Positions 1-64,000 of a stretch of DNA of 64,000 nucleotides are shown here, piece after piece. Within the stretch, counting starts at the first letter, position 1. Every line of letters begins with the position of its first letter. A model generated the notes under the pieces. It saw nothing but the letters and a program-made list of their open reading frames with translations, did not search any database and was not told where the DNA came from. The DNA is taken from the NCBI GenBank assembly GCA_029865605.1, contig JAOUGE010000004.1, forward strand, positions 2,562 through 66,561, written 5' to 3'. Made by a program: the position numbers and the translations under genes. Source of the DNA: Candidatus Berkelbacteria bacterium (GTDB lineage Bacteria > Patescibacteriota > UBA1384 > DTJR01).

Positions 1-115
1 TGTTTCCGTCTTTTTCCCCTACATTAGGCGCACCAAAAGCACTGTCTCAAAAGTCTTATCTCCCCCGATCTGGTTTCTCCACGCCCTTTTAATATTTATT
101 TTTCTCTGTACTATT

Positions 116-709
116 TTGCCCCAATTTACTCTTTCGGCAAAAGTTATCGACTCTGTTGACAAATCTCTCATTTTTTCACTAACAGATAGAATTGGACCGA
201 TAAACCGGCTTAAGACATCTAACTTGCAATCTCTTAACCACGCTTTGGCTAAAGCAGTGGTTGTTTCGCAGACTAATACTGAATCAATAAATCTTAACTC
301 GGGCTATAACATCTCCGAGATAAAGCTTTCCAAAAAAGAAGGAGAAGTGATTTATACCCTAATAAATCAAGAGAGAGTAAAGGTCGGTATGAGCTATCTT
401 GAAGAGGATCAAAATCTTGAGCTTTTAGCAGCAAATTACGCTGTTGAAATTGCCCGCAACAGACGCCTTTCTCACGTTGGGTTAAATGGTCTGACTCCCG
501 AGGGCCGCGCCAGAGCTCTGGGAGTAAAGTTTGATTATCTTGGCGAGAATCTGGCTGTGGCGCCTGAAACGGAGATTGCCCATGAGAAACTGTTTCAATC
601 CCCCTCCCACCATAAAAATATCGTTTCGCCGGTTTTTCGGAGAATGGGGGTGGCCGTTTTGGATTTAGGTAGAGCTGGAAAAATTGTTGTTCAAGAGTTT
701 GCTAACTAA
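116..709 (+). CDS. CAP/SCP (YkwD-like) domain protein
   Basis: 197-aa ORF; C-terminal half fits the CAP/YkwD pattern (LAANYAVEIARNRRLSHVGLNG...YLGENLAV...SPSHHKNI). Confidence 0.5.
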   Translation: MPQFTLSAKVIDSVDKSLIFSLTDRIGPINRLKTSNLQSLNHALAKAVVVSQTNTESINLNSGYNISEIKLSKKEGEVIYTLINQERVKVGMSYLEEDQNLELLAANYAVEIARNRRLSHVGLNGLTPEGRARALGVKFDYLGENLAVAPETEIAHEKLFQSPSHHKNIVSPVFRRMGVAVLDLGRAGKIVVQEFAN

Positions 710-1531
710 TTGGAGGCTAATGACATGATACTGGAAGGCAGAGAGCTTGCCTCAAGAATAATAAAAGAATTGGGGGCAGCGCCGCCGCCGCGCAATTGTC
801 TTGCGGTTATTCAGGTCGGAAACGATCCCGTGAGTACTCTTTATGTGGCCAAAAAAAAAGAGATCGCCGATGAGTTGGGCGTTTGCCTTAAACTAGCCAA
901 GCTGCCGGCGACGGCTACTGAAGACAATATCTTGGCTGAAGTTCTCAGCTTGAACGATGATAGCTCGGTTGGCGGTATCCTTGTCCAGATGCCCTTACCC
1001 CAAGCCGCTGATCGAAACAAAATCGTCTCTGCAATTGAGCCAAAAAAAGATCCAGATGGCTTTCATTGCCTTTTGAAAAGTGAGAAATTCCACTGCATTC
1101 CCCCGACGGTTCTGGCAATAGACGAGATCTTGGATTTCTATCAGATAGAAAAGCGCAACAAGAATATCTTGGTTGTTGGGGGCGGTTTTTTGGTCGGGCG
1201 ACCTCTGTTCGAGTTCTGGAAGGAAAAAGGTTTCCAAGTTAGTATATTAGAGAAAGACGCAAGTAATTACTCGGAGGAGCTTAAAAGAGCCCAAATAGCG
1301 GTGGTTTCGACTGGCGGCGGCGGTAGGTTTAGTTTTCAAGACTTTTCAGCTGGCGCTGTGGTGATAGACGCTTCAACTGTCTCTGACGACGGTAAGTTAA
1401 GGGGGGATGTCGAAGTCGAGGGTTGGCCCGATGATCGCCATCTTTGTCCCGTTCCCGGCGGGATTGGGCCGGTGACAGTGGCGATGTTGTTTAAGAATTT
1501 TTACGATCTTCAAAATACGCTCACCACTTGA
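710..1531 (+). CDS. folD: bifunctional methylenetetrahydrofolate dehydrogenase/cyclohydrolase
   Basis: Full-length match to FolD conserved blocks (AVIQVGNDPVSTLYV, GGILVQMPLP, KDPDGFH, PVPGGIGPVTVAMLF). Confidence 0.85.
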   Translation: MEANDMILEGRELASRIIKELGAAPPPRNCLAVIQVGNDPVSTLYVAKKKEIADELGVCLKLAKLPATATEDNILAEVLSLNDDSSVGGILVQMPLPQAADRNKIVSAIEPKKDPDGFHCLLKSEKFHCIPPTVLAIDEILDFYQIEKRNKNILVVGGGFLVGRPLFEFWKEKGFQVSILEKDASNYSEELKRAQIAVVSTGGGGRFSFQDFSAGAVVIDASTVSDDGKLRGDVEVEGWPDDRHLCPVPGGIGPVTVAMLFKNFYDLQNTLTT

Positions 1532-1672
1532 CACAAAGACACGCGGTTCTTTTCCCAGCGGAAAAGCCCGCTCTTGAGAGAATTCTCGCGTTCCACCCGC
1601 TCGAAGCGGCTCGCTCGTCCCGACAAAGTGTCGGGACACCGGCTCGCTTCGCCTGCGAATGGTCTTTGTTAC
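1522..1672. repeat. dispersed ~150-nt intergenic repeat, copy 1 (candidate structured RNA / MITE-like)
   Basis: Near-identical to 30226-30384. Contains the GAGAATTCTC palindrome and hairpin GTCCCGACA-aag-TGTCGGGAC (1617-1637). Begins with CTTGACAC overlapping the folD stop codon. Confidence 0.6.
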
Positions 1673-1735
1673 CAAGTGGTTCGCTCGAAAAGATACGCTT
1701 TCCATTTTTCCTGATTTCGTTTAAGATATCTTTGT

Positions 1736-2923
1736 ATGAAAAGCGCAAAATTCGCAAAAACTGTATTTGTTTTGTCACTTGCAGTAGTCGTTCTAGCTTC
1801 GGGGACGATCGGTTATTTTTTGGGTAATGGCAGAATTAATTTAAAAGCCGATCTCTCTCAAAGAAGCGGTGACCTGACCGACTCCGACCTGAAGCTTTTT
1901 TGGGAAGCATATAACAAACTCAAAGAATCATATCTGGGCTCGATCGATCCCCAAAAATATCTTTATGGAGCAATCGGAGGCGGTTACAGCTCGGTTGGCG
2001 ACCCCTACACTGTTTTCCTCCCGCCTGAATTGTCGGAGGAATTTGTTAAAGAATTGTCTGGCGATCTGGAGGGGATAGGAATAAAAATCGGGATGCTTGA
2101 TGGTATGCCGGCGGTGATTGCTCCGCTTGATGATTCCCCGGCGCAAAAAGCCGGACTGAAACCGAAAGACAAAATACTTAAAGTTGATGATACTGAAACT
2201 GCGGGCGTCACTTTAGACGAGGTGGTCTCAAAAATCAGGGGTAAGGCCGGAACGAGAGTCAAGATAGTGGTGATGCGCGACGGCGAAGGGGAGACTCGTA
2301 GTTTCGAAATCGAACGGGCGAAAATTGATGTTAAAACCGTTGAGCTTGGGTATAAGGGCGATGTCGCGATTATTACTCTTAATGAGTTCGGGTTTGAAAC
2401 AAAAGATGAATTTCTCAAAGCGGTCCAGCAAGTTTCCGATAAAAATATCTCGAAAGTCATCCTTGATTTAAGAAATAATCCCGGAGGACTCCTAGACGGC
2501 GCGGTTGATATCTCGGGGGAGATTTTTTCGCGGGATACATTGGTTGTTATTGAGGAGGGCAAGGGCGAGAAGCGCGAGCTAAAAACTAGCGGTAATGAGA
2601 CCTTAAAGCAGGTTAAGCTGGCCGTTTTAATTAATGGGGGGACTGCCTCGTCGGCCGAGATTGTCGCTGGCGCCGTCCGCGATCATGGGCGGGGCAAAGT
2701 CATCGGTCAAAAAACCTTTGGCAAGGGTACGGTCCAGCAATATGAGGGGTTAACCGGCGGCTCTGCGGCGCGAATCACTGTTGCAAAATGGCTGACCCCA
2801 AAGGGCATAAATATCGACAAGAACGGTATCGTTCCCGACATTGAAGTGCCAGAAGCCCAAAATGCTCTTTTTTCCGATAATGACCCTCTGATTAATCGGG
2901 CGATTGAGGAACTATCAAAATAA
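1736..2923 (+). CDS. C-terminal processing peptidase (S41 family) with PDZ domain
   Basis: N-terminal TM segment, PDZ-like segment, S41 motifs (NNPGGLLD, LINGGTASSAEI, TFGKGTVQ). Confidence 0.8.
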   Translation: MKSAKFAKTVFVLSLAVVVLASGTIGYFLGNGRINLKADLSQRSGDLTDSDLKLFWEAYNKLKESYLGSIDPQKYLYGAIGGGYSSVGDPYTVFLPPELSEEFVKELSGDLEGIGIKIGMLDGMPAVIAPLDDSPAQKAGLKPKDKILKVDDTETAGVTLDEVVSKIRGKAGTRVKIVVMRDGEGETRSFEIERAKIDVKTVELGYKGDVAIITLNEFGFETKDEFLKAVQQVSDKNISKVILDLRNNPGGLLDGAVDISGEIFSRDTLVVIEEGKGEKRELKTSGNETLKQVKLAVLINGGTASSAEIVAGAVRDHGRGKVIGQKTFGKGTVQQYEGLTGGSAARITVAKWLTPKGINIDKNGIVPDIEVPEAQNALFSDNDPLINRAIEELSK

Positions 2924-3004
2924 TTTGGGCGTTAGCTGAAGGTTTTTATCCCTGTTCGCTTGACAATAATCTTTTTGCTATAATTTAAATAGAAGGAGGG
3001 AATA

Positions 3005-4114
3005 ATGCCCGATGTTTTAGGTAATCAACAAACAAATCAACAGGATCCGTCTAGTCTCGACTCAAGCCAAGGTAAATCGCCGCTTGAGGAAGACGCTCTG
3101 AATTCTCCGCCAAGTCCTCCGCCTCCGCCCTCTCCTTCAGGACCGGAACCTCCTCCTCCACCTCCAGCTGAGCCAACACCGCCGGCAGCGCCGCCGAGTG
3201 AAACTCCGAGCAATCCAAACGGCTCCGTACCCGATACGGAAGAATTTTTAAAAAGTATTTTAGAGGAGAGTCCTCCCGCTCCTGCTTCGCCTGAAGCTCC
3301 CGCGCCCGGAGCGCCGCCGCCTGCACCACCTCCACCTCCTCCGTCACCAACTGCGCCGCCAGCGGCGGAGGCTGAAGCTCCGCCCCCACCCCAGACAGGC
3401 GAGCCGAAAATAAAAGATAGTGTAAGCGGTTGGGACGATATTATGGCTCCTCCGGAGTCGGCTCAAGTTGGCCAAGCACCCCCACCGAGCGGAGGGGTAA
3501 GCCAAGATGTGGTTGGGGCAATGTCGAGTCAGCCGCAAGGCGGCAAGGGGCCCCTTAAGTTAATAATTCTGATCGTTGTCGTTGTTGCTATAGCGATTGG
3601 CGGCTATTTTGCCTATACTACTTTCTTCTCAACGTCTTCGCAGCAGCCAACAGAAGAATCTCTCACAACAGCTCCATCTCCTGTGGCTATTCAGACCGGT
3701 GACGAGGTTAGGAAAAGTGATTTGGCGAATCTGCAGGAAGCCCTTAAGAATTATTATGCCGGTTCTGGGAGCTATCCGCTGGCTGAGAAGCTGATTCTTT
3801 TAGGCAGTGAGGACAATGCCTTGACAACGGCGTTGGTACCAACATATATTGAAAAAATCCCACTCGATCCTGATTATCCCTCCAAGCAGTACGGTTATAT
3901 CTCTGACGGTAAGACATTTACCCTTTCAGCGATTATGGACTCAAGTGACGATCCCGCGGTAGTTTCAGAGGGCGGCTTGTATCTTTACAAAGTAACCCCG
4001 ACTACGCTAGTCTCTACTCAAGGAGAAGCAACTGCAGTTTCATCTTCGCCGACATCCGGGGAATTAGAATTCGAGACGGAGTCGGAGCTTGAGTCAGAAG
4101 GCTTGAATCTTTAA
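3005..4114 (+). CDS. proline-rich membrane-anchored protein with C-terminal T2SS GspG/pseudopilin-like domain
   Basis: RBS GGAGGG upstream. About 180 aa Pro/Ala-rich low-complexity, internal TM helix (LIILIVVVVAIAIGGYFAY), then DLANLQEALKNYYAGSGSYP...IEKIPLDPDYPSKQYGYISDGKTFTLSA resembling the GspG C-terminal domain. Confidence 0.5.
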   Translation: MPDVLGNQQTNQQDPSSLDSSQGKSPLEEDALNSPPSPPPPPSPSGPEPPPPPPAEPTPPAAPPSETPSNPNGSVPDTEEFLKSILEESPPAPASPEAPAPGAPPPAPPPPPPSPTAPPAAEAEAPPPPQTGEPKIKDSVSGWDDIMAPPESAQVGQAPPPSGGVSQDVVGAMSSQPQGGKGPLKLIILIVVVVAIAIGGYFAYTTFFSTSSQQPTEESLTTAPSPVAIQTGDEVRKSDLANLQEALKNYYAGSGSYPLAEKLILLGSEDNALTTALVPTYIEKIPLDPDYPSKQYGYISDGKTFTLSAIMDSSDDPAVVSEGGLYLYKVTPTTLVSTQGEATAVSSSPTSGELEFETESELESEGLNL

Positions 4115-4138
4115 AAAGAATTTAACTAAAGAGGTAAT

Positions 4139-4702
4139 ATGGCTATTGTCTATATTTTGCTAGGTATTGTCGGAGTAATTATTCTCTATATTATTGTTGT
4201 ATTTAATGGATTGGTGACGCTAAAGACCAGGTGCGAGGAGGCTTGGAGCGACATTGACGTTCAGCTCAAGCGCCGCTATGATCTTATTCCCAATCTCGTC
4301 AACACGGTTAAGGGCTATGCCAAACACGAAAAAGAGCTTTTTGAGAAAGTAACTGAAGCCCGCGCGAAAGCGATGGGGGCAAAAGATATCAAGGAGCAGG
4401 GCAAAGCGGAAAATATGCTGACCAATGCCTTAAAATCCGTTTTTGCCGTTGCTGAAAATTATCCTAACCTTAAGGCGAACGAGAACTTCTTGCATCTTCA
4501 GGGAGAGCTGACAGATACGGAAAACAAAATTGAGGCTTCAAGGCGGTTTTACAACGCTAATGTCAGGGATCTAAATATCAAGATTAAATCATTTCCGAGC
4601 AATGTGATCGCCAACACCTTCAAGTTTGAACCTAAGGTTTTGTTTGAAATCGCGGCTTCACAGGCCGAAGCTGCTAAGGAGCCGCCTAAAGTCGAGATGT
4701 AG
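4139..4702 (+). CDS. lemA: LemA family protein
   Basis: N-terminal TM plus LemA consensus (RRYDLIPNLV...AENYPNLKANENFLHLQGELTDTENKIEASRRFYN). Confidence 0.8.
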   Translation: MAIVYILLGIVGVIILYIIVVFNGLVTLKTRCEEAWSDIDVQLKRRYDLIPNLVNTVKGYAKHEKELFEKVTEARAKAMGAKDIKEQGKAENMLTNALKSVFAVAENYPNLKANENFLHLQGELTDTENKIEASRRFYNANVRDLNIKIKSFPSNVIANTFKFEPKVLFEIAASQAEAAKEPPKVEM

Positions 4703-4705
4703 GTT

Positions 4706-5179
4706 ATGAAGAGGATATTAATTATTATTGCCGCGATAGTAATTGTTGGGGGAGTAGCTTATTACGCCTATTCGCGGTATGCCGCTCAAAAGCGCTCCGA
4801 AGAACTAGCGGCAGAGTTTACCGAAACCGGCTTTAAGTTGGGCTCGGGCGCTGACGAGAAAGTTGTCGAGAAAATCAATGAACCCCTTAAGATTGACTAC
4901 GGAGTTAGTATTTACCCGGGCTCAAAAGCGTCGGAAACTCCCTCCGCCTATGTTGAAAACGCGGGAGTCCAATATACTATCGGGACCTTCAGCACCTCGG
5001 ATTCAGCCGATAAGGTGGTCGCTTACTATCAGAAACAATTCGGTTCCGATGCCCAGACTAACAAAGCGACTTTGGGGGACGTGGTCTATACCGTGATAAC
5101 AAAGAAAAACATCAACCGGCCGGTGGCGAGCGTTTACAGGGATGGCAAGCTCACCTCCTATATGCTAATTACTTACTAA
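4706..5179 (+). CDS. hypothetical membrane-anchored protein
   Basis: 157-aa ORF with N-terminal TM helix; no recognisable family. Confidence 0.4.
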   Translation: MKRILIIIAAIVIVGGVAYYAYSRYAAQKRSEELAAEFTETGFKLGSGADEKVVEKINEPLKIDYGVSIYPGSKASETPSAYVENAGVQYTIGTFSTSDSADKVVAYYQKQFGSDAQTNKATLGDVVYTVITKKNINRPVASVYRDGKLTSYMLITY

Positions 5180-5186
5180 ACTATGA

Positions 5187-6089
5187 ATGTATAAACAAAT
5201 CTCTTCAAACATACGCTTAACCTGGGGGCTAATGACCCTTTTTTTGATTTTTGTTATAGCTGTCGGCTGGGTTTTTGCCCGCGCTTATAGCGAGCCGATT
5301 ATTCTTGTTATCGCAGTCTTGGTCGCGGTCGCTCAGTCGCTTGTTTCCTATTATTATTCCGATAAAATCGCTCTTTTCACGACCGGCGCGAAGCAGCCGA
5401 AAAGATCGGATTTTTTGGAGCTCTTTAGGGTTGTCGAAAACCTATCCATTGCCTCCGGTTTGCCCCAACCTAAAATCTATGTCATTTCTGATCCGGCACC
5501 GAACGCCTTTGCCACTGGGCGCGACCCGAAAAATGCAACTTTAGCCGTGACGACAGGGCTTCTGCAACGCCTTAATAAGACCGAGCTCGAAGGGGTAATC
5601 TCTCACGAGATGTCTCATATCGGAAATTATGACATCCGGCTGATGACGGTTGTTGTTGTTTTAGTTGGTGTGATAGCGCTTTTGGCCGATTGGTTTTTGC
5701 GAATGCGCTTTTGGGGCTTTCGCGGCAATGATCGCGAAGGCGGCGGCGCGTATTTGGTTTTGATCGGTTTGATTCTGTCGATTTTGGCGCCGATTTCAGC
5801 GACTTTGATTCAGCTGGCAATTTCACGACGGCGCGAGTACTTGGCCGACGCAACCGGCGCTTTGATGACCCGCTATCCGGAAGGTCTGGCCAGCGCCCTT
5901 GAAAAAATAGCTTTGGAGAAGAGAGAAATGCGTCTTAAAAATCGCGCTACCGCTCATCTTTTTATTGCTGATCCTTATAAGTCCGATAAAAAATCTCAAA
6001 AGAGCGAGTCTTGGCTGGCGGTTGCCTTTTCTACGCATCCACCGATTGCCGAGCGCATCCGGCGTTTGCGGGAGATGATAGGACGCTAA
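5187..6089 (+). CDS. htpX: M48 zinc metalloprotease HtpX
   Basis: HEMSHIGNYD HExxH motif, four TM segments, typical HtpX length. Confidence 0.85.
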   Translation: MYKQISSNIRLTWGLMTLFLIFVIAVGWVFARAYSEPIILVIAVLVAVAQSLVSYYYSDKIALFTTGAKQPKRSDFLELFRVVENLSIASGLPQPKIYVISDPAPNAFATGRDPKNATLAVTTGLLQRLNKTELEGVISHEMSHIGNYDIRLMTVVVVLVGVIALLADWFLRMRFWGFRGNDREGGGAYLVLIGLILSILAPISATLIQLAISRRREYLADATGALMTRYPEGLASALEKIALEKREMRLKNRATAHLFIADPYKSDKKSQKSESWLAVAFSTHPPIAERIRRLREMIGR

Positions 6090-6116
6090 TTATTTATTTC
6101 TGGTTCTAAAATGGGT

Positions 6117-6147
6117 CGAGGCCGCCTATGGAAGGCGGCCTCGGAAT
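6117..6147 (+). terminator. GC-rich hairpin downstream of htpX
   Basis: GAGGCCGCC-tatggaa-GGCGGCCTC perfect 9-bp stem immediately after the htpX stop; no U-tract, so it could instead be an RNA structural element. Confidence 0.35.
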
Positions 6148-6348
6148 GGGTTCGTTGACGAGAGGCCCTCTGGCGACGCAATGTGCGGCTCGCGCCATGA
6201 AGTGGAAGCTAACGCGGCCGGGGCTATAGAACGTCTAGCCCGCCCGCCGCGAAACCTCATCATCAACGAACGATAAAATATACCACTTTTCCTTGAAATT
6301 GTCAATACCCTATGACACAATCAGATTAGGCTTGTTATCCTAAATAAT

Positions 6349-8070
6349 ATGATCAACAAAACCTGTCGACAGTGTAAAAAAGAATTCGCAGTCGAGGACG
6401 ACGACCTCTCATTTTACAAAAAAATCTCCCCCACTTTTGCCGGAAAGACCTTTGATATCCCCCCGCCAACCTCGTGTCCGGAGTGTCGTCAGATGCGTCG
6501 GCTTGCCTGGCGTAATGAAAGGTCGATTTATAAACGAAAATGCGATAAAACAGGCAGAGAAATCGTCAGCATTTTTTCTCCTGACAAAAAAGATTACACT
6601 GTTTACGATCAGCAGATCTGGTGGGGTGACACTTGGGACGCTATGGAATATGGACAGGACTTTGATCCCAACCAGCCGTTTTTTAAGCAATTAGGCCTGC
6701 TCAATAAAAAAGTACCTAAGCTCTCTTTAAATAATATAAACACGGTAAATAGCGAGTACGGCAATCACGTGATGGAGATAAAAAACTGCTATATGTCGGT
6801 AGTTACTTATTATGGCAGTGAGGACGTGCATTATTCTTACGGGGCATTCACTTGTAAAAACTCCATTGACTTATTCATCAGCGAGAAGTGTGAAAACAGC
6901 TATCGCCTTATATATTGTGACAACTGTTATAATTGCCGATATTCTCAACGGCTCAACAATTGCACTGATTGTTATTATTCTATTGATCTGACGGCGTGCT
7001 CGAATTGCCTTTTTTGCTCGAACTTAAAGCACAAGGAATACCACATTCACAACAAAAAATATTCTAAAGAAGATTACGAAAAAGAGCTGCAAAAATATGA
7101 TTTTGGTTCTTGGGAAAAATCAAAGCAATATTGGCAGGAGTTTGTTGAGTTAAAAAATAACTCGATCGTTAAGTTCGCTAACAATGTAAATTGCGATAAT
7201 TGTTCGGGCGATGATTTGACAAATTGCAAGGATGTGAAGTATTCCTTCAGCCAGAAGAGATCGGAACATTCAAAATACAGTTTGCGAGGGGTAAATGATA
7301 AATACTGCTATGACTATATGGGTGGGGACATAGAGTGGGGTTATGAGTTTTTGAGCTCGGGCTATGGCAGCTCTATTTTATTTTGCTATTTAGAAGAAAG
7401 GTCGGCAAACTTGGCTTATTGCATAAGCTGCTTTGGCTGCCGAGATTGCTTTGGGTGTGTGGGATTGAAGAATAAACAGTACTGCGTATTTAATAAAGAG
7501 TATTCAAAGGAAAGTTACGAAGCTTTTGTAGCAAAAATTATTGAGAGGATGATGGCGGATAAAGAGTGGGGAGAGTTTTATCCCTATCAAATGTCGCCGT
7601 TTGGTTTTAACGAGACGCTTGGCTATTCTTATTATCCAATCAAAAAAGAGGAAGCACTAAAGCTTGGCGCCAAGTGGCAGGACGATGATTTCGGTATTAA
7701 ATTTGATGGTAAATTCTATGAGCCGGAAGACGATATTGAAGAGTATAACAAGAGCCAAGAGAAGCGGGAAGAACTGTTGAATGGCGTATTGAAGTGCGAA
7801 GTTTCCGGCAAGCCGTTTAAAATAGTTCCGCAGGAACTTGCATTTTATATGGAACAAAAAGTCCCGATTCCGAGGAAACATTATGACATTAGATACAAAG
7901 AAAATTTTGCTCTTCAGAATCCCCGTAAACTCTGGCATCGCCAATGTGTGTGTGAAGAAAAAGGTCACGGTCACGAGGGAAGATGTAAAAACGAATTCGA
8001 GACAACATACGCTTCCGACAGACCGGAAAAGGTGTATTGCGAAAAGTGCTACCAGAAATCTGTTATTTAG
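6349..8070 (+). CDS. cysteine-rich paralog A1 (zinc-ribbon-like termini, tandem CxxC repeat core), function unknown
   Basis: 573 aa. N-terminus CxxC...CPxCR...RRLAWRNER..YKRKC; C-terminus ELAFY..PIPRKHYD...HRQCVCEE.GHGHEGRC..FETTYAxDRPEKVYCEKCYQKSVI; homologous to six other ORFs in the window. Confidence 0.8.
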   Translation: MINKTCRQCKKEFAVEDDDLSFYKKISPTFAGKTFDIPPPTSCPECRQMRRLAWRNERSIYKRKCDKTGREIVSIFSPDKKDYTVYDQQIWWGDTWDAMEYGQDFDPNQPFFKQLGLLNKKVPKLSLNNINTVNSEYGNHVMEIKNCYMSVVTYYGSEDVHYSYGAFTCKNSIDLFISEKCENSYRLIYCDNCYNCRYSQRLNNCTDCYYSIDLTACSNCLFCSNLKHKEYHIHNKKYSKEDYEKELQKYDFGSWEKSKQYWQEFVELKNNSIVKFANNVNCDNCSGDDLTNCKDVKYSFSQKRSEHSKYSLRGVNDKYCYDYMGGDIEWGYEFLSSGYGSSILFCYLEERSANLAYCISCFGCRDCFGCVGLKNKQYCVFNKEYSKESYEAFVAKIIERMMADKEWGEFYPYQMSPFGFNETLGYSYYPIKKEEALKLGAKWQDDDFGIKFDGKFYEPEDDIEEYNKSQEKREELLNGVLKCEVSGKPFKIVPQELAFYMEQKVPIPRKHYDIRYKENFALQNPRKLWHRQCVCEEKGHGHEGRCKNEFETTYASDRPEKVYCEKCYQKSVI

Positions 8071-8111
8071 TTTAGTCTGAATGAAATGAGGGATTACCAA
8101 AAGGCGGTCAT

Positions 8112-9770
8112 ATGACGAGAAAATGTATCTCATGTAAAAAAAATTTTGAGATTGAGAAAGAAGATTTAGCTTTTTACAAAAAAATTGGCCCTGTTATCAA
8201 TGAGAAAAAACTCGCAATCGATCCTCCTCGGGAATGTCCATCTTGCCGGGAGATCAGAAGGTGGGCTTATAGAAACCAGAGCTCGCTGTACAAGGCAAAA
8301 TCTGCCCTCTCCGGGGAAGAAATGATTTCTCTTTACCCTCCTATTACCGAATATACGGTATACAAAGAAAATGAGTGGTGGACGGACAAGTGGGATCCGC
8401 TTTCATACGGCCAAGAATATGATTTCTCCAGGCCATTTTTTGAACAGTTTTTCGAACTTCAAAAAAAAGTGCCGAGGCGGGCTCTCCAGCAGGACGGTAC
8501 TAACGAGAATTGCGAGTTTACTACCTACGGAACCAGTAATAAAAACTGCTATCTTGCCTTTGCTTGTAGTGTCTGTGAAGATGTCTACTATACTGATTGG
8601 TCTCATCAACTCAAAGATTGTATAGATTGTATTAAATGCGTGGGTGGTGAATTGCTATATGAGTGTGTAGATAGCAACAACTGCTATAATAGCATGCATT
8701 TAAAAGACTCTAACGCATGCCGGGAATCCTTTTTGCTTGAAGATTGCCAAAGTTGTGCCAATTGCATTTGCTGTAAAAATTTAGTCGAAAAAGAATATTA
8801 TTATTTCAACAAAAAAATCTCAAAACCCGAATATCAAAAAATAGTAGAAGAAGCAAAAAAAGACGATTTCAAGAAACTAGAAGAAAAGTTTAATAAATGG
8901 AAAAAGAGTCAGCCAGCTCGCTTTGCAAGGATTATCGGATCGGAAGAATGCACGGGTGATAATATTTTTAAGTGCAGAAACTGTAAGAAATGTTTTGACC
9001 TTTTGCTTGGAGCGGAGAATTGCAGGTATTGTTATTTCTGCGGAGGGGGTGCTAAGGAAATGTACGATTGCAATATGGCCGGCCAAGGGAGTGAGCTAAT
9101 TTATGAGATGCAAGCTACGGTTGGATCTTATAATTGCGCTTTTATTAACTTTTGTCGAATATCAAAAAATTGTTACTATTCTGATTCGCTTGGATCGTGT
9201 GATAGTTGTTTCGGTTGTATCGGCCTTAATCACAAAAACCATTGTATATTAAACGAGCAATACACAGAGGAAGAATACAAAAGATTACTGCCCAAAATTA
9301 TCGAGCATATGAGAAAGACCGGAGAGTGGGGGCGGGGTTTTCCGATTAAAAACTCGCCGTTTCCGTTTAACGATACTTCGGCATATGAACTTCATCCAAT
9401 CTCAAAGGAAGAGGCTTTAACGAAGGGCTACCTTTGGAATGACAATAAAGTTCTACCGCAAGACGAGAGCAAGATGACTAAAGACGTTTATCAATGCGTT
9501 TCCTGTCTAAGGAAATTCAAAATGATTCCGCACGAGTTATTTTTCTATGAAAGGATGAGCGTAAATAAACCCAAGCAATGCTTTTTCTGTCGAAGAAAAG
9601 AAAGACTAAAAAACAGAATCAGCTACTCGCTTTTTGAAAGAGAGTGCGTGTGCGAGGAGTCGGGTCACGGTCACGAGGGAAGGTGTAAGGTAGAATTTGA
9701 GACAACCTACGCACCGGATAGACCGGAGAAGGTATATTGTGAAGATTGTTATCAAAAATCTATTATATAA
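8112..9770 (+). CDS. cysteine-rich paralog A2
   Basis: 552 aa; shares the N-terminal CxxC/FYKKI module and the C-terminal CVCEESGHGHEGRC...YAPDRPEKVYCEDCYQKS module with the family. Confidence 0.8.
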   Translation: MTRKCISCKKNFEIEKEDLAFYKKIGPVINEKKLAIDPPRECPSCREIRRWAYRNQSSLYKAKSALSGEEMISLYPPITEYTVYKENEWWTDKWDPLSYGQEYDFSRPFFEQFFELQKKVPRRALQQDGTNENCEFTTYGTSNKNCYLAFACSVCEDVYYTDWSHQLKDCIDCIKCVGGELLYECVDSNNCYNSMHLKDSNACRESFLLEDCQSCANCICCKNLVEKEYYYFNKKISKPEYQKIVEEAKKDDFKKLEEKFNKWKKSQPARFARIIGSEECTGDNIFKCRNCKKCFDLLLGAENCRYCYFCGGGAKEMYDCNMAGQGSELIYEMQATVGSYNCAFINFCRISKNCYYSDSLGSCDSCFGCIGLNHKNHCILNEQYTEEEYKRLLPKIIEHMRKTGEWGRGFPIKNSPFPFNDTSAYELHPISKEEALTKGYLWNDNKVLPQDESKMTKDVYQCVSCLRKFKMIPHELFFYERMSVNKPKQCFFCRRKERLKNRISYSLFERECVCEESGHGHEGRCKVEFETTYAPDRPEKVYCEDCYQKSII

Positions 9771-9852
9771 AAACAATCTTCATGGTGAGCGAAGTCGAAT
9801 CCATGAAAAGTGCTACCAAAACGCCGTGTTATAAGGTATAATTACACTGTAA

Positions 9853-11853
9853 ATGGATAAAGAACAAGCAAGAAAACGCATCGAGGTTTTGCGCAAAGAA
9901 ATCGATGAAAATCGTTACCTTTATCATGTTCTCGACAAGCCGCGGGTTTCCGATGCGGTTGACGATTCTCTTAAAAGAGAGCTAGCCAAACTCGAGGAAC
10001 AGTTTCCCGACCTGGTAACGCCTGATTCGCCGACGCAGAGAATTGGCGGGAAGCCGCTCGATAAATTTAAAAAAGTCCGTCATAGAATCCCGATGCTCTC
10101 TTTAAATGATGCCTTCTCCGAAGATGATTTAAAAGCTTGGGAGCAGCGGCTTATCAAACTAGCCGGCGAGAAAAAGATTAAGAATTCGGGCTTCTACTGC
10201 GAGCTTAAAATGGACGGCTTGGCCGTCAGTTTGCAGTATCAAAAAGGAGTTTTAACTGTTGGCACGACCCGCGGCGACGGCCAGATAGGGGAGGATGTAA
10301 CTAATAATTTGAAAACTGTTGAGTCAGTCCCGTTAAAATTAAGGGGTGATGTGGCCGAAGAAATAGAAGTTCGCGGTGAAGTGTATTTGCCCAAAAAAGA
10401 TTTTGAAAAGTTAAATGAAGAACAAAAAAAGAAGGGCGGGCAAATATTCGCCAACCCCCGAAATATTTCTGCCGGCTCAATCCGCCAGCTCGATCCAAAA
10501 ATCACCGCTTCCCGCAATCTGCAGTTTATGATGTATTCGATCCCGACCAGGCTTGATCTTCAATCTCATCACGAAGAGCACGATTTGGCCAAAAAACTTG
10601 GCTTTAAAACAAGTGATAAAAACAAAGTTTGCAAGGACATCAACGAAGTATTATCTTTTCTTAAACATTGGGAAAAAGCGCGCCAGGGTTTGCCTTTTCA
10701 AACTGACGGAGTGGTAGTTGGGGTCGACGATAAGAAGGTTTTTGAACAATTGGGCGTTGTTGGCAAAGCGCCGAGGGGACGGATTGCCTATAAATTTGCT
10801 GCCGAAGAAGCGACTTCTCAGATTAAGGATATTGTTGTTCAAGTCGGGCGCACCGGCAAGCTCACGCCTGTGGCTCATCTTGAGCCGACTTTGGTTGCGG
10901 GCTCGACAATTTCGCGGGCGACGCTTCATAATGCTGATGAAATAAAACGTAAGGACATTAAAATTGGAGATACGGTTGTAATCCACAAGGCCGGTGATGT
11001 TATTCCCGAAGTCAAAGAAGTGATAAAGCGAATGCGAAGCGGCGACGAGAAGGAATTTCATATGCCAAAAGAGTGCCCGATTTGCGGCGGCAAGGTGATT
11101 AAAAGAGAGGGCGAGGTTGATTGGTATTGCGCAGATAGGGATTGTTCGGTAAGGGTGATGCGCTCGATCGGTCATTTTGTCTCAAAAGGTGCTTTTGAAA
11201 TAGACGGTTTGGGGCCGAAGATAATCCAAAAACTAATCGAAGTCGGGTTGGTAAAAGATGCAACCGATATTTTTGATTTAAAACAGGGCGACCTGGAACC
11301 GCTTGAAAGATTTGCCGAGAAATCGGCTCAAAACCTCGTTGAGTCTATCGAAGCAAGCAAGGAAATATCGCTTGACCGGTTTATTTACTCGCTTGGCATT
11401 CGCCACGTCGGCTCGGTTATGGCTCAGGATTTAGCCCGTCAGTTCGGAACGCTTGAAAAATTTACCAAAGCTTGCCATGAAGATTTTGACAGAATGTATG
11501 GTGTGGGAGGGAAAGTCGCCGACAGTATTATTGAATTTTTAGAAGAGGAAAAAAACCTGCGCTTGATTGAGAAAATGCAAAAACTCGGCGTGAAAATAAA
11601 AAGTTTTGAATCGGCCGTGAAAGCCGATAAGTTGAAAGATCAGAGTTTTGTTGTCACCGGTTCGCTTGAAACAATGACACGCGAGGAAGCCCATAAGAAA
11701 ATCATTCAATACGGCGGCGAAGTTCACACCAGCGTTTCATCTCAAACCAACTTTTTAATCGTCGGCGAAGAACCCGGCTCAAAGTTAGATAAAGCGAAAA
11801 AGTTAGGCGTTAAACAAATTTCAGAAAAGAATTTTCTTGAAATGATCTCGTAA
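9853..11853 (+). CDS. ligA: NAD-dependent DNA ligase
   Basis: KxDG adenylation motif (CELKMDGLAVSL), OB, Zn-finger (CPICGG), HhH and C-terminal BRCT; 666 aa. Confidence 0.9.
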   Translation: MDKEQARKRIEVLRKEIDENRYLYHVLDKPRVSDAVDDSLKRELAKLEEQFPDLVTPDSPTQRIGGKPLDKFKKVRHRIPMLSLNDAFSEDDLKAWEQRLIKLAGEKKIKNSGFYCELKMDGLAVSLQYQKGVLTVGTTRGDGQIGEDVTNNLKTVESVPLKLRGDVAEEIEVRGEVYLPKKDFEKLNEEQKKKGGQIFANPRNISAGSIRQLDPKITASRNLQFMMYSIPTRLDLQSHHEEHDLAKKLGFKTSDKNKVCKDINEVLSFLKHWEKARQGLPFQTDGVVVGVDDKKVFEQLGVVGKAPRGRIAYKFAAEEATSQIKDIVVQVGRTGKLTPVAHLEPTLVAGSTISRATLHNADEIKRKDIKIGDTVVIHKAGDVIPEVKEVIKRMRSGDEKEFHMPKECPICGGKVIKREGEVDWYCADRDCSVRVMRSIGHFVSKGAFEIDGLGPKIIQKLIEVGLVKDATDIFDLKQGDLEPLERFAEKSAQNLVESIEASKEISLDRFIYSLGIRHVGSVMAQDLARQFGTLEKFTKACHEDFDRMYGVGGKVADSIIEFLEEEKNLRLIEKMQKLGVKIKSFESAVKADKLKDQSFVVTGSLETMTREEAHKKIIQYGGEVHTSVSSQTNFLIVGEEPGSKLDKAKKLGVKQISEKNFLEMIS

Positions 11854-11902
11854 ATATTTTGCATTTTTTCCTTTTCTTGATAAGATATAAATTGAGGTTT
11901 TT

Positions 11903-12208
11903 ATGCTGAAAAAAGAAGACGTTGAACACGTCGCTAAGCTTTCGCGTTTGGAATTATCTGATGCGGAAATTGAAAAATTTACGCCGCAACTGTCTTCTGT
12001 TTTTGAAATGTTTGAAAAATTGGACGCCGAAGATTTGAAAAACGTTGAAGAAACATCGCAGGTGACAGGACTCGAAAATGTCACCCGCGAAGACGAGATA
12101 AAGTGTCTTGACGATTTAACTTGCTGCACGACCGAAGAACTGCTAAAAAATATTCCCATTAAAGAAAGCAGTTCAATTTTGGTTCCTAAAGTAATTGAGG
12201 ATAAATGA
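11903..12208 (+). CDS. gatC: Asp/Glu-tRNA amidotransferase subunit C
   Basis: 101 aa; GatC pattern (VEHVAKLSRLELSDAEIEKF...LDAEDLKNVEETSQVTG). Confidence 0.8.
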   Translation: MLKKEDVEHVAKLSRLELSDAEIEKFTPQLSSVFEMFEKLDAEDLKNVEETSQVTGLENVTREDEIKCLDDLTCCTTEELLKNIPIKESSSILVPKVIEDK

Positions 12209-13683
12209 GCAATCTATGTAATTTAACAATTGCCGAAGCTTCAAAGCAGCTTGCCGAGGGCAAGATAACTTCAGCGGATCTGACGAAGTCGGTTTTAGAA
12301 AGGATTGAACAAGTCGAGCCGAAAGTCGAGGCCTATTTGAAAGTGCTTGAGGATTCGGCACTCAAAGAAGCGGAAGCGTCGGATAAAAGACGCCAAGCTG
12401 GAAAGCCGCTTAGCAAATTGGATGGTGTTCCAATCGCGGTTAAAGATTTGTTTTGCACTAAAGACGTTGAAACAACCGCCGCCTCTAATATTCTGAAGGG
12501 GTTTGTACCGTGCTATGAAGCAACAGCGGTTAAAAAATTAAAAGATGCGGGGGTGGTTTTAGTCGGCAAATTAAATCAAGACGCTTTTGCCCACGGGTCA
12601 TCAACCGAAAATTCGGATTTCAAAGTGACCAAGAATCCATGGGATTTGGAGCGGGTGCCGGGGGGATCAAGCGGCGGCTCTGCCGCCGCCGTTGCCGCCG
12701 ATGAGTGCCTCGGCGCGCTTGGCACGGATACCGGCGGCTCGATTCGCCAGCCGGCATCTTTGTGCGGAGTCGTCGGACTCAAGCCAACCTACGGCCGTGT
12801 ATCGAGATACGGCGTAATTGCGATGGCATCTTCACTGGATGTGATTGGCCCGCTAGCCAAGACTACAGAAGACGCAGCTTTGATTATGGAAGTGATTGCC
12901 GGTCGCGATTCTCTTGACGGGACGACTTTAGGTGCACCGGTGCCGGAGTATTCGAAAGAACTTGAGAAGGATATGAAAGGTCTTAAGGTTGGCGTTCCTA
13001 AGGAATATTTTGCTGAGGGGATGGATGAGGACGTAAAAAAGGTTATCGAAAAGTCGGTTGAAAAATTAAAATCTCTTGGCGCGGAAATCGCTGAAATCTC
13101 ACTCCCCCACACCGATATGGCTCTGGCGACTTATTATATTCTTCAGCCTGCTGAAGTGAGTTCGAATCTTTCTCGCTACGATGGAATAAAGTACGGGTTT
13201 TCGACTCTGCGGGAAGAAAAAGAACAACCGCTTGAAAAAGTATATTTTGAATCCCGAGGACAGGGTTTTGGCGCGGAGGCAAAAAGAAGAGTTATGCTCG
13301 GGACCCATGTTTTATCGGCTGGCTACTACGATGCATATTACAAGAAAGCAATGAAGCTCCGCACTCTTGTAAAAAAGGATTTTGACGAGGCATTTAAAAA
13401 AGTTGATGTTATAGTTACGCCCGTCTCGCCAACTCCGGCGTTTAAAATTGGCGAAAAATCTGATAATCCAATCCAGATGTATCTTTCAGACATTTACACA
13501 GTCCCGATCAATCCCGCGGGAGTTCCGGCAATTTCAACACCAGCTGGATTTGTCGAACGTGATGGTAAAAAACTTCCGGTCGGGATACAGATTATTGGGC
13601 CTATGCTCGGCGAGCCAGTTATTCTAAATGTCTCTTATCAGCTTGAAAAAGCACTTTCTTTAAAAGATAGGCCGAAATTATGA
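12205..13683 (+). CDS. gatA: Asp/Glu-tRNA amidotransferase subunit A
   Basis: Amidase signature GGSSGGSAAAVA and catalytic Ser-cisSer-Lys context; start overlaps the gatC stop. Confidence 0.9.
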   Translation: MSNLCNLTIAEASKQLAEGKITSADLTKSVLERIEQVEPKVEAYLKVLEDSALKEAEASDKRRQAGKPLSKLDGVPIAVKDLFCTKDVETTAASNILKGFVPCYEATAVKKLKDAGVVLVGKLNQDAFAHGSSTENSDFKVTKNPWDLERVPGGSSGGSAAAVAADECLGALGTDTGGSIRQPASLCGVVGLKPTYGRVSRYGVIAMASSLDVIGPLAKTTEDAALIMEVIAGRDSLDGTTLGAPVPEYSKELEKDMKGLKVGVPKEYFAEGMDEDVKKVIEKSVEKLKSLGAEIAEISLPHTDMALATYYILQPAEVSSNLSRYDGIKYGFSTLREEKEQPLEKVYFESRGQGFGAEAKRRVMLGTHVLSAGYYDAYYKKAMKLRTLVKKDFDEAFKKVDVIVTPVSPTPAFKIGEKSDNPIQMYLSDIYTVPINPAGVPAISTPAGFVERDGKKLPVGIQIIGPMLGEPVILNVSYQLEKALSLKDRPKL

Positions 13684-14126
13684 GCAAATATCAACACAAA
13701 AAGAAAAGAAATGTGGATGGAATCGGCTCCTCATTTTTTGGCCTTTTGGAAAGAGGAGTCGAGCGGCTTTTTGAGAGGGTATTTAGGCCCAAAGCGACTT
13801 TTGCAGTTTTTTCTCGGGGCGAGTTGACCCAGCTCTGGCAGGGGATGGAAGCAATGGAACCTCGGCTGGCAATAATTGAGGCTGACAAACTTGTTGATAC
13901 AGTTTTGAAGAAAGCCGGCGTGGAGGGGGAATCATTTGCCGACCGCTTGCGCAAAGTTGAAAAGCTGGTTGACAGGAATATTTATAATGGAATGTGGGAG
14001 GCGCATAAAGCTCGCAACGAGCTTGTCCACGAAATCAATCATTCGGTAGATGTGTCAAAATCCCACGTCCTACTTGCAAAAATGAAGGATTTTTTGACCG
14101 CATTGGGGGCATTTAAAAATGACTGA
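13680..14126 (+). CDS. hypothetical protein inserted between gatA and gatB
   Basis: 148-aa ORF whose start and stop overlap gatA and gatB (translational coupling); no recognisable family. Confidence 0.45.
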   Translation: MSKYQHKKKRNVDGIGSSFFGLLERGVERLFERVFRPKATFAVFSRGELTQLWQGMEAMEPRLAIIEADKLVDTVLKKAGVEGESFADRLRKVEKLVDRNIYNGMWEAHKARNELVHEINHSVDVSKSHVLLAKMKDFLTALGAFKND

Positions 14127-15537
14127 AGAATTTAGGACGGTTATAGGACTTGAAATCCACGTTCAGCTTAACACAAGAGCCAAGATGTTTTGCGGTTGCG
14201 ATAATAACGCAGAAGGCAAAGAGCCGAATACGGTTGTTTGCCCGGTTTGTATGGGTATGCCGGGAACCTTGCCGGTTGCAAGTCGCGAGGCGATCGAAAA
14301 GACAATAAAATTGGGGCTAGCACTTGGATGCGAGATTCCCAAGATTTCAAAATTTGACCGCAAGCATTATTTTTATCCCGACCTACCTAAAGGTTATCAG
14401 ATTAGCCAATACGATCAGCCGTTTTGTAAGGGCGGACAAATAGAGCTCGAGTCAGGGACTGTCAAATTAAACAGAGTTCATTTAGAGGAGGATGCCGGAA
14501 AGTTAGTTCATCCGAAAGGGAGCAAATATTCGATCGTGGATTTAAATAGAGCCGGCACACCGCTTTTAGAGATTGTCAGCGAGCCGGATATTACCTCGCC
14601 AGCAATGGCCAAGGATTATATGAAAGAACTTCATTTGATTTTACGAAATTTAAGGATTTCAGATGCGGATATGGAAAAGGGTCAGATGCGCTGTGACGCA
14701 AATATATCAGTCCAGTTAAAAGGGGAAAGGAGAAAGGGTAAAGTAGCTAGCTCACCGATTGTGGAGATAAAAAATTTAAATTCATTTCGTTTCGTGGAAA
14801 AAGCGCTGGCACACGAAGAAAAAAAATTGCAAGAAGAATTCGAGAAGTGGCCGGAAAAAAAGACGAAACTGACTCACGGTTTTGACTCAAATCGCGGCAC
14901 GACTTATCCGATGCGCGAAAAAGAGGAAGCCAAAGACTATCGTTATTTTCCTGAGCCGGATGTTCCGCCGTTTGATTTGACTAGGTTTCCGATTGAAAAA
15001 TGGAAGAAGGAACTGCCCAAACTGCCAAGTCACCACCGTGCTCGGTTGTCTGAACTTGGCTTAACTAAAGAAGAAGCTAACATCATCGCAAAGGATGACA
15101 CGATAAAGGATGTGATCGAAAATGTAGCGGAGAAAAATAAGGCGATTATTGGGAAACTGTTGATCAATAACGTAGAGGCCAGGAAACTTTCGATTGAGGC
15201 TCTTAATCAGATTGCTGATACGATAAGAGATGGCAGCCCGTCAAATTGGGTACGAGATATGATCAGGAGGTCTGTGAAGAGCGGGAAGCTGCCTCTGGAA
15301 ATTGTTAAAGAAACAAAGGGCTTGGCACCGAGCTCGGAAGAAATCTCAGAAAAAACGAAGGAATTTACGAAATTTCTTATTTCTGAAAATCCTGATGTGG
15401 TCCAGAAACATAAGGCAGGAAAAGCCGGAGCCTTGGAGTTTTTAATCGGGCAGGGTATGAAAATGACGAAAGGCACTGTGAACCCGAAAGAGTTAAGGGA
15501 AGAACTAGTTAAGCAGTTGGAAGAGGAGAAAAGATGA
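14119..15537 (+). CDS. gatB: Asp/Glu-tRNA amidotransferase subunit B
   Basis: GLEIHVQLNTRAKMFCGC...CPVCMGMPGTLPV N-terminal GatB signature; 472 aa. Confidence 0.9.
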   Translation: MTEEFRTVIGLEIHVQLNTRAKMFCGCDNNAEGKEPNTVVCPVCMGMPGTLPVASREAIEKTIKLGLALGCEIPKISKFDRKHYFYPDLPKGYQISQYDQPFCKGGQIELESGTVKLNRVHLEEDAGKLVHPKGSKYSIVDLNRAGTPLLEIVSEPDITSPAMAKDYMKELHLILRNLRISDADMEKGQMRCDANISVQLKGERRKGKVASSPIVEIKNLNSFRFVEKALAHEEKKLQEEFEKWPEKKTKLTHGFDSNRGTTYPMREKEEAKDYRYFPEPDVPPFDLTRFPIEKWKKELPKLPSHHRARLSELGLTKEEANIIAKDDTIKDVIENVAEKNKAIIGKLLINNVEARKLSIEALNQIADTIRDGSPSNWVRDMIRRSVKSGKLPLEIVKETKGLAPSSEEISEKTKEFTKFLISENPDVVQKHKAGKAGALEFLIGQGMKMTKGTVNPKELREELVKQLEEEKR

Positions 15538-15836
15538 AAAACGTAAGAACAGCAATAATAAATTCACTTGGTGTCCTAATTTATGTGGCGATTGTCTCAA
15601 CTGTGATGACTTATGCCGAAAAGATTTTTGGCAAGATGAATACGATTGTTGGGGCAGTCGGATTTCTGATGCTTTTTACTCTTTCGGCTGGAGTTGTTGG
15701 TTCATTGATAATCGGCAAGCCGATTATGCTGTATATTGATAATAAGAAAAAGGAAGCGGTAAGTCTACTTGTTTGGACTTTGGTTTTCCTTGCTATAATT
15801 ACTATCGCAGTTTTAATTTATTTGGGGGTGAGATAA
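15534..15836 (+). CDS. small integral membrane protein (3 predicted TM helices)
   Basis: 100-aa hydrophobic ORF overlapping the gatB stop and ending 1 nt before paralog B1. Confidence 0.45.
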   Translation: MKNVRTAIINSLGVLIYVAIVSTVMTYAEKIFGKMNTIVGAVGFLMLFTLSAGVVGSLIIGKPIMLYIDNKKKEAVSLLVWTLVFLAIITIAVLIYLGVR

Positions 15837-15837
15837 A

Positions 15838-17562
15838 ATGCCACAAACAAAACAATGTAAACAGTGTAGCCAGGAATTTCAGATAACAGATGATGATTTA
15901 GAATTTTTGAAGAAAGTAAGCCCGATTTTACAGGGGCAAACTATTTTAATCTCTCCGCCGACTCTCTGTCCGACTTGCAGAGAGATCAAGAGATTATGCT
16001 GGCGGAATGAGCGAAGTTTGTACAAAAGAAAATCGGATAAGTCAGGCAGGGAAATTGTTTCTATTTATTCGCCTGATAAAACCGATTATCAGGTGTATGA
16101 TATTTCCGAATATCAAAGCGATGAATTTGACCCGATGAGTTTCGGCCAGGAATATGATTTTTCAAAAAGCTTCTTTGCCCAATACGACGAATTGCTTCAT
16201 AAGGTTCCGAGAAAAGCTAGCAACACAACTAGAAATGAAAACAGTGACTACTGTAACCAAACATGGCAAACCAAAGATTCATATCTTTGTTTTAATGTTG
16301 GTTATGCTGAGAACTGCCTTTACTGCACAGAAGCTTTCCATGTTAAAAATTGTGTAGATTGTTTTGATATAAGAGATTGCGAGTATTGCTATAGTTGTTT
16401 TGATTGCGTTAACTGTAACAAATCGAAATATATTGAACACTGTAGAGATTGTTTTGAGTGCTATTTTATTTATGACTGTTTGGGTTGCAAAAATGTTGTT
16501 CTTTCCAGCGGCCTTCATAACAAACAGTATGTCTTTGAAAATAAACAGTTAACAAAAGAGGAATACGAAGAGAGGGTAAAAAACATCGATTTTTCCAGTA
16601 GAGCTGCAATGGATGAGCTTAAAAAGCGATTCGAAGAATTGAAAAAGAGTGCCATTCATCGCGAGAACAATAATATTTCTTCAGAAAATTGCACGGGAGA
16701 TTATTTGATCGAATGTAAGGATTGCACAGATTGTTATAATGCCCTGAAAAGTGAGGGGTGCAAAAGGGTTGCCGGAATTGATGATGCTTCGCGCGATTGT
16801 CGAGATATGAACATTATTACTGAGGCGGAGCTTTGCTATGAAGGCACAAGTGTGACCGGACACAAAAACCTTTTAAGCGTTTTTGTGGTCTATGGCAGTG
16901 ATAATATATATTGTAATTTTTGCGAAAATTGCAACAACTGCTTCGGGTGTGTCGGACTAAACCACAAACAATACTGCATCTTGAATAAACAGTATGCGAA
17001 AGATGAATATGAGAAACTGCTAGCAAAAACAATTGAGAAGATGAAAGAGGACAATGAGTGGGGAGAATTTTTCCCGATGAGCATTTCTCCGTTTGGTTAT
17101 AACGAGGCATTAGTAAATGCCTATCATCCAAAATCAAAAGATGAGGCAAAAAAACTTGGTGCAAAATGGCAAGACAATGATTATTCTCTTCAATATCAGG
17201 GTGAATTTTATGCGCCAAAGGATTCTATAAAGGAATATGTTGCCTCGAATGACGAAGTAAAAAATTTGCTCAATGGAGTCTTGGAATGCGAGACAAGCGG
17301 AAAAGCATTTAAGGTCATGCCGCAGGAAATCGCTTTTTACATGGAGCATAATATTCCTGTTCCATCCAAGCACTCTGAGATTCGATACGAAGAATTATTT
17401 AAAAAAAGAAATCCCCGTAAACTCCACCACCGCCAGTGTATGTGTGAAGAATCTGGCCACGATCATGGCGGACGTTGTCCTGTTGAATTTGAAACCACCT
17501 ACGCACCCGACCGGCCGGAGAAGATTTATTGTGAAAACTGTTATCAGAAATCAGTTATATGA
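15838..17562 (+). CDS. cysteine-rich paralog B1
   Basis: 574 aa; the same conserved termini as A1 (CKQCSQEF..DDDLEF.KKVSP...CPTCREIKRLCWRNERSLYKRK; ...HRQCMCEESGHDHGGRC..FETTYAPDRPEKIYCENCYQKSVI). Confidence 0.8.
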   Translation: MPQTKQCKQCSQEFQITDDDLEFLKKVSPILQGQTILISPPTLCPTCREIKRLCWRNERSLYKRKSDKSGREIVSIYSPDKTDYQVYDISEYQSDEFDPMSFGQEYDFSKSFFAQYDELLHKVPRKASNTTRNENSDYCNQTWQTKDSYLCFNVGYAENCLYCTEAFHVKNCVDCFDIRDCEYCYSCFDCVNCNKSKYIEHCRDCFECYFIYDCLGCKNVVLSSGLHNKQYVFENKQLTKEEYEERVKNIDFSSRAAMDELKKRFEELKKSAIHRENNNISSENCTGDYLIECKDCTDCYNALKSEGCKRVAGIDDASRDCRDMNIITEAELCYEGTSVTGHKNLLSVFVVYGSDNIYCNFCENCNNCFGCVGLNHKQYCILNKQYAKDEYEKLLAKTIEKMKEDNEWGEFFPMSISPFGYNEALVNAYHPKSKDEAKKLGAKWQDNDYSLQYQGEFYAPKDSIKEYVASNDEVKNLLNGVLECETSGKAFKVMPQEIAFYMEHNIPVPSKHSEIRYEELFKKRNPRKLHHRQCMCEESGHDHGGRCPVEFETTYAPDRPEKIYCENCYQKSVI

Positions 17563-19280
17563 GCCAAAATAAAACGTGCAAGCAGTGTAATGAACAATTT
17601 ATCGTTGAAGACGAAGATCTAGAGTTCTACAAAAAAATCTTTCCGACTTTTGCCGGTAAAACTTATCATATCCCGCCGCCGACGCTGTGTCCGGATTGCA
17701 GGATGATAAGACGGCTTCTTTGGCGCAACGAGAGAGCCCTTTATAAACGGAAATGTGAACGTACGGGTAAAGAAATTGTATCGATCTATTCTCCCGACAA
17801 AAAGCATTTTAAGGTGTGGAATCAAGACGAGTGGTATAAGGACAATTGGGACCCGCTCGATTTTGGGAGGACATATAACTCTTCCGAGTCGTTCTTTAAA
17901 CAGTTTTATGAATTGCAGCAAAATGTCCCGCGTCCCGCAATGAGTTTTTTTAATTGCGAAGATTGCTATTATTGCAATTTCGTCTGGAATGCTAAAAAAT
18001 GTTATCTCTGTTGGGCAACGATGGATCTTGAGAATTGTATGTATTCGACGAGATCATTTGAATCGGTCGGATGTGTTGACTGTATTGATACGAGAAATAG
18101 CCAGCATTGCTACAGTTGTCTTGACTGCGAGAATTGCTATAAAGCTAGGTACTCAGAACGATGTAAGGATTGCTCAGAGATTTCTTTTTGTTTCGACTGT
18201 CGAGGATGTAAAAATATCTATCTTTGCACGAATCTTAGGAACAAACAATATTATATTCGGAACAAGCAGTACAGCCGCGAAGAGTATTTCCGTGTTTTAG
18301 AAAAAAATGCGGGGAGCATATCGCGGGGGAAGCAAGATACTGCCGAGTTGAAAGAGATGGAGGAAAAGTCAATTCATCCTGAAAATTACAACCTGAAGTG
18401 TGAGGACTGCTCGGGGGATTATCTGACCGAATGTAAAAACTGTTCTGAGTGTTTTTTGGTCGCCAAATCTGAAAGCAGCAAGTATATTTTGAGCGGAAAC
18501 CAGAATATAAATCATAGCTACGATATATACCAAAATGTAGATAGCGAATTTAGCTACGAAGGAATCGGCGGCTCGGGATATAAAAATATTTTTTGTGCTT
18601 GGATGATGCGCGGTAATGATAATTATTACTGTAATTTTTGTGAAAGCTGCTCAAATTGTTTTGGTTGTTTTGGGTTGAAACAAAAACAACACTGCATTTT
18701 AAACAAACAGTATTCCAAAGAGGAATACGAGAAGATTGTGTCTGAAATAATAGAGAAAATGAGCAAAGACAAGGAATGGGGCGAATATTTTCCCTCTTGG
18801 TCAGCGCCATTTTGTTACAACGAGACTATGGCAAATACCTGGTTTCCAAAGTCCCGTGACGAAGCGGTGAAGCTTGACGCCAAATGGCAAGACAATGATT
18901 ATATCCCGAATTATTCGGGAGATTATTACTCGCCTAAAGACAAAATTGAAGAATACATTGGCAACAAAGAAGAACAGGAAAAAATGGTGGAAGGGGTACT
19001 GAAGTGCGAGGTTTCGGGAAAACCATTTAAGATTATGCCTCAAGAGCTTAATTTTTATATTGAGAACAAAATTGCGATACCGACTAAGCACTATGAAGTT
19101 AGGTACTTGGAGAGATTTAATCTTAGGAACCCCCGCAAGCTTTACCGTCGCCAGTGTATGTGTGAAGAACCGGGACATAATCATGAGGGAAGATGCAAAA
19201 TTGAGTTTGAGGCTACCTACGCACCCGATCGGCCGGAGAAGATTTATTGTGAAAACTGTTATCAAAAGACGGTAATATGA
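17559..19280 (+). CDS. cysteine-rich paralog B2
   Basis: 573 aa; ATGA overlap with the B1 stop; conserved family termini. Confidence 0.8.
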   Translation: MSQNKTCKQCNEQFIVEDEDLEFYKKIFPTFAGKTYHIPPPTLCPDCRMIRRLLWRNERALYKRKCERTGKEIVSIYSPDKKHFKVWNQDEWYKDNWDPLDFGRTYNSSESFFKQFYELQQNVPRPAMSFFNCEDCYYCNFVWNAKKCYLCWATMDLENCMYSTRSFESVGCVDCIDTRNSQHCYSCLDCENCYKARYSERCKDCSEISFCFDCRGCKNIYLCTNLRNKQYYIRNKQYSREEYFRVLEKNAGSISRGKQDTAELKEMEEKSIHPENYNLKCEDCSGDYLTECKNCSECFLVAKSESSKYILSGNQNINHSYDIYQNVDSEFSYEGIGGSGYKNIFCAWMMRGNDNYYCNFCESCSNCFGCFGLKQKQHCILNKQYSKEEYEKIVSEIIEKMSKDKEWGEYFPSWSAPFCYNETMANTWFPKSRDEAVKLDAKWQDNDYIPNYSGDYYSPKDKIEEYIGNKEEQEKMVEGVLKCEVSGKPFKIMPQELNFYIENKIAIPTKHYEVRYLERFNLRNPRKLYRRQCMCEEPGHNHEGRCKIEFEATYAPDRPEKIYCENCYQKTVI

Positions 19281-20986
19281 GTATCAATCAAACCTGCAAA
19301 CAGTGTCAAAAGGAATTCTCGGTCGACAATGAAGAATTAGCCTTGCTAGATAAACTTTCTCCAACTGTTGGCGGACAAAAGCTAGATATTCCTGTACCAA
19401 CACACTGTTTTAGCTGTAGGGCAAAAAGACGTTTAGGCTGGCGAAATGAAAGGTCGCTTTACAATCGCAAATGTGACAAATCCGGTAAAGAGATTGTTTC
19501 AGTGTATCCGCCCGATTCGGAGTATAAAGTCTTTGAACAAAAGGAGTGGTGGGGCGATGGATGGGATGCCAAGGATTATGGGCAGGACTTCGATTTTACA
19601 AAATCCTTTTTTGAGCAGTTTGCAGAACTAAATAAAAAAGTCCCTAAATGTGCACTCCTAAATAAAAATCCGGATAATAGTGATTACCTAAATCGCGCCG
19701 AAGATAATAAAGACAGTTATATGTCTTTTGACCTTGGATGGAACGAAAAAATTTTTTATTCAAGGACTATTTATAATTGCAACAATCTCATTGATTGTAC
19801 TTTTTGTAGAGATCATTGCTCTTTTTCTTACGAATGCCTGAATTGTAATTCTGTTGTTAGCTCTAGTTATTGCATTGATTCTTCCAAACTATCTGAATGC
19901 CATTTTTGTTTTAATTTGCATGGTTGCCAAAACTGTATATTTTGCGCCAACCTGCATAACAAACAATATTGTATTGAAAATAAACAGTACTCCAAAGAAG
20001 AATTCGAGCAAAAGCTGAAAGAATATGACTTTGGGTCTTATCAAAAAATTCAGGAATATAAAACTAGATTCGCCAATATTGTAAAAAGTTGTGTTCATAA
20101 ATATGCGAGTAATTTAAAATGTGAGAATTGTAGTGGGGATTATCTTGAAAATTGTAAGAATATTAAAATCAGTTTTGGGGTGAAGAATTCTGAAAATGGA
20201 AGATATATGTTCGATTCCGAAAGAGGTAAAGATACAATGGATGATTGCTTTTCTGGCGGTGAGGGAGCAGAACTAAATTATGAAGTGCTTGGAGCTGGCT
20301 GGCCATACAACACGAAGTTCAATAATTCGTCGTGGCACTGCTCAAATGTCATTTATATAAACTTTTGCCAACACTGCAAGGATTGCTTTGGATGTTCGAA
20401 CATGAAAAGAGCACAGTACTGCATCCTGAATAAGCAATATTCCAAAGAAGAATACGAGAAATTAATACCCAAGATCGTGGAACATATGAAAAAAACAGGC
20501 GAATGGGGCGAGTTTTTTCCACTTCAGATGTCTGAGTTTAGTTATAACGAATCTGTTGCAAACGAGTACTTTCCTCAATCCAAAGAAGAAGTTTTACAAA
20601 ACGGTTGGAAGTGGAAAGATAAAGTCGACAACCTGGTACCGTCATCCGGTTATGTAATTGCGGACAATATTAATGAGATAACAAATGAAATTTTAGAAAA
20701 GGTATTAGTTTGTGAAGTCACCAAAAGACCTTATAAAATTCAGTCCCGGGAGCTCGCATTTTATATCGAACAAAATATCCCAATTCCTCACAAGCATCCC
20801 GATCAACGTCACCACGAGCGGCTTTCATTGCGCAACGCACTAAAGCTCCATCACCGCCAATGTATGTGCGAGGAATCTGACCATGACCATTCCGGGCGCT
20901 GTCCCGTTGAGTTTGAAACTACTTATGCTCCAGATCGGCCGGAAAAAGTGTATTGTGAAAACTGTTATCAGAAGACGGTTATATAA
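19277..20986 (+). CDS. cysteine-rich paralog B3
   Basis: 569 aa; ATGA overlap with the B2 stop; conserved family termini. Confidence 0.8.
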   Translation: MSINQTCKQCQKEFSVDNEELALLDKLSPTVGGQKLDIPVPTHCFSCRAKRRLGWRNERSLYNRKCDKSGKEIVSVYPPDSEYKVFEQKEWWGDGWDAKDYGQDFDFTKSFFEQFAELNKKVPKCALLNKNPDNSDYLNRAEDNKDSYMSFDLGWNEKIFYSRTIYNCNNLIDCTFCRDHCSFSYECLNCNSVVSSSYCIDSSKLSECHFCFNLHGCQNCIFCANLHNKQYCIENKQYSKEEFEQKLKEYDFGSYQKIQEYKTRFANIVKSCVHKYASNLKCENCSGDYLENCKNIKISFGVKNSENGRYMFDSERGKDTMDDCFSGGEGAELNYEVLGAGWPYNTKFNNSSWHCSNVIYINFCQHCKDCFGCSNMKRAQYCILNKQYSKEEYEKLIPKIVEHMKKTGEWGEFFPLQMSEFSYNESVANEYFPQSKEEVLQNGWKWKDKVDNLVPSSGYVIADNINEITNEILEKVLVCEVTKRPYKIQSRELAFYIEQNIPIPHKHPDQRHHERLSLRNALKLHHRQCMCEESDHDHSGRCPVEFETTYAPDRPEKVYCENCYQKTVI

Positions 20987-21020
20987 AAGATAAAAATTAA
21001 TCTTTAATTTAGGAGATAAT

Positions 21021-21308
21021 ATGGCAGATGAAAAACCCACCGAAAGCAGAAAACAGAGATTGGCCCGGGAGCTGAAGGCGGAAACAACTAAGACCTTTGC
21101 TACACTTCTGACTTCGGCTTTTGGCCTAATTGCCGCCTTTGCCTGGAATGACTTTGTCAGGGGGACAATAAACCGCTACATTGCGCCGGGTCAGGGGCTT
21201 AAATCCCAGCTGCTTTACGCTATTTTGGTAACGCTTTTGGCGATAGTTGTGTCTTTCCAATTAGGCAAACTGGCCGCACGCTACAAAGCGGACGACGAAA
21301 GTAAATAA
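21021..21308 (+). CDS. small membrane protein, unknown function
   Basis: 95 aa, two TM helices, RBS AGGAGA upstream. Confidence 0.45.
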   Translation: MADEKPTESRKQRLARELKAETTKTFATLLTSAFGLIAAFAWNDFVRGTINRYIAPGQGLKSQLLYAILVTLLAIVVSFQLGKLAARYKADDESK

Positions 21309-21351
21309 TTGTACTAATTAGTTATGTTATAATGTATTAAAAGAAGAGCCT

Positions 21352-22539
21352 ATGGAATCTCAATCTAGTCGAGCCTTAATTATTTTTCTCGTTGTATTAA
21401 GCTTCCTAGCCGGCATATTAGGAGGAATTGGCGGGATTGCTTTAGTTTCCTCGTCCGAGACATTGCAAAGAGGTCTCGGCATCTCCGAAAGCGGGGTTAA
21501 GCTGCCCGCACCGGAGAGAATAGAAAATATTACAGTTAAGGAAGACTCGGCAGTAATAAGCGCGGTTAGAAAAGTATCTCCCTCGGTCGTAAGCGTTGTC
21601 TTCACTAAGGATGTCAAGGTAATTAACCCTTTTAGCTTTTTCGGGGAAGGGGAATCTATCCAGCGTGAACAGGGTAGTGCTACGGGCTTTATCATCACCT
21701 CGGAAGGTCTAATCGCCACCAACAAACATGTGGCAAGCGTGGAAGGCGCTGATTATCAAGTGATTACCCCGGATGGCAAGCAATACAAGGCGGAGGTAGC
21801 TTCTTTAGACCCCTCGACCGATTTTGCAATTCTTAAAATCGATGCTAAGGGTTTGCCGGTGGTTGAGTTTGGCGACTCCGATAACGTCGAGGTAGGCCAG
21901 AGAGTGGTGGCAATCGGCAATGCTCTAGGTGAGTTTCAGAACACGGTTACCGTCGGTGTTCTTTCCGGCAAGGAAAGAACACTTGAGGCAGCCACTGCTA
22001 CTGGCGAATCGGCTTCGACCCTGGAAGGTCTTCTTCAAACTGATGCGGCAATCAATGAAGGAAATTCCGGCGGGCCGCTAATTAATTTAAAGGGGCAGGT
22101 GATTGGCATTAACACCGCAACCGCCGCTAAGGGCCAAGCGGAAGGACTTGGTTTTTCGATTCCCGTTAATTCGATTAAGACTGCCATTGAATCATATAAA
22201 AAGTACGACAAGATTGTCAGGCCTTACTTGGGAGTTCGATACGCTATGGTCGACCAGAAAATTGCTGCATTACGGGGCTTGAAAGAGGAGAAAGGAGCTT
22301 TGGTTTATGGCGACTCAAGCCGAGGTCTGGACGCGGTGGTTAAAGGTTCGCCGGCTGAGAAAGCGGGTATAAAAGAAGGCGACGTAATCTTGAAAATTAA
22401 TAATGATGAGGTCAAGGCCGGAAGTTCCTTGGCGCGACTTTTGAGCAAATATCAGCCGGGCGATGAGGTTACAATAAAAATTTTGCGTGACGGTAAAGAA
22501 CAAGATGCAAAAGTGAAACTTGGGGAAATGCCAAGCTAG
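21352..22539 (+). CDS. htrA: HtrA/DegP-family serine protease with PDZ domain
   Basis: N-terminal TM, trypsin-like catalytic motifs (TNKHV, DFAILKI, GNSGGPLIN) and C-terminal PDZ. Confidence 0.85.
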   Translation: MESQSSRALIIFLVVLSFLAGILGGIGGIALVSSSETLQRGLGISESGVKLPAPERIENITVKEDSAVISAVRKVSPSVVSVVFTKDVKVINPFSFFGEGESIQREQGSATGFIITSEGLIATNKHVASVEGADYQVITPDGKQYKAEVASLDPSTDFAILKIDAKGLPVVEFGDSDNVEVGQRVVAIGNALGEFQNTVTVGVLSGKERTLEAATATGESASTLEGLLQTDAAINEGNSGGPLINLKGQVIGINTATAAKGQAEGLGFSIPVNSIKTAIESYKKYDKIVRPYLGVRYAMVDQKIAALRGLKEEKGALVYGDSSRGLDAVVKGSPAEKAGIKEGDVILKINNDEVKAGSSLARLLSKYQPGDEVTIKILRDGKEQDAKVKLGEMPS

Positions 22540-22574
22540 CTTTGCTAGCTAAGTAAGAAGTAAAGAGTAAAATT

Positions 22575-22860
22575 CTAAAAATTCGAGGTGATGCCGTCCC
22601 GACCGCTGTTGGCGTGTCGGGACGGCATTGGGCAGAGGGTCAGGGCCCCCGCAGACAACCGAGGCAGACCGGTTGTCCGCTGGGATCGTTGGTCAGAAAT
22701 GTATCCCGTCCGTGGATCCCTTGGGGACACCGACCGCGGAAGACGAGGGCGCGACGATGGGGCTCTGGGAGCCAGCCTAACAGCTGCCGCAACAGCTTTA
22801 TCATCGCAATCACCTCTTATTTTCGAGCATAGCAAATCTAGTACGGTTATTTAAGTCGTT
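22575..22860. other. GC-rich (~60%) non-coding island; candidate structured ncRNA
   Basis: Convergent intergenic region between htrA (+) and prmC (-). Contains a perfect 13-bp-stem hairpin (22591-22628) and the hairpin GACAACCG-N8-CGGTTGTC. Both strands are open but encode only Arg/Ser/Pro-rich junk. Confidence 0.35.
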
Positions 22861-23682
22861 TCGGAAAATAGTTTTGAGTTGATATTTTTTTGTATATTCT
22901 CCAATTTCTGTTTTTTGACGCGGATCGATTTCGAGGATGGCCAGGCCGTTTTTTGCAAGACGGTTAGGCAAATCGCGAATTAGTTTTTCTATTAAATCGA
23001 GCCCATCTTTTCCGCCGTTAAGCGCGATTTTCGGTTCGTTGTAAATTGAATTTTCAGGGATAATATCAGCACTTGGCAAATAGGGGAGATTAGCCAGAAC
23101 CAGATCAAATTTTTGAGGCAGTTTTGGATTGTCCAAAAGATCGCTTTTTAAAAAAATGATTTTTGTTTTATGAATTTTAGAGTTTTTTCGGGCAACGGAA
23201 AGCGCTTTTTCACTAATATCAGTGGCATAGAGTTGAATTGTGAATTGTGAATTGCGAATCATGAATTTTCTTGATTCCTTATATAGAGAGACGGCAAGGC
23301 AACCTGTGCCTGTACCCACATCGATGATTGTTATTTTTTTATTCCTAATTCCTAATTCCAAATTCTTAATTCTGTCGTGCAGGAAGCTTAAGGCTTTTTG
23401 CACGAGCAGCTCCGTCTCGATTCGGGGGATAAGAACATCCTTATTTACAATAAATTCACGGCCGTAAAACCAGCTCTTTCCAACCGCGTACTGGTAGGGG
23501 AGTCCCCGCTCGACAATCGCCTTTTCCGCTTTTTTGAATTTTTTGCAAACGGCAGGGGAGATGGCCAAGTTTTTTTTGCGCAAGAATAACTGCTCTGACG
23601 AAATTTTAAGCAAATCCCCCGCTATCTTTTCTGAAATTTTTCGGTTGAGGATAGAGTCTTGCAGAAGATCTATCAGTTTCAT
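22810..23682 (-). CDS. prmC: release factor glutamine N5-methyltransferase (HemK/PrmC)
   Basis: SAM-binding [11 protein letters not shown] and an NLPY variant of the NPPY motif; overlaps the prfA stop. Confidence 0.7.
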
Positions 23683-24629
23683 GAGGGCGAAACGAAGCTT
23701 TCTAATTTCTTTCTTCTTTCAAAATCGGCAAGTTCATTTATCACTTTATCTAAGTCTCCGTCGAGTATTGTTTTCATATTGTTCCAAGATTTTGGAATTC
23801 GATGGTCGGTGATGCGGTCTTGTGGGTAATTGTACGTTCGTATTTTTTCGCTTCTGTCCCCTGTTCCTATCATCAAAAGCCGCGCTTCACGACCCTCTTT
23901 TCGCTTTTTTTCTTCTTCAATTTGCCATAACCTCGCGCGCAAAACACCGAGTGCTTTCTCGCGGTTTTTAAGCTGCGACCTTTCGTCTTGGGATGTGGTA
24001 ACCATTCCGGTCGGCAGGTGAGTAATGCGCACTGCCGAATCGGTTGTATTGACTGATTGGCCGCCATGTCCGGACGAGCGGAAAACATCAACTCTTATAT
24101 CTTCCGGCCGGATTTCGATTTCTCTTTCCTCTACTTCGGGCAGAACGGCAACGGTTGCGGCCGAAGTATGGAGCCGCCCCGATTTTTCGGTTTTAGGGAC
24201 TCTTTGGACTCGATGAACGCCGCCTTCGTATTTCAATTTTCCATAAGCGCCGAGCTCTGCGATAGAAATAATAGCTTCCTTAATTCCCCCAAGCGGAGTC
24301 TCGCTTTTTGAAATGATTGCCGCATTCAGATTTTGTTTCTCGCAAAACATCAAGTACATCCGGAGTAATTCTCCGGCAAAAAGTTCTGCCTCGTCCCCCC
24401 CTGTCCCGGAGCGAATTTCTACGATCGCGTTCTTTTCGTCGATTGGGTCGCTCTTGACAATCTCCTCTTCCACTTCGCGAATTTCCTCTTTGATTAACTC
24501 TTTAAAATCAGCATCGTCTGATGTTGCAAGCAGGTTTTTTAGTTCTTCGAGTTTATTAATTTTCTCTTCCATATTATTAGTATCACGTATCATCTGTTTT
24601 GTATCAAGTATCTCAAACAAAAGATACAT
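23679..24629 (-). CDS. prfA: peptide chain release factor 1
   Basis: GGQ motif ([23 protein letters not shown]) and PKT tripeptide (RF1-type PxT). Confidence 0.85.
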
Positions 24630-24650
24630 ATACCGGATATTTGCTTATAT

Positions 24651-24965
24651 TTAGGAGTTCTTATCTTGCGCTTTGGCCGGTTTTTCTTTGGGCTCTCGGT
24701 CCTTCCCTTCAACAGCGATCTTCTTAGCCGCTTTTCTTTTTGAGGCTTCCGCCTTTATCTTCTCTGATTTTTCAAGTCGGGCTTTGAAGCGGTCGAGCCT
24801 TCCGGCGGTATCAACGAATTTCTTTTCGCCGGTATAGGCAGGGTGGCACTGCGAGCAGATTTCGACTTTAAGAGTTGGCACGGTTGCGCCAATCTCAAAA
24901 CTTGCGCCGCAGGCACAGGTAACTTTTGCTTTGTCGTAATATTTTGGGTGAATATCTTTTTTCAC
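24651..24965 (-). CDS. rpmE: 50S ribosomal protein L31 with Lys-rich C-terminal extension
   Basis: [10 protein letters not shown]...CxCG...[10 protein letters not shown] zinc-ribbon L31 signature. Confidence 0.8.
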
Positions 24966-25016
24966 GAGATAAATGCTAACAGATAGTTTTCAAATTTTCA
25001 ACTCTTAAGATGCGAC

Positions 25017-25045
25017 GGCCCCGACAAGTTGACGCTGTCGGGGCC
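25017..25045. terminator. hairpin GGCCCCGACA-N9-TGTCGGGGCC between rpmE and downstream ORF
   Basis: Perfect 10-bp stem; shares the CCCGACA/TGTCGGG core with hairpins at 1617-1637 and 22591-22628. Confidence 0.35.
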
Positions 25046-25070
25046 GGTAGGCGGACGTGGTGGGTTGCTT

Positions 25071-25367
25071 CTAGTCGAAGATGGTGATTGCGAAGCTACC
25101 CACTGTTAGTCCTAGCAGGAGGGAGACGAAGCCGGCACCGAGGAGGGTTGCGCCGAAAGCGACATTCGCTAAAGATGCGGTGTCAATCGGCTCCTTTTTC
25201 TTCTGCTCGGTGCGGAGGATGCGAAACCCTACCGATGATGCGGCAAGGCCGAGCAAGATTGTCAGCACCGTGGCTCCAAGCATAGTTCTCTTCTCCTCCC
25301 ACCCTGGGTGAGCGGCGTTATCGTTGTCGGATGAACGTCGTCCGCCCGAGCGGGAGGAATGTTTCAA
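25071..25367 (-). CDS. small membrane protein, unknown
   Basis: 98 aa with two TM helices; could be a shadow ORF, as it overlaps the 5' extension of the next gene. Confidence 0.3.
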   Translation of the reverse strand: MKHSSRSGGRRSSDNDNAAHPGWEEKRTMLGATVLTILLGLAASSVGFRILRTEQKKKEPIDTASLANVAFGATLLGAGFVSLLLGLTVGSFAITIFD

Positions 25368-25404
25368 GTTGCGGATTATCCTAGAGATTATAGAATTAGA
25401 TTAT

Positions 25405-27147
25405 ATGAATGTCAAGGTAAAAAAGGCGATTTGGGCTGTTTTTTTGGTTTTAGTTACTGTGCTAATTGGATTGGCCTTCATTATCGTTCGAACCGGCTTT
25501 TTGTCTGATAAACCCGCAGTTTCTGAAAAAATAGGACTACCCACCAGCGAAAAAATATCAACCATCGTTGTTCCCCACTTTAATACTTTCCAAACCGAGC
25601 GGCGGGATTTTTTAAAGAAAATATCTGGCGAAGTTAGCCCCAAGAAAATCGTGGTTGTTTCTGTCAATCACTATGGATTGGGCGAGAAAGACTTCTTGAC
25701 GACTCAAAAATCATGGGATTTTTCAGTTGTCGACCCCAAAATTAATACTGAACTTTTTGATTCCTTAATTAAGTCAGGGCAAGTTGGCGCTGACGAAACC
25801 GTTTTTGAAAATGAGCACGGTATTAAAAATGTCCTTCCCGATTTAGCCGAATATTTTCCCGAATCTAGCTTCCTGCCGGTGATTGTTAAAGAAACCGCGT
25901 TGAGGGAAAAAACAAAAGAATTTTCCGGTTTGCTCTACAGTGAGTGCCCCGACTGTCTCTTGGTCAGCTCGATTGATTTTTCCCACTATAATCCGAACTC
26001 CTTAGCTCAAATTCATGACGTTATGTCACTCTCTGCCCTTAATAGCTTAGATGAAGAAAAAGCTTGGACAGCTGAAACGGACTCCCCCCAAGCGCTTCTA
26101 CTGACACTGCTCTGGGCGGGCAAGCGCAACACCCAAAAATTTAATCTTGAATTGAATTCCAATACGGGCGAGAAGGCGAAAAATGACGATATTGAAACAA
26201 CCAGTGTGATTCTGGGCTATTTTTCCTCCGGTGAAAAATCTCAATTTGGGAAAAAGACGACTTTCGTTATCGCCGGCGATGCGATGTTTGACCGATTTGT
26301 TTATCATAGCTTCAAAAGCAAAGGCCTCGAAGATATTTTTAAAAAATTTGGACCGAGAGTTTTTGCCGGCGCTGATTTGGCTCTTGTTAATCTTGAAGGC
26401 CCGATATCAAGCGGGCCAATAATCGATGACATCTCGCCGGATAATTTAATCTTTAACTTCCCGAGCAAAACTCCCGACGCCCTTAAATTTGCCAAGATTA
26501 AGGCAGTTTCTTTAGCCAACAACCACACTCTAAACGCAGGTGCTCAAGGGTTCAGCACTACCCAAGATATTTTGAGAAACAATTCAATTTTATTTGCTGG
26601 TCACCAGAGCCAGATTGGCGAGCAAAGTGTTCTGCGAGTTGAGGCGGAAATTCCTTTGAGTATTATCACAGTCAACTCTTTGGAGGGCTCAAACGGGGTT
26701 GGGGGACTGGTAGAAAAAGAAAAATCAGCTGGGCGGTTTGTTTTGGTTTTCCCCCACTGGGGGAATGAATATCAGAAAGTTCACTCCCCTGCCCAGCAAA
26801 AATTGGCTCGAAGTTGGATTGACTCCGGCGCCGACTTTATAGTTGGCTCACATCCTCACGTGGTTCAGGATTTTGAAATATACAAAAGCCGCCCGATCGT
26901 TTATTCTCTCGGCAATTTTGTTTTTGACCAAGGGTTTTCAAGAGAAACTCAAGAGGGGCTGATTTTAGCAGGGATAATCTCCGATAAAGAATTGCAGCTG
27001 ACTTTTTTACCGACCGAAGAGATTAGTATCAGGCCGCAATTACAGCAGGGAGATAAAAAAACAAAAAACATCGCCGAAATACTCGATATCAATTCCCAAA
27101 ATGGATTTGCGAAACTAAGTAGTGATACAATTAAAATAAATAGATAA
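25405..27147 (+). CDS. membrane-anchored fusion protein: MEMO1/AmmeMemoRadiSam-B-like domain plus CapA (PGA_cap) metallophosphatase domain
   Basis: Start taken at the internal ATG (MNVKVKK) preceding the TM helix. Middle region VVPHFNTF...VSVNHYGLGE...ENEHGIKNVLP is MEMO-like; C-terminus VIAGDAMFDR...LVNLEGP...HPHVVQ...SLGNFVFDQ is CapA-like. Confidence 0.55.
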   Translation: MNVKVKKAIWAVFLVLVTVLIGLAFIIVRTGFLSDKPAVSEKIGLPTSEKISTIVVPHFNTFQTERRDFLKKISGEVSPKKIVVVSVNHYGLGEKDFLTTQKSWDFSVVDPKINTELFDSLIKSGQVGADETVFENEHGIKNVLPDLAEYFPESSFLPVIVKETALREKTKEFSGLLYSECPDCLLVSSIDFSHYNPNSLAQIHDVMSLSALNSLDEEKAWTAETDSPQALLLTLLWAGKRNTQKFNLELNSNTGEKAKNDDIETTSVILGYFSSGEKSQFGKKTTFVIAGDAMFDRFVYHSFKSKGLEDIFKKFGPRVFAGADLALVNLEGPISSGPIIDDISPDNLIFNFPSKTPDALKFAKIKAVSLANNHTLNAGAQGFSTTQDILRNNSILFAGHQSQIGEQSVLRVEAEIPLSIITVNSLEGSNGVGGLVEKEKSAGRFVLVFPHWGNEYQKVHSPAQQKLARSWIDSGADFIVGSHPHVVQDFEIYKSRPIVYSLGNFVFDQGFSRETQEGLILAGIISDKELQLTFLPTEEISIRPQLQQGDKKTKNIAEILDINSQNGFAKLSSDTIKINR

Positions 27148-27165
27148 ATATGAGGCGGAGGGGAT

Positions 27166-28848
27166 ATGGCCGAAGAATTTGTGGATGCGCGAAAAGAGAG
27201 CGGAGCTAAGAAAATAAGCCCTATCAAGATAACTATAATTGTTCTGGCTGTTATAGCTGTGGGAGCTTTAGGATTTATCGGCTACAGCTTCGCCAAATCA
27301 AAGTATGGCTGGGGCAAAAGTGATGCCTCGCCTACCCCAACCGTCTCGGCGGTTCCTTCGCCCTCACCGACTCCTTCGGTTGTGATGGTAGTTGACGAAG
27401 GCGTGGCTTGGATTAAGCCGCCGGAAAAGCTCGATGACCTGGGCCTTTTTAGCAAGAAAGAAGGCTTTGAAGGTATGGGTGAATACCAAAGCACAGATTA
27501 TTATAAGGTAGCGACGACTACGGAGGGCTCGGAAATTATCACTGCCGTAGTTAATGTTGCCGTTCCCGGCGTGGGAGAAGATATCCACCGTTTTGTCAAA
27601 AGAGGCGGCACTTACTATCGAATCGCTCAAAACAGTTTTAACGAAAACGGCGATATGTACAATTGGGGCGGTTTTCAGCAGGAACAAAACTACGTTCTCA
27701 AATCGCTTTTGAACGAGAAAGTGATAAGCCAGGGCAAAACCGATTTGACCCATTCATTTCTTGGCGGAATTGAAGCTGCCGAAGGGTTTAGCAGCGGTGG
27801 AAAACTTATGTCGACCAAGTGGGGCGAACTTAAGCTCGAGCTTGGCCAGAGCGTTGATGAATCCGATGGGCTTGCTAAAGTCGGCCGCTATTATATCGAG
27901 CTTAATGACTCGACCAAGGCTTATTATCAGCCGAGACCCTCGTTTGCCCGAGACGATAATACCTTTGCCTTGGATTGGATAAAAGACGGCAGCGGGAAGA
28001 ACTTTGAGATGATGAGGGTATCGGGTTGCGGCGGCGCTTTCGGGGCCTTTCCGGTTGTTGTAACTAAGAGTGCTTTGAACAACAAGGTTTTAGCTGGGAC
28101 GAAAGGGGATTCAAAATTCTACACCTTTGAGAACGTTGCCGATGATATTGTTAAATTCGGCTATAAAGTCTACGAGATGGACGGTTTAGGCGGCAAAGAT
28201 GACATTAGCACTTTCGCTTCCAATTTCGGTATCAATCTATGGGTGGATGATCTAAAGACAGACGTTATCTACTCAAACGTGAAATATCTGCCGCAGGTTG
28301 AATGCGCCAAGCCGGTTGTTTATCTCTATCCACAAAAAGAAATGCCGGTAAAGGTTTTAGTCGGGGCTAATATTTCGCAGTCGGATCCGCCTTATGGCGA
28401 GGGCTGGAATGTTGTTGCTAAACCGTCCGGTCAAATAATTTCGGCTGGCAAAGTTTACCCTTATCTATTCTGGGATGGTTTGGGTTTGGGGATGTATCCG
28501 GCCATAAAGTCGGGGGCGGTAGTTGAGAGCTCAAAAGTTAAATCAACGATTACCGGCCAGCTTAAGGAAATTGGTTTAAATCAGAAAGAAATTACTGATT
28601 TTCTCGAGTTCTGGATGCCGAAGATGCCCAGTAGTCCTTATGTTAGATTAACTTGGTTTACCAATGAAGAGCTTGCTGAGCTGGCGCCGCTTAAAGTTAC
28701 ACCAAAGCCGGATTCGGTTATCAGAGTTTTCCTTGACTTTGCCGCTCTTGATAAATCAGTTGCCTTGCCTCCCCAAGTTCTGCCTAAATATGAAAGGAAA
28801 GGTTTCACGGTTGTAGAGTGGGGAGGATTGCTGCGAAGCAGCAGATAA
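27166..28848 (+). CDS. hypothetical secreted/membrane-anchored protein
   Basis: 560 aa with N-terminal TM helix and a Pro/Ser/Thr linker; no recognised family. Confidence 0.45.
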   Translation: MAEEFVDARKESGAKKISPIKITIIVLAVIAVGALGFIGYSFAKSKYGWGKSDASPTPTVSAVPSPSPTPSVVMVVDEGVAWIKPPEKLDDLGLFSKKEGFEGMGEYQSTDYYKVATTTEGSEIITAVVNVAVPGVGEDIHRFVKRGGTYYRIAQNSFNENGDMYNWGGFQQEQNYVLKSLLNEKVISQGKTDLTHSFLGGIEAAEGFSSGGKLMSTKWGELKLELGQSVDESDGLAKVGRYYIELNDSTKAYYQPRPSFARDDNTFALDWIKDGSGKNFEMMRVSGCGGAFGAFPVVVTKSALNNKVLAGTKGDSKFYTFENVADDIVKFGYKVYEMDGLGGKDDISTFASNFGINLWVDDLKTDVIYSNVKYLPQVECAKPVVYLYPQKEMPVKVLVGANISQSDPPYGEGWNVVAKPSGQIISAGKVYPYLFWDGLGLGMYPAIKSGAVVESSKVKSTITGQLKEIGLNQKEITDFLEFWMPKMPSSPYVRLTWFTNEELAELAPLKVTPKPDSVIRVFLDFAALDKSVALPPQVLPKYERKGFTVVEWGGLLRSSR

Positions 28849-28925
28849 ATAAGCTTCGGCTCTTGCACTCGTGACAGATTTAGGGTAGGATTATTTCCGT
28901 CAACTACTAAATGTAGGATTTTTTA

Positions 28926-29759
28926 ATGTCAGTTACTATTCCAACAGTCAAAGAGTTATTCAAGGCCGGGGCACATTTTGGCCATCGAAAGGCCAGAACT
29001 GATGCACGCTCCCAGGAGTATATTTTTACTTACCGCAATAAAGTTGCGGTTATTGACCTTGAGAAAACTCGCGCCGGTCTAGAAAAAGCCTTGGACTTTC
29101 TAGTAAATCAGGCGAAGCAAGGGGCAACGATTTTATTTGTTGGCACTAAAGATCAGGCAAAAGATAAGGTAAAAGAGACCGCCGAAGCCCTAAAGCAGCC
29201 CTATATTGTTTCCCGCTGGCCGGGCGGGCTTTTGACTAATTATAACGAAGTAGCGAAAAGCGTTAAGAAAATGCTCAAGATCGAAAGTAATATTGCCGAA
29301 AACAAATATGAAAACTTAACCAAGAAAGAAAGATTGCTAATTGAGAGGGATTTGAGGAAAAAGCAGACAATTTTCGGCGGTCTTAGGTATCTTGAGCGAA
29401 AACCGGATGCTTTGATCGCAATCGACGCCAAAGAAGAGGAAATTGCTATTAGAGAAGCTAGGGCCTCTGGCATTGCTACTGTGGCCATATGCGATACCAA
29501 TTCAAACCCGAAAATAATTGATTATTGCATTCCGGCAAACGACGATTCCCAACAGGCGATCGAGATTATATTTGGCCTAATTAAGGATACGATTGAGAAA
29601 AACTTCAAACCGAAGGCGTCCGCTGAGGAAAATCTTGAGGGTCGTGTTGATCGGGCCATAAGCAAGAAGGAAGACGTGAAGAAAGAAACGATACCCGCGG
29701 CTAAAAGGGCGGTTGCTAGAAAAGTAACAATGAAGAAAGCAGTAACGGCCAAGAAATAA
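28926..29759 (+). CDS. rpsB: 30S ribosomal protein S2
   Basis: Conserved S2 N-terminus (ELFKAGAHFGHRKARTDARSQEYIFTYRNKVAVIDLEKT) and Lys-rich tail. Confidence 0.9.
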   Translation: MSVTIPTVKELFKAGAHFGHRKARTDARSQEYIFTYRNKVAVIDLEKTRAGLEKALDFLVNQAKQGATILFVGTKDQAKDKVKETAEALKQPYIVSRWPGGLLTNYNEVAKSVKKMLKIESNIAENKYENLTKKERLLIERDLRKKQTIFGGLRYLERKPDALIAIDAKEEEIAIREARASGIATVAICDTNSNPKIIDYCIPANDDSQQAIEIIFGLIKDTIEKNFKPKASAEENLEGRVDRAISKKEDVKKETIPAAKRAVARKVTMKKAVTAKK

Positions 29760-29763
29760 TCCT

Positions 29764-30207
29764 ATGGAAAAAATAAAAAAACTACGTGAAAAAACCGGTG
29801 CCGGCGTAATGGATATCAAGAAAGCTCTTGACGAAACCGGCGGCGATGAAAAGAAAGCCGAGAAAGTTCTTAAAGCTAGAGGCGTTGAAATTGTCGAGAA
29901 AAAATCAAGCCGCGCCACATCGCAAGGGCTAATTGATTCTTATGTCCATTTTGGCAAGATCGGGGTTTTAGTTGAGATTAGCTGCGAAACCGATTTTGTC
30001 GCTCGGAATGAGGATTTCAAGAAATTTGTTCACGAGGTTGCTCTTCAGATAGCAGCTTCCGAGGCAAAAACAGTTGAGCAACTATTGAAAGAAGAATATT
30101 TTAAAGAGCCTGGTACAACGATTGAGGATCTTCTTAGGGGCGCAATCGCCAAAATCGGCGAAAATATTAAGATAAAAAGATTTACCAAGTACTCTCTGGG
30201 GGAATAA
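29764..30207 (+). CDS. tsf: elongation factor Ts (short form)
   Basis: UBA-like N-terminus (KLREKTGAGVMDIKKALDETGGDEKKAEKVL) and core GKIGVLVEISCETDFVARNEDF; only 147 aa. Confidence 0.8.
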   Translation: MEKIKKLREKTGAGVMDIKKALDETGGDEKKAEKVLKARGVEIVEKKSSRATSQGLIDSYVHFGKIGVLVEISCETDFVARNEDFKKFVHEVALQIAASEAKTVEQLLKEEYFKEPGTTIEDLLRGAIAKIGENIKIKRFTKYSLGE

Positions 30208-30225
30208 GGGTCGCTCACCGCTTGA

Positions 30226-30384
30226 CACGAAGATACGCTTGGATTATTAGCGGGTTCCACCCCGCGAAGCCCAGCAGAAAAAGCCCGTTCTTGAGAGAAT
30301 TCTCGCGTTCCACCTGCTCGAAGCGGCTTGCTCGTCCCGCCACAGGCGGAACACCGGCTCGCTTCGCCTGCGAATGATCTTCTT
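30226..30384. repeat. dispersed ~150-nt intergenic repeat, copy 2
   Basis: About 90% identical to 1522-1672 over the core. Hairpin GTCCCGCC-aca-GGCGGAAC shows a compensatory change relative to copy 1. Preceded by CTTGACAC-17-TATTAG, a promoter-like arrangement. Confidence 0.6.
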
Positions 30385-30481
30385 GAGCTGTGCGGTTTGC
30401 TTAAGTTCTAATTATTTTTGTCTCCTTTAGCAACTTTGATTTTTCGGCGGGAATCAGCTAAATTAAAAGAGAGGTGAAGAT

Positions 30482-31039
30482 ATGTATCAGCAGGAGATAA
30501 AAACACTAAAACAGAAATTCGATCAGATAGCCGGCCGGCTTAGCGAGGATTTGGCAACGGTTAGGACGGGGCGCGCTTCGACTTCGTTGGTTGAAAATAT
30601 TACTGTCAGTTATTATGGTTCGACTGCACCGCTCAAACAAATGGCGACTCTCTCAACACCTGACCCAAGCCAAATTGTTATTCAGCCTTGGGACAAGAAT
30701 TCTCTGGGTGATATTGAGCTGGCAATTAGAAACTCGGACTTGAATCTATCGCCCGTAAATGACGGCAACGCGGTGAGGGTTGTCCTGCCGCCGATGACCC
30801 AAGAAAGGCGCGATGAATTAATAAGAAATATTCACCGAAAAGGCGAGGAAGCGCGGGTGGCTTTGAGGTCAGTTAGGCAGGATTCCTGGGAGAAAGTAAA
30901 AAAAATGGAGAAGGACAAAAAGATTACTGAAGACGACCGTTATGCTGCAGAAAAAGAATTGAATGAATTGATTGACAGTTACAACCAAAAGGTCGAGGAG
31001 GCGATTGTTAATAAGGAGAAAGAACTAAGAAGTATCTGA
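30482..31039 (+). CDS. frr: ribosome recycling factor
   Basis: 185 aa matching the Frr fold (VRTGRASTSLVENITVSYYGSTAPLKQMATLSTPD...). Confidence 0.85.
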   Translation: MYQQEIKTLKQKFDQIAGRLSEDLATVRTGRASTSLVENITVSYYGSTAPLKQMATLSTPDPSQIVIQPWDKNSLGDIELAIRNSDLNLSPVNDGNAVRVVLPPMTQERRDELIRNIHRKGEEARVALRSVRQDSWEKVKKMEKDKKITEDDRYAAEKELNELIDSYNQKVEEAIVNKEKELRSI

Positions 31040-31045
31040 CTTATT

Positions 31046-32098
31046 ATGCTCGTTTTAACTATTCTTGCTTTTGTCATTGTCTTAAGCCTTTTAGTTTTTG
31101 TTCATGAATTTGGCCATTTTGTCATGGCGCGGCTTTCCAAAATTAAAGTTGAGGAATTCGCCTTTGGTTTTCCGCCGAGACTCATCTCAATGAAGCGCGG
31201 CGAAACGCGCTATAGTATTAATCTCATCCCTTTCGGCGGTTATGTGAAAATGCTCGGTGAAGATAAGTCAAATCCTTCACCGGATTCTTTCAGCCAGAAG
31301 AAACCGCGAGTACGTTTTTCTGTTATTGTTGCTGGGGTTGTAATGAATATTGTTTTAGCTGGGGTTTTGTTTTCGGCAGGCTATATGATGGGAATGGCGC
31401 CGGTAAGACTCGATCCGAATGCTTTGGGAGGGCAAAAAAGTTTCGAAGTAGTGGTGGCCGAAGTTGTCGGGGGCTCCCCGGCTGCTTCTGCAGGATTAGA
31501 GCGCGGTGATTCTATCTTGGGCTTTGCTTCAAGTGAAGAATTTAGCAAATTTACCCACTCCAACTTGGGCCGTGAAGTATACTTTTCGGTTAAAAAGGAC
31601 GGACGGGTACAGGAGATGACAGTTAAGCTTTCAGATAGTGAATCTACTCCCTTTGGCGTGGGCGTGGTATCTTTACCGATTGTTAAACTCCCATTTTTTA
31701 GTGCTGTATATGCAGGATTTAAGGAAATGCTCTATACAACAGGTTATATTTTCGTAATGCTAAAGGATTTAATCGTTAATTTGTTTAAGGAACATAAAGT
31801 AACAGAGCAAGTCGCGGGACCGGTTGGCATCTTTAATCTGACTGGGCAAGCAGTCAAAATGGGAATAGTTTATCTTATCCAGCTAGCAGCAATCCTTTCT
31901 ATTAATCTCGGTCTCATCAATATCCTTCCCTTTCCGGCTTTGGACGGAGGCAGAGCCGTTGTTGTTCTAGCTGAAGGTATTTTCCGCCGCAGGGTGGTAA
32001 AGGAAGAGATCGAGAATTTCTTTCATACTCTAGGTTTTGTACTTTTGATGGCCCTGATCGTCTTAATTACGTTTAAGGAGTTAAGAGCCTTGTTTTAG
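31046..32098 (+). CDS. site-2 protease, RseP-like M50 metalloprotease with PDZ
   Basis: HEFGHFVMAR HExxH in TM1, PDZ segment, LDGG motif in a late TM. Confidence 0.8.
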   Translation: MLVLTILAFVIVLSLLVFVHEFGHFVMARLSKIKVEEFAFGFPPRLISMKRGETRYSINLIPFGGYVKMLGEDKSNPSPDSFSQKKPRVRFSVIVAGVVMNIVLAGVLFSAGYMMGMAPVRLDPNALGGQKSFEVVVAEVVGGSPAASAGLERGDSILGFASSEEFSKFTHSNLGREVYFSVKKDGRVQEMTVKLSDSESTPFGVGVVSLPIVKLPFFSAVYAGFKEMLYTTGYIFVMLKDLIVNLFKEHKVTEQVAGPVGIFNLTGQAVKMGIVYLIQLAAILSINLGLINILPFPALDGGRAVVVLAEGIFRRRVVKEEIENFFHTLGFVLLMALIVLITFKELRALF

Positions 32099-32163
32099 TC
32101 CCCCCGTTTTTTAAATACTGTATACTAAAGTTAACAGGAGGGCTTATAGATTATCCTCTCATC

Positions 32164-32955
32164 GTGGGGAACTGGAAAATGAATTGCGCTTTACCCGAAG
32201 CTTTAGTTCTCGCTGGCCGAATTTCAAAGTCAGTTGAAGGGATTAAGCACCTCGAGGTCGTTTTGTGCCCTCCCAGCGTTTATATCTATTCGATTTTTGA
32301 TTATCTTAAGGCGAAACCCTTGAACTTATTTTTTGGCATTCAGAATACAATGTGGGAAGAAGAAGGTGAGTATACGGGAGAAACCTCGCTTCTTTTCGTT
32401 AAGGGTATTTGCCGCTATGTTATTTTGGGACATTCGGAGAGGCGGCACAAGTTTTCCGAGACGGATCAAGAGGTAAACAAAAAAGTGGTTTTTGCCCTTA
32501 AGTATAATTTCTTGCCGATTATTTGTGTTGGCGAAGAGGAAAGATTTCATCTCGAGGATCATTTCAAAACCGAGGTCGAAAGAATGAAGCGCCAAGGAGG
32601 GATTATTTCACAGATCGATAATGCTTTACTCGGCGTTTCTGTCGGAGAATTAAAGAATGTTGTTATCGCTTATGAGCCGGTTTGGGCTATAGGTACTGGT
32701 AACGAAGCGACTGGTGCTTACGCTGCTTCTATCTGCTATATAATAAAATCTTACTTAGCTGAAAAATACGGAGAGGATATTGCTAAAGACATAAAAATCC
32801 TTTACGGTGGTTCTACAAATTCGAGAAATACAAAGGAGTATATGCTCCAGCCTTCAATTGATGGACTTTTAGTTGGGGGTTCCTCTCTGAAAGCGGCAGA
32901 ATTTATCAAAATGTGCCAAACCATATCCGAGGTGAAAAGTGGCCGAGCTATCTAA
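32164..32955 (+). CDS. tpiA: triosephosphate isomerase
   Basis: GNWKMN at the N-terminus (GTG start), catalytic ILGHSERR and AYEPVWAIGTG. Confidence 0.85.
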   Translation: MGNWKMNCALPEALVLAGRISKSVEGIKHLEVVLCPPSVYIYSIFDYLKAKPLNLFFGIQNTMWEEEGEYTGETSLLFVKGICRYVILGHSERRHKFSETDQEVNKKVVFALKYNFLPIICVGEEERFHLEDHFKTEVERMKRQGGIISQIDNALLGVSVGELKNVVIAYEPVWAIGTGNEATGAYAASICYIIKSYLAEKYGEDIAKDIKILYGGSTNSRNTKEYMLQPSIDGLLVGGSSLKAAEFIKMCQTISEVKSGRAI

Positions 32956-34063
32956 AAGGATTGTAAGAGTCCCCCCGCACCGCCAAATTTCCAAAGCTGA
33001 CTTTCGCTTAAAGCGTGTTCTAATCAGGTTTGATCTAAATGTTCCGGTTGAAAAAGGCGAGGTTCAGGATGAAAAAAGGATAGAAGCGGCAATGCCCACT
33101 CTTAAGAAGGTTATGGAGAGAGGGGCAAAGGAGATTATCGTCATCAGCCACCTGGGGAGGCCGGAGGGTAAAAGACGGGATGAATTTTCACTTAGACCGG
33201 TCGCTCAAATAATCGCTAAAAGGTTGAGATCAAGAGTCAAACCAAAGAAAATTGAAACCGAAATAGATAGCCCGGCGCTAAAAGAATATTTTGAATTAAC
33301 CCCTCGAGTGAAATTATTTGAGAACCTGCGTTTTGATCCGGGTGAGGAAAGTAATTCTGCCTCTTTTGCAAAAAAATTGGCCTCTCTGGCTGATATTTTT
33401 GTTCAAGATGCTTTTGCTAATATTCACCGCGAGCATACTTCGATGGTTGGGCTGCCGGAATTGCTCCCGACCTATGCGGGTTTATTGCTAGAAAAAGAAG
33501 TTTATCATCTGATGAAGATCTTGAACAATCCCGACCGGCCTTTTGTTACGCTAATTGGCGGAGCGAAAGTAGCTGATAAATTGCCGATAATAGAAGCTTT
33601 TTCGAAGATTGCCGAGGCAGTTCTGGTAGCGGGCAAAACAGCTAATGAGTATATTCTTGAGGGGCATCCGAGAACGGGGGATATTTACCTGCCGACAGAT
33701 GGGATAAGTAAGCTCGGATCAATTGTGCCGATCAATGAACAGACCTTAAAGTCTGGCATTTTTGATGTTGGACCTCAAACAATAATGCTTTATAAAAGCA
33801 TTCTGGCTTCGGCGAAGACTATTTTCTGGAACGGAAATCTTGGGATGACTGAGAACAAGCGCTTTATCCACGGAACGTATGAGATTGCCCGTTTTATCGG
33901 CAAGCTTAAGGCTCATAAGGTCGCTTCCGGTGGGAACACAGATGAGGTAATCTCTGCGCTTAATCTTACTGATCAATATAGTTTTGTTTCAACCGGTGGC
34001 GGAGCAACGAGCGATTTTATCGCCGGCAAGAAATTACTTGCCCTCGAGTTGTTGCTTAGATGA
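32939..34063 (+). CDS. pgk: phosphoglycerate kinase
   Basis: RVLIRFDLNVP, LENLRFDPGEE and hinge/C-domain motifs; overlaps the tpiA end. Confidence 0.85.
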   Translation: MAELSKRIVRVPPHRQISKADFRLKRVLIRFDLNVPVEKGEVQDEKRIEAAMPTLKKVMERGAKEIIVISHLGRPEGKRRDEFSLRPVAQIIAKRLRSRVKPKKIETEIDSPALKEYFELTPRVKLFENLRFDPGEESNSASFAKKLASLADIFVQDAFANIHREHTSMVGLPELLPTYAGLLLEKEVYHLMKILNNPDRPFVTLIGGAKVADKLPIIEAFSKIAEAVLVAGKTANEYILEGHPRTGDIYLPTDGISKLGSIVPINEQTLKSGIFDVGPQTIMLYKSILASAKTIFWNGNLGMTENKRFIHGTYEIARFIGKLKAHKVASGGNTDEVISALNLTDQYSFVSTGGGATSDFIAGKKLLALELLLR

Positions 34064-34077
34064 ATTAAGGGGCGGAT

Positions 34078-34911
34078 ATGAAACTACAGGAATTGGTTGA
34101 AAAAGCTTATAAAGAGCGTTTTAGCGTTGCTGGCTTTAATGTTTATAATTTAGAGTCGGCTAAGGCGGCCGCTCGGGCAGCCGATGTGACCGGGAAGCCG
34201 GCTCTTTTAATGACAACAGAAAATGCTCTCGAATATGCTGGCTTTGGGCAGCTGGTGGCGATTGTTTTGAGGATTAAAAAGGATGCAAAAACCCCAATAT
34301 TTTTGCATTATGATCATGGAACAAGCGTGGATCTTTTGAAATTAGCGATGAAGAGCAGTTACGATTCGGTAATGTTTGACGGATCGAAGCTGCCGATTGA
34401 CCAAAACATTATGCTCTCGAAAGAGCTTCGCAAATTGGCCCATTCTAAAGGAGTGGTTTTTGAAGCGGAAATTGGCCGGGTCGGCGGCGAGGAAGAAAAT
34501 ATTAGATCGGAGGAATTTAAGACTAATCCTCCCGAAGCTTTGAGGTTCTACAACGAAGTAAAGCCCGATATGCTAGCGGTAGCAATTGGCAATATCCACG
34601 GGCGAGAAACCTCAGCCGAACATCTCGACTTTTCTCTTCTTGCTAAAATTCAGGATTTGGTTAAGTGCCCCCTGGTTTTACATGGTTGCTCGAACAGAAA
34701 TCCGCGCGAATACCAAGTAGCGGTTTCTCAAGGAGTAGTCAAAATTAATATCGATACAGAGCTTAGAGAAGCTTTCGTCGATGGGTTAAAAAGAGCATTG
34801 CATAAAAAGGAAACAAACCCGCGCAAAATTTTAAGTTATGCTTCAGATGAAGTGACGAAGTGCGCCAAAGAAAAAATCGAGATTTTTTCGTGTTCCAAGT
34901 TGCATTGCTAA
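34078..34911 (+). CDS. fba: class II fructose-bisphosphate aldolase family protein
   Basis: AGFNVYNLE, HYDHG and metal-binding His pattern of class II aldolases; 277 aa. Confidence 0.75.
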   Translation: MKLQELVEKAYKERFSVAGFNVYNLESAKAAARAADVTGKPALLMTTENALEYAGFGQLVAIVLRIKKDAKTPIFLHYDHGTSVDLLKLAMKSSYDSVMFDGSKLPIDQNIMLSKELRKLAHSKGVVFEAEIGRVGGEEENIRSEEFKTNPPEALRFYNEVKPDMLAVAIGNIHGRETSAEHLDFSLLAKIQDLVKCPLVLHGCSNRNPREYQVAVSQGVVKINIDTELREAFVDGLKRALHKKETNPRKILSYASDEVTKCAKEKIEIFSCSKLHC

Positions 34912-34953
34912 GTATTGATTGTAAAAGATCTTTTTTGTATACTATGCTCGGAT

Positions 34954-35416
34954 GCGCCTTGGCGGGACACCCCTTCCACCCTGAAAGGGGGTGGTTGCCG
35001 TGGGCAGTCGAGCTTTTGTCTATGCCTGGATGGAGGTAGATGGTGGGCAAGGCGATCCCCGCCGGCTCTCGCGCGAGGCCTTGATCGGCAAGATCGAGGC
35101 GGGCGAGAAAGGCTGGGCAGTAGTGTCGTACTTTCTGCCCGGCGGGGACGAGCTGCGGGCCACTTTGAGTCTGACCATCGCTCGATCGGATGACGCAGGC
35201 GTTGGGCTTGTCCGAATTGCGCCGGGCGACACCGCGCAGTTCCCGATTGGGAGGGTTATTGTCCCGCGAGATTCACTCGAGCTGTTTGTTGGTCTCGCCG
35301 AGGCAGAGCTTGCCAAGGCGTGCCAAACCGTCGAAGGGAGGACGTTGCCAAGTGAAGAGGAGCTCGCCCCTGTGGGGGCAGATGCAGCCTAGTGCGCGAC
35401 GTACCCCGCCAAGGCG
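34954..35416. other. GC-rich (~70%) island bounded by 13-bp perfect inverted repeats, containing a 133-aa ORF
   Basis: GCGCCTTGGCGGG (34954-34966) and CCCGCCAAGGCGC (35404-35416) are exact reverse complements. Composition contrasts sharply with the ~40% GC flanks. A terminal hairpin lies at 35433-35473. Confidence 0.5.
34991..35392 (+). CDS. hypothetical protein encoded within GC-rich island (GTG start)
   Basis: Protein-like composition (not low-complexity). Other frames are also open because of high GC, so the coding call is tentative. Confidence 0.35.
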   Translation: MVAVGSRAFVYAWMEVDGGQGDPRRLSREALIGKIEAGEKGWAVVSYFLPGGDELRATLSLTIARSDDAGVGLVRIAPGDTAQFPIGRVIVPRDSLELFVGLAEAELAKACQTVEGRTLPSEEELAPVGADAA

Positions 35417-35682
35417 CAGCACTCATCCATTCCGTGGCTCCGGCCGTCCATTGCAGGACATTAGCCGGAGCCACATCTCGTTTATTGTGCACCAGGTAGT
35501 GAAAATTTGATATTTTTTCGCTGTGAAATAATTTTTAGCAACCCAAAAAAGCTAGTTCGCAAATCCTATTTTTATTTCTCGGTCAGCTTTGAAAAAAATG
35601 ATATTTCATTTATCAAATTTCTACTACCTGGGAACTTGATAAAAATCCCTCTTTTGCTATACTCTCCAGAGTTGGAGTAAAT

Positions 35683-36879
35683 ATGCCATCTCAAAAAAAA
35701 GAACTGTCAAAAAACAGGATAAAGCTTAGCATCACTGTCCCGCCTCAGGTAATGAGCGATTTTTTTGAAAAGGAATACGGGCGGCTTGCCCCGACCGTTT
35801 CGCTTTCTGGCTTTAGGCCGGGTAAGGCGCCGCGGGTGATGACAATCGAAGCGATCGGCCATAATCGTCTCTCTCAAGGCGCGGTCACAGCCGCAATTGA
35901 TCGGTCCTATCGCGAGGCTCTTTTGGAGCATAAAACCTATCCCGTCACTCAGCCCTCAATATCTATATCGAAGCATCCTTCCTTTGATCTTAAATCTGGC
36001 GATAATGAGCTGGCCTACGAAGTTGAATTTGATATTTTGCCCGAGGCGAAGATCGGAAATTATAAGAAGATTAAAGTACCAAAAATCGATGCCGAAAAGC
36101 TGAAGGTTACACAGGATGAGGTTGAACAGGTCGTTAAATATCTTTTGCGTCAGCAGGCAAAACTCACCGATTTAGATCGCCCAGCGAAAAAAGGGGACTG
36201 GGCTCAAGTTAATTTCAAAGGTTATCTGAAGGGTGTTTATAAAGAGAAGCTCTCAAGTCCAAGCCTGCCTCTTGTTTTGGGCGAAACCAAAGTGATTCCC
36301 GGTTTCGAGGATCAGATTGTCGGTATGAAAAAAGATGAGAACAAAAAATTCACTTTAGCTTTCCCAAAGGATTTTCAGGATAAGGAATTTGCTTCAAAGT
36401 CAGTCGATTTTGAATTGCATCTTGAGCAATTAAAGGAAATTGGATTGCCGGAAGCTGATAAGGAATTTGCTAAAAAGTTTGGTCACGATAATCTTGAAAA
36501 AATGAAGAGAGCCATTAGAGAGGGTCTGGAAAAAGAAAAATTGGACCGCGAAAAGCAGACTCAAAGAGCAGCCATCTCAGGACAGATTATAAAGATGACC
36601 AATGTTAGCATCCCCAAATCCCTAATTGATAATGAAGCCGCCCGCCTAAAATCTCTTTTAGAGCAGGATCTAACTAAACAGGGGCTTTCGGTTGAAAAAT
36701 ATTTGGAAAGAACCAAAATGGATCAGAAGCGTTTTGATCGAGATCTTGAAGAGCAGGCGAAGCGTAATATTACCTTAGGCGTCGGCTTGGGTGAGGTTGG
36801 CAAAAAAGAGGGAATGAACCTGGCGCATGACTCGGCGGAAAAGGTATATGAGAGAATAATCGAACTTTGTACTAGATAG
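35683..36879 (+). CDS. tig: trigger factor
   Basis: N-terminal ribosome-binding motif region (GFRPGKAPR), PPIase middle domain, 398 aa. Confidence 0.85.
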   Translation: MPSQKKELSKNRIKLSITVPPQVMSDFFEKEYGRLAPTVSLSGFRPGKAPRVMTIEAIGHNRLSQGAVTAAIDRSYREALLEHKTYPVTQPSISISKHPSFDLKSGDNELAYEVEFDILPEAKIGNYKKIKVPKIDAEKLKVTQDEVEQVVKYLLRQQAKLTDLDRPAKKGDWAQVNFKGYLKGVYKEKLSSPSLPLVLGETKVIPGFEDQIVGMKKDENKKFTLAFPKDFQDKEFASKSVDFELHLEQLKEIGLPEADKEFAKKFGHDNLEKMKRAIREGLEKEKLDREKQTQRAAISGQIIKMTNVSIPKSLIDNEAARLKSLLEQDLTKQGLSVEKYLERTKMDQKRFDRDLEEQAKRNITLGVGLGEVGKKEGMNLAHDSAEKVYERIIELCTR

Positions 36880-36937
36880 TGTAAAGAGTTCTTGACATTT
36901 AACCTGAAAATTGCTTTAATTTTTCTAAGGAGTTAAT

Positions 36938-37519
36938 ATGTCATATTTGATCCCAACTGTTATCGAGAAGTCACAATTTGGTGAACGCGCTTACGATATT
37001 TACTCAAGGCTTTTAAAAGACAGAATTGTTTTTTTGGGCGGAGCGATTGATGACGATGTGGCTAATATTGTTATTGCCCAGCTTCTATTTTTACAATCTG
37101 AATCCGATAAAGAAGATATAAAGCTCTATGTTAATTCGCCCGGCGGAACGGTAACGGCCGCTTTAGCGATTTATGATACGATGCAGCATGTCAAACCTGA
37201 TGTTTCGACTGTTTGCGTTGGACAGGCGGCTTCTGGCGCGGCGCTTCTTTTAGCCGGAGGCAAAAAGAGCAAGCGATTTGCTTTGCCTCACGCAAGAGTT
37301 ATGATTCACCAACCCTTGGGGGGAGTTGAGGGCCAAGCCACCGATATAAAAATTCACGCTGAGGAAATATTAAAAACCAAGGATCGCCTGAATGAACTTT
37401 TGTCTAAAGCGACTGGCAAAGGAAAAAAGCAAATTGAGCAAGATACCGAGCGCGACAGGTTTTTGACGGCTGAAGAAGCCAAAGCCTACGGAATTGTAGA
37501 TAAAGTGATTTCGAAATGA
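36938..37519 (+). CDS. clpP: ATP-dependent Clp protease proteolytic subunit
   Basis: Ser-His-Asp triad context ([19 protein letters not shown]), 193 aa. Confidence 0.9.
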
Positions 37520-38484
37520 CTACCCAACAAATCTTCGATCTAGCTATTCAAGTTGGCATAAAAAACGATCCCCGCGGCAAAGCGGAGGTTGCTCGGGTTT
37601 TGAAGAAAAATCGCCGGGATTTTCGGGAGTTATCGAAGAAGAAGCAGGCCGAATATGATAAAGAGAAATTTGTCAACCCTTATTCTGACTCGAGATTTTT
37701 ATCTGGTGACAAAAACAAGAAGGTGAAGAGAGTTTTGGTTGGGATTGACATTGATTCGGCGGAGGTAATTTTAGCTAAGGAACTGGAGCGATCCGGTAAA
37801 CCGATCGACTTGATAATTGCTCACCACCCTGAAGGCGCGGCGCTGGCTGATTTGCACGAAGTTATGGATATCCAGACAGCCGTTTTGGCTCGCGCCGGCG
37901 TGCCGGAAAATATCGGCGAGGGGGTTCTGAAAGAGCGACTTGAACAGGTTTGGCGCTCAATCTCTTCCGCTAATCACTATCAAGCAGTTGATGTGGCAAA
38001 GATTTTGGGTATCCCGATGATTAATGTCCATACCCCGGCCGACAACTGTGTTTGGAAATTTGTTGATGATTATATTTCAAAAAAGAAGCCAAAAACCCTG
38101 GGCGAAATTATTGATATTCTTAAAGAAATCCCGGAGTACAAAAAAGCAACTGAACTTCATGCCGGACCGGGAATTTTTGCAGGGAGCGAAAAATCACGCG
38201 CTGGTAAGATTGTTGTTACCGGTATGACCGGCGGTACCTCTGGAAGCGAAAAGATTTATGAAAGAATGAGCCACTATGGCATCGGCACGGAAATCGCGAT
38301 GCATATTCGCGAGGAAGACCGCGATGAGGCGATTAAGCACTACATCAATGTTGTCATCGCCGGCCATATTGCTTCCGATTCATTAGGTTTGAATATTTTT
38401 GTGGACGAGCTGGAAAAGAAGGGAGTTGAAATTGTTCCATGCTCGGGATACATTAGATACTCGCGCACAAAGGCGCGTTCGTAA
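37516..38484 (+). CDS. NIF3-family (YqfO-like) dinuclear metal-binding protein
   Basis: [17 protein letters not shown] and C-terminal [12 protein letters not shown] motifs, as in NIF3. Confidence 0.55.
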
Positions 38485-38516
38485 TTTCTAAAAGCACTTT
38501 GGACTAAATAAATGGA

Positions 38517-38556
38517 GAAAGGGCGGTCGCGTTTGACGCGACCGCCCGGGTTTGTT
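38517..38556. terminator. bidirectional intrinsic terminator
   Basis: GGGCGGTCGCG-tttga-CGCGACCGCCC perfect 11-bp stem followed by GGGTTTGTTGTG, between the convergent genes at 37516 (+) and 38611 (-). Confidence 0.6.
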
Positions 38557-38610
38557 GTGGGCGGGCAAGCCGCCCACGGACCGCCCATAGCAGGGCAAGG
38601 ACTTCACCTC

Positions 38611-39345
38611 CTACAAGCTAAACGGGTGGATGATGGGCAGAGACTCACCAACGAGAGAGTACATCCTGTCCTTGACCAGCGGGGCATTCTGCTCCGACTG
38701 GATGAGGATAGCATTGGGGAAAAGTTCGCTGAGGGCTTTCCCTTCGTAGGCGTACTGGACGACCTTGCTCTGCGCGTGTTTTCTGGGATCTTGGCGAATA
38801 AGGCGGGTCAACCTGATCGCACTCTGCCGATACTCGCGGGCAAGACGTTCTGTCTCTGCGAGGCGTGAAGCGTGCGCAGCGAAGCTCTCGAAATCGATTG
38901 CTGAGCGCGCCTCGAGATCCGACCAGAGGACAGACTGCCAGTTGGCAGGTAACTCCTTTTGCCCATCTGCTATCATCATTCGCCAGAGTTCGGTAACTTC
39001 TTCCTGGTCTGTCTGCCAACCCCAGCTTCGAAGCGGCTCGAGATCCGGGACGATGATTGTGAGCCGAACCGGGATGACCCGTTCGATCTGTCCGAGCAAC
39101 TTCTTGGCCTGTCCTCCAAAGCGTTCGACAAAAACTGTCTTTCCGAGATCGAGTTCGACCTCTTCTCTATCCCTTGCAGCTTTGGGGCAGGAAAAGGTTA
39201 TGAACTCGATCTGAGATTTGCCTAGTGCTTGGCAGAGTCTGCTAAGACCGACTATCTCACCAACTTCGTGAGCTTCGATGATATCAAAAGCAGCGCGGGC
39301 TGTTGCTGAGAGCGCCTTAAGCGCTTTTCTCTCTTTGTTTCGCAC
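38611..39345 (-). CDS. hypothetical protein
   Basis: 244-aa ORF, moderately GC-rich, no recognised family. Confidence 0.4.
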   Translation of the reverse strand: MRNKERKALKALSATARAAFDIIEAHEVGEIVGLSRLCQALGKSQIEFITFSCPKAARDREEVELDLGKTVFVERFGGQAKKLLGQIERVIPVRLTIIVPDLEPLRSWGWQTDQEEVTELWRMMIADGQKELPANWQSVLWSDLEARSAIDFESFAAHASRLAETERLAREYRQSAIRLTRLIRQDPRKHAQSKVVQYAYEGKALSELFPNAILIQSEQNAPLVKDRMYSLVGESLPIIHPFSL

Positions 39346-39408
39346 AAAATCACCCCTTTCTCTTCCCGTGTCCGGGAAGAGGCTAGGCTAAATAATTAGA
39401 GATCAAAT

Positions 39409-39738
39409 TTAACGCAGGGCTCTTCCCGAGGAAGATTTTGTCCTGCGGTGATGACAAGCCATTCTTTCTAAAATCAATTTATAGCCGTTCATGCCGCGAT
39501 TGAGCCATTTTGAGACGCGGGCGACGGTCGTTGAGGATAGGCCCGTTTCCTTCTCAATTTGAGAGTAGGGGATCCTGTCGTTAAGCATCTGTGCTGCCTG
39601 CCAACGTTTTGAAAATTCAATTATTTCCTCTTCCGTTAGGAGGTCGCGGAAAAATTTTTTTGCCTCATTCAAAGTCTGCAGTTTCAAAACTGCTTTGAAG
39701 AGCCCTCTCGATTTTTGATTATCCCAATTCTTTTTCAT
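39409..39738 (-). CDS. TrpR-like DNA-binding protein, YerC/YecD family
   Basis: LLTEEEIIEFSKRWQAAQML...SQIEKETGLSSTTVARVSKWLNRGMNGYKLIL matches the YerC/YecD Trp-repressor-like fold. Confidence 0.65.
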   Translation of the reverse strand: MKKNWDNQKSRGLFKAVLKLQTLNEAKKFFRDLLTEEEIIEFSKRWQAAQMLNDRIPYSQIEKETGLSSTTVARVSKWLNRGMNGYKLILERMACHHRRTKSSSGRALR

Positions 39739-39899
39739 TGTTTACCCAACTAAAGTGCTTTACTATACTAAAGTATCATTCCATAGGGATTCTGTCAATC
39801 CCTCATTTTTTTCTCTCTAAAAGATTTCGAATCGAAAATTCACAGTGAGATTTACAGGCTTGAAAGAATGTACTACAATCTTTCTAGTCCCTGAGGGAG

Positions 39900-40109
39900 G
39901 TGATGCGAGCTGTGGCGTGCAAGTACCTTCGTGATCCCGGGAAGAGTAAGATCTACACCTGTGTTGTCTGTGGTTCGGTGGTCGTGGAGCCGGGCCGTAA
40001 CTGCGGCCCGGGTCTATGTCTAGACTACGAGGACGAGGCCAAGCTGCGTGGCGGTTGCCGCCCAAAAGAAGAATCCCCGAAGGGGGACAGGGACGAACCT
40101 AGGGGTTAG
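39900..40109 (+). CDS. small GC-rich Cys-containing protein (possible zinc-ribbon), hypothetical
   Basis: Strong RBS GGAGGTG immediately upstream; CVVCG...CGPGLC...GGC; lies in a 60%+ GC island. Confidence 0.3.
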   Translation: MMRAVACKYLRDPGKSKIYTCVVCGSVVVEPGRNCGPGLCLDYEDEAKLRGGCRPKEESPKGDRDEPRG

Positions 40110-40153
40110 CCAAACGAAGCGCTAGCCCCTATTGACTTGAAAAGCGGTATAAT

Positions 40154-41023
40154 TTGTTTAGTATGAGAAACTGCTTTTTGGTCTTTTGCAGCTTAATTTT
40201 TGTCTTATTAGTCGGGCCCTTTTTACTGACCCTGAATTTAAGCCGGACTATTGCTTCACCTGATTATGTTAAACGGTCAATCAACGGGGCTGATCTCTAT
40301 CAGAAAATCGTCAGCGTCGATTCAAAAGAATTAGCCGATTTTTTTAGCGGTGGGAATCCAAATGCAGACGCACCCCCGCCGGAATTTATCGACCAGCTTA
40401 AAAAAGCGATTGGTCAGGAAGATATCAAGCAGGCGTTCGAGAAGAATTTTGATGGGGCGGTTACGGCCCTTAAGGAGGGCAAGAGCGAATATTCGATAGA
40501 CATCAGTAATTTAAAAACCAGGCTTGTTAGGGGGGCAGACTCACCAGAGCTTTCTCAATATTTTGGCCAAATCAAAGAGAAATTTCCGGTTCATTTCCCC
40601 GATTTTATTGTTTCGTTTGCTAAAGCGATCAAATATTCTTCGCTGATCATCCTAATCGTAGGGTTGTTTCTTTGTCTACTTTTGGCCTCATCAATTCTTC
40701 TGGCAAGAGGCGCAAGATCAAAAGTGCGCACGGCAAGCCTGCTCTTTCTTATTACAGCAATCGTTGCGACTATTCCCGCCGTCTTAGGTTATGTTATTGA
40801 TGTGCCTCTTCCCAATCTTGGGTTGCCGCAGTCGATTTTTCAGGCTATTAGCGATGTTCTTAATAATCTTAAGGACGGTCTCGCTCGGCTTTTTGCTCTA
40901 GAAGCGGCCATTTTCGCCGTCTTGGCAGTGGTTCTTTTTATAATCGGATTTTTTGTCCCTCGGGCAAAGCTGAGTCCTTCTGGAGCAACGACAGCTCCGG
41001 TCCAGCCGCCAGATCAAAAATAG
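40154..41023 (+). CDS. hypothetical membrane protein
   Basis: 289 aa with N-terminal TM helix and three C-terminal TM helices. Confidence 0.45.
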   Translation: MFSMRNCFLVFCSLIFVLLVGPFLLTLNLSRTIASPDYVKRSINGADLYQKIVSVDSKELADFFSGGNPNADAPPPEFIDQLKKAIGQEDIKQAFEKNFDGAVTALKEGKSEYSIDISNLKTRLVRGADSPELSQYFGQIKEKFPVHFPDFIVSFAKAIKYSSLIILIVGLFLCLLLASSILLARGARSKVRTASLLFLITAIVATIPAVLGYVIDVPLPNLGLPQSIFQAISDVLNNLKDGLARLFALEAAIFAVLAVVLFIIGFFVPRAKLSPSGATTAPVQPPDQK

Positions 41024-41027
41024 TTCT

Positions 41028-41303
41028 ATGAAAAAAGCAATAGTGATTAAAATAACTGGACAAGTTCAAGGGGTTGGTTTCCGCTGGAGTGCAAAAAATA
41101 AGGCAGATGATCTGAAAATATTTGGCTATGCTAAAAATGAGCCAGGCGGCAGAGTCTTGATCGAAGTCGAGGGTGAAACTACTGCTGTTGATAAGTTCGT
41201 TGATTGGTGCAAGAACGGACCGGATTCTGCCCAAGTGGAGCAGCTCGATATTGAAAACACAGAGCCTAAAGGTCATCGGAGTTTTGAGATTGTTCTAAAT
41301 TAG
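41028..41303 (+). CDS. acyP: acylphosphatase
   Basis: VxGxVQGVGFR signature (ITGQVQGVGFRWSA) and GxAxN (GYAKNEPGG); 91 aa. Confidence 0.8.
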   Translation: MKKAIVIKITGQVQGVGFRWSAKNKADDLKIFGYAKNEPGGRVLIEVEGETTAVDKFVDWCKNGPDSAQVEQLDIENTEPKGHRSFEIVLN

Positions 41304-41320
41304 AATATACTCAACCTACT

Positions 41321-42574
41321 ATGACCGGCAAATTTTTAGGATTTCCCAGAGGTTTTCTTTGGGGGGCCAGCGTGTCCTCTCATCAGATAGAAGGGGGCTT
41401 GATTAATAACTGGAGCAGATGGGAGATCGAAAACGCGGGGAAGCTAGCTAAAGATGCCCGGAATTCCCCCTGGCCGAGGGAGGGGGTTTTAAAAAAAGAG
41501 GCCCGAAATCCTCCTAACTATATTTCGGGTTTAGCTTGCGACCATTATAATCTATTTAAGAGTGATTTTAATATTGCCGAAAAATTAGGTTTTAACGCCT
41601 TTCGCTTTTCGATTGATTGGTCAAGGATTGAACCCGAGGAAGGCAAGTTCGACCAGAAGGGACTCGACTTTTACCTAAGATATGTTAAAGAACTTATCGC
41701 AAGAGAAATTGAGCCCTTTGTTACTCTTTGGCATTGGCCGATCCCTCTCTGGCTTGAGAAAAAAGGCGGCTTGGAGTCAAAGGACTTTACTCTCTATTTT
41801 GTGAGGTACGCCTCTAAGCTGGCAAGATTGTTTAAAAATAAGGTGATATATATTCAGACCGTTAACGAACCGGAAATATTTACTTCGCAGTCCTATTTGC
41901 TGGGGAGATGGCCACCTGGCAGAAAAAATCCGTTTTCGTATTTGAAGGTGCTTAAGGTTTTAAGCGAAACACATAAAAAATCTTATCTTGCCGTTAAGAA
42001 AGTCTCAAAGAAATTTCAAGTTGGAATAGCTAAAAACAATGCCTATTTTGAGGCCTATAAAAATCGGCCCCAAAACAAATTTTTAAAACTCTTTGCTAAA
42101 TGGTGGTGGAACGATTATTTCTTGAATTCAATTAAGGATTATCAAGACTTTATCGGCCTTAATCATTATTTTCATTATCGGATTGATGATGGAGTTATTA
42201 GTCCCGGGGAAAAGAGGGTCCACTCCGATATTGGATGGGAGCTCTATCCTTCCTCAATTTATTTTGTTTTAAAGGATTTATTGAAATATAAAAAACCTGT
42301 CTTCATCACTGAAAACGGCTTAGCAGACTACAAGGATAAGTATCGGGGCTGGTATATCAAGGAGATTTTAAAGAACGTTTACCGGGCGGTATCGGAGGGC
42401 GTTGACGTTAAGGGCTACTTTCACTGGTCTCTTCTTGATAATTTTGAGTGGGCCGAAGGCTTCTGGCCAAGGTTTGGCTTGGTCGAGGTTGATTACGGGA
42501 CACAGAAGAGGAAAATTAGGAAGAGCGCATTTGAATATTCGAGGGTTATTCGAAATAATGGGCTAGATGATTAA
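41321..42574 (+). CDS. glycoside hydrolase family 1 beta-glucosidase
   Basis: FLWGASVSSHQIEGG, NEP acid/base and ITENG nucleophile motifs. Confidence 0.85.
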   Translation: MTGKFLGFPRGFLWGASVSSHQIEGGLINNWSRWEIENAGKLAKDARNSPWPREGVLKKEARNPPNYISGLACDHYNLFKSDFNIAEKLGFNAFRFSIDWSRIEPEEGKFDQKGLDFYLRYVKELIAREIEPFVTLWHWPIPLWLEKKGGLESKDFTLYFVRYASKLARLFKNKVIYIQTVNEPEIFTSQSYLLGRWPPGRKNPFSYLKVLKVLSETHKKSYLAVKKVSKKFQVGIAKNNAYFEAYKNRPQNKFLKLFAKWWWNDYFLNSIKDYQDFIGLNHYFHYRIDDGVISPGEKRVHSDIGWELYPSSIYFVLKDLLKYKKPVFITENGLADYKDKYRGWYIKEILKNVYRAVSEGVDVKGYFHWSLLDNFEWAEGFWPRFGLVEVDYGTQKRKIRKSAFEYSRVIRNNGLDD

Positions 42575-43061
42575 AGCTTCGCATCGGATTGGCATAGGTT
42601 TCGGGACGACTTCGGGAGTAATAACGACCCTGGGAGTTATTGTCGGTCTTAATTCAGCTTTAGACTCAAGATTTTTAGTAGTCGGCGGAATAATAACCAT
42701 TGCAGTTGCCGATGCTTTTTCTGACGCTCTGGCTATTCATGTTTCTCAAGAGACAGAGGAGTCGAAGTCATCTTCCGAGATTTGGGAATCAGCTCTGGCT
42801 ACTTTTTTTACTAAATTAGTCTTGGCTTTGTCTTTCTTAATCCCTGTTTTTATTTTTTCCTCGGTCGGAGCAATTTGGGCTAGTCTCATATGGGGTCTAT
42901 TAATAATTTGCCTCATGAGTTTTTTTATAGCAAGACATCGTCGGGTGTCTCCACTTAGGGTAATTCTTGAGCACCTTGCAATTTCAATTGTGGTGGTAAT
43001 AATTGCTAGATTTGTTGGAGTTATGGTCAGTAGCTACTTGGTTTCTCCCTACTCAATATAG
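42567..43061 (+). CDS. VIT1/CCC1-like membrane protein (short)
   Basis: Hydrophobic 164-aa ORF; the GIITIAVADAFSDALAIHVSQE segment resembles a VIT-family helix. Confidence 0.35.
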   Translation: MIKASHRIGIGFGTTSGVITTLGVIVGLNSALDSRFLVVGGIITIAVADAFSDALAIHVSQETEESKSSSEIWESALATFFTKLVLALSFLIPVFIFSSVGAIWASLIWGLLIICLMSFFIARHRRVSPLRVILEHLAISIVVVIIARFVGVMVSSYLVSPYSI

Positions 43062-43086
43062 GCCCGAAAAACCCTCAAGACAGGTG

Positions 43087-43115
43087 TTGACAATAACCTA
43101 ATCCTATAGTATTGT
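43087..43115 (+). promoter_or_regulatory. candidate sigma70 promoter of the rRNA transcription unit
   Basis: TTGACA-17-TATTGT about 260 nt upstream of the 16S; a boxA-like GCTCTTTGTTTT element lies at ~43194. Confidence 0.4.
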
Positions 43116-43296
43116 CCTATCTGGAGGCTAATTGCATTTAAGTATTTGACATAAACAGGACAAGACATGAAGCAGGCAGTCCAGCTTTCTGCTGGGCTCT
43201 TTGTTTTAGAGCCCGTAACTTGACAATTAGAATCAGTGTGGGATATGCAGCCAAGGACTCATTTCTAAGTCCCAATCTCACATTGAAAATTCTGGT

Positions 43297-43314
43297 TTGA
43301 CAAAACCAGATGAG
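43297..43314 (+). promoter_or_regulatory. 5' strand of 16S precursor processing stem
   Basis: TTGACAAAACCAGATGAG is complementary to 44907-44924 (CTCATCTGGTTTTGTCAG), as expected for an RNase III processing stem. Confidence 0.6.
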
Positions 43315-43371
43315 AACGCCTGGTGAATGGCGTTTAAGAAGTGATTTACAAAAAATATTGAGTCAAATCAA

Positions 43372-44835
43372 TTCTACTAAGAGTTTGATCCTGGCTCAGG
43401 ATGAACGCTAGCGGCGTACCTAAAACATGCAAGTCGCGCGCTTGTAAAAGCGCGGCAAACGGGTGAGTAACGCGTGGGAATCTGCCCCGAACTGGGAAAT
43501 ACCCCGCCGAAAGGTGGGTTAATGTCCCATAGTCTCCGCCTTTGGCGGAGTAAAGCTCCGGCGGTTCGGGAGGAGCCTGCGTCCTATCAGCTTGTTGGTA
43601 GGGTAAAAGCCTACCAAGGCAATGACGGGTAGGGGGTGTGAGAGCATGGCCCCCCACAACGGCACTGAGACACGGGCCGTACACCTACGGGTGGCAGCAG
43701 TTAGGAATAGTACGCAATGGGCGAAAGCCTGACGTCGTGACGCCGCGTGGAGGAAGAAGGCCTCCGGGTTGTAAACTCCTTTTCTGCAGGAAGATTATGA
43801 CTGTACTGCAGGAATAAGCATCGGCTAATTACGTGCCAGAAGCCTCGGTAATACGTGGGATGCGAGCGTTATCCGGAATTATTGGGCGTAAAGAGCGCGT
43901 AGGCGGCCAAGAAAGTCCGACCTTAAAACTAGCGGCTTAACCGCTAAGATGGGTCGGAGACTTTTTGGCTTGAGCATTTGCAGGGGCAAGCGGAATCTGC
44001 GGTGTAGGGGTAAAATCCATTGATATCGCAGAGAACACCAATGGCGAAGGCAGCTTGCTAGGCATTGTCTGACGCTGAGGCGCGAAAGCGTGGGTAGCGA
44101 ACGGGATTAGATACCCCGGTAGTCCACGCCGTAAACTATGCGAACTAGGTATTGGGATAATCGACCGTCCTGGTACCGAAGCTAACGCGTTAAGTTCGCC
44201 GCCTGGGGAGTACGAGCGCAAGCTTAAAACTCAAAGGAATTGGCGGGGGCTCGCACAAGCGGTGGAACATGGGGTTTAATTCGACAGTAAGCGGAGAACC
44301 TCACCAAGGTTTGACATCTACGGAATCCCCGAGAAACCGGGGAGTGCCCGCAAGGGAGCCGTAAGACAGGTGCTGCACGGTCGTCGTCAGCTCGTGGCTT
44401 GAGTTGTTCCGTTAAGTCGGGAAACGAGCGCAACCCCTATCGTCTGTTAAATTTCTCAGGCGAGACTGCCTCGGCAACGGGGAGGAAGGTGGGGATGACG
44501 TCAGATCAGCGTGGCCTTTATACCTTGGGCAACACCCGTGTTACAATGGCCGTTACAGAGGGTCGCAATATCGCGAGATGGAGCTAATCCCCAAAAACGG
44601 TCCAAGTTCGGATTGAAGTCTGCAATTCGACTTCATGAAGCCGGAATCGCTAGTAACCGTGGATCAGCTACGCCACGGTGAATACGTTCTCGAGCCTTGC
44701 ACACACCGCCCGTCAAGGCAGGAAAGCCGGCAATGCCTGAATCCCGCATTTTGCGGGACACGGCAGGGTCGGTGATCAGGCCTAAGTCGTAACAAGGTAT
44801 CCGTAGGGGAATCTGCGGATGGATCACCTCCTTTC
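43372..44835 (+). rRNA. rrs: 16S ribosomal RNA
   Basis: AGAGTTTGATCCTGGCTCAG at 43380; universal blocks GTGCCAGAAGCCTCGGTAATAC, ACGGGCGGTGTGT complement and GTCGTAACAAGGTA; 3' end GGATCACCTCCTTTCT. Confidence 0.95.
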
Positions 44836-44906
44836 TAGGGAGTTAAGCCCCGACCTTGAGTCGGGGAAGATCATGGTTGATCGCACGAACTCCAATTTGT
44901 GCGCTT

Positions 44907-44929
44907 CTCATCTGGTTTTGTCAGACTGG
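44907..44929 (+). promoter_or_regulatory. 3' strand of 16S processing stem; first copy of an 18-nt direct repeat
   Basis: Complementary to 43297-43314. CTGGTTTTGTCAGACTGG (44912-44929) recurs at 45846-45863 with one mismatch. Confidence 0.55.
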
Positions 44930-45028
44930 AGATTGTCCTGTATGATCTAAAGTAGTCGCCGCAAGGCGGTTTTTGTAGTTGGAGTTGGTTTTATGCTATG
45001 ATGGAACTAGATTTAATAAGGAGGATAG

Positions 45029-45844
45029 ATGGGCCCCGAACACTCACAGCACGGTCCTGAAGACATGGGAGTAACTCCACCTTCCCCAGACCCATTTGGC
45101 AGAACGAGAGAGCAAGAGCCAGAGACTTTTGTTAAGGATGAAAATTTGGCTCGGGACATGGCTGATGCCATAGCTCCAGGAATGGATAAAGCCCGTGAGA
45201 TTGAAAAAGCCGGAAGCGATGTCGTAGAAAACCGACAGAGAGTATTGGATGAATATAGCGGGCGGTTTTGGCCTGGTGGGTTGATTGGGCATCACAGTGA
45301 TATTGAATTTCCAGCCGATAATCCTCCGATAAAAAAGCAGGATGTAATTTTCGCCCGCGTCTATTGTGATTTGGCCAGACGTCATGCCGAGGAAATAGTC
45401 TGGGATCAGTCTCTTCCTAGCGATGACAAATACAAGCTCTTAGACGGGATTCAGCCGGGGATGAGTGGAGCCTTGCGAGGTGATCCGGCCGCCACAGATC
45501 TCCAATTTTACGATTCTGTAGCCAAGGGAATGGGAGGAAGGCTGGAGATACACCACGTACCTCAATTGTTGGGAAGGATAATAGGGTTTCTTGCCACGTC
45601 AAAAGCAGTAAATGAACAGACATTGAATACGATGATTGATGCTTTGGGGAGAAGGTACAGTCAGGATCGAGCTGAGGGCAGGGCCAGAGTCTTAGATATA
45701 TTGGCCCCGGAGATCGTCATGATGAGGCAAGTGCCAGAAGGCTTCTTTGCCAGTAAACACGATTTGTATGACAGATTGATGGCAGAAAGCGACCGTAAAC
45801 GGAATCCTCAAACTGGAAGATACGAATTAAAATTGGAAATCTAG
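45029..45844 (+). CDS. hypothetical protein inserted immediately downstream of 16S rRNA
   Basis: 271 aa with strong RBS AAGGAGG; flanked by the 18-nt direct repeats at 44912-44929 and 45846-45863. Confidence 0.5.
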   Translation: MGPEHSQHGPEDMGVTPPSPDPFGRTREQEPETFVKDENLARDMADAIAPGMDKAREIEKAGSDVVENRQRVLDEYSGRFWPGGLIGHHSDIEFPADNPPIKKQDVIFARVYCDLARRHAEEIVWDQSLPSDDKYKLLDGIQPGMSGALRGDPAATDLQFYDSVAKGMGGRLEIHHVPQLLGRIIGFLATSKAVNEQTLNTMIDALGRRYSQDRAEGRARVLDILAPEIVMMRQVPEGFFASKHDLYDRLMAESDRKRNPQTGRYELKLEI

Positions 45845-46064
45845 CCTGGTTTTGTCAGATTGGGAACTATTCTTTTAGCGGCGAACGATTTAGGGATCAC
45901 ACCCGCCTTTTTTTTGATTATTTGGTAAAATGAATGTGTAACCTCTGTGGTTTAGGTAGAGTTTTTGGTTATGAACCACCATTAAAGGAGGGGAGATCGA
46001 GGGAACTACTCAGCCAAAGGTAAAGAAGGACTTCCGCGATTACCCGATCGCTTTTGGGTTTGTT

Positions 46065-46406
46065 TTGTGGTGGCTATATGAAATTCCCCACCTGATTATA
46101 GTTACCACACTTAGAACTAGCAGAAAGCTGTTCTCCTTTTTTTCTATTAACTTGCTCTTTCGCACTTTGTTTCTTCCTTGGAAAAGAGACGAGATTGACA
46201 CGACTAATATGTCTCTTGACGACAAGCTTCAAGTTTGGATTATGAATCTTGTCTCAAGGTTGGCCGGTGCAGTTGTTAGGTCGATTACTATCCTGTTGGG
46301 CCTGTTAGCCGTATCTTTAACCTACGCTCTTGGAGCGGTTTCGCTTATCGGATTTATCGGGTTGCCGGTTTTAGGTGTATTGGTAATTGTTTTAAGTTTA
46401 ATTTAA
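46065..46406 (+). CDS. small membrane protein
   Basis: 113 aa with four hydrophobic segments; its stop lies 1 nt before the next start. Confidence 0.4.
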   Translation: MWWLYEIPHLIIVTTLRTSRKLFSFFSINLLFRTLFLPWKRDEIDTTNMSLDDKLQVWIMNLVSRLAGAVVRSITILLGLLAVSLTYALGAVSLIGFIGLPVLGVLVIVLSLI

Positions 46407-46407
46407 G

Positions 46408-48918
46408 ATGGATAATTTTGACTTGAAGAAAGCTCGAAATTTCGGCAAATACCGATCGGGGAAGGCGATTGAGTCGTCTCCGGTCACGGTTTTTGTCGGA
46501 TTCTTATGGTTCGCGGCCCTTATTTCCGCTCTTGTCCTTATTGCAGGTAGATTTTTTGAACCCCTTGCTTTTCTCGTGAAGGCAGGCTTTCTTACTCTCG
46601 GATTTTCGTCCCTGATTCTCTTTTACCTCTCCTTTTTACGTGCCTTTTATGTCCCCAGGGTCTATATAGACTCGGGTAATGCCGCCGAAGCTTTAAGTCT
46701 GCCGGTTATGGAGATGTTGCTTGATAGTATTAATATTGCCCGAGAGAATCAGTTTGCCGAGATCTCGCCTGTTATTCTTCTGGCTGCTCTTGATAAAAAT
46801 CAAGACGGTAAATATCTCCTCTTACGTTGCGGCTTTGGCATTGAGAAAGACACCTCGGCTATTATTGCTCAAGAAGTAGCTTCTCTGCCAAAAGGGAAGG
46901 TCGCCGAACCGGCAATTTCGCAGTCGACTCTCTTGGTTATTGAAGCGGCAAGAAAAAATGCACAAGATAACTCCAGAGGCTCGGTTTCGTCAGGGGATAT
47001 CCTACTAGCCCTTATTCAAAAGAGCGATATTTTCAAAAAAATGATGTTTGAAATCAAAATCGAAGAGCAAGACATAAAACAGGTTGTCGAGTGGCACGAG
47101 ATGCTCAAGAACTATTCCGAAGAACTGAAAAAACCGTTTTTAAAAAAAGAGACGATTGAGGGCGGAATAGGTAGGGACTGGAGCTTTGGCTATACGGTCA
47201 CTCTTAACCAATTTGCTCGCAACCTCAACCTCCAGGTTCAAGGTATCGGAGCAGTTCATATCTACGGGAGAAGTCAGGTGGTAGACGAAATCGAACGGAT
47301 TTTAGCTAAGACCGGTGAGAACAACGTTCTTCTGATCGGGGATCACGGGATAGGTAAGAAGACGATCGTTAAAGGTTTTGCTACGAAAATTGTTCAAGGA
47401 AAAGTCCTGCCCTCCTTGCGCTATATGCAGATTTTTCATGTTGACACCGGAGCGGTTTTGTCCGGCTCAAGCAATCCGGGCGAGGTCGCCTTAAGGGTGA
47501 GGAAAATTTTTAATGAAGCCGCCCGGGCTGGCAACACGATTCTCTTTTTTGATAACTTTCACGCCTTGGTTTCCTCGGAAGAGGGTGTAGGCAAGGTTAA
47601 TACCTCCGAAATTATTCTCCCCTATCTTCAGGGAAATATTAACGTTATCGGCGCAACGACGCTTGAGGATTATCACAAGCATATCGAGGCTAACCCCGGA
47701 GTTGCGGCGGTTTTTAATCGTATTGAAGTTAAAGAACCCACCCAGCCGGAGACAATCCAGATTTTGGGAGAGGTTATTCCGATTATTGAACATCGCGACG
47801 GTGTCTTTTGGCCATATCAGGCAATCAAAGAAGTGGTCAGGGTTGCCGATCGCTACATTCACAACAAACCCTTTCCCCGCAAAGCGATTGAGATTGTTGA
47901 CGAGATATCGGTTGATGTAGCCAAATCGGGAGGAAAGGTAGTTCACCCGAAAACAATCGATGAGCTTGTAAGCCGCAAACTTGAAGTGCCAGTTTCTCAA
48001 GCGGAGGGGGAAGAAGCGCAGAAACTTATGCACCTTGAGGAATTTCTGCATAAGAGAGTTATCGGCCAGGACGAAGCGATTCAGGCAGTGGCTTCAGCAA
48101 TGCGCCGAGCTCGCTCCGGAATTCAGTCCAAGCAGCGGCCGATTGGCAACTTTTTGTTCTTGGGTCCAACGGGGGTGGGAAAAACTGAAACCTCAAAGGC
48201 ATTGGCCGAGGCCTATTTTGGCTCCGAAAAAAATATGATTAGAGTTGATATGAGCGAATTTCAGGAACAATCTTCAATTTACCGCCTGATCGGCTCTCCT
48301 CCCGCCGCCGGAGCCGAAGGCGAGAAAGGCCAGCTGACAACGGCCGTTGCCGACAATCCCTTTTCTCTGATTTTACTTGATGAAATCGAAAAGGCACACC
48401 ACGATATTTCGACGCTCTTTCTGCAGGTATTCGACGACGGTCGCTTAACTGACGGGACTGGCAGAACTATTGACTTTACTAACACGATTATTATTGCTAC
48501 CTCAAACGCGGGAAGCGAGCAAATAAGACAAAACCTGTTGCGGGGAGTTCACGGCGACCAAATGAAAAAATCGCTTTTAGAATTTTTGCAGCGCCAAGGA
48601 ATCTTCCGCCCCGAATTCTTAAACCGCTTTGACGCCGTTGTCGCTTTCCACCCCCTAACCAGAGAACAGATTAAGCAGGTGGCAGGACTAATGCTTAAGA
48701 GTCTGGCCGAGCGGATGGCTGAAAAGGAGATTACGATTGAGTTTACGCCGGCCGCGGTTGAAAAGTTAGCGGCGGTAGGCTTTGATCCCGTTTATGGCGC
48801 CCGCCCGATGCGCCGGGCTATTCAGGACAAGGTGGAAAATGTTTTGGCCAATAATATTTTGGCGGGTAAAATCGCCCGCGGCTCGAAGGTAATTTTGGAT
48901 GAGAAAGATATAGTGTGA
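46408..48918 (+). CDS. Clp/Hsp100-family AAA+ ATPase (ClpC/ClpB-like) with N-terminal transmembrane region
   Basis: Two TM helices at the N-terminus; Clp_N-like repeat; degenerate D1 Walker A (GDHGIGKKT); canonical D2 (LGPTGVGKTETSKALAE, sensor-2 GARPMRR). Confidence 0.7.
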   Translation: MDNFDLKKARNFGKYRSGKAIESSPVTVFVGFLWFAALISALVLIAGRFFEPLAFLVKAGFLTLGFSSLILFYLSFLRAFYVPRVYIDSGNAAEALSLPVMEMLLDSINIARENQFAEISPVILLAALDKNQDGKYLLLRCGFGIEKDTSAIIAQEVASLPKGKVAEPAISQSTLLVIEAARKNAQDNSRGSVSSGDILLALIQKSDIFKKMMFEIKIEEQDIKQVVEWHEMLKNYSEELKKPFLKKETIEGGIGRDWSFGYTVTLNQFARNLNLQVQGIGAVHIYGRSQVVDEIERILAKTGENNVLLIGDHGIGKKTIVKGFATKIVQGKVLPSLRYMQIFHVDTGAVLSGSSNPGEVALRVRKIFNEAARAGNTILFFDNFHALVSSEEGVGKVNTSEIILPYLQGNINVIGATTLEDYHKHIEANPGVAAVFNRIEVKEPTQPETIQILGEVIPIIEHRDGVFWPYQAIKEVVRVADRYIHNKPFPRKAIEIVDEISVDVAKSGGKVVHPKTIDELVSRKLEVPVSQAEGEEAQKLMHLEEFLHKRVIGQDEAIQAVASAMRRARSGIQSKQRPIGNFLFLGPTGVGKTETSKALAEAYFGSEKNMIRVDMSEFQEQSSIYRLIGSPPAAGAEGEKGQLTTAVADNPFSLILLDEIEKAHHDISTLFLQVFDDGRLTDGTGRTIDFTNTIIIATSNAGSEQIRQNLLRGVHGDQMKKSLLEFLQRQGIFRPEFLNRFDAVVAFHPLTREQIKQVAGLMLKSLAERMAEKEITIEFTPAAVEKLAAVGFDPVYGARPMRRAIQDKVENVLANNILAGKIARGSKVILDEKDIV

Positions 48919-48930
48919 TAAGTTTGATAT

Positions 48931-50844
48931 ATGTGGTTTATGCCAATCTTTAAGAAAAACCAGACAGTAAGGCTTATCGCTTTATTTATTTATTGTAGGA
49001 TAAAAACTGTCCTTTATTTATTTTATGCTAGCTTGTTGGTGTTGTGCACTTTTTTGCCTGCAAAAGCGCTTGCTCCGCTTATAACCGTAACTGAGCTTGA
49101 CTATCAAGCTGGTCAGGGATTAGGCCAGTGTTATCGAATGGATGGTGATTTGGATGGGGACGGAATAGATGATATTGTCTCTGGTCTAATAAGATGGCAA
49201 AGCACGAATGATACCGGGCGGATTCTTATCTATTGGGGTGGGGAAAATGTCTCTTCAACGCCAGATGTGGTTATTGACGGAGAAGCCGTCAACACTCGTT
49301 TTGGTGATGGCTTGAGCGTGGGAGATTTTAATGGCGACGGTATTGACGATCTGGCGTCAGGCGCAATCGAAACGGCTACTAACGATGGCAAGGTTTACGT
49401 TCTCTATGGCCGGTCACGTGCCGCCTGGTCATCTGTTACTAACGCTTCACAGGCGAATGTAAAAATTACCGGTGACACGGATAGCCACTTAGGCAATAAA
49501 GTGGGACTAGAGGGAGATATTAATGGCGATGGCTACAACGACCTTTTAATGGGGGCGGAATATTGGGGAGCAAGTGATCAGGGTAGGGCTTATATTTTGT
49601 TTGGCGAGGATAATGATTCAATTAATATCACTGTCGCTAACGTTGATGTCATTATTAATAATGATTTTGGAGCGGGGGTTTCGGCTTTGGGGGATGACGT
49701 TTATATTGCTGATGTTGCCGGTGATAGCTATCCGGATATTTTAATTTCTGTTGGAGATTGGTTAGATGGCGACGGCGGCCAATCAAGAGTGATAATATTT
49801 AACGGGTCGGCATCTTTCCCGACAGGGACTATCAATGCTTCTACAGCCAACGCAATAATTTTAGCTAACGGGAATACCGATTTTGAAGGGTTTGGTTATG
49901 CTGTTCGAGCCGGCGATGTCAATAGCGACGGCAAAAAAGATCTGCTTGTTGGCTCCGATCACTTTATAACTACGACAGGATTGCCCCGACTATCGATTTT
50001 TTACGGCGGGCCAGGTATATCTGGAACTATGTATGCAGTTACCGATGCCGATCAAGTGATAATCGGTGAAGCAGAGGGAGATTTGTTTTCGATGGCGATT
50101 ATGACTGGCGATATCAACAATGACGGTGTCGATGATATAGCAACAACTGCCTATTTTTACCCCACGCCGTGGGTCGGCCCGGGAAGATTGTATATTTTTT
50201 ACGGCGGGTCCGGGCTTGCAAGCAAAACAAATGCTTCTCAAGCTGATTATATTATGGAAAATCCTTTGGGAATCAGCTTGATGGGCTGGTGGGTTGCTGT
50301 GGGTGATATTAATAATGACGGCTGGGACGAAGTAGGCGAAGTATATATCAAGGAGTCTGGCGTGACGACCACCCTGCGCATTTTTGGCCTCTCTCATCTA
50401 TCGCCCGTGGTGACTATTAATAGTCCATCTATTAGTTACAGTGGAGGTCAAGCAGGGGTGCAATTTACAGGTAGTGCCACCGATCCTGATAGTGGAAACA
50501 TACAACGTGTCCAATATTCACTCGATGGTGGTTCCTGGCAGAGTGCTCTGCCGTCCGATGGTTCTTTTGGCTCGACTTCGGAAGATTATTACTTTGATCT
50601 GACCATCACCAGCAATGGTTCATATGGTGTGAGAGTTCGAGCGAGTGATTCGGAAAATGCAACCACCAGCGAAGCTAGCTATGCCGTTTCGAGTTTTGAT
50701 ATTAATGGCATTATTACTCAAGCTATTCAAACGGGCATTCTCCCCGAAACAGGCGCTGGTTCGGATTTAGAACCGGCCTTGGCTTTATTGATTTTACCCT
50801 TTGTTATAACCGGCTTTGTACTATACTTTCAAAAGTTGAGATAA
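48931..50844 (+). CDS. sortase-anchored surface protein with FG-GAP (integrin-alpha-like) repeats
   Basis: Signal peptide; repeated DxNGDGxDD FG-GAP motifs; C-terminal LPETG plus hydrophobic stretch plus KLR sorting signal. Confidence 0.75.
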   Translation: MWFMPIFKKNQTVRLIALFIYCRIKTVLYLFYASLLVLCTFLPAKALAPLITVTELDYQAGQGLGQCYRMDGDLDGDGIDDIVSGLIRWQSTNDTGRILIYWGGENVSSTPDVVIDGEAVNTRFGDGLSVGDFNGDGIDDLASGAIETATNDGKVYVLYGRSRAAWSSVTNASQANVKITGDTDSHLGNKVGLEGDINGDGYNDLLMGAEYWGASDQGRAYILFGEDNDSINITVANVDVIINNDFGAGVSALGDDVYIADVAGDSYPDILISVGDWLDGDGGQSRVIIFNGSASFPTGTINASTANAIILANGNTDFEGFGYAVRAGDVNSDGKKDLLVGSDHFITTTGLPRLSIFYGGPGISGTMYAVTDADQVIIGEAEGDLFSMAIMTGDINNDGVDDIATTAYFYPTPWVGPGRLYIFYGGSGLASKTNASQADYIMENPLGISLMGWWVAVGDINNDGWDEVGEVYIKESGVTTTLRIFGLSHLSPVVTINSPSISYSGGQAGVQFTGSATDPDSGNIQRVQYSLDGGSWQSALPSDGSFGSTSEDYYFDLTITSNGSYGVRVRASDSENATTSEASYAVSSFDINGIITQAIQTGILPETGAGSDLEPALALLILPFVITGFVLYFQKLR

Positions 50845-50866
50845 GAGGTCATGTGGCATATTTTAG

Positions 50867-50895
50867 TTGACACTGGGGCAGTTTTTTTGTATTCT
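50867..50895 (+). promoter_or_regulatory. near-consensus sigma70 promoter
   Basis: TTGACA-17-TATTCT, followed at 50901-50917 by the perfect palindrome GAAGCGTTTAACGCTTC at the predicted transcript start (operator-like). Confidence 0.5.
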
Positions 50896-50936
50896 TTCGT
50901 GAAGCGTTTAACGCTTCCACACCAAATCGGGAAGAG

Positions 50937-51380
50937 GTGAGAACCTTGAGTTGGGAGTGCCGAAAGTGCCTGGAGGCAGCGATCAAGGAGAACAGGAAGG
51001 CTAAGAAGCTCAACGGGCGTCAGACTCCCGAAGGGCGGGATGCCTATGAGCGGAAAGCTACCCTGGCGCTGCGTGCTCTCTCCCTTTGCACCTCCTGTAA
51101 GTCTGGAGAGGTGCTTAACATGCGGCCGCACAGGAAAGTGAAAAACGCGATCTCTGTGTTGGCCTGTGAGCCTCTTCGTGCAAGCGGCTTTGAGTGCAGC
51201 TTCCACCTTTGCGCAGATACTCTTCTCGAAGTCATTGAGGAAGAGTACGAAGGTCGCGAGGAAGACAAGCGCGATCTCTACGACCTGGTGAGAAGGGTAA
51301 TGCGTGAGGTGCTCGGTGTGGGTACAGGGCTCAGCGAGCCCAGACGGCAGCTTTATCGCCGTTATATCTTACATCCCTAG
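50937..51380 (+). CDS. hypothetical GC-rich gene (Cys-containing, 147 aa); start may instead be the TTG at 50946
   Basis: RBS GGAAGAGGTGA, own promoter and downstream hairpin terminator (51381-51409); ~60% GC versus ~40% background. Confidence 0.45.
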   Translation: MRTLSWECRKCLEAAIKENRKAKKLNGRQTPEGRDAYERKATLALRALSLCTSCKSGEVLNMRPHRKVKNAISVLACEPLRASGFECSFHLCADTLLEVIEEEYEGREEDKRDLYDLVRRVMREVLGVGTGLSEPRRQLYRRYILHP

Positions 51381-51467
51381 GCCCGCGGTTTCGGAGGAAA
51401 CGCGCGGGCCGGCCCCACTCTCTTTATAAGTTTTTCTCCTTTTGATAAAATATGTTTGTTTTGATGC

Positions 51468-51502
51468 GGGCGATTAGCTCAGCCGGTTAGAGTGCGTCAC
51501 TG
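51468..51502 (+). pseudogene. tRNA-Ile-like 5' half (acceptor, D-arm and 5' anticodon stem only)
   Basis: GGGCGATTAGCTCAGCCGGTTAGAGTGCGTCACTG is 31/35 identical to the 5' half of the downstream tRNA-Ile. It diverges exactly at anticodon position 34/35, and no cognate 3' acceptor strand lies within 110 nt. Confidence 0.5.
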
Positions 51503-51593
51503 CGCTTTGCGGGTGGAACGCAAAGCTGATGCGGTATGATGCGCCGTGGGAGTGGAACCCGCGGCTACACCTTGATAATTATGGTCTTTTGAG

Positions 51594-51670
51594 GGGCGTA
51601 TAGCTCAGCTGGTTAGAGCGCGTCACTGATAATGACGAGGTCCATGGTTCGAGTCCATGTACGCCCACCA
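51594..51670 (+). tRNA. tRNA-Ile (anticodon GAT)
   Basis: Clean cloverleaf: acceptor GGGCGTA/TACGCCC, anticodon stem CGTCA/TGACG with loop CTGATAA, T-loop TTCGAGT, encoded CCA. Confidence 0.9.
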
Positions 51671-51738
51671 AAAGACCATAAAATAATAATTCGGAGGTTC
51701 AGCCGATATTCATTGGAAAAATAATTGTCGGCGAGGTT

Positions 51739-51755
51739 TCCTCCATCGCCCACCA
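51739..51755 (+). repeat. copy 1 of TCCTCCATCGCCCACCA (tRNA 3' acceptor + CCA-like)
   Basis: ATCGCCC is the exact complement of the GGGCGAT acceptor of the 5' half at 51468, and is followed by A+CCA. GGAGG TTCA (51693) lies upstream, but no canonical T-arm forms. Confidence 0.5.
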
Positions 51756-51848
51756 GGATTGTTTTGGTGGTAAGGACTCGAAGGCCGGAGTGCGACGGCG
51801 CGAGGCGGGGTCGCGAGCAATTTCAGCAGAAATTGACTTGTGACCGAG

Positions 51849-51865
51849 TCCTCCATCGCCCACCA
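51849..51865 (+). repeat. copy 2 of TCCTCCATCGCCCACCA
   Basis: Identical 17-mer 110 nt downstream of copy 1; preceded by the long hairpin AGGACTCG...CGAGTCCT. Confidence 0.5.
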
Positions 51866-51870
51866 TTTTT

Positions 51871-52350
51871 ATGACTTTAACCGCACATGTAGCAACGGGT
51901 ATTGCCGTCGGTTCACTCACAGACAACTCCTCTGTGGGTTTTTTTGCTGGTTGGCTTACTCACCACGTAGTTGACGGTATTCCCCACAGCGACCCAGGTT
52001 CTTGGGGAGCGGTTGGCGAAAGTGTTTTTAAAAACAGAAGATCTTTGATTTGGACGGTCTGCGATATCACAATTGCCACAACTTTATTTTTCTTGTTTCT
52101 CTCACTCTCGGGCTTTTCCACAGTACTCTTTATTTCGGTGTTGGGTGCAGCCATACCCGATTTAATAGATAACTCTCCGTTTTGGAGTAAACCGTTAAGA
52201 AAACTGCCTCCCCTAAAGTGGTTTCATCAGTTCCATGAAGTTATTCACTATACCATTAAGGTTAAGAAATATCTCTGGCTGGGAATTATGACCCAAATTT
52301 TGATAATAATTGTATCTCTTGCCGCTTTTTTGCTGTCCTCGGCTCGTTAG
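51871..52350 (+). CDS. YdjM-like membrane-bound metal-dependent hydrolase (DUF457)
   Basis: His-rich N-terminus (GWLTHHVVDGIPHSDPG) and PDLIDNSP resembling the PDIDHP motif; multiple TM helices. Confidence 0.4.
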   Translation: MTLTAHVATGIAVGSLTDNSSVGFFAGWLTHHVVDGIPHSDPGSWGAVGESVFKNRRSLIWTVCDITIATTLFFLFLSLSGFSTVLFISVLGAAIPDLIDNSPFWSKPLRKLPPLKWFHQFHEVIHYTIKVKKYLWLGIMTQILIIIVSLAAFLLSSAR

Positions 52351-52449
52351 ATCGATTCCCTCGACAGAGTTTACCCTGTTAAAGCGAACTCTCTTTAATG
52401 GGGTTTACCTATTAGTTGGGATAATATATACTTGACTTAAGGACCGAAT

Positions 52450-54699
52450 ATGAGCCAAGAAGATCTTTTAGTTGCGAAAGATTATGTTATTAAGCTGCCT
52501 AGAGCGGTTGCTTTTGAACCGAAGGCGTTTAGCGAATTTTTGCGTACTACCTCAAGGATAATGAAAAACCTTCCCTTTGCTTTTCTTATGACGATGGAGG
52601 GAAAGAAAATTTATTACGGAATAAGATCTAACAGAAGCTATTATAATGTCATTGAAAATCAGCTTTACTCCGCCTTTCCTGGCGTTGAAGTGGAAGAAAC
52701 TGAAAGAGAGATGTTTTCGGGTAGGTTTGAAAACGGGGCCAGAGCAATCCTTTGGCTTAAGCACGGCGACTTTTATCCGTTTTTAAAACACGATCAGATT
52801 GAAGGGGATTTTCTGGCTGATTTCTATAACCAATTCACTCATCTTACAGCCCAAGATCAGTTTTATTTTCAGGTGAAGATTTGTCCTTTGGACTATAATC
52901 GGATGAGATTTTCCCTAGCGAGGAGTTTAAGACTGGGTATGAAAAGTCTTAGAGATAGAGTTAATATTATTGAGGCAGTAACCTCCAAAAAGGCTTCGGC
53001 CGGGGTAAAGAGAATGGCTTACGAAGCGGCCATTGAGAAAAACAAACAGCCTCTTTTTCTCTGCGAGATTGATTTGGTTGTTTACTCTGACAGTTATGAA
53101 ACGGCGAGATTGAAATTGGAGCCGATTGCCCATGTATTTCAGAAACTAGAGAGCGATTATAATGAGTTTTATTATAAAATTCAACCCCTAGCCGAGTCGG
53201 ATGTTGATGAACTAAGATCATTTAAATTCGGCCGCCAGGCGGTTTGTTTGGCACCGGACGAACTTTCCACGATCTACCACTTCCCGCCTCACACTGACCA
53301 GGTGCCCAATCTTTATAAAATTATGTCGCCCAAAGCCGAGCCGCCAATAGGGCTCCCGACTCCAGACAATACTCCACCCGAAGAGTTGTGCCTTTTTGCC
53401 CAAACTAACTATCGAAATATCAGGGAGATTTTTGGCATCAAACGCCGCGATCGCGTCCGCCACATGTATATGATTGGCAAGTCTGGCTCTGGCAAGTCTA
53501 AACTGATGGAGTTGATGATTAAAAACGACATCGAACAAGGCCATGGTGTTTGCGTGATTGACCCTCACGGCGACTTAATTGAGAATATTCTTCCTTTTGT
53601 CCCCGAGTCAAGAGTTAAAGACACGATCTATTTTAATCCGGTTGACGAGGAATATCCGATTTCTTTTAACCCGCTGGAAAAAGTTGACCGAATGTACCGC
53701 CAGCAGGTGGCGAGCGGCTTGATCGAAATATTTAAGAAGACCTTTGGCGCTAACTGGTCACCGCGGCTTGAGCATGTCTTGCGAATGACAATATTGGCTC
53801 TTCTTGATGCGCCCAGAGCTTCGGTGATGTCGATTCTCCTTCTTTTAACCGACAGGGAGTATAGGCAAGAAGTGATAAAAAATATTGAGGATCAAGTCGT
53901 CAAGAATTTCTGGACCAATGAATTTGCCAGCTGGAGCGAAAAGTTTGACAGCGAAGCGATTATGCCCGTTTTGAACAAAATCGGCCAGTTTGTATCAACT
54001 ACGGTTATTAGAAATATCGTTGGTCAGGAAGAAAACAAAATCAATATGAAAGATATTATGGATAATCGCAAGATTATTTTCGTTAAGCTCCCCAAGGGAG
54101 TGTTAAACGAAGAAAACACCTCGCTTCTTGGCGCAATGGTTATTACCAAAATCTATCAGAACGCTCTGGCCCGTTCGGAAGTTCCCGAGCACCAGCGAGT
54201 TCCATTCTATCTTTACGTTGACGAGTTTCAAAACTTTGCCACCGATACTTTTTCAAATATTCTGTCGGAGGCAAGAAAATATAAATTGAGTTTAACCCTG
54301 GCCCACCAGTATGTTTCGCAGCTAAGCGATCTTATTAAGAGAACGGTTTTTGGTAATGTCGGTTCGATTGTTTCGTTTAGAGTAGGCCCCGAGGACGCCT
54401 TGCTTTTAGCTAAAGAGTTTGAGCCGAGATTTACCGATGCTGATATTGTCAATCTTGGCGTGAGGGAAATTTATCTAAAACTTTCAATTGACGATGAGAT
54501 TAGAGAGGCCTTCTCGGCTAGAACCCTGGCAATGCCGCAGGTTGAGACGAGCTTCAAAGAGCAGATTGTTGCCTTCACCCGTGAGAATTACTGTCGCTCT
54601 AGAGAAACCGCCGAACATGAAATCAGCCGCGAAAAATCGAAAGAAATGGAAGTTCTTGATAAACTCAAAGGCGAAAACTTCTCCGCGCCGATTTTATAA
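52450..54699 (+). CDS. DUF87/HerA-FtsK-superfamily ATPase of the TraD/VirD4/TraG coupling-protein type
   Basis: Walker A MIGKSGSGKSKLM, CVIDPHGDL (the xIDPxGE/D motif of DUF87 and T4 coupling proteins), Walker B LYVDEFQNF, arginine finger region; 749 aa. Confidence 0.6.
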   Translation: MSQEDLLVAKDYVIKLPRAVAFEPKAFSEFLRTTSRIMKNLPFAFLMTMEGKKIYYGIRSNRSYYNVIENQLYSAFPGVEVEETEREMFSGRFENGARAILWLKHGDFYPFLKHDQIEGDFLADFYNQFTHLTAQDQFYFQVKICPLDYNRMRFSLARSLRLGMKSLRDRVNIIEAVTSKKASAGVKRMAYEAAIEKNKQPLFLCEIDLVVYSDSYETARLKLEPIAHVFQKLESDYNEFYYKIQPLAESDVDELRSFKFGRQAVCLAPDELSTIYHFPPHTDQVPNLYKIMSPKAEPPIGLPTPDNTPPEELCLFAQTNYRNIREIFGIKRRDRVRHMYMIGKSGSGKSKLMELMIKNDIEQGHGVCVIDPHGDLIENILPFVPESRVKDTIYFNPVDEEYPISFNPLEKVDRMYRQQVASGLIEIFKKTFGANWSPRLEHVLRMTILALLDAPRASVMSILLLLTDREYRQEVIKNIEDQVVKNFWTNEFASWSEKFDSEAIMPVLNKIGQFVSTTVIRNIVGQEENKINMKDIMDNRKIIFVKLPKGVLNEENTSLLGAMVITKIYQNALARSEVPEHQRVPFYLYVDEFQNFATDTFSNILSEARKYKLSLTLAHQYVSQLSDLIKRTVFGNVGSIVSFRVGPEDALLLAKEFEPRFTDADIVNLGVREIYLKLSIDDEIREAFSARTLAMPQVETSFKEQIVAFTRENYCRSRETAEHEISREKSKEMEVLDKLKGENFSAPIL

Positions 54700-54719
54700 G
54701 TTATTATCTTATTTGCGGG

Positions 54720-54776
54720 TTTAGCGAGTTTTTCGGGTTTGAAATTCTAACTCGCTAAATAAATAACTCGCTAAAT
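54720..54776. promoter_or_regulatory. TTAGCGAGTT / AACTCGCTAA inverted and direct repeats upstream of paralog C1
   Basis: TTTAGCGAGTT (54720-54730) pairs with AACTCGCTAAA (54749-54759); a second AACTCGCTAAAT lies at 54765. Two more TTAGCGAGTT copies follow C1 at 56521-56540. Confidence 0.4.
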
Positions 54777-54790
54777 AGAAAAATTGAAGA

Positions 54791-56509
54791 ATGGCTATTA
54801 ATAAAACCTGCAAACAGTGTAAAAAAGGATTCGTGGTTTTGGATGATGATTTGGTCTATTTGGACAGAATTTCGCCAACCTTCGCGGGTAAAAAGTTCTC
54901 TGTTCCGGCACCATCTCTTTGTACGGACTGTCGCATGCAGAGGCGCGTAGCTTGGAGAAACGAAAGAAATCTTTATAAGAGAAAGTGCGATCTTTGTCAA
55001 GAACAGATAGTTGCTTTATATGAACAAGATTCGCCATTCGCAGTTTATTGCCAAAAATGCTTTTGGTCGGATAAGTGGAACCCACTAGAATTTGCTAAAG
55101 ATTATGATCCTTCAAGGTCTTTTATCGAACAGATTAAAGAAATACAAAAAAAAGCTCCTCGCCTAGCCCTCCTTAATACTTTTTCGGAAAATTCGGAGTT
55201 TACTAATCATTCCTCAAAAAATAAGGATTGCTATTTAGTTTTTGCTTCGTTTGATAATGAGCGCGTCATGTACTGCCGAAAAACTCGTAACTCCAAAGAT
55301 ATCTTGGATTGCACGACCTGTTTTTACGGCTCAGAGCTTTGTTACGAATGTTTTTTGATTGAGAATTGTTATTCCTTGAAATATTCAGTCAACTGCAAGA
55401 ACTGCTCAAATTCCAATTTTCTTTTTGATTGTCTGGACTGTAAGGATTGTTACATGTGTTACGGGCTTCGTAATAAACAGTATTATTTTGAAAATAAGCA
55501 ATTAAGCGAAGAGGAATATAAAAGAAGGATACCTAACTTAGGATCTCGCAAAATTCGAGATGCCGAAAGAAAAAGATTCATAGAATTTTCGAAAGATGCT
55601 GTACGCAAATATGCGAGATTTACAAACTCCGAGAATTCCACTGGTGATGATCTTATTAATTGTTCGAGATGTGTTAATTGTTATGATGTTGAAAAAGCTG
55701 AAGATTGCAAGAATTTTGAGCATGGCGAAGTCCTTAATTGGTGCGTTGATTGTTATGGTGCCGGTAACCCCGGGGAGTATCTTTACGAAGTGCACGGTAT
55801 CTTAGATGGTCATAATTGTGCTTTTACGCACGCTAGCTATCATTCGTCCCGTGTCTACTATTGTGATAATTGCCAAAACTGTCAGGATATTTTTGGCTGT
55901 GTCAGTTTAAAAAAATCTCAATATGCAATTTTAAATAAGCAATATTCGCGTGATGAATACGAAAAGAAAATTGCCGAAATAATTGAAAAAATGACCCAAG
56001 CTGGTGAGTGGGGAGAATTTTTCCCAATCGGTATGAGCCCATTTGCCTATAATGAAACCTTGGCTTCTGAATATTTTCCTCTTAAAAAAGAGGGGGTTGA
56101 GGCAATTGGCGCTAAATGGAGAGATATCACCCATGAAAAAATTAATATAGAAACAGTCATCCCGCATGATGATATATCTGTCTACATCGATTCAAAAGAG
56201 GAGGTAGAAAAATTATTAGCCTCTGCTATAAAATGTTCGGTAACCGGTATTCCTTTTAGAATCTTGCCGCAGGAAATGGTTTTCTATTTGAAAGAAAAAA
56301 TCCCGGTCCCGGAAATTCATTATGATGCACGTCATGCCGAGAGACAGAAATATGTTAACCCCCGCAAGCTTTGTAAGCGCCAATGCATGTGCGAAGAACA
56401 AGGACACCACCACGAAGGAAGATGTAAAGTAGAATTTGAAACCACATACACACCCGATAGGCCAGAGAAAGTATATTGCGAGAGGTGTTACCAGAAATCA
56501 GTTATTTGA
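54791..56509 (+). CDS. cysteine-rich paralog C1
   Basis: 572 aa; conserved family termini (CKQCKKGF...CTDCRMQRRVAWRNERNLYKRKCD; ...QCMCEEQGHHHEGRC...TPDRPEKVYCERCYQKSVI). Confidence 0.8.
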   Translation: MAINKTCKQCKKGFVVLDDDLVYLDRISPTFAGKKFSVPAPSLCTDCRMQRRVAWRNERNLYKRKCDLCQEQIVALYEQDSPFAVYCQKCFWSDKWNPLEFAKDYDPSRSFIEQIKEIQKKAPRLALLNTFSENSEFTNHSSKNKDCYLVFASFDNERVMYCRKTRNSKDILDCTTCFYGSELCYECFLIENCYSLKYSVNCKNCSNSNFLFDCLDCKDCYMCYGLRNKQYYFENKQLSEEEYKRRIPNLGSRKIRDAERKRFIEFSKDAVRKYARFTNSENSTGDDLINCSRCVNCYDVEKAEDCKNFEHGEVLNWCVDCYGAGNPGEYLYEVHGILDGHNCAFTHASYHSSRVYYCDNCQNCQDIFGCVSLKKSQYAILNKQYSRDEYEKKIAEIIEKMTQAGEWGEFFPIGMSPFAYNETLASEYFPLKKEGVEAIGAKWRDITHEKINIETVIPHDDISVYIDSKEEVEKLLASAIKCSVTGIPFRILPQEMVFYLKEKIPVPEIHYDARHAERQKYVNPRKLCKRQCMCEEQGHHHEGRCKVEFETTYTPDRPEKVYCERCYQKSVI

Positions 56510-56583
56510 TTATTACGAGTTTAGCGAGTTAGCGAGTTTCAACCCGCTAAATAACCAACTTGCCAAATAAAAAATAAATTAAT

Positions 56584-58308
56584 ATGCCTTTATCCAAAAC
56601 CTGCAAGCAATGTAGTCAGCAATTCACGGTAGAAGATGAAGACTTAGAATTCTACAAAAAAGTCTCCCCGACTTTGGGTGGAAAAACTTACGAATGGCCG
56701 GCGCCGACATTATGTATGTTTTGCCGGGGAATGAGACGGCAAGCTTGGCGCAACGAAAGAAATCTCTATAAGACTAAATGCGCTAAATCCGGCAAGGAAA
56801 TTGTAAGCGTTTATTCACCAGACAAGACCGACTATAAAGTGTATGAACTTTCCGAATGGTGGAAAGATGATTGGGACGCGATGCAATATGGCAAGGAGTT
56901 TGATTCCTCGCGGGGATTTTTTGATCAGTTTGATGAGTTATTAAAAGCTGTGCCAAGACTGTCTCTCTTTAATACCCAAACTCAAAACTGCGATTATGTA
57001 AACTACACGGCTGAATGCAAAGACTGCTATATGTCCTCCGTTATTTATTATCAATGCGATAAAGTTCATTATTCATATCTGACTTATTATTCGAAAAATA
57101 GCATTGACATAGGGTATTGTGACAAAGTTGAAAACTGCTACGAGCTGGTCAGCAGTAATGGTTGCTATGGTTGTCGGTATTCGAATCGTTTAACGAATTG
57201 TCGCGACTGCTATTTTTGCCAGGATTTAAATGGCTGCTCAGATTGCATTTTGTCAAACAACCTAACTCGCAAACAGTATTGCGTCAGAAATAAACAGTTA
57301 ACAAAAGAAGAATATGAAAAAGAAAAAAAGGAATTAGATCTTGGCTCCTATCAAAAAGTTAATGAATACTTGAAAGAATATGAGCAAATGAGAAAGGGGG
57401 CGATCGTCAAATTTGCCAATCTGCTTAATTGCGAGAATTGCGAGGGCGATAATTTGATTAACTGCAAGAATGTTAAGAAATGTTTTAGCGCAGTCAGGGT
57501 TGAAAATAGCCGTTATTCGTTTGATCAAGAGGATGGGAAAAATATCTATGACTGTGAAGGCGGCTCTTACGAGTGGGCGGTTGAATCAAACCACACAGGA
57601 TTTGGCTCTAACTTTATCGTCTGTTCTGGAGTTTTGAATTCCAGTTTTCTTTATTATTGTGAAAATTGCCATAACTGCCGTGATTGTTTCGGCTGTGTCG
57701 GTTTAAGGGGCAAGCAATTCTGCGTTTTTAATAAGCAATATAGCAAGGAAGAATATGAGCAGTTAGTAGAAAAAATTATTAAGAAGATGGTAGAAGGTGG
57801 CGAATGGGGCGAATTCTTCCCCTTTAGATTGAGTCCTTTTGGGTATAATGAATCACTGGCTAATGATTATCATCCCAAAACGAAAGAAGAGGTAAAAGGA
57901 ATCGGTGCTAAATGGCAGGATAATGATTATTCGCTTAAATACGATGGCCCCTTTTATGAACCCAAAGATAATATTAAGGACTATATTGAAAATGAGGGGG
58001 AAAGGAACAAACTGCTGGCTGGTATATTAAAGTGCGAGGTCTCGGGCAAGCCGTTTAAGCTGGTTCCGCAAGAACTCGCCTTTTACTTTGAGCAGGGAGT
58101 TCCTATACCACGCAGGCACTATGATGTTCGCTACAAAGAGCGGTTTAAGATGAGAAATCCCAAAGTATTACACCATCGCCAGTGTGTGTGCGAAGAACAA
58201 GGGCATGAGCATGAAGGAAGATGTGAGAACGAATTTGAAACGACCTATGCGCCGGATCGTCCGGAGAAAATATACTGCGAGAGGTGCTATCAGAAAAGCG
58301 TTGTGTAG
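56584..58308 (+). CDS. cysteine-rich paralog C2
   Basis: 574 aa; conserved family termini (CKQCSQQF..EDEDLEFYKKVSP; ...HRQCVCEEQGHEHEGRC...YAPDRPEKIYCERCYQKSVV). Confidence 0.8.
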   Translation: MPLSKTCKQCSQQFTVEDEDLEFYKKVSPTLGGKTYEWPAPTLCMFCRGMRRQAWRNERNLYKTKCAKSGKEIVSVYSPDKTDYKVYELSEWWKDDWDAMQYGKEFDSSRGFFDQFDELLKAVPRLSLFNTQTQNCDYVNYTAECKDCYMSSVIYYQCDKVHYSYLTYYSKNSIDIGYCDKVENCYELVSSNGCYGCRYSNRLTNCRDCYFCQDLNGCSDCILSNNLTRKQYCVRNKQLTKEEYEKEKKELDLGSYQKVNEYLKEYEQMRKGAIVKFANLLNCENCEGDNLINCKNVKKCFSAVRVENSRYSFDQEDGKNIYDCEGGSYEWAVESNHTGFGSNFIVCSGVLNSSFLYYCENCHNCRDCFGCVGLRGKQFCVFNKQYSKEEYEQLVEKIIKKMVEGGEWGEFFPFRLSPFGYNESLANDYHPKTKEEVKGIGAKWQDNDYSLKYDGPFYEPKDNIKDYIENEGERNKLLAGILKCEVSGKPFKLVPQELAFYFEQGVPIPRRHYDVRYKERFKMRNPKVLHHRQCVCEEQGHEHEGRCENEFETTYAPDRPEKIYCERCYQKSVV

Positions 58309-58323
58309 CAAAAGGAGGGTTAT

Positions 58324-58620
58324 TTGATTGTAAATATTATTTTAAATAAGTGGGTTGTGCTGGCCTTGGGGGCGTTCTTTATGCTGGTTGGCTTAAAGCC
58401 CGATTGGGTAATGAAAGCCGTTTCATTCACCGGTAAAATGTGGTGGGCGGAAAATCGCTTGGGGCGGGGCGGAACCTTTACAGTATGGAAAATTATTGGT
58501 ATACTGGCGCCGATCGCAGCAATATACTATTTCTTTACTGGCGGTATTCATTTTGACACCCCAAAAGTTTCAGATGAACCCGCCAGCTATGACGAGGGCT
58601 ACACAGACTATAATTATTAA
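58324..58620 (+). CDS. small membrane protein
   Basis: 98 aa, two TM helices, RBS AAGGAGGG upstream. Confidence 0.45.
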   Translation: MIVNIILNKWVVLALGAFFMLVGLKPDWVMKAVSFTGKMWWAENRLGRGGTFTVWKIIGILAPIAAIYYFFTGGIHFDTPKVSDEPASYDEGYTDYNY

Positions 58621-58623
58621 CTT

Positions 58624-58699
58624 GGGCCATTAGCTCATTCGGTAGAGCGTCTCCCTTGCACGGAGAAGGTGGCCGGTTCGAATCCGGCATGGTCCACCA
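58624..58699 (+). tRNA. tRNA-Ala (anticodon TGC)
   Basis: Acceptor GGGCCAT/ATGGTCC with the G3:U70 Ala identity pair, anticodon loop CTTGCAC, T-loop TTCGAAT, encoded CCA. Confidence 0.9.
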
Positions 58700-58720
58700 C
58701 TAATGTTAAAGGAGTACAGT

Positions 58721-59560
58721 ATGATGCGAGGCGAAACAGTTGAGAGCGCGCCAACGGGTGATTTTAGCGTCCCAGAGGACGAACAAAAAGCCGAAGTTGT
58801 TTTAAAAGATGTGTACGACCTGAAAAAAAGAATTAAAGTGGGTGAGGGCGAGGTATCGGCAGAAGAATACCATTCAGTTTTTGACAGGGCTTTAAGTAGG
58901 ATAAAAGATGACCATAGCCAAGGCAGGTCAACTCAAGAACAATTGATAGATGAGCTGAGCGGATTATCGAGATTGCAAAACGAGGTTGGGGCGATGGTTT
59001 TTCAAAGATTAAAATCCGCGAGGATTGATCAGTTAACTGATCTGCCGACAGCTGATTTTTTTAATATTCAAGTTCAGGAGATGTTGGATAAACAAAGAGA
59101 GTATGTTCGGGATGAAGAAGCGGAGTTTTTGACAATAGCGATTTTAATCGATGTTAATGAGCTTAAACCGATCAATGACCAAATTGGGCATAAGGCAGGC
59201 AATGTTGCCTTGAGGGAAGTCGCGAGGGTGATAATGGCCAAACTGCGCGAAGGCGACCCGATACGGTATCGGGAGCATGCCGCGGCCGGCCGGATAGGCG
59301 GGGACGAATTTGTTGTTGTAATAGACAGAGTTTTTAGCAAGACGGATGATTCCACAACCATTAGCGAATTTGTTGATAAAACCATTGAAAGATTCAGACG
59401 CGACTTTTCAATGATTGATTTCAAATATCAGGATGAAACCTATAGTGTTTCTGCTACAGTCGGCTTTGCCTATACGACTGAGTTTGTGGATACCGGCCCG
59501 GAAAAGCTACTTGAAATGGCAGATAAGGATATGTATTTTCACAAGCCGAAAAAAAGATAG
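58721..59560 (+). CDS. GGDEF-domain protein (diguanylate cyclase-like)
   Basis: RIGGDEFVVVI active-site motif; start placed at the ATG after RBS AAAGGAG (an in-frame ATG at 58703 is also possible). Confidence 0.7.
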   Translation: MMRGETVESAPTGDFSVPEDEQKAEVVLKDVYDLKKRIKVGEGEVSAEEYHSVFDRALSRIKDDHSQGRSTQEQLIDELSGLSRLQNEVGAMVFQRLKSARIDQLTDLPTADFFNIQVQEMLDKQREYVRDEEAEFLTIAILIDVNELKPINDQIGHKAGNVALREVARVIMAKLREGDPIRYREHAAAGRIGGDEFVVVIDRVFSKTDDSTTISEFVDKTIERFRRDFSMIDFKYQDETYSVSATVGFAYTTEFVDTGPEKLLEMADKDMYFHKPKKR

Positions 59561-59628
59561 TTTTTGAGTCTTATAATTTAAGTTGCGGGTTGCTTCTTCT
59601 TTAGATATAATCGTTTTGAGGAGAAAAG

Positions 59629-59793
59629 ATGTTAAAAAAGATCTTAATATCTATTTTAGTCATTTTGATCGTTGTGGTGGCGATAGTCGCCTTCGCTCGA
59701 GTAGCGACCGGTGAAGATAACTGGATCTGCGTAAACAGTGAGTGGGTAAAGCATGGTAATCCCTCAAGTCCGATGCCGGACGGCGGGTGCTGA
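59629..59793 (+). CDS. small membrane protein (54 aa) with C-terminal Cys pair
   Basis: RBS GAGGAGAAAAG before the ATG; single TM helix (ILISILVILIVVVAIVAFA); below the 60-aa cutoff of the ORF track. Confidence 0.35.
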   Translation: MLKKILISILVILIVVVAIVAFARVATGEDNWICVNSEWVKHGNPSSPMPDGGC

Positions 59794-59808
59794 AATAGCT
59801 AAAGGACA

Positions 59809-61299
59809 ATGGAAAAACAAGAATCAAAGGCCGAAGCGGAGACCGAAACCAAGCTTGAGAATTTAAATAAGCTGAAAGAGAAGGGTGTTAATCCTTATCC
59901 CTCGAAAGTAAAGGATAGAATTCTAATTAATGAGGCGCTTAAAAAAGAAGGTGAAAGGGTTTCTGTTGCCGGCAGGACGGTTTCAATTCGCGAGCATGGC
60001 AAGAGTCTTTTTGCTGATATTTATGACGAGTCGGGCAAAATTCAGATTTATCTCAAAATTGATCTCTTGGGAGAGGAAAAATTTAATGGTTTTAAACTTA
60101 TTGACGTTGGGGACATAATTGAGGCCTCGGGGGAGGTGTTTAAAACACAGGCTGGTGAGATTTCGATAAAAGTCGAGGACTATAGGCTTTTAGCTAAGAC
60201 TCTTGCCCCAATCCCATCTAGTTGGTATGGGTTGCGCGATGTTGAGGTGCGCTACCGCAAAAGATTTTTGGATTATATAGTAAATGAAAAGGCTCGAGAT
60301 AATTTGAAGACCCGTTCTCGCCTAATCAGTTTTTTAAGGCGCTTTATGGATGAGAATGATTTTATTGAAGTGGAAACCCCGATTTTGCAGGCAATTCCCG
60401 GAGGGGCAGCGGCCAAACCCTTTGTTACTCACTGTAATATTCTCGACCATGACTTTTATTTGCGCATCGCCCCCGAACTTTATTTAAAGCGCTTAACGGT
60501 AGGGGGTTTTGAAAAAGTTTACGAAATCGGGCGCGCTTTTAGAAATGAAGGTCTTTCCCATATGCACAATCCCGAATTTACGATTTTCGAATTTTATTGG
60601 GCCTATGTGGACTACGAGTTTTTGATGGAATTTACCGAAAAGATGGTAAAAGAAGCGGTTAAAGAAATTAAAGGATCGCTTCAAATTGAGTACCAGGGTA
60701 AAAAAATCGATTTTGAAAAACCGTTTGGAAAAATCACTTTTCGGGATTTGGTTATGCAGGATTGCGGAATTGATATTGATCAATTTAAAGATTTCGAAAG
60801 TCTTAAAAATGAAATTCTGGCCAAGGATATTAAAATCGAAACGATGAATGAAGTAAAGGTTTGGTCCAAACTTGTCGACGAACTTTATAAAAAAGTTTCA
60901 AGAGAGAAAATTATTGAGCCGATTTTTGTCGTTGATCACCCGGTTGAGCTTACGCCATTGGCCAAGAAAAAGGAGGATGACCCGACTAAGGCGCAGAGGT
61001 TTCAGTTGGTTACTGGTGGCGGCTTAGAATTGGTAAACGCTTACACAGAGTTAAATGACCCCTTAGACCAAGAGCAGAGATTTAAGCAGCAGCTCGAAAT
61101 GAAAAAAGCCGGCTGGGAAGAGACACAGGACTTTGACGCTAATTTCATTGAAGCGTTGAAAGTTGGGCTTCCTCCCACCGCCGGATGGGGGATGGGTATA
61201 GAGCGTTTCGTTATGCTTTTGACTGATCAGTACTCAATTAAGGAAGTAATTGCCTTCCCGACATTACGTCCTAAGAACAAAGAAGGTGAAGAAGCTTGA
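59809..61299 (+). CDS. lysS: lysyl-tRNA synthetase (class II)
   Basis: OB-fold N-domain and class II motifs 1-3 (FRNEGLSHMHNPEFTIFEFYWAY, GGGLELVNAYTELNDP, GWGMGIERFVM). Confidence 0.9.
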   Translation: MEKQESKAEAETETKLENLNKLKEKGVNPYPSKVKDRILINEALKKEGERVSVAGRTVSIREHGKSLFADIYDESGKIQIYLKIDLLGEEKFNGFKLIDVGDIIEASGEVFKTQAGEISIKVEDYRLLAKTLAPIPSSWYGLRDVEVRYRKRFLDYIVNEKARDNLKTRSRLISFLRRFMDENDFIEVETPILQAIPGGAAAKPFVTHCNILDHDFYLRIAPELYLKRLTVGGFEKVYEIGRAFRNEGLSHMHNPEFTIFEFYWAYVDYEFLMEFTEKMVKEAVKEIKGSLQIEYQGKKIDFEKPFGKITFRDLVMQDCGIDIDQFKDFESLKNEILAKDIKIETMNEVKVWSKLVDELYKKVSREKIIEPIFVVDHPVELTPLAKKKEDDPTKAQRFQLVTGGGLELVNAYTELNDPLDQEQRFKQQLEMKKAGWEETQDFDANFIEALKVGLPPTAGWGMGIERFVMLLTDQYSIKEVIAFPTLRPKNKEGEEA

Positions 61300-61365
61300 T
61301 CTGTAAAGTCCGTTCTCTGATTTCTTTCTTGCAATCAAGAGAATAATCGTGATAATGAGTGGTAA

Positions 61366-61842
61366 ATGAGAAAACTAATCGCTTACTATTCAAGGACGGG
61401 GAGGAACAGGGTTCTGGCAGAAGAACTCCGGAGAACAATTGGTGCTGACATTGAAGAAATCGTTGAGCTAAAAAATCGCAGGGGTACTTGGGGTTACTTA
61501 ACGGGCGGGTTGGATTCACTGCTTTGGCTTAAAACGAAAATAAAGCAGTATGAGCTCAATCCGAGCGATTATGCTCTTACAGTAATTGTCGCTCCGATTT
61601 GGTTTTTTAGAATCCCGCCGCCTGTAAGAACTTATCTCACTCAGAACAAGGCGAACTTTAGAAAGCTTGCTTTTTTGTCTGTCTGTGGCCGGGGTGATAG
61701 AAATACTAAAGCTACAGCCGAGATAGCAAAGATTATTGAAGAGCCGGTTTCGGCCGAACTTATGTTAGATGAAGAAGAATTTGATCAGAATAAATACCGC
61801 CGTAAATTTGCCGAGTTCGCCACAAGAATTATCTCTTGCTGA
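61366..61842 (+). CDS. flavodoxin-like fold protein
   Basis: KLIAYYSRTGRNRVLAEEL N-terminal FMN-binding loop pattern; 158 aa. Confidence 0.5.
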   Translation: MRKLIAYYSRTGRNRVLAEELRRTIGADIEEIVELKNRRGTWGYLTGGLDSLLWLKTKIKQYELNPSDYALTVIVAPIWFFRIPPPVRTYLTQNKANFRKLAFLSVCGRGDRNTKATAEIAKIIEEPVSAELMLDEEEFDQNKYRRKFAEFATRIISC

Positions 61843-61910
61843 GATCGATAAAGTTAAAGACATGAATGGCGATTAAGAGCAGTTATGATAATTGAAGACA
61901 AGGGGCAAAA

Positions 61911-62372
61911 ATGACGAAAAGATCATGGCAGGAGAAACTAAGGGACAGTAAAGATTTGCCGAAGATTGTGAAAATGAGCAAAGAACAGGCGAAAAAGTGG
62001 GGAGGGGAGACATTGGCCATTCCCTCGCCTCTTGAGATTGATGAGTTAATGAAAAAAGTCCCGAAAGGTAAGGTGACGACAGTGGCGAAATTACGAGAAA
62101 AAATTGCTAAAAAGCACAAAGCAAAGGTTGGCTGTCCCCTCACCTGCGGAATTTTTTCTTGGATCGCCGCTTATGCTGCCGAGGAAGCTCGTGCCGAGGG
62201 CAAAAAAAGCATCACTCCTTGGTGGCGAACACTTAAGGGTCAAGGCGAACTTAATCCTAAATATCCGGGCGGCGAAGATACGCAGATGAAAAAACTCAAA
62301 GCGGAGGGAATTATATTTGAGCAAAAAGGCAAAAAAGCGATTGTTAAAGATTTGGAGAAATATCTGATTTAG
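61911..62372 (+). CDS. alkyltransferase-like (ATL) protein, MGMT DNA-binding domain without catalytic Cys
   Basis: KGKVTTVAKL...ITPWWRTLKGQGEL parallels the MGMT helix-turn-helix and the PCHRV region, with Trp replacing the active-site Cys as in ATL proteins. Confidence 0.4.
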   Translation: MTKRSWQEKLRDSKDLPKIVKMSKEQAKKWGGETLAIPSPLEIDELMKKVPKGKVTTVAKLREKIAKKHKAKVGCPLTCGIFSWIAAYAAEEARAEGKKSITPWWRTLKGQGELNPKYPGGEDTQMKKLKAEGIIFEQKGKKAIVKDLEKYLI

Positions 62373-63116
62373 ATGACTATCTTACTCTGGATTATTTTAT
62401 CAGGGATTATTCTGGCGCTGATCTCATTAACGGGCGCCCTGGTACTGGTTTTAACGAAATCCAAATTTGAAAAAATCATAGAATTTTTAGTTGCTTTCGC
62501 CGCCGGTGCGCTTTTGGCTGGCGCGTTTTTTCATCTAATTCCGGAGGCGGTCGAAGGAATGGGCAACAATCTGCCGGTTTATCTTTGGATTGTCGGAGGG
62601 ATAGTCGCATTTGGAATTTTGGAACAGTATATCCACTGGCATCACTGTCACCTGCCACCAGGTGAGCATAAAGAACCGTTCTCATATCTCATACTTGTTG
62701 CCGACACTGTTCACAATTTAATCGACGGGCTGGCGGTCGGAGCGAGCTTTCTAGTATCTTCTGGGGTTGGGATTGCCACGACTCTGGCAGTGATTGCTCA
62801 CGAGGTTCCTCAAGAGCTCGGGGATTTTGGAATTTTAATTCACGGCGGCTGGGAAAAATCGAAGGCGATTTGGTTTAATTTCTTTTCATCCATTACATTT
62901 ATAATCGGCGCGCTTCTAATTTATTTTTTAAGGACGAATATAAACCCGTCTTTCCTTCTTGCTTTCGCCGCCGGCAGCTTCATCTACATTGGGGCGGTTG
63001 ATATAATTCCGGAGATTACCCGCGCCTGCGAGCCGCGGCAGAAAATTACCCGCTATTCTTTTTTTGTTCTTGGCATTTTAATTTTTCTAGCTATAAAATT
63101 GCTGTTGAGTGAATAG
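62373..63116 (+). CDS. ZIP-family zinc/metal transporter (ZupT-like)
   Basis: HEVPQELGDFGIL metal-binding TM motif, His-rich loop (HWHHCH), eight hydrophobic segments. Confidence 0.75.
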   Translation: MTILLWIILSGIILALISLTGALVLVLTKSKFEKIIEFLVAFAAGALLAGAFFHLIPEAVEGMGNNLPVYLWIVGGIVAFGILEQYIHWHHCHLPPGEHKEPFSYLILVADTVHNLIDGLAVGASFLVSSGVGIATTLAVIAHEVPQELGDFGILIHGGWEKSKAIWFNFFSSITFIIGALLIYFLRTNINPSFLLAFAAGSFIYIGAVDIIPEITRACEPRQKITRYSFFVLGILIFLAIKLLLSE

Positions 63117-63208
63117 ATATTGAATATTTTTTAAAGAGGGCTAATCTATAATTAGCCGTTCGTGACTATGCGAGCGGAAAACAACTCAGGGCTAAAGGAG
63201 GGATTGAC

Positions 63209-63442
63209 TTGAGCTATCCGGGACGGCGTCGAAAGGGCTCGGAGGTTACGGCCCGCGTCAGCCGGCTATGTCGCTCTCCGGGTCTAGGCGACAACGGAGA
63301 GGATGTGATGGAGGAGGCACAGCGGAGCGCCGAGCGGGCCTCCAGCGACTTCCTTGAGGGGTATGACGGGCGGGACATGGTCACCGATGATGGCCGGCTG
63401 ATCCACGAGGGGTACAGCGACGCTGGGTCAGACCCGCCCTAG
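63209..63442 (+). CDS. small acidic GC-rich ORF, hypothetical
   Basis: 77 aa, ~62% GC island, RBS AAAGGAGGG upstream. Confidence 0.3.
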   Translation: MSYPGRRRKGSEVTARVSRLCRSPGLGDNGEDVMEEAQRSAERASSDFLEGYDGRDMVTDDGRLIHEGYSDAGSDPP

Positions 63443-63565
63443 CGACGAACGGCGACAGGGGGCGAGTCGACCCTTACGCGTTGTATATCGATCGAGAAAT
63501 CATTTTTATAGCTTCTTGTTTTTGGACTAAAGTTAAAAGTAAATGCGTCGGGGAGAAGACGCCTC

Positions 63566-63594
63566 TTGACAATTATGAACATATGTTCATAATA
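63566..63594 (+). promoter_or_regulatory. sigma70 promoter with embedded perfect 16-bp palindromic operator
   Basis: TTGACA-17-ATAATA; the spacer and -10 contain ATGAACATATGTTCAT (63575-63590). Confidence 0.55.
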
Positions 63595-63610
63595 GTATTG
63601 GAGTCTAATT

Positions 63611-63895
63611 ATGTCGAGAACAAAAAAATGTCGGTGTGTTGAGTTCAAGCCAAGCTGCCTTTGTTTCAAGCCCCAAGGAAAAAGGAGCAAGTGTGGTTGT
63701 GAAGTAAGTCTTTTCGAAGACGAGCTCGAGAGTATTAAATTGATTGATTTTGATGGTTTGGACCAGCTAGGTGCGGCGAGAAAAATGAAAGTTTCACGAG
63801 TGACCGTTCAGCGAATTTATAAAAGTGCTCGTGAGAAAATAGCCAATGCTCTTATTCTAGGTAAAGAGATTGCATTTAGAAGGGGAGGTGATTGA
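63611..63895 (+). CDS. DUF134/UPF0251-family predicted DNA-binding protein
   Basis: N-terminal Cys cluster (KKCRCVEFKPSCLCFKP) and C-terminal HTH-like segment (MKVSRVTVQRIYKSAREKIANALILGKEI) typical of UPF0251. Confidence 0.65.
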   Translation: MSRTKKCRCVEFKPSCLCFKPQGKRSKCGCEVSLFEDELESIKLIDFDGLDQLGAARKMKVSRVTVQRIYKSAREKIANALILGKEIAFRRGGD

Positions 63896-63896
63896 G

Positions 63897-63983
63897 ATGT
63901 CATGCTGCTGTTGCTGCAAGTGCTGTAAGTGCGATGAATGCACCTGCTGCGAAGAAGATGGAAAGGAAGAGTCGGATAAATAA
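63897..63983 (+). CDS. 28-aa cysteine-rich peptide MSCCCCCKCCKCDECTCCEEDGKEESDK (metallothionein-like or RiPP-precursor-like)
   Basis: Strong RBS GGGGAGGTG 6 nt upstream; 11 of 28 residues are Cys; 2 nt after the DUF134 stop. Confidence 0.5.
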   Translation: MSCCCCCKCCKCDECTCCEEDGKEESDK

Positions 63984-64000
63984 ACCGTCTCGTTTGTATG

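Follow-up and report, generated by a model that had tools for sequence, protein, structure and literature searches.

The intergenic repeat bcr1 of the Bacillus cereus group, about 155 nt long, has a conserved predicted structure with compensatory changes and is regarded as both mobile and transcribed. It has a defined TTTAT duplication, and a genome carries from tens to roughly a hundred copies. REP/BIME sequences consist of 20−40 nt units in hundreds of copies, with a RAYT transposase gene flanked by REPs. In RNA, the REP, ERIC and Correia elements have been shown to act as exonuclease barriers or RNase III-type processing sites. The genomes of CPR bacteria, Berkelbacteria among them, are small and streamlined and are generally said to hold few repeats and little mobile DNA, and a literature search on CPR MITEs or Berkelbacteria ncRNAs found nothing relevant.

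Here, we analyzed a repeat in a 64,000-nt stretch of DNA (the window) from a Candidatus Berkelbacteria bacterium (contig JAOUGE010000004.1). Four copies are in hand, from three independent loci plus one ortholog, and two of them lie within ~76 kb of this genome. Our comparisons with Correia, ERIC/IRU and bcr1 are made at the level of the described features of these elements. Like the Correia elements of Neisseria and the ERIC/IRU elements of enterobacteria, the repeat is a non-coding sequence in the 100−200 nt range whose terminal inverted repeats fold it into one long imperfect hairpin; it occupies short spacers near gene ends, most likely co-transcribed with its neighbors, its presence varies among strains, and it has an internal deletion variant (copy 1, below). 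Unlike these elements, with which it has no sequence similarity, it is far more GC-rich than its host genome, lacks a clear TA-type target duplication, is low in copy number so far (two in ~76 kb) and has an interior of multi-branched GC hairpins instead of a simple stem, with no promoter elements confirmed. With bcr1, it shares the character of an intergenic repeat of similar size, with a conserved predicted structure and compensatory changes between copies, but neither a TTTAT-like duplication nor a high copy number was seen (four copies), and the hosts are unrelated, with no shared sequence. REP/BIME sequences are likewise GC-rich palindromes behind genes within operons, and REP RNA can shield upstream mRNA from 3′ exonucleases, whereas the present element is a composite of 170−200 nt, and the window showed no RAYT-like gene. 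We conclude that the element is probably a lineage-restricted, non-autonomous, non-coding, GC-rich palindromic repeat of the MITE/ERIC/Correia/bcr1 kind, carried in the transcripts of its host operons. It extends a familiar class modestly, by one lineage-specific member.

Two copies of the repeat lie between housekeeping genes

The original prediction described a core shared by two copies, one after folD and one after tsf. Blastn recovered this core with 89.5% identity over 114 nt (1554−1666 versus 30270−30381), and the 25-mers CTTGAGAGAATTCTCGCGTTCCACC and CACCGGCTCGCTTCGCCTGCGAATG each had exactly two occurrences in the window, all on the + strand, against an expectation of 0 from 100 shuffles. 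The two copies are on the same strand (+), with cores that are ~90% identical, and the common start CTTGACAC that had been reported for them was found at 1527−1534 and 30221−30228. The boundaries are wider than first drawn, by 9−10 nt on the 5′ side (CGCTCACC) and also further on the 3′ side (GGTTCGCT). In an alignment with two further copies (see below), similarity ran from CGCTCACC to GGTTCGCT, and the element was therefore defined as 1518−1689 and 30212−30405:

1518−1689, + strand: copy 1, 172 nt, GC 0.59, between folD and the S41 peptidase gene, delimited by alignments.
30212−30405, + strand: copy 2, 194 nt, between tsf and frr, partly degenerate.

Each copy is flanked by + strand housekeeping genes. 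The window forms part of a 114.6-kb ENA contig (ERZ27296335 k141_1780834), and NCBI lists its proteins under a Candidatus Berkelbacteria MAG. The element is typically 170−200 nt long (172−210 nt among the copies), and its composition is foreign to the host, with a GC content of 0.59−0.61 versus 0.44 for the whole window. Trained on the four copies, a covariance model scored copy 1 at 189.5 bits (E 1.5e-51) and copy 2 at 229.9 bits. The element is non-coding: a 2-nt indel between copies shifts every frame, and its six-frame translation, used as a protein query that also covered copies mis-called as genes, had no protein match. A coding reading was dropped, since no reading frame is kept between the copies.

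In the folD spacer, the element runs into the gene itself. The folD ORF spans 710−1531 (TTG start), and its stop codon, TGA at 1529−1531, lies inside the conserved octamer CTTGACAC, so that copy 1 does provide the folD stop, as had been proposed. The first 14 nt of copy 1 correspond to the final four folD codons and the stop. When FolD (268 residues) was compared with solved FolD structures, homology stopped at residue 259−262. Judged from this comparison, the part of folD affected by copy 1 appears to be a non-conserved tail and the stop only, which is what a tolerated insertion looks like. Copy 2 is separated by 4 nt from the tsf stop and by 76 nt from frr. The copies abut or overlap the 3′ end of the upstream gene, in short spacers.

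Further copies are rare in the collections searched

A search for additional copies in other sequence collections found two. One, L001, is on a JGI metagenome contig (Ga0224495_10000282), the only match of an exact-pattern scan there. It lies between a divergent response-regulator gene and xthA, upstream of xthA, and fills most of the divergent promoter region. The other, L005 (Logan SRR22388041), comes from a strain with a 98% identical Frr and occupies the orthologous tsf-frr site, with differences. The copies at unrelated loci are 88−90% identical, and their flanks (folD/S41 peptidase, tsf/frr, response regulator/xthA) share nothing. All three independent copies are co-oriented with the downstream gene, and the start codon of a co-directional gene lies 46−76 nt downstream of every copy.

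Beyond these four copies, exact-pattern scans with two core patterns gave no match in 185,579 GTDB species genomes and none in viral contigs, and blastn at a distant setting detected no element in phages and plasmids. Nhmmer and the covariance model found no further copy, complete or degenerate, in ~185 kb of related and window sequence. In two relatives with an 89% identical Frr, the tsf-frr spacer is AT-rich, unrelated and without the element, and in four relatives with 74−77% identical Frr, pyrH lies between tsf and frr, again with no element. The tsf-frr spacer of the two relatives with an 89% identical Frr could not be aligned to the window flanks, and no precise empty site was visible. 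In addition, a Logan contig from another sample, assembled independently, begins at ATTCTCGCG, inside the invariant core of copy 1. A break inside an identical core is the behavior expected of a multi-copy repeat that branches the assembly graph, which suggests that there are more copies than those seen.

Terminal inverted repeats close a long imperfect palindrome

All copies can fold into one extended imperfect palindrome, in which terminal inverted repeats form the closing stem around three to five GC-rich internal hairpins. The features of the two window copies are as follows:

1523−1540, + strand: 5′ arm of the terminal inverted repeat (closing stem) of copy 1, holding TTGACA and the folD stop.
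1662−1680, + strand: 3′ arm of the terminal inverted repeat (closing stem) of copy 1, from the repeat search and fold.
1617−1637, + strand: apical hairpin of copy 1, GTCCCGACA AAG TGTCGGGAC, a perfect 9-bp inverted repeat.
30222−30250, + strand: promoter-like hexamers TTGACA-17-TATTAG of copy 2, judged not to be a conserved promoter.
30250−30265, + strand: hairpin P4, GCGGG TTCCAC CCCGC, present in copy 2, L005 and L001 and deleted in copy 1.
30334−30352, + strand: apical hairpin of copy 2, GTCCCGCC ACA GGCGGAAC, with one C·A mismatch.

The terminal inverted repeats consist of ACCACTTG...CAAGTGGT together with C(A/G)AAGAC...GTCTT(T/C)G. The ends of copy 1 pair as ACCACTTG/CAAGTGGT and ACAAAGAC/GTCTTTGT, both 100% complementary (8 + 8 bp), a pairing absent from the original prediction. 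In L001, the best-preserved copy, the inverted repeat is extended by an outer TTAAGCGA/TCGCTTAA in addition to inner arms. None of the four copies has lost the arms, which are partly degenerate in copy 2 and L005. A 10-bp palindrome, GAGAATTCTC, is invariant across all four copies.

Conserved complementarity and the case for a structured RNA

We evaluated pairing in the four-sequence alignment. The consensus fold comprises 57 pairs, in which 98.6% of the pair cells are canonical versus 33−50% when the partners are slid by 1−3 columns. Two-sided changes occurred in 5 of the 57 pairs (three belong to the closing stem, and hairpin P4 and the apical hairpin have one each), and the observed pairing and two-sided values were reached by 0−10 of 500 shuffles (four sequences, three independent loci). 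The paired substitutions reported earlier for the central hairpin are present (GTCCCGACA/TGTCGGGAC versus GTCCCGCC/GGCGGAAC); they comprise one true compensatory change, A-U to C-G, plus the C·A mismatch in copy 2. The apex of the hairpin is different in every copy, while the hairpin itself is retained. The conservation of complementarity is real but is drawn from three independent loci.

These pairing data speak for the main rival reading, in which the copies are paralogous structured non-coding RNAs, acting in cis or in trans, whose fold is selected. Their transcript would start upstream and be processed from the operon mRNA, and the closing stem and hairpins would be functional, for example as a protein-binding or processing module. 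The conserved 57-pair fold, with its two-sided pairs and the slid controls, is what such a reading predicts, and the folding z-scores are very low in two copies: copy 1 folds at −78.3 kcal/mol (z −7.1), and L001, also strongly structured, has a z-score of −5.0. A GC content above that of an AT-rich genome is a classic signature of structured RNA genes too, and in this respect the element, at 0.59−0.61 in a 0.44 genome, resembles the rRNA and tRNA genes here. The co-orientation of all copies with the downstream gene fits as well. One-sided stem changes produced G·U pairs five times on the + strand and twice on the − strand (5 of 7 for the + strand), counts that by themselves leave the strand undecided; together with the co-orientation, they mildly favor selection on + strand RNA.

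The same pairs can be read at the level of DNA. Symmetric changes in the two arms are expected of an RNA stem and of the inverted repeats of a DNA element alike, and such changes therefore do not show selection at the RNA level. The consensus fold of the reverse strand is equivalent and of lower energy (−70.6 versus −60.2 kcal/mol for the + strand), and individual copies likewise fold more stably on the minus strand. Hence, of the original claim that covariation argues for a conserved RNA structure, the kept complementarity with its five two-sided pairs stands, and the step to the RNA level is not supported: the minus strand folds equivalently, and four sequences from three loci are too few for it.

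The fold is also unevenly maintained. In copy 1, the ~25 nt that make up hairpin P4 elsewhere are missing, such that a whole hairpin is dispensable. The fold of copy 2 has z-scores of +0.3 (+ strand) and −1.6 (− strand), the + strand being no better than shuffled sequence, and that of L005 (−1.15) is hardly better than shuffles. Four derived transitions in copy 2 weaken stems relative to the orthologous L005 copy. Identity between the window and L005 is 94.2% for the element (11 differences in 190 aligned positions, plus 8 indel positions), versus 97.3% for tsf, 98.2% for frr and 98.8% for the adjacent 81-nt spacer, and the pace of change in the orthologous element copy equals or exceeds that of synonymous sites. 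We saw no trace of purifying selection on the element, whose copies decay rapidly: it diverges faster than the neighboring genes and spacer, and a whole hairpin has been lost in copy 1.

A selected RNA is further opposed by the functionally unrelated neighbors (folD, S41 peptidase, tsf, frr, xthA), by the orthologous site that is empty of the element in close relatives, and by the lack of a promoter, a terminator and an Rfam match (see below), in addition to the rapid divergence, the equal or better fold of the minus strand and a covariation signal drawn from four sequences only. We consider paralogous structured RNAs possible but rather unlikely. A mobile repeat and a structured RNA are not mutually exclusive, and a version that joins them, to which we give a small chance, is that the element is an undescribed structured RNA module of CPR bacteria, spreading between operons and used by the cell as an inter-cistronic processing or stability signal, or as the target of a trans-acting antisense RNA. 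On the + strand just upstream of tRNA-Ile (~51496−51567), there are two hairpins with 7-nt loops, GGTGGAA and AGTGGAA, that are complementary to the two TTCCACC loops of the element, and, with 20 of 23 nt agreeing with L001, the stems of these hairpins match the element's minus strand. Given this loop complementarity, a transcript from the region is predicted to be able to pair with element-bearing mRNAs. The similarity is marginal and not significant (nhmmer E 0.57; 5 of 60 Markov-shuffled windows score as high).

The promoter-like hexamers of copy 2 are not conserved

Copy 2 had been predicted to carry TTGACA-17-TATTAG and, from it, to be a candidate for an independently transcribed small RNA. 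The hexamers are there, with TTGACA at 30222−30227, a 17-nt spacer and TATTAG at 30245−30250. The small-RNA proposal fared differently: no copy passed a sigma-70 promoter scan, the −10-like hexamer is not conserved, and no terminator was found. TATTAG is without the T at position 6 of the −10 hexamer, and the corresponding segment is deleted in copy 1 and reads TATTCG in L005 and ATTAGT in L001. No terminator-like hairpin with a T run occurs within any copy, and a reading of the element as a terminator was itself ruled out for want of a T run. In addition, a transcript starting from TTGACA-17-TATTAG would miss the 5′ arm of the closing stem and would therefore lose three of the five pairs with two-sided changes. 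A search of Rfam 15 with both copies and the related loci, run to E 10, gave no family that reached its gathering threshold or scored E<1; the best matches, Srn266 (16.7 bits, gathering 63) and P35 (16.3 bits, gathering 70), are noise. An independent small-RNA gene, understood as one with its own conserved promoter and terminator, was not supported. The element looks more like a selfish mobile repeat inside operon transcripts than a small-RNA gene of its own.

The upstream hexamer behaves differently, TTGACA being invariant in all four copies. This invariance, with that of GAGAATTCTC, invites a reading of the element as a portable promoter or regulatory DNA cassette, in which TTGACA or the palindrome would be a putative protein-binding site for the downstream gene (S41 peptidase, frr or xthA), and which includes a small RNA started from TTGACA-17-TATTAG. 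The position of every copy, 46−76 nt before a co-directional start codon, and the way in which the L001 element takes up most of a divergent promoter region are consistent with it. TTGACA lies within the 5′ arm of the inverted repeat, where it is paired with the 3′ arm, and its conservation is explained by this pairing, with no promoter needed. As the failed scan, the missing −10-like hexamer of copy 1, its varied forms elsewhere (TATTAG, TATTCG, ATTAGT) and the lack of any function common to the downstream genes also speak against such a cassette, we regard it as improbable.

A recombination scar or attachment site, whether integron attC-like, the att site of an integrative element or a DGR template/variable repeat pair, would suit an imperfect palindrome directly after ORFs, as attC sites are, with T-arm-like loops (TTCCACC) in its hairpins and a DGR accessory gene (bAvd) in a relative, but it is very improbable, as the neighbors are not cassettes but core housekeeping genes whose order is conserved, and the window genes checked include no integrase or reverse transcriptase. 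More specifically, the ends CGCTCACC and GGTTCGCT do not fit the attC core sites RYYYAAC/GTTRRRY, with folD, tsf and frr as neighbors, and the differences between copies are mainly C/T transitions and indels, not the adenine-specific changes of a DGR pair, with no RT domain in the checked window genes. A tRNA-derived element was rejected separately: ARAGORN reports genuine tRNAs only, and the TTCCACC loop has C where T-loops have purine 57.

Discussion

The reading that we prefer is that of a non-autonomous mobile repeat. The element has several of the properties by which MITEs are recognized: it is short (under about 500 bp) and non-coding, it ends in terminal inverted repeats, and its copies are dispersed at unrelated loci (three independent loci plus one ortholog). 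A clean target-site duplication was not seen. A possible one, (A/T)TAAG on the 5′ side and TTAA(G/A) on the 3′ side, flanks copy 2, L005 and L001, two of the three independent loci, and not copy 1; as TTAA is palindromic, these flanks may be a portion of the inverted repeat. The window genes with Pfam hits that were checked include no transposase, integrase or reverse transcriptase, and the sequence searched held no autonomous element sharing these ends.

In such a scheme, the repeat would have spread recently within one narrow Candidatus Berkelbacteria lineage, inserting into short intergenic spacers at gene ends, and its copies would have arisen via transposition or recombination, presumably catalyzed in trans by an enzyme encoded elsewhere. 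Because the window copies lie in strings of same-strand genes, without a promoter or terminator of their own, they are most likely transcribed within the host operon mRNAs. There, the closing stem and the GC-rich hairpins could act as a barrier to 3′ exonucleases or as an RNase III-type processing site between cistrons, a role that we infer from its occurrence in REP, ERIC and Correia elements. Any such effect on mRNA stability or processing would be a side effect and not the reason for the existence of the element.

A GC-rich palindromic repeat within core operons (rpsB-tsf-frr, folD), where it even gives a gene its stop codon, would mean that streamlined genomes still host selfish elements. 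In practical terms, the element breaks assemblies, alters gene ends and can be mistaken for a small-RNA gene in GC-based ncRNA screens. If the RNA processing or stabilizing role proves true, the element would provide a handle on operon expression in unculturable organisms.

A dispersed rRNA operon and the tRNA-Ile region

The rRNA operon in this genome is split up: 16S, tRNA-Ile, tRNA-Ala and 23S-5S are separated by protein-gene blocks of 6-7 kb, with the canonical order retained on a single strand. Among the genes in these blocks are those encoding a ClpB-like ATPase, an FG-GAP protein, a TraG/VirD4-like protein and lysyl-tRNA synthetase. The features of this region are as follows.

Window 43373-44834, 51594 and 58624; L003 (a sequence reaching past the window end) 11958-14977 and 15354-15470, starting at about window 64330: parts of the split rRNA operon
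Window 51465-51593: pseudo-tRNA region and two hairpins, directly upstream of tRNA-Ile
Window 51594-51670: tRNA-Ile

The 5' half of tRNA-Ile is nearly duplicated directly 5' of the tRNA (window 51468-51502, GGGCGATTAGCTCAGCCGGTTAGAGTGCGTCACTG), and ARAGORN called no tRNA at window 51465-51593. After this near-copy come the two hairpins, whose 7-nt loops are GGTGGAA and AGTGGAA. Read on the minus strand (gctttgcgTTCCACCcgcaaagc and gggTTCCACTccc), the hairpins resemble the two TTCCACC hairpins of the GC-rich palindromic intergenic repeat, matching 20 of 23 nt of the copy upstream of xthA in a metagenome contig (L001 838-860). The likeness is marginal: nhmmer returned an E value of 0.57, and scores at least that high were obtained in 5 of 60 shuffled windows. 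In addition, a perfect 12-bp inverted repeat flanks tRNA-Ile on both sides (window 51575-51686; TATGGTCTTTTG ... CAAAAGACCATA) and looks like a processing stem. Adjoining the pseudo-tRNA region on its upstream side is a 147-aa ORF of unusually high GC content (~0.64; window 50937-51380), which has no Pfam match and may be foreign DNA inserted beside tRNA-Ile.

Other GC-rich spacers and a paralogous gene family

A GC-rich island (up to 0.67; window 6095-6290) lies in the 400-nt spacer after an M48 peptidase gene and contains a strong hairpin, GGGTCGAGGCCGCC TATGGAA GGCGGCCTCGG. No Rfam family matches it at the gathering threshold; the island may represent a terminator or a further structured RNA. 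In the Berkelbacteria relative L010, the 372-nt tsf-pyrH spacer (8813-9183) holds an apparently structured GC-rich stretch, which ends in a hairpin and a T run (GTCCGTCTGATCAGCGGATTTTTTT) and showed neither an Rfam match nor any relation to the repeat.

We also observed a paralogous gene family, 66-70% identical at the DNA level, whose 550-575 aa products carry no Pfam domains. Three of its genes form a tandem array (window 15838-20986).

Window 7436-8068, 16899-17797, 18617-19515 and 55856-58296: paralogous gene family

The tsf-frr site

The tsf-frr interval contains pyrH (UMP kinase) in four Berkelbacteria relatives (L010, L011, L013 and L014). The gene is absent from this position in the window genome (29764-31039), in the close strain L005, and in L006 and L007, whose Frr is 89% identical. 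Relative to the window copy of the repeat between tsf and frr, the L005 copy carries a 7-nt tandem duplication (CGCTTAC CGCTTAC; L005 1469-1482) at its 5' end, indicating slippage in the terminal arm.

Follow-up and report, generated by a model that had tools for sequence, protein, structure and literature searches.

Tandemly amplified cysteine-rich proteins of Patescibacteria, predicted to be double beta-solenoids, are linked to a gene for a soluble VirD4/HerA-type ATPase

A large part of bacterial diversity falls within the Patescibacteria, which have tiny genomes and live on other microbes, to which they attach. The 64-kb stretch of DNA analyzed here (the window) belongs to one of them, a Candidatus Berkelbacteria MAG, and carries housekeeping genes interrupted by seven related open reading frames, C1 to C7, of 552 to 574 aa. 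ORF calling and translation placed all seven on the plus strand exactly where a first-pass annotation had reported them, in the three tandem clusters it described: C1-C2, C3-C4-C5, and C6-C7 (Table 1). Copies abut or overlap within the window clusters with no intervening ORF between them, and the stop and start codons of both C3/C4 and C4/C5 overlap by 4 nt (ATGA). Together the seven genes take up 18.7% of the window, so that, despite a tiny genome, almost a fifth of a housekeeping region is spent on copies of one gene. The same MAG has at least two further copies on contigs other than this one (including locus L161).

Homology among the seven is far beyond chance, with 39 to 56% identity to the first paralogue and 655 to 928 bits against a family HMM. 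The initial description of conserved 60- to 90-aa termini around divergent cores was roughly right, but homology spans the full length: conservation is highest in residues 1-125, 361-460, and 481-574 and variability greatest in residues 140-220 and 240-360. Cysteine content had been overestimated at about 45 to 55 per protein; the counts in Table 1 correspond to 5.8 to 7.8%, and the family-wide mean is 36.6 (range, 24 to 50). Signal peptides are absent, as had been noted, and so are transmembrane helices (maximum 19-residue Kyte-Doolittle value, ≤1.3; a CxxC begins at residue 5 to 7). A strongly amplified family of Cys-rich, cytoplasmic paralogues in a Patescibacterium is real.

Table 1. Genes, regions of C7, and repeat elements, with positions in the window
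Feature	Position	Strand	Description	Evidence or score
C1	6349..8070	+	573 aa, 33 Cys	ORF, translation; 888 bits against family HMM
C2, most divergent member	8112..9770	+	552 aa, 43 Cys	655 bits against family HMM
C3	15838..17562	+	574 aa, 40 Cys	ORF, translation, family HMM
C4	17559..19280	+	573 aa, 42 Cys	ORF, translation, family HMM
C5	19277..20986	+	569 aa, 36 Cys	ORF, translation, family HMM
ATPase	52450..54699	+	Soluble VirD4/TraG/HerA-clade P-loop ATPase, 749 aa, no TM helix	
13-nt motif (AACTCGCTAAATA)	54718..54777		Inverted and direct copies, between ATPase and C6	Hairpin z = -4.1
C6	54791..56509	+	572 aa, 39 Cys	ORF, translation, family HMM
13-nt motif (AACTCGCTAAATA)	56518..56569		Four copies, two per strand, between C6 and C7	Hairpin z = -3.6
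C7, protein used for structure model	56584..58308	+	574 aa, 37 Cys	ORF, translation, family HMM
C7 aa 1-62	56584..56769	+	Putative N-terminal zinc ribbon, Cys 7/10/44/47, net basic	Conservation; zf_Tbcl/zf_Tbcl_2 matches
C7 aa 129-236	56968..57291	+	Predicted beta-solenoid 1, ~12-residue coils	
C7 aa 279-383	57418..57732	+	Predicted beta-solenoid 2	Model; duplicated cap motif
C7 aa 384-480	57733..58023	+	Conserved acidic helical region (EWGEFFP...NET...KWQD)	Conservation, model
C7 aa 481-574	58024..58305	+	Putative basic C-terminal zinc module	Conservation; weak LIM-like match; zf_Tbcl_2

Beyond this genome, the family is large, with at least 4,923 matches in one database and at least 5,240 clusters at 50% identity in another. 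Full-length proteins are present among the matches listed, and every match labeled with an organism is from Patescibacteria. Tandem arrays, of up to 11 genes in a row, are common across the phylum, so the amplification is not an oddity of one genome. Phage and plasmid collections yielded no match and IMG/VR a single fragment, so this is no typical gene of mobile elements.

No curated family model covers the whole protein. Profile scans of the window proteins against Pfam and NCBIfam found no family at threshold, PADLOC matched none of the seven, a PDB sequence profile search returned only insignificant LIM and TmAFP matches, and a Foldseek search of the PDB found nothing (TM ≤0.12). Among 79 diverse members, 20 match zf_Tbcl (PF13451; best E, 4e-8) and 45 match zf_Tbcl_2 (PF23477; best E, 1.2e-6) at E ≤0.1. 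Within the window the sole protein with such a Pfam treble-clef match is C2 (residues 525-549; 14.4 bits against a cutoff of 27). These "probable treble clef" domains are without known function and cover less than 20% of the protein. They share with the family two CxxC pairs, conserved there as a Cys4 site, and the matches are presumably to the terminal CxxC...CxxC modules. Literature searches that also covered PF13451, zf_Tbcl, and cysteine-rich or beta-helix paralogues in Patescibacteria found no description of the family. The large secreted proteins reported from Peribacteria (PMC4736985) belong to the same phylum, are likewise Cys-rich, and also lie in gene clusters; compared by description, they are a different set, being 580 to 3,860 aa long, mostly with signal peptides, and pappalysin- or Myxococcus-repeat-like, and none of those listed fits this family.

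An AlphaFold (AF2) model of C7 (pLDDT, 91; pTM, 0.89) predicts with high confidence, and in agreement with sequence statistics, a zinc ribbon, two tight beta-solenoids, acidic helices, and a zinc-finger module. Each Cys of the N-terminal Cys4 site is 95 to 98% conserved across its two CxxC pairs. In solenoid 1 all cysteines fall in one phase of a 3-residue period, and the repeat ends in a "KQYxIxNKQxSKEEYE" cap. Solenoid 2 is an internal duplicate with the same cap motif, 441 to 450 nt away in the genes, although its first half is modeled with lower confidence (pLDDT, ~68). A helical hairpin is modeled between the solenoids, and helices and zinc modules cap both solenoid ends. The acidic helical region has a family mean net charge of about -8. 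Following it in C7 are a degenerate second zinc-ribbon copy (Cys 484) and a Cys4 finger (534/547/565/568) that is 98 to 99% conserved. About 22% of members have the whole second zinc-ribbon copy, whose cysteines are present on an all-or-none basis, and C2 retains it as a full CxxC...CxxC site (Cys 462, 465, 490, and 493). C6 has an optional extra Cys4 site (Cys 66, 69, 87, and 90) that is also all-or-none (phi = 1.00). We found no invariant catalytic-looking residues in the family, which argues for binding over catalysis but does not prove it.

These optional zinc sites provide a positive control within the same proteins for asking what the many core cysteines are. Across 314 family sequences, the fraction of Cys in the three phases of solenoid 1 is 0.37, 0.00, and 0.00, with C, S, L, N, V, and T as the in-phase residues. 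The lag-12 autocorrelation is 0.24 to 0.25. Core cysteines in solenoid 1 tend to avoid one another at separation 6 (phi = -0.19) and to occur together at separation 12 (+0.16); in solenoid 2 the mean phi at separation 6 is -0.05. Most core columns contain about 15 to 80% Cys, replaced otherwise by Ser, Val, Leu, Thr, or Ala, and covariation among them is weak (phi ≤0.53), compared with 1.00 and 0.62 to 0.87 at the genuine optional zinc sites. Conserved, co-varying ligand sets of the metallothionein or Fe-S type were not found in core columns, and the metal-rich core implied by the early description is not supported. Because core cysteines exchange with Ser, Val, Leu, and Thr and lack the covariation of disulfide pairs or metal quartets, they have the appearance of interior packing residues: they look like small inward-facing side chains at every third position, stacked as ladders that fill a narrow interior. 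Judged by covariation, they appear to be neither metal ligands nor disulfides.

The Tenebrio molitor antifreeze protein (TmAFP; PDB 1ezg) is a useful comparison. It too is a beta-helix of 12-residue coils, and the family has such coils with inward residues at every third position, according to DSSP of the model and the Cys phase. In TmAFP, cysteines at i and i+6 form disulfides, whereas in the family cysteines at that separation are anticorrelated. A Thr-x-Thr ice-binding face was not found, since outward residues are mostly N, Y, D, E, F, and K, and Thr is outside the 12 commonest, so the family has no Thr-rich ice-binding face. The family proteins also differ in being cytoplasmic, seven times longer, and capped by zinc fingers. 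A disulfide-bonded antifreeze-like helix was rejected given the anticorrelation and the lack of an export signal. As modeled, a tight solenoid whose Cys-lined interior apparently holds neither disulfides nor metal ligands is structurally unusual, and a protein with two 12-residue solenoids, each filled by free Cys, would represent a new class of architecture.

Directly upstream of C6 is the gene for an ATPase with a VirD4/TrwB-type nucleotide-binding domain and Walker motifs. It shares this domain with type IV coupling proteins (TrwB, VirD4, and DotL) but lacks their N-terminal membrane anchor: residues 1-330 contain no hydrophobic segment, the sole above-threshold hydrophobic window is inside the ATPase domain, and the N-domain is modeled as soluble alpha/beta. 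All NCBIfam scores are far below cutoff (61 against 250), PADLOC gives only weak mad8 (E, 1.7e-12) and HerA matches, and the fold is equally close to DptH/HerA defense ATPases and to coupling proteins. Of the three window clusters only C6-C7 adjoins an ATPase gene. Across genomes, 28 of 79 family-centered loci include the ATPase, whose median distance to a family gene is 132 bp. When 80 loci were retrieved with the ATPase alone, 61 contained a family gene, within 600 bp in 55; where both flanks were available (43 loci), the two were adjacent in 31. Many of the 19 loci lacking a family gene are short. This tight linkage between the solenoid family and a soluble VirD4/HerA-type ATPase is new here, and it offers the VirD4-like ATPase of Patescibacteria a candidate partner and a testable hypothesis. 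A 2025 survey detected VirD4-like homologues, counting all of them and not only this subfamily, in 2,918 of 3,035 Patescibacteria genomes (96%), hardly ever next to secretion genes, without assigning a role (PMC12102498).

Sequence comparison across metagenomes indicates that the paralogues are old. C3 is 78% identical to a likely orthologue in another metagenome (L082) but 52% identical to its closest paralogue at home; the corresponding values are 69% (L084) and 47% for C5, 55% and 44% for C6, and 64% and 56% for C7. The pattern of conserved ends and variable center holds for one paralogue against another, and solenoids of distant pairs show less conservation (0.33 to 0.37) than the termini (0.44 to 0.54). 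In close pairs the order is reversed (0.80 versus 0.71 to 0.74). Synonymous sites are saturated between likely orthologues, leaving no usable dN/dS ratio.

Our explanation, which we hold at about even odds (roughly 0.5), is that these are cytoplasmic, ~65-kDa solenoid proteins that work with the adjacent VirD4/HerA-clade ATPase. On the basis of gene linkage, their likeliest role is that of clients or adaptors of the ATPase. The shared zinc-finger ends would act as a common handle, and the proteins might dock on a hexameric ATPase either as its cargo or as exchangeable adaptors that deliver different targets to it. Because the solenoid faces differ among paralogues and are conserved among likely orthologues, they could be specificity surfaces for different ligands.

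The same linkage would be expected if the family were exported cargo, with the ATPase acting as a coupling protein for a T4SS that delivers the proteins to a host bacterium, the termini serving as the signal and the solenoids directed at the host. The highly conserved basic C terminus fits such a scheme, as do Xanthomonas X-Tfe effectors, which have a conserved VirD4-binding domain. T4SS genes are widespread in Patescibacteria epibionts, and one cultured strain requires them (PMC12102498). We still regard export as unlikely, since the ATPase has no coupling-protein membrane anchor and, unlike coupling proteins and their substrates, it has no T4SS channel genes or relaxase nearby; virB4- or VirB6-type genes and relaxases are missing from the annotated window genes. 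Across Patescibacteria, only 148 of 5,713 VirD4-like ATPases are near virB4, and the t4cp gene is dispensable for epibiotic growth (PMC12102498). Zinc-stapled folded proteins would also be awkward T4SS substrates, the variable part is a solenoid rather than a recognizable toxin, no immunity-like genes lie between copies, and the solenoids are conserved among likely orthologues, unlike arms-race effectors. A polymorphic toxin array was rejected separately, as the variable solenoid has no Pfam domain and no ORF separates the copies. A defense module, in which a HerA/DptH-like ATPase is served by an array of sensors whose solenoid faces recognize different phage components, would account for a repertoire of paralogues with differing surfaces and for the weak mad8 match. 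It is improbable, however: the family itself has no PADLOC match, its genes are among housekeeping genes and not in a defense island, and its paralogues are ancient and conserved. HerA/DptH systems are patchy, whereas VirD4-like ATPases (all homologues counted) are near-universal in the phylum, and here the ATPase is partnered by a solenoid array in place of a nuclease, Sir2, or other effector.

A variable middle between conserved ends, as seen in flagellins, and several cotranscribed paralogues in which stop codons overlap the next start would also suit a structural polymer, in which solenoids of several paralogues stack via their termini into cytoplasmic or surface filaments (bactofilin-, curli-, or flagellin-like) that the ATPase assembles or remodels. 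Helix and zinc-module caps, modeled on both solenoid ends, usually block end-to-end stacking, and we give this reading little credence. A metallothionein-like role, in which a CxxC-rich core buffers thiols or binds numerous metal ions or Fe-S clusters, was suggested by the 22 to 33 core cysteines per window protein at i, i+3 spacing and by a ZIP zinc transporter gene 4 kb downstream. It is very improbable: a metal-cluster core was rejected because the core cysteines are replaceable and co-vary less than real zinc sites, and the interior, judging from the fold class, would be too narrow for clusters. The conserved ends and variable center had led the first-pass annotation to liken the family to contingency or variable-effector families. 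Rapid diversification with phase-variable switching would suit the tandem, multicopy layout and the variable center but is largely refuted, because only trivial 2- to 3-copy repeats occur in or upstream of the genes, with no simple-sequence or homopolymer tracts, and no identical tracts of recombination size link the copies, whose DNA identity is 60 to 84% even in conserved segments. Relatives across genomes are also closer than paralogues within a genome, and the center is conserved in close pairs. The variable-effector half of that idea gains some support from the ATPase linkage.

For the ATPase-partner explanation, expression control may come from neighboring regulators. Of 79 loci, 28 have a TrmB-type and 5 a PaaX-type regulator divergently encoded beside an array, and one regulator-array pair comes from this genome or a near-identical one (L161); neither type was found in the window. 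Such adjacent repressors could control expression in many genomes. More tentatively, and as a possibility we consider well short of likely, solenoid arrays, the soluble VirD4-like ATPase, and an adjacent HTH regulator might together form an unrecognized, Patescibacteria-specific and perhaps near-universal machine, in which the ATPase loads or translocates a repertoire of zinc-capped solenoids, possibly toward the host. If true, this would explain why Patescibacteria keep thousands of "orphan" coupling-protein genes.

In this lineage, the palindromic repeat upstream of C6 and C7 may add to expression control. A close relative (L091) has a similar arrangement of the 13-nt motif at the same place, and among 161 loci searched the motif recurs in the nearest relative only, making it lineage-specific.

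All seven open reading frames that the first-pass annotation had placed on the plus strand, in three tandem clusters, were found exactly where it put them, encoding proteins (C1 to C7) of 552 to 574 amino acids that, as it had also claimed, carry no signal peptide: each lacks a hydrophobic N terminus and any transmembrane segment. Its estimate of about 45 to 55 cysteines each was too high, with 33 to 43 counted per protein (5.8 to 7.8%), but the initial observation was otherwise largely right. C2 to C7 align with C1 over the whole length at 39 to 56% identity, the family HMM scores each of the seven at 655 to 928 bits, and together the genes make up 18.7% of the window. Consecutive overlaps among C3, C4, and C5 are 4 nt (ATGA), an arrangement frequent in co-translated genes. 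The exact C7 protein is recorded from a Candidatus Berkelbacteria MAG, with at least two more copies on that MAG's other contigs. Family genes are more AT rich than their neighbors (GC, 0.39 versus 0.45; GC3, 0.41 versus 0.46; window 6001-10000, 16001-20000, and 54001-58000), which is largely an effect of amino acid composition, since the difference falls mostly at first codon positions.

The family had gone unrecognized in the first reading, and in profile scans of C1 to C7 no Pfam, NCBIfam, or PADLOC model was significant. It has at least 4,923 matches among 90%-identity clusters and 5,240 clusters at 50% identity (2,181 of them at E <1e-30), and nearly all of the matches listed for the 50%-identity clusters are full length. 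Species-representative genomes contain at least 581 family loci. Records that have been given a name are called "hypothetical protein," and the named organisms are Patescibacteria (Berkel-, Peri-/Peregrini-, Gracili-, Nomura-, Paceibacterota, Abawaca-, Giovannoni-, and some labelled Saccharibacteria) apart from one record labelled candidate division WS2, a restriction that holds for best matches only. GenBank phages and PLSDB plasmids gave no family match, and IMG/VR gave a single fragmentary one. Tandem arrays are the rule: 62 of 79 family loci have at least two HMM matches, and the largest arrays have 11 (one 22-kb locus), 10 (one locus), and 9 (two loci), counted as HMM matches, some of which are fragments of split genes. 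One 808-amino-acid member (P0221) is extended at its C terminus by about 250 amino acids, in which a helix-turn-helix (HTH)-like segment was seen by eye, possibly a regulator fusion or a gene-calling run-on.

Features of the window, of the C7 protein, and of a related locus
Feature	Location	Basis or note
CAP (cysteine-rich secretory protein) domain protein	116-709	
Intergenic repeat, two copies	1562-1666; 30279-30381	
C1, C2	6349-8070; 8112-9770 (+)	
C3, C4, C5	15838-17562; 17559-19280; 19277-20986 (+)	
16S rRNA	43373-44834	
FG-GAP/Big_7 repeat protein	48931-50844	
tRNA-Ile(GAT)	51594-51670	
ATPase	52450-54699 (+)	VirD4/TraG/HerA clade
ATPase N-terminal domain	52450-53439	residues 1-330
AACTCGCTAAATA copies before C6	54718-54777	inverted and direct, hairpin-capable
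C6	54791-56509 (+)	
AACTCGCTAAATA copies before C7	56518-56569	inverted and direct, hairpin-capable
C7	56584-58308 (+)	
tRNA-Ala(TGC)	58624-58699	
ZIP-family zinc transporter	62373-63116	
Zinc ribbon	C7 residues 1-62	AlphaFold2 model
Small linker domain	C7, after zinc ribbon, before solenoid 1	AlphaFold2 model
Beta-solenoid 1	C7 residues 129-236	AlphaFold2 model
Helical hairpin	C7, between solenoids 1 and 2	AlphaFold2 model
Beta-solenoid 2	C7 residues 279-383	AlphaFold2 model; first half pLDDT ~68
Long helix and acidic helical region	C7 residues 384-480	AlphaFold2 model
C-terminal zinc module	C7 residues 481-574	AlphaFold2 model
In-frame TAG region	L001 ~10001-10147	same sequence in L094

The architecture predicted by an AlphaFold2 model of C7 (pLDDT 91, pTM 0.89, from a 105-sequence alignment) and the reality of the family are both shown or strongly supported. 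A cap with the motif KQYxIxNKQxSKEEYE closes both predicted solenoids, and its copies lie 441 to 450 nt apart in the genes; the two halves are therefore an internal duplication. The zinc ends are basic, with mean net charges of +2.5 and +5.0.

Cysteine statistics were drawn from 314 non-redundant members aligned to the family HMM. Of the Cys4 sites, two hardly vary across the family (Cys 7/10/44/47 and Cys 534/547/565/568), and two are optional: Cys 66/69/88/91, found in 21% of members (phi = 1.00) and carried in the window by C6, and Cys 484/487/512/515 (phi, 0.62 to 0.87), carried by C2. The optional sites behave as real metal sites should, in that each keeps or loses its cysteines as a set. 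Within solenoid 1, cysteines are confined to one phase of a 3-residue period (fractions 0.37, 0.00, and 0.00), where Ser, Leu, Asn, Val, and Thr also occur; the out-of-phase positions of the solenoid are taken by Asn, Tyr, Asp, Glu, Phe, and Lys. Residue type is autocorrelated at lag 12, and cysteine presence in solenoid 1 is positively correlated at a separation of 12 (+0.16) and anticorrelated at 6 (-0.19). Solenoid cysteine columns are mostly about 15 to 80% Cys, conservation being higher in three columns of the final coil in solenoid 1. These statistics strongly support a reading in which the core cysteines would be small inward-pointing residues, laddered inside a 12-residue coil. The Tenebrio antifreeze protein pairs cysteines six residues apart as disulfides, whereas the family solenoids bear no such signature. 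Nor does the solenoid core show the statistical pattern of metal quartets, being unlike the all-or-none optional zinc sites. A ZIP transporter gene lies 4 kb downstream of C7, a proximity to a zinc-finger family that may be coincidence.

Directly upstream of C6 is a gene for a 749-amino-acid P-loop ATPase that matches TrwB_AAD_bind, T4SS-DNA_transf, and TraG-D_C in Pfam and, far below cutoff, VirD4/TraD-like models in NCBIfam. It has no transmembrane helix. Its conserved, soluble alpha/beta N-terminal domain had no match in the Pfam copy searched, and its homologues carry the precomputed label PF26449.1. Clustering the neighbors of 79 family-centered loci revealed two recurrent partners, each in 28 loci. 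One is the ATPase, whose median distance to a family gene is 132 bp and which almost always shares its strand; the other is an HTH protein of the TrmB type, transcribed divergently and in some lineages replaced by a PaaX-type regulator (5 of 79 loci). The genes are typically ordered "T- F+ ... F+ A+" or "P- A+ F+ F+" (T, TrmB type; P, PaaX type; F, family gene; A, ATPase). In the reverse test, 80 metagenome loci fetched with the ATPase alone as the query contained a family gene in 61 cases, within 600 bp of the ATPase in 55; where at least 2 kb was available on both sides, the family gene was adjacent in 31 of 43. Linkage at the gene level between the family and both the ATPase and HTH regulators is shown or strongly supported. 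A search of the window found no TrmB- or PaaX-type gene; a family copy from the same or a near-identical genome (L161) has two flanking TrmB-type genes. At locus L001, an in-frame TAG falls within the conserved N-terminal zinc ribbon (...GKLFE*SSPTLCPDCR...) of the first family gene to follow the ATPase; the gene may be a pseudogene, or the TAG may be a sequencing error or a site of read-through.

Conserved ends around a variable center had suggested a contingency or variable-effector family. That contrast stands for distant pairs (30 to 50% overall identity), in which the solenoids are the least conserved large domains (0.33 to 0.37) and the zinc ends the most conserved (0.44 to 0.54), but in close pairs (70 to 85%) the order is reversed (solenoids, 0.80; ends, 0.71 to 0.74), and the solenoid center is therefore paralogue specific but stable, a conclusion we regard as shown or strongly supported. 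The family genes contain no simple-sequence tracts, and no long identical DNA tracts are shared between C1 to C7. Relatives in other metagenomes are closer than those in the same genome for C3 (78 versus 52%), C5 (69 versus 47%), C6 (55 versus 44%), and C7 (64 versus 56%). Synonymous sites are saturated, which makes dN/dS unusable. Such a pattern is in keeping with specificity surfaces that became fixed following ancient duplications rather than with loci that are hypervariable or that switch, and we give a contingency family almost no credence; variable effectors are possible.

We propose, with a probability of about 0.5, that the shared basic zinc ends act as a common docking handle, that the solenoid faces would be specificity surfaces, and that the proteins may serve as clients or interchangeable adaptors of a hexameric ATPase. 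Linkage to an ATPase with VirD4-like features would also suit exported cargo of a type IV system, the main rival, but the ATPase lacks a membrane anchor, channel genes are absent nearby, and the solenoids are conserved, leaving export unlikely. In a 2025 survey, only 148 of 5,713 Patescibacteria VirD4-like homologues were near virB4, and the homologue in Ca. Southlakia epibionticum was dispensable for epibiotic growth and, its authors suggest, may be exapted to another function (PMC12102498).

A defense module is a poorer prospect, given that VirD4-like ATPases are near-universal (2,918 of 3,035 Patescibacteria genomes in that survey; PMC12102498) and that the context is housekeeping: the window is ordinary chromosome, with 16S rRNA, S2, RRF, TIM, PGK, aldolase, trigger factor, ClpP, LigA, GatA/B, RF-1, and a class II aminoacyl-tRNA synthetase, probably LysRS. 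Filament subunits seem less probable still, and a metal or redox protein is very improbable. The individual components (beta-solenoids, treble-clef zinc fingers, and a VirD4/HerA-clade ATPase) all belong to known kinds. Apparently undescribed are the whole family, its double solenoid with a cysteine ladder, and, most of all, the conserved pairing with orphan coupling-protein-like ATPases of Patescibacteria; we found no other description of the family in the literature, and the survey makes no mention of it (PMC12102498).

Protein genes interrupt the usual rRNA operon spacer, with ClpB-like and FG-GAP genes between 16S rRNA and tRNA-Ile, and the ATPase, C6, and C7 between tRNA-Ile and tRNA-Ala; 23S rRNA is absent from the window. 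The FG-GAP and CAP domain proteins are unrelated to the family, and the former resembles some Cys-rich Peribacter proteins, which carry integrin FG-GAP annotations (PMC4736985). Two intergenic copies of a repeat some 105 nt long, 93 to 94% identical and 28.7 kb apart, had no Rfam match at the gathering threshold. Of the eight places in the window that match AACTCGCTAAATA with at most two mismatches (2.2 expected by chance window-wide), seven fall in the short spacers upstream of C6 and C7, and these spacers fold more stably than shuffled sequences do (z, -4.1 and -3.6). The closest relative, L091, has a similar arrangement in the corresponding position, which other loci lack; the element could be either an operator or a hairpin in RNA.

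Follow-up and report, generated by a model that had tools for sequence, protein, structure and literature searches.

The window, by which we mean the whole stretch of 64,000 nucleotides analysed here, carries at 6349..8070 (+) an open reading frame that runs from ATG to stop and encodes a protein of 573 amino acids, 33 of them cysteines. The question raised by this locus is what so many cysteines are for, and whether the protein is a chain of metal sites or a folded repeat protein in which they serve another purpose. An earlier reading of the letters alone (the sequence-only reading) had placed the gene at 6349-8070, which agrees with the ORF, and had described a set of paralogs. The set consists of seven full-length family members in the window, starting at 6349, 8112, 15838, 17559, 19277, 54791 and 56584; these genes, as well as the protein segments and the ATPase gene described below, are on the + strand.

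Identity of the other window paralogs to the 6349 protein is 37-56%. The second gene (8112..9770) follows in tandem and encodes 552 amino acids, with a deletion in the acidic-linker region. A three-paralog array covers 15838..20986 (15838-17562, 17559-19280 and 19277-20986, with 4-base overlaps between the genes), and paralogs 6 and 7 lie at 54791..58308 (54791-56509 and 56584-58308). Hydropathy and the N-terminal sequence of the 573-aa protein gave neither a signal peptide nor a membrane segment (the maximum Kyte-Doolittle score over 19 residues is 1.31, and a zinc finger begins at residue 6), and the protein is predicted to be soluble.

Our main reading, to which we assign a probability of roughly 70%, joins an architecture to a packing role for the core cysteines. 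The order of the parts is a treble-clef finger with a zinc ribbon, a beta-solenoid, a second beta-solenoid, a conserved loop, an acidic linker and again a treble-clef finger with a zinc ribbon. The full-length AF2 model has a pLDDT of 94.9 and a pTM of 0.91. A self-BLAST of the whole protein returned the diagonal alone, and the internal homology was seen by segment and profile comparison.

An ancient duplication of the end modules had been proposed from the letters, and both BLASTP and hhalign bear it out. Profile-profile comparisons of the end modules gave probabilities of 99.5-99.8% (E 1.3e-22 and 6.3e-28); the latter E-value, with a probability of 99.8%, belongs to the alignment of residues 4-92 (N-terminal module) with residues 481-569 (C-terminal module). 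BLASTP of residues 1-75 against residues 461-573 gave an E-value of 2.6e-5, and the same comparison against a paralog that keeps its cysteines gave 4.9e-8. Judged by these alignments, the end modules are two copies of one two-zinc module. Two points had been missed by the sequence-only reading. Each end module has two zinc sites and not one, a PF13451-type treble clef and a CxxC-x18-CxxC ribbon, and in each module of the 573-aa protein one site is degenerate, the site lost being a different one in the two modules. By sequence, of four ancestral zinc sites the protein thus keeps the ligands of only two, those of the treble clef at its N-terminus and of the ribbon at its C-terminus. Most family members have one site of each finger pair without ligands, all 16 finger cysteines being retained in 45 of 369 members.

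Conservation of the cysteines was evaluated on 369 homologs, using phi as the correlation between cysteine positions. The N-terminal treble-clef finger (residues 1-60, 6349..6528) has C6, C9, C43 and C46 as its ligand set, which is CCCC in 342/369 homologs, together with an F..DDL.FYKK motif and a basic helix, CR..RR...RNE; the segment has a pI of 9.1. The degenerate N-terminal zinc ribbon (residues 61-96, 6529..6636) aligns with the intact C-terminal ribbon and has C65 alone left of C65/C68/C87/C90. This set is CCCC in 85/369 homologs, and positions 68, 87 and 90 are retained or lost jointly (phi 0.98-1.00); paralog 6 (54791) retains the ribbon cysteines as CDLC...CQKC.

The degenerate treble clef of the C-terminal module (residues 479-530, 7783..7938) keeps C483 and has S, H and I at positions 486, 511 and 514. 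Its four positions are CCCC in 111/369 homologs, the ligands again being lost jointly (phi 0.81-0.99), and all four are kept in paralog 2 (C462, C465, C490, C493). Though without its full ligand set, the finger retains PQELAFY, its basic helix and the conserved non-ligand residues E496 and R515, both invariant, and the segment has a pI of 9.7. The C-terminal zinc ribbon tail (residues 531-573 and the stop codon, 7939..8070) has C533, C546, C564 and C567, which are CCCC in 362/369 homologs, and an insert with C535, H540 and H542 that is present as a whole block in 138/369 and absent as a whole block in 166/369. This tail is the best-conserved segment of the protein (81% identity among the seven paralogs). 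Gene conversion was considered as the source of this conservation and was ruled out, since the synonymous codon identity of the tail (0.49) is no higher than that of the remainder of the gene (0.40-0.50), and this speaks for purifying selection.

Scanning the window family proteins against Pfam and NCBIfam gave nothing above cutoff, and no model in either collection covers the 260-residue core. The gathering cutoff of PF13451 (zf_Tbcl) is 24 bits and that of PF23477 (zf_Tbcl_2) is 27 bits. Neither the 6349 protein nor paralog 2 matches PF13451 even at E 10, and in the aligned N-terminal region 7 of the 9 homologs scanned score 25-34 bits; the C-terminal module of the family protein P0204 also matches, with 31 bits. 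Shared with PF13451 is the motif CxxC...F.[IV]...[DE]..FY...P..C..CR followed by a basic helix, and the two CxxC pairs that make up its complete ligand set are found in the N-terminal copy and are not found in the C-terminal copy of the 6349 protein, which has C, S, H and I. PF23477, which matches at the extreme C-terminus, scores 14.4 bits for paralog 2 and 18-27.1 bits for homologs, and TIGR04272 matches weakly there (17.9 against a cutoff of 36). PF13451 and PF23477/TIGR04272 are small stand-alone domains of unknown function, whereas here two pairs of such fingers flank a double solenoid. NF045844 (BC85_0335, 'putative methyltransferase') matched paralog 2 at E 0.029 and was absent in 10 other members; we regard it as a chance match.

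The end modules also resemble LIM domains, marginally, and as sequences they show resemblance and not membership. Like a LIM domain, each module has two Cys4 fingers in succession, and the second finger, C-x2-C-G-K-x-[IL]...Y-C-x2-C-[FY], aligns with finger 2 of LIM (CRIP 1iml and CRP1 1b8t, PDB E 0.02-0.08). The Pfam LIM match in P0204 covers the second finger only (E 0.005; 17.4 bits, with the cutoff at 22.9). Unlike in LIM, there are no H-x2-C ligands and no 2-residue spacer between the fingers, and the first finger is of the long-loop PF13451 type.

Between the end modules lie two cysteine-rich blocks, both of them ending in NKxY..NKQYSKEEYE, as had been read from the letters. All motifs quoted in that reading are present, although the spellings NKQY..NKQYSKEEYEK and EWGEFFP/SPFGYNE are those of the paralog consensus and not the exact letters of the 6349 copy. 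What had been missed is that block 1 is homologous to block 2 (hhalign E 1.5e-36 over 128 columns; BLASTP E 4e-13). On these alignments the blocks are two copies of one solenoid unit. Each copy starts with an N-cap, continues with the 12-residue coils, is closed by an arch (NKxY..NKQY) and finishes with a cap helix (SKEEYE).

The tandem CxxC periodicity is significant, and a lack of significant repeats, named in the sequence-only reading as an outcome that would speak against it, did not occur. The 573-aa protein has 13 CxxC pairs where 1.85 +/- 1.29 are expected from 5000 shuffles, and 87% of the cysteine pairs no more than 24 residues apart are spaced by a multiple of 3 (33% expected). Neither figure was reached in any of the 5000 shuffles, a result that extends to every one of the seven paralogs. 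The profile autocorrelation peaks at lag 12 with a base period of 3, and in solenoid 1 one residue phase in three is 37% Cys, 15% Ser, 10% Leu and 5% Val.

In the AF2 model both blocks are beta-solenoids, with runs of 4-residue strands at a period of 6. Nor is the core disordered or of low confidence, the other such outcome: pLDDT is 95-98 in block 1 and 70-98 in block 2 (70-82 at its start, then 92-98). Block 1 modelled alone has a pLDDT of 86, with strand lengths that differ from those of the full-length model. Foldseek was run against PDB, with models of the full length and of the core, and also against BFVD. Only beta-solenoid proteins came back, none of them a strong match: the lowest E is 8e-4, TM does not exceed 0.27 and rmsd is above 8 A. 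This supports solenoid as the fold class, and no specific relative.

Solenoid 1 (residues 125-237, 6721..7059) is preceded by a helical connector with the N-cap (residues 97-124, 6637..6720; YG.DFD...PFF.Q...L..KVP; AF2 helices 98-101 and 111-121), in which P123 is invariant and F111, F112 and Q114 nearly so. Its 12-residue repeats have the consensus C-x-[DN]-C-[YL]-[YF]-C-x-[DN]-[CL]-x-[NG]; residues 192-226 read NCYNCRYSQRLNNCTDCYYSIDLTACSNCLFCSNL. The solenoid is closed by NL.NK.Y...NK, and residues 226-246, LKHKEYHIHNKKYSKEDYEKE, lead into the SKEDYEKE cap helix and a helical hairpin (residues 238-275, 7060..7173; AF2 helices 240-247 and 255-271), where the paralogs diverge most (29% identity). 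Solenoid 2 (residues 276-385, 7174..7503) is less regular, with AF2 strands at 309-380, and ends in CFGCVGLKNKQYCVFNKEY. Residues 373-393, LKNKQYCVFNKEYSKESYEAF, reach into its cap helix (386-403; AF2 helix 387-403), which together with the EWGEFYP...SPFGFNET...P loop region (404-445) covers 7504..7683. In this loop, where residues 406-422 read EWGEFYPYQMSPFGFNE, E406, W407, G408, P412, Y420, N421, P430 and W443 are nearly invariant (150 homologs). The acidic linker that follows (residues 446-478, 7684..7782) is variable, with 30% identity among the paralogs and a charge of -7.

The two groups of cysteines behave differently in the 369 homologs. In the fingers a ligand set is either whole or gone (phi 0.81-1.00). 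In the core, single positions switch from Cys to Ser, Leu, Val or Ile without taking the others along, and phi does not exceed 0.42; the strongest correlations there link residues spaced by 12 (202-214, 196-208 and 190-202). The number of cysteines per block ranges across homologs from 5 to 21 in the first and from 4 to 19 in the second. Given this contrast, we take the core cysteines for packing residues and not for zinc-knuckle or ferredoxin ligands; they appear to pack the core of the predicted solenoids and to form no chain of metal sites. We attribute the density of CxxC to a small residue at every third position of the solenoid, most often Cys and otherwise Ser, Leu or Val, and this phase would face inward. 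A zinc or iron-sulfur site may exist locally at C205/C217/C220/C223, which are all Cys in 231/369, or at C370 and C379, each above 90%; AF2 models carry no metals.

The sequence-only reading had seen in the core an array of zinc knuckles, and among the alternatives this one survives best, as a chain of independent CxxC knuckles or a metallothionein-like store binding one metal per 10-12-residue unit or pair. Cysteines make up 5.8-7.7% of residues in strict CxxC spacing, three successive coils of the 6349 copy read C-x2-C-x2-S-x2-L, and two stacked CxxC pairs could in principle give four thiolates. In 63% of members every one of C205, C217, C220 and C223 is a cysteine, and a ZIP zinc transporter gene is found in the window (62373-63116). 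True zinc sites of this family are, however, all or none, while the core cysteines are lost singly even for 196-208 (phi 0.32), and no ligand set is conserved or lost per repeat unit in the 369 homologs. Some members hold just 4-5 cysteines per block, no His or Asp occurs in phase with the cysteines, and AF2 gives a regular beta-solenoid of very high confidence in place of small metal-dependent knuckles. We consider such an array unlikely.

A secreted or surface beta-helix with disulfide ladders, of the Tenebrio antifreeze type or the type of the Cys-rich CPR surface proteins and serving host attachment, is less probable still. The antifreeze protein TmAFP (1ezg) is a right-handed 12-residue beta-helix of TCTxSxxCxxAx repeats, and has in common with the family a 12-residue repeat with in-phase cysteines and a small residue at every third position (C, S, C, A in TmAFP; C, C/S, C/S, C/L here). 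Searching the PDB sequences with the full-length profile, with that of the core and with the end modules gave only non-significant matches, to LIM proteins and to TmAFP (E 1.4 and 0.43), the latter being the sole match bearing on a beta-helix. Divergent tandem paralogs are typical of surface-variation families. TmAFP is, on the other hand, secreted, with a conserved disulfide across each coil and a T-x-T face, and the family has no such face, no signal peptide or membrane segment, and no pairwise covariation of cysteines as disulfides would require. A zinc finger starts at residue 6, and CxxC occurs inside the first 15 residues in 319/369 members. Superposition on TmAFP by Foldseek is poor (rank 17, E 1.6, TM 0.18, rmsd 8.2 A). 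CPR genomes do encode cysteine-rich extracellular proteins (PMC4736985), which differ from the family, being far larger (~1655 aa) and having signal peptides.

About as hard to uphold is a left-handed beta-helix enzyme, either a hexapeptide-repeat acyltransferase or an enzyme like gamma-carbonic anhydrase. The top full-length Foldseek matches are GlmU, LpxD, LpxA and gamma-carbonic anhydrases (E 8e-4 to 5e-2), viral hexapeptide proteins are matched in BFVD, and the strand period is 6, but the superpositions have an rmsd of 8-20 A and no Pfam match to Hexapep (PF00132) was obtained. The super-period is 12 and not 18, and the small residues have a phase period of 3; in left-handed beta-helices the small-residue pattern has a period of 2. 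Neither a conserved catalytic His nor a zinc triad is present in the solenoids. Pentapeptide repeats (Qnr/MfpA) were also compared; there is no power or autocorrelation at period 5, and the Foldseek E-values are 0.28-0.9. Least probable is a polyferredoxin-like protein holding [4Fe-4S] clusters for electron transfer. Each paralog does have 3-8 CxxCxxC runs, but the cluster motif CxxCxxCxxxC(P) occurs in 0/7 paralogs and, as CxxCxxCxxxCP, in 0/369 members (the sequence-only reading had rightly set ferredoxin clusters aside), the cysteines of the runs are not conserved jointly, there is no Fer4 Pfam match, and no redox partners are found in the conserved neighbourhood.

The family is matched by 5240 clusters (50% identity level) when E is 1e-3 or lower and by 2181 when it is 1e-30 or lower, and all named matches come from the ultrasmall CPR/Patescibacteria; it is a large unnamed family with an unmodelled core. 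We found no published description of it in the literature on PF13451 and on Cys-rich, beta-helix and zinc-finger proteins of CPR/Patescibacteria. Two to seven family copies are present in 57 of 80 genome loci, and the source sample has at least 11 copies of ~1.7 kb each, apparently within one genome, a large investment if a genome of ~1 Mb is assumed. The family also serves as a worked example of how sequence statistics alone separate metal ligands, which are lost jointly, from packing cysteines, which drift singly.

Directly upstream of paralogs 6 and 7 lies a gene (52450..54699) for a soluble VirD4/TraG-like P-loop ATPase, with matches to the Pfam families TrwB_AAD_bind, T4SS-DNA_transf and DUF87 and a Walker A motif GKSGSGKS. 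It has no transmembrane segment, unlike canonical coupling proteins with their membrane anchor. In PADLOC the ATPase matches mad8 and HerA through the P-loop region only, and the family itself matches none of the PADLOC defence models. No other T4SS genes were found in the window ORFs and the conserved neighbours scanned.

In gene order the family is linked in both directions to this predicted ATPase. The ATPase is present in 16 of the 80 family-centred loci (directly adjacent and co-directional in 11), and family genes are present in 32 of the 58 ATPase-centred loci with enough flank, counts that are not independent events because the compared loci are phylogenetically related. Among ATPase-centred loci, family genes accompany ~15/18 of the close ATPase homologs and 5/13 of those at 33-37% identity. 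Patescibacteria genomes have about 2 VirD4-like genes each, mostly away from virB4 (PMC12102498); with this gene count and an assumed genome of 1 Mb, chance co-occurrence with an ATPase is ~3% per 13 kb window. Most family genes do not adjoin an ATPase, including the 6349 gene and the 15838 array. The role of VirD4-like ATPases in Patescibacteria was explicitly left open in the same study (PMC12102498), and the two-way linkage offers a concrete candidate partner for these orphan coupling ATPases.

We infer that the family proteins may be clients or adaptors of the neighbouring ATPase. They would form a non-enzymatic set of binding proteins, in which the constant parts would be the two basic finger modules and above all the C-terminal ribbon tail. 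Fingers and tail would dock a common partner, most likely the ATPase or alternatively nucleic acid, and the poorly conserved solenoids (35-38% identity) could offer surfaces that differ between paralogs. Expression would probably be under a TrmB-family regulator, the gene for which is found in 22 of the 80 family loci, mostly divergent and directly upstream. This functional part of the explanation is as a whole tentative and of low confidence.

More doubtful is the specific proposal, for which gene linkage and tail conservation speak, that the arrays encode the missing clients of the thousands of orphan VirD4-like ATPases in Patescibacteria, the ATPase recognising the C-terminal tail and either passing the client on for export into or onto a host or loading cargo such as DNA. 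In Xanthomonas, VirD4 recognises the X-Tfe/XVIPCD effectors by their conserved C-terminal domain. In both cases there are many divergent proteins with one strongly conserved C-terminal module and genes near a VirD4-type ATPase. The analogy is functional only: the sequences are not similar, and the present ATPase is without a membrane anchor and without other T4SS genes in the ORFs and neighbours scanned. If true, the client reading would give CPR bacteria a repertoire of their own, made up of zinc-capped solenoid proteins that differ in their binding surfaces.

A phage origin of the family was also considered and rejected, as tblastn gave no match in 50,697 phage records and 2.9 million IMG/VR contigs gave one partial match. 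As a separate observation, phrog_15341, of unknown function, matches the solenoid weakly (E 1e-6 to 2e-4).

The open reading frame at 6349-8070 (+ strand) is complete and encodes 573 amino acids, 33 of them cysteines. Seven full-length paralogs, this one counted, were found in the 64 kb window by tblastn and ORF listing; they lie on the + strand, start at 6349, 8112, 15838, 17559, 19277, 54791 and 56584, and are numbered here in that order. Identity to ORF 6349-8070 is 37-56%, and the three genes of the middle array (15838, 17559, 19277) overlap by 4 bases. The source genome belongs to Candidatus Berkelbacteria (locus tags OEV37_), and two other contigs of the same sample carry another three-copy array and a singleton, giving at least 11 family copies, apparently all in one genome. 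The singleton has a TrmB-family regulator gene on each side (contig L153, 9170-12499), the upstream one divergent and the downstream one convergent. The public gene call for the window protein (P0001) has 525 amino acids as opposed to 573. It appears to start at M49 (window 6349-6495), so that the N-terminal finger loses its first CxxC and its FYKK motif. Hundreds of homologs align with the 573-aa ORF from residue 1-4 onward.

The sequence-only reading had described similar zinc-ribbon modules at the two ends of the protein and two blocks of CxxC repeats between them, and this observation is confirmed. All motifs that it quoted are present in the ORF, some having been spelled as paralog consensus. 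The N- and C-terminal modules match each other by BLASTP (E 2.6e-5, or 4.9e-8 when the N-terminal module is compared with paralog 2, which retains its cysteines). Profiles taken from the family alignment of 150-369 sequences were compared by hhalign, where residues 4-92 align with 481-569 over 79 columns (probability 99.5-99.8%, E 1.3e-22 and 6.3e-28). The blocks are likewise homologous to each other (E 1.5e-36, 128 columns), in a match that runs from an N-cap through the repeats and the closing motif NKxY..NKQYSKEEYE to the helix after it. Periodicity is strong, with 13 CxxC motifs found and 1.85 expected, and 87% of close cysteine pairs spaced at a multiple of 3 where 33% would be expected; neither value was equalled by any of 5000 shuffles in any of the seven paralogs. 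The profile autocorrelation has its maximum at lag 12 on a base period of 3.

The core is predicted to be ordered and not a low-confidence disordered region. The AF2 model (150-sequence alignment) has a mean pLDDT of 94.9, a pTM of 0.91 and no segment below 50, and shows 4-residue strands every 6 residues at about 150-237 and 309-385, each run followed by a helix. Foldseek against the PDB returned beta-solenoid proteins only: left-handed beta-helices for the full model, and RP2/CAP, pentapeptide-repeat proteins, TmAFP, pectate-lyase-like proteins and tailspikes for block 1 alone, all of these matches being weak (TM at most 0.27, best E 8e-4). A viral structure library again gave solenoids, plus small 'zinc-ribbon domain' proteins matching the fingers. 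On these matches the modelled fold is assigned to the beta-solenoid class, without a close solved relative. The phage protein family phrog_15341 (276-position profile, function not assigned) weakly matches the solenoid repeats in three family members (E 9e-7 to 2e-4) at residues 155-229 and 287-372, e.g. window 6811-7035, so phages may carry a related solenoid.

The 12-mer repeat consensus is C-x-[DN]-C-[YL]-[YF]-C-x-[DN]-[CL]-x-[NG]. One sequence phase of three holds C (37%), S (15%), L (10%) and V (5%) and is preceded by an N- and D-rich phase; with moderate confidence, we infer that the cysteine phase points into the solenoid interior. Cysteine co-occurrence, measured on a 369-sequence alignment, separates the fingers from the core. 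The N-terminal treble clef (6, 9, 43, 46; all Cys in 342/369) and the C-terminal ribbon (533, 546, 564, 567; 362/369) are essentially invariant. Residues 68, 87 and 90 of the N-terminal ribbon (65, 68, 87, 90; all Cys in 85/369) are retained or lost together (phi 0.98-1.00), as are those of the C-terminal treble clef (483, 486, 511, 514; 111/369; phi 0.81-0.99). Core cysteines, in contrast, are nearly independent of each other (phi at most 0.42), and even the best-conserved set (205, 217, 220, 223; all Cys in 231/369) varies by single changes (CCCS in 43, SCCC in 22, and others). Their number ranges from 5 to 21 in one block and from 4 to 19 in the other. Among the best-correlated core pairs are 202-214, 196-208 and 190-202, and their spacing of 12 residues is the one that stacking from coil to coil should produce. 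This pattern favours cysteine as probably one among several small residues that the core accepts. Each solenoid may have a single metal site at its last coil. The main evidence against the array of zinc knuckles proposed earlier is the finger-core contrast within the same proteins, and ferredoxin clusters, already doubted in that proposal, are dismissed since their motif occurs in 0 of 369 members.

Homologs match Pfam PF13451 (zf_Tbcl) above cutoff at the N-terminus and, where the cysteines are retained, at the C-terminal module too, and PF23477 (zf_Tbcl_2) at the extreme C-terminus with a score about at cutoff; the window protein is below threshold for both. From these matches each end module is predicted to combine a treble clef with a downstream CxxC-x18-CxxC ribbon, a pair weakly resembling LIM (PDB E 0.02-0.08). 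All 16 ligands are retained in 45 of 369 members. In the window protein the N-terminal treble clef and C-terminal ribbon are intact and the modules have degenerated differently, C65 being the sole ligand left in the N-terminal ribbon and C483 in the C-terminal treble clef. In paralog 2 it is the C-terminal treble clef that is retained, in paralog 6 the N-terminal ribbon. With moderate confidence, the window protein would bind about two zinc ions, and perhaps one more at the C535/H540/H542 insert, which 138/369 members have as a block. The two treble-clef segments are basic, at pI 9.1 and 9.7, with R47, R51, R55 and N56 conserved in the first and E496 and R515 invariant in the second. The C-terminal ribbon tail has by far the highest identity among the seven paralogs (81%; solenoids 35-38%). 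Gene conversion was considered as its source and rejected, because synonymous codon identity is not raised in the tail (0.49 vs 0.40-0.50), which indicates purifying selection on old paralogs.

Clustered at 50% identity, the family comprises 5240 clusters when matches down to E 1e-3 are counted and 2181 when E 1e-30 is required; among the matches listed, nearly all are full length. Members are all annotated hypothetical, and every named match is from CPR/Patescibacteria (Berkelbacteria, Peri/Peregrinibacteria, Gracilibacteria, Nomurabacteria, Paceibacterota, Giovannonibacteria, Abawacabacteria, Magasanikbacteria, WS2). Tandem arrays of 2-7 copies within 13 kb occur at 57 of 80 genome loci, and the family is essentially absent from the phage collections searched. 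It is undescribed, yet made of known types of part, treble-clef fingers and a beta-solenoid; of note are how large it is, that it is confined to CPR bacteria and that it is linked to an ATPase.

This soluble VirD4/TraG-like P-loop ATPase is found at 16 of 80 family loci, adjacent and co-directional in 11, and in the window (52450-54699) immediately precedes paralogs 6 and 7. With about two VirD4-like genes per genome and an assumed genome of 1 Mb, one would fall within the same 13 kb by chance about 3% of the time. The reciprocal test holds: at metagenome loci centred on homologs of the window ATPase, with enough flank required, family genes are present at 32 of 58 (about 15/18 at 59% identity or more, 8/11 at 43-45%, 5/13 at 33-37%). 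A survey of 2918 Patescibacteria genomes counted 5713 VirD4-like genes, 148 of them near virB4, and left their role open (PMC12102498). The window ATPase matches the phage family phrog_5156 (function not assigned; E 5.8e-68, residues 182-734) and PADLOC mad8 (E 1.7e-12); its N-terminal ~300 residues have no Pfam match. A TrmB-family regulator is present at 22 of 80 family loci, mostly divergent and directly upstream. As to function, we give a probability of roughly 0.3 to the family proteins being non-enzymatic binders. Just as tentatively, the parts that stay constant, the basic finger modules and the C-terminal tail, may dock a partner common to all paralogs (the neighbouring ATPase or nucleic acid), and the divergent solenoid surfaces may give each paralog a specificity of its own.

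In the region 52450-58699, the ATPase and two paralogs sit exactly between tRNA-Ile(GAT) (51594-51670) and tRNA-Ala(TGC) (58624-58699). The 16S rRNA gene (43373-44834) is 6.7 kb upstream, beyond the genes for ClpB and an FG-GAP protein, and the window search gave no 23S; protein genes thus split what is usually a 16S-Ile-Ala-23S operon. A ZIP-family zinc transporter gene (62373-63116; Pfam Zip, E 1.5e-43) is located 4 kb downstream of the third array; the same genome encodes at least 11 of the zinc-finger proteins. At 3005-4114, a 369-aa ORF without a Pfam match has an extremely proline-rich stretch of about 150 residues at its start (PPPPPP, APPP runs) and then a single hydrophobic segment. 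Just upstream of ORF 6349-8070 is a 171-nt intergenic island of 61% GC (6105-6275; three other intergenic regions checked, 37-43%), with no match in Rfam (best isrJ, E 0.88) and no copies elsewhere in the window or in 80 related loci. It folds stably (MFE -77 kcal/mol, z -3.3; 1 of 200 shuffles as stable), and its first hairpin may be the htpX terminator.

Follow-up and report, generated by a model that had tools for sequence, protein, structure and literature searches.

The three cysteine-rich genes that follow gatB in the window (the whole stretch of 64,000 nucleotides of a Candidatus Berkelbacteria contig that was analysed), here called B1, B2 and B3, are best explained as members of an undescribed protein family that was inserted behind the gatCAB genes in this lineage, that is regularly accompanied by an orphan VirD4-like ATPase and by a regulator of the TrmB type, and whose similarity at the 3′ end derives from a zinc knuckle plus a short gene conversion tract. 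Taken as a whole, this explanation is probably correct.

The open reading frames bear out the uninterrupted array described in the earlier note. Eight plus-strand genes (all features given here are on that strand) form one block: gatC (11903..12208; Pfam GatC, 9.3e-17), gatA (12205..13683; Amidase, 8.8e-153), orf148 (13680..14126), gatB (14119..15537; GatB_N, 8.5e-110, and GatB_Yqey), mem100, which codes for a 100-aa membrane protein (15534..15836), B1 (15838..17562; 574 aa, 40 Cys), B2 (17559..19280; 573 aa, 42 Cys) and B3 (19277..20986; 569 aa, 36 Cys). The Pfam matches agree with the GatC, GatA and GatB identities that had been proposed. From gatC to B3, the gaps are, in order, −4, −4, −8, −4, +1, −4 and −4, so all seven junctions are ≤1 nt, and five of the seven are ATGA overlaps, among them gatC/gatA, gatB/mem100 and, as had been noted, B1/B2 and B2/B3, both of which read ATATGA. 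Elsewhere in the window, 7 of 46 same-strand junctions are that close; the packing of this block exceeds chance. Separating gatA from gatB, orf148 is a conserved insert that carries an R-x4-H (HEPN-like) motif; homologues occupy the equivalent position in at least nine loci, with MWEAHKxRNxLVHE invariant, and Pfam HEPN matches are weak and found in single members only. The mem100 gene accompanies family arrays: in locus L007, a homologue (65% identical) lies directly after two family copies, upstream of ligA. A proposed homology between mem100 and the 98-aa protein encoded after C2, another copy of the family, was rejected, as the two are not homologous.

Because the insert is packed so tightly, read-through from the gat transcript into mem100, B1, B2 and B3 would be the most likely mode of expression, and the co-transcription of B1–B3 with gatCAB, to which the seven consecutive junctions of ≤1 nt point, is plausible; a promoter inside gatB or mem100 may be an alternative. 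A terminator scan returned 9 sites against 10.5 in shuffled sequences, that is, no excess. B2 and B3 would be translated through termination-reinitiation at the ATGA overlaps. The predicted Shine-Dalgarno (SD) duplex amounts to −12.7 kcal/mol for B1, to a weak −4.7 for B3 and to −0.8 for B2, which has nothing SD-like; the median of this genome is −4.0. As many genes here have no SD sequence, SD strength does not discriminate translational coupling and was dropped as proof of it.

The window contains seven paralogues of the family, which share 37–56% amino acid identity and were not mentioned in the earlier note. In addition to B1–B3, these are A1 (6349..8070; 573 aa; 42–56% identical to the other six copies), A2 (8112..9770; 552 aa; 37–39% identical to the remaining copies), C1 (54791..56509; 572 aa), assigned to the family by amino acid identity, and C2 (56584..58308; 574 aa). 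B2 is 52% identical to B1, and B3 is 44–45% identical to both. B1, B2 and B3 would be old, divergent tandem members of one very large family. Two extra copies were seen elsewhere in the same genome, the second being P0034. More than 4,649 homologues were found, every one annotated as “hypothetical”, and clustering at 50% identity gave 5,604 clusters at E ≤ 1e-3, 2,355 of them at E ≤ 1e-30. All 78 genome loci of the family belong to Patescibacteria. Within ±10 kb, 60 of 82 family loci carry at least two copies, with a maximum of 11. Searches of Pfam, NCBIfam, PADLOC and PDB sequences with all seven paralogues returned nothing significant (none reaches E ≤ 0.1 in Pfam), and literature searches found no description of the cysteine-rich family or of a cassette of TrmB, array and ATPase. 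For a few homologues there are precomputed matches to PF13451 and PF23477 (“CxxC-x17-CxxC domain”) in the terminal CxxC...CxxC modules, but these models span less than 10% of the protein and leave the seven window paralogues unmatched at the above cut-off. LIM zinc fingers were also discarded, the best profile match (1ctl, E = 0.058–0.088, 28–42 residues) not being significant. To judge from these comparisons, the family is Patescibacteria-restricted, so far undescribed and very large.

The earlier note had described the last ~60 nt of B1, B2 and B3 as nearly identical and, consequently, as a source of homology for gene conversion or deletion between copies. This description fits B1 and B2, which agree at 49 of 50 positions (17497..17546 in B1; 19215..19264 in B2), but is overstated for B3, whose counterpart (41/50) does no better than that of the unlinked paralogue A2 (42/50). 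How much similarity protein conservation alone would produce was estimated with a null model in which codons were resampled while the protein sequences were kept, over the last 20 codons. The expected nucleotide identity is 0.77–0.79. B1/B2 reach 0.90 (P = 0.003; family-wide P = 0.007), with an exact run of 35 nt (P ≤ 0.001 over all 21 pairs), and the excess is not significant for B1/B3 or B2/B3; the elevated identity that the note had expected at the gene ends is thus present in the first pair and not in the other two. Most of the 3′ similarity therefore appears to be the outcome of purifying selection on the near-invariant C-terminal zinc knuckle. For the 50-nt tract itself, the L001 orthologue of B1 (78% amino acid identity) is informative: over the whole gene it is closer to B1 than B2 is (75% versus 62.6% nucleotide identity), whereas in the tract it matches at only 38 of 50 positions. 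As the tract is discordant with the rest of the gene, short gene conversion between B1 and B2 is the most likely explanation. Alternatively, since both tracts lie just upstream of the start of the next gene, shared selection on the mRNA could have produced the same pattern.

It might also be argued that concerted evolution is ongoing, keeps the 3′ ends of B1–B3 alike and drives deletions and duplications of whole units. The B1/B2 tract, with its exact run, its excess over the null expectation and its discordance with the orthologue, speaks for such a process, as do the 3′-terminal 151 nt (D1), which are the most conserved DNA across the seven copies, and the array sizes, which vary widely among genomes. 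However, B3 shows no excess with either neighbour and is no closer to them than A2 is, the proteins differ at 44–63% of positions, and gene-wide the same-codon fraction stands at about 0.45, synonymous sites being saturated outside the tract. An identical run of 35 nt is, in addition, of marginal length for homologous recombination. No recent exchange, chimera, truncated copy or deletion is visible among the window paralogues; of the conversion and deletion that had been suggested, what stands is the B1/B2 tract. Consequently, we regard ongoing concerted evolution as unlikely and favour purifying selection together with a single short conversion tract. A diversity-generating retroelement was rejected as the origin of the 3′ repeats: there is no template repeat, nothing repeats except conserved stretches of coding sequence within the paralogues, conservation of the protein peaks at the 3′ end, which should be variable in such a system, and by inspection no ORF near the arrays resembles a reverse transcriptase.

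The B1–B3 proteins would be soluble and are about 570 aa each; no hydrophobic N-terminus or signal peptide was found in the family, which makes disulfides unlikely. In the AF2 model of B1 (pLDDT 91.3, pTM 0.90), a zinc-ribbon module is predicted at either end of the chain, together with two beta-solenoids lined by cysteines and an alpha/beta module that is conserved. Each solenoid is capped by a “NKQY..NKQxSKEEYE” helix, so that the caps are duplicated, and the two terminal modules share homology with each other (hhalign 98.5%, E 3e-15). The proteins end in a conserved C-terminal zinc knuckle of Cys and His residues (“...EFETTYAPDRPEKVYCExCYQKSVI”), net acidic and modelled with a pLDDT of 88–95. 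All distances between cysteines are divisible by 3 and peak at 12 and 24, which gives a 12-residue super-period, and a 12-residue cysteine motif recurs at residues 181, 193, 205 and 217. A bolder reading is that coils with three or four inward cysteines may bind a stack of metal ions. Pairwise identity is lowest in the solenoids (0.34–0.37) and highest in the end modules (0.51–0.79), so constancy would reside in the latter and variation in the surfaces of the solenoids.

The architecture resembles known folds only locally. Foldseek searches of the full model against PDB and BFVD, and of a separate model of the C-terminal module (pLDDT 82) against PDB, returned only local resemblance to beta-helices, zinc ribbons or zinc fingers; TM is at most about 0.2 over the beta-helix alignments, and the few higher values belong to zinc-ribbon fragments of 36–78 columns. 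A search with the N-terminal domain returned only fragments of the family itself. In PDB, the full model matches nothing beyond the left-handed beta-helix (hexapeptide-repeat) acyltransferases LpxD, GlmU and LpxA and gamma-carbonic anhydrase, which share local solenoid geometry, but TM is 0.06–0.18, the rmsd is 13–20 Å, and the period of the family is 12 (3 per side) and not the 18 of a left-handed beta-helix; membership of the hexapeptide-repeat superfamily was rejected on these TM values (≤ 0.18), the cysteine periodicity of 3/12 and the lack of a Hexapep match in Pfam. The antifreeze protein of Tenebrio molitor is a 12-residue cysteine beta-helix (TCTxSxxCxxAx), and the family is similar, as far as sequence periodicity goes, in its 12-residue coil and in the inward positions at every third residue (Cys, Ser, small). 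By contrast, its cysteine density is twice as high, it has no TxT (ice-binding) face and its solenoids lie between zinc-ribbon modules; neither Foldseek, HMM and PDB-sequence searches nor the alignment, where a TxT ladder was looked for, gave any sign of homology.

The genomic neighbourhood of the family was compared in 82 family loci and in a control set of 80 metagenome loci anchored on GatB. A VirD4-like ATPase gene was found in 24 of the 82 family loci and in none of the 80 controls (Fisher 1.7e-8), and a TrmB-type regulator in 19 and none (Fisher 1.2e-6), respectively, although many loci come from related genomes and the counts are, thus, not independent. In about 18 loci from several classes, the ATPase gene lies 43–250 bp from a family array on the same strand; about 70% of the family loci have no VirD4-like gene within 10 kb. 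One of the extra family copies of this genome has TrmB genes on both sides (n = 2). In the window, the ATPase gene (52450..54699) precedes C1 and codes for a soluble VirD4/TraG-like P-loop protein of 749 aa (TrwB_AAD_bind, 5.3e-11; T4SS-DNA_transf, 3.5e-9; TraG-D_C), in which an N-terminal hydrophobic segment was looked for and is absent; canonical coupling proteins, unlike this one, are anchored in the membrane. C2 is 64% identical in amino acids to the first copy past the VirD4-like gene of L005, the L001 orthologue of B1 belongs to a seven-copy array behind such a gene, and L001, L005 and L006 all carry B1-type orthologues in arrays that adjoin it. The family would normally form tandem arrays that lie beside the gene of a soluble VirD4/TraG-like ATPase and a TrmB-type regulator gene that is transcribed divergently, and its regular genomic partners appear to be the orphan ATPase and the regulator, not translation genes.

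Our best guess, based on neighbourhood and architecture, is that the B1–B3 family is a repertoire of partners or substrates of the VirD4-like ATPase. The genomic linkage to VirD4 is what would be expected of such partners. Classical VirB/D4 substrates carry an unstructured, positively charged C-terminal translocation signal, whereas the C-terminus of B1–B3 is acidic and zinc-folded. The X-Tfe effectors of Xanthomonas, which VirD4 recruits by way of the XVIPCD, a C-terminal domain conserved among them, offer a parallel: both are multigene families with a strongly conserved C-terminal module, a variable remainder and a genomically linked VirD4-type ATPase. Unlike them, the B1–B3 family has its whole architecture conserved, a soluble ATPase and no toxin domain.

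A diversified conflict or defence system, with solenoids that sense foreign nucleic acid or protein and a VirD4/HerA-like ATPase that is controlled by TrmB and serves as the motor or the effector, has also been considered. Zinc ribbons typically bind nucleic acid, the tandem paralogues are divergent, with variable surfaces and constant ends, AbiEii-like and four-helix-bundle genes adjoin some arrays, and the ATPase has weak PADLOC matches to mad8 and HerA. These matches, however, reach 45.5 bits at best (E 1.7e-12, candidate model mad8) and 15–24 bits for HerA, the Pfam matches of the ATPase are to VirD4/TraG/TrwB families, no family member matches a PADLOC model, and no nuclease or toxin domain occurs among the conserved neighbours. 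We find this reading rather doubtful and prefer that of ATPase clients.

The position behind gatB seems to be a peculiarity of this lineage. The family follows gatB in 1 of the 80 GatB-anchored loci, L083, whose copy was rejected as an orthologous insertion, being merely 43–47% identical in amino acids to every window paralogue. In L007, L008, L084–L086, L088, L089, L092, L094–L096 and L116, gatB is directly followed by the DUF5654 gene (21021..21308 in the window; Pfam DUF5654, 5.8e-21), its putative ancestral neighbour, and about ten Berkelbacteria-like loci run from gatB through DUF5654 to htrA without a family gene in between. The surrounding backbone would be otherwise conserved, from the M48 peptidase gene (5187..6089; Peptidase_M48, 1.6e-32; syntenic in L007, L085, L089 and L096) through ligA (9853..11853; NAD-dependent DNA ligase; DNA_ligase_aden, 1.2e-90, and further ligase domains) and gatC-gatA-orf148-gatB to DUF5654 and htrA (21352..22539; HtrA-type serine protease; Trypsin_2 and PDZ). 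By parsimony over about 12 loci, we infer that the array and the small membrane-protein gene were inserted here rather than lost elsewhere. A1 was likewise inserted between the M48 gene and ligA, a site empty of family copies in L085 and L089.

That the array arrived as cargo of a plasmid, phage or integrative element is improbable. Its position is shifted relative to relatives, its GC is slightly below that of its neighbours, and the C array and the VirD4-like gene sit between tRNA-Ile and tRNA-Ala both in the window and in L006. Nevertheless, 72,556 plasmids contain no homologue and 50,697 phage records gave one 90-aa, 33% match to Campylobacter phage CP220 (two records), on which grounds plasmid or phage origin was rejected; integrase, transposase, relaxase and flanking repeats are absent from the B array; and its borders display no target-site duplication, recognisable insertion scar or alignable junction. 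Foreign composition was discarded as well, given that the family genes fall short of other genes by just about 1 SD in both GC and GC3.

A functional tie to GatCAB, with the paralogues acting, for instance, as accessory factors that bind zinc and serve tRNA-dependent amidation or the fidelity of translation, is very improbable and largely refuted by synteny: although the overlapping junctions are unbroken from gatC to B3, and L007 and L008 also carry family copies in the ligA-gat neighbourhood, those copies lie upstream of ligA or gatC and not after gatB, gatB lies within 10 kb in just 3 of the 82 family loci and in none of the other 79, and, as seen above, the family seldom follows gatB and the B1 orthologues adjoin the ATPase gene. 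B1–B3 do not match the GatC, Amidase or GatB models of Pfam and NCBIfam, nor is there conserved co-occurrence with gatC, gatA and gatB. As the array seems to have been inserted into an otherwise conserved backbone, its linkage to gatCAB appears to be positional hitch-hiking and not a functional partnership, and its fusion to these translation-fidelity genes is no guide to what the family does. The fusion to gatCAB would be ordinary compaction of a reduced genome, with little functional meaning.

Among the protein families of Patescibacteria that are still uncharacterised, this is one of the larger, with extreme tandem amplification and a confident yet unmatched predicted architecture, and it gives annotators something to model. 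Quinonero-Coronel et al. 2025 reported 5,713 orphan VirD4-like genes in 2,918 Patescibacteria genomes, found just 148 of these genes close to virB4 and raised exaptation as a possibility (PMC12102498); such coupling-protein homologues are those found beside the family arrays, and the passages of that paper retrieved by term contain no description of the neighbours of the ATPase. It is tentatively proposed, as a speculation with low odds in its favour, that these thousands of orphan soluble ATPases have in this family their missing set of partners. The arrays would encode interchangeable clients, built of zinc ribbons and cysteine-ladder beta-solenoids, with constant docking ends and variable surfaces, which the ATPase would handle under a TrmB-type switch, be it to export them toward the host or to deploy them as a diversified repertoire for recognition. 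The statistically clear neighbourhood link makes the role of the orphan coupling proteins, described as open in episymbionts in the passages of that source (PMC12102498), experimentally addressable and, if the proposal is true, these genes would constitute a new CPR-specific ATPase-client system that accounts for as much as about 2% of such very small genomes.

The arrangement described in the earlier note, in which the gat genes and three cysteine-rich paralogues (B1-B3) form one unbroken plus-strand array with overlapping or 1-nt junctions, is borne out by an ORF scan and by direct reading of the junctions. The run comprises gatC (11903-12208; Pfam GatC), gatA (12205-13683; Amidase, 8.8e-153), orf148 (13680-14126), gatB (14119-15537; GatB_N, 8.5e-110), mem100, which codes for a 100-aa membrane protein (15534-15836), B1 (15838-17562), B2 (17559-19280) and B3 (19277-20986), all on the plus strand. 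The consecutive gaps are -4, -4, -8, -4, +1, -4 and -4 nt, and the ATGA overlaps claimed for B1/B2 and B2/B3 both read ATATGA. This is the tightest packing in the window; elsewhere, genes are 1 nt or less apart at only 7 of 46 same-strand junctions. Terminator-like sites in the window are not above shuffled sequences in a consensus scan (9 vs. 10.5), and none lies at a gene junction. The B array is probably transcribed together with gatCAB, and B2 and B3 may be translated via termination-reinitiation. An SD-like duplex is strong for B1 (-12.7 kcal/mol), absent for B2 (-0.8) and weak for B3 (-4.7) but, as many genes of this genome also lack SD-like sequences (median -4.0), this pattern is only suggestive of translational coupling.

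Within this run, orf148, which overlaps gatA by ATGA and gatB by 8 nt, represents a conserved type of 130-150-aa gene that occurs at this site, between gatA and gatB, in at least 9 Berkelbacteria-like loci. It has an invariant motif, MWEAHKxRNxLVHE (R-x4-H, HEPN-like), and weak Pfam matches (HEPN_Apea, E=0.0065; HEPN_RiboL-PSP, E=0.058; one member each).

It had also been claimed that the last ~60 nt of B1, B2 and B3 are nearly identical, supplying homology for gene conversion. This holds for B1 and B2, whose 50-mers (17497-17546 and 19215-19264) agree at 49 of 50 positions, but not for B3, whose counterpart matches at 41 of 50, a level that the unlinked paralogue A2 also reaches (42/50). The elevated identity at gene ends on which the claim had been made to depend is present in all 21 paralogue pairs (0.61-0.79 in the last 50 codons vs. 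0.49-0.60 elsewhere), because the C-terminal 45-50 residues are almost invariant (RQCMCEExGHxHxGRCxxEFETTYAPDRPEKVYCExCYQKSVI). When protein sequences were fixed and codons were redrawn from the family codon usage, an identity of 0.77-0.79 was expected for the last 20 codons, while 0.90 is observed for B1/B2 (P=0.003, or 0.007 when the highest value of all pairs is taken). Their exact run of 35 nt also exceeds this null over all pairs (P≤0.001), while neither B1/B3 nor B2/B3 exceeds it significantly. Compared along its full length, B1 resembles its orthologue in the comparison locus L001 (75% nt, 78% aa) more than it does B2 (62.6% nt), and the 60 nt upstream of the tract keep this order (48/60 vs. 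42/60), whereas within the tract it flips (38/50 vs. 49/50). Additionally, the derived I and N in PEKIYCENCY are common to B1 and B2, where B1-type genes in L001 and L003 have EKVYCESCY. From these sequence comparisons, the 50-nt tract is best read as one short gene conversion, so the conversion proposal survives for this pair and not for those including B3. Outside the tract, a fraction of ~0.45 of identical residues have the same codon, which means saturation; therefore, the paralogues are old, with no sign of ongoing homogenisation among them. The earlier observation on this locus is, then, largely correct, and overstated for B3.

What has not stood is the tie of B1-B3 to translation fidelity. 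Among 82 surveyed loci of the paralogues' protein family (each ±10 kb), only 3 have gatB near family copies and, among 80 GatB-anchored metagenome loci, a family gene follows gatB only in L083 (GatB 71% identical), where its identity to each of the window paralogues is only 43-47%. In L083, the 71-nt spacer from gatB to the family gene (2446-2516) includes an inverted repeat of 13 bp without mismatches, AACCTGTTATTTC...GAAATAACAGGTT, shortly before the SD sequence, and this repeat may be a regulatory hairpin. In the syntenic relatives L007 and L008, family copies are upstream of ligA or gatC, and the gatB-DUF5654 interval is empty. Likewise, gatB is followed by the DUF5654 gene and, as far as the contig reaches, htrA in L084-L086, L088, L089, L092, L094-L096 and L116, with spacings from a few to ~110 nt, and L085 and L089 also lack family copies between the M48 peptidase gene and ligA. 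The gene order of relatives therefore indicates that the backbone M48-ligA-gatC-gatA-orf148-gatB-DUF5654-htrA is ancestral. As judged from gene order, family arrays entered it at points that differ between lineages. The gat-array fusion has a lineage-specific position and is an accident of placement in a compact genome, without a translation-fidelity link.

The gene mem100 seems to move together with the family arrays; its homologue in L007 (7147-7395; 65% identical) is located after two family copies and before ligA, whereas the 98-aa membrane protein encoded after the paralogue C2 (58324-58620) is not related to mem100. Orthologues of B1 are found in L001 (78%), L003 (64%), L005 (56-58%) and L006 (55-57%), and those of L001, L005 and L006 are in arrays directly downstream of a VirD4-like gene. 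The VirD4-linked array of the window (C1, 54791-56509; C2, 56584-58308) has no B1-type copy, which is consistent with part of it having relocated to the gat locus. The B array would have been inserted there, probably after moving from the ATPase-linked array. An origin of the array in a mobile element is less supported; no insertion scar is recognisable at the B-array borders, and the composition of family genes is only mildly different from that of other genes (GC3 0.41 vs. 0.46±0.06).

Two other features of the window are GC-rich. Between htrA and prmC, a 230-nt island (22585-22815; 64% GC vs. ~44% in the window) folds far better than shuffled versions (z of -3.6 for the plus and -5.3 for the minus strand), has no Rfam match or similar sequence among the fetched loci, and is possibly an undescribed structured RNA. 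A ~110-nt element is present in two copies 28.7 kb apart (1555-1666 and 30271-30381; 89-94% identical), with no Rfam match at 30150-30500.

Together with A1 (6349-8070) and A2 (8112-9770), the window has seven paralogues that are 37-56% identical in amino acid sequence and have 33-43 cysteines apiece, and the source Candidatus Berkelbacteria MAG has more copies on other contigs. None of the seven matches Pfam, NCBIfam, PADLOC or PDB sequences. More than 4,649 homologues were found among scored candidates, all annotated as hypothetical, and 50%-identity clusters number 5,604 at E≤1e-3, including 2,355 at E≤1e-30, nearly all of 540-600 aa and aligning end to end. All 78 recovered genome loci are from Patescibacteria (Peribacteria/Peregrinibacteria, Gracilibacteria, Paceibacterota, Nomurabacteria, Abawacabacteria and Berkelbacteria-like groups). 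Tandem arrays are the rule, with two or more copies in 60 of the 82 loci and a maximum of 11, filling a 21-kb locus, and one third of same-strand family junctions are of 30 nt or less. Literature searches found no published description, and the family stands as undescribed, structurally unmatched and massively amplified.

B1 was modelled confidently with AlphaFold2 from 114 sequences (pLDDT 91.3, pTM 0.90; residues 130-180 weaker, 58-68), and the model consists of a zinc-ribbon module with helices (1-125), a first beta-solenoid (126-235), helices (240-270), a second solenoid (273-385), a long helix (388-404), an alpha/beta region (~405-530) and a zinc knuckle (530-574). Foldseek against PDB gives local similarity only, with left-handed beta-helix acyltransferases at TM 0.06-0.18; in BFVD, the hits are beta-helices resembling phage fibres and a "zinc-ribbon domain protein" of a phage. 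The C-terminal module, modelled separately (pLDDT 82), has no structural analogue. By profile-profile comparison, residues 1-93 and ~475-571 are homologous (hhalign, 98.5% probability, E 3e-15), and the cap GLxNKQYxIxNKQxxKEEYE is common to both solenoids at equal offset; therefore, the protein arose through internal duplication. Cysteines of solenoid 1 are spaced only by multiples of three, with a 12-residue super-period, which implies four inward positions per coil, occupied by Cys, Ser and Leu/Val/Ile in descending frequency. Invariance is confined to the terminal CxxC/CxC/HxH cysteines, those of the solenoids being frequent yet replaceable; in pairwise comparison, the solenoids and linker vary most (identity 0.28-0.37) and the end modules least (0.51-0.79). 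The end modules would be the constant part, for docking or nucleic-acid binding, and the solenoids would be variable surfaces. No hydrophobic segment occurs in any of the seven paralogues, which predicts soluble, cytoplasmic proteins. The first solenoid (residues 122-212) weakly matches, by tblastn, a hypothetical Campylobacter phage CP220 protein (33% over 90 aa, E=1e-4), and Foldseek also touched a protein of Campylobacter phage CP20; this likeness may reflect a common cysteine-repeat motif or distant homology.

When all ORFs of 83 loci were clustered, only two widely shared neighbour families emerged: a 749-aa-type VirD4/TraG-like ATPase (26/83 loci) and a ~250-aa protein with a TrmB wHTH domain (PF01978; 29/83). 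Of 82 family loci, 24 have the ATPase (Fisher 1.7e-8) and 19 the TrmB-like gene (1.2e-6), and neither gene is present in any of the 80 GatB-anchored loci that served as controls. The typical cassette is TrmB (-), N family copies (+) and ATPase (+), while in Berkelbacteria-like genomes the ATPase (+) comes first; in ~18 loci, it is 43-250 bp from the array on the same strand. Another copy from the source genome has two flanking TrmB genes. Other recurrent neighbours are a pair of genes for DUF5674 (~113 aa) and a 110-aa protein, just after or within family arrays in three Berkelbacteria-like loci (L001, 16136-16770; L003, 12880-13550; L006), and AbiEii-like nucleotidyltransferase genes upstream of family copies in L003, L004 and L005.

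The window's ATPase gene (52450-54699, +) matches TrwB_AAD_bind (5.3e-11), T4SS-DNA_transf (3.5e-9) and TraG-D_C, and its product lacks an N-terminal membrane segment. With C1 and C2, it is located between tRNA-Ile(GAT) (51594-51670) and tRNA-Ala(TGC) (58624-58699), and L006 has the matching order. The two tRNAs and 16S rRNA (43373-44834), normally one rRNA operon spacer arrangement, are here split by protein genes, and there is no 23S rRNA in the window.

The family would work together with the VirD4-like ATPase, its members being perhaps exported clients, adaptors or sensors. A defence-type role is less supported, and that of a textbook T4SS substrate is argued against by the acidic, zinc-folded C-terminus and by the soluble ATPase. 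The searched passages of PMC12102498 on orphan VirD4-like ATPases do not mention these neighbours. The larger result beneath the gat observation is the family itself, with its tie to the orphan VirD4-like ATPases of Patescibacteria.
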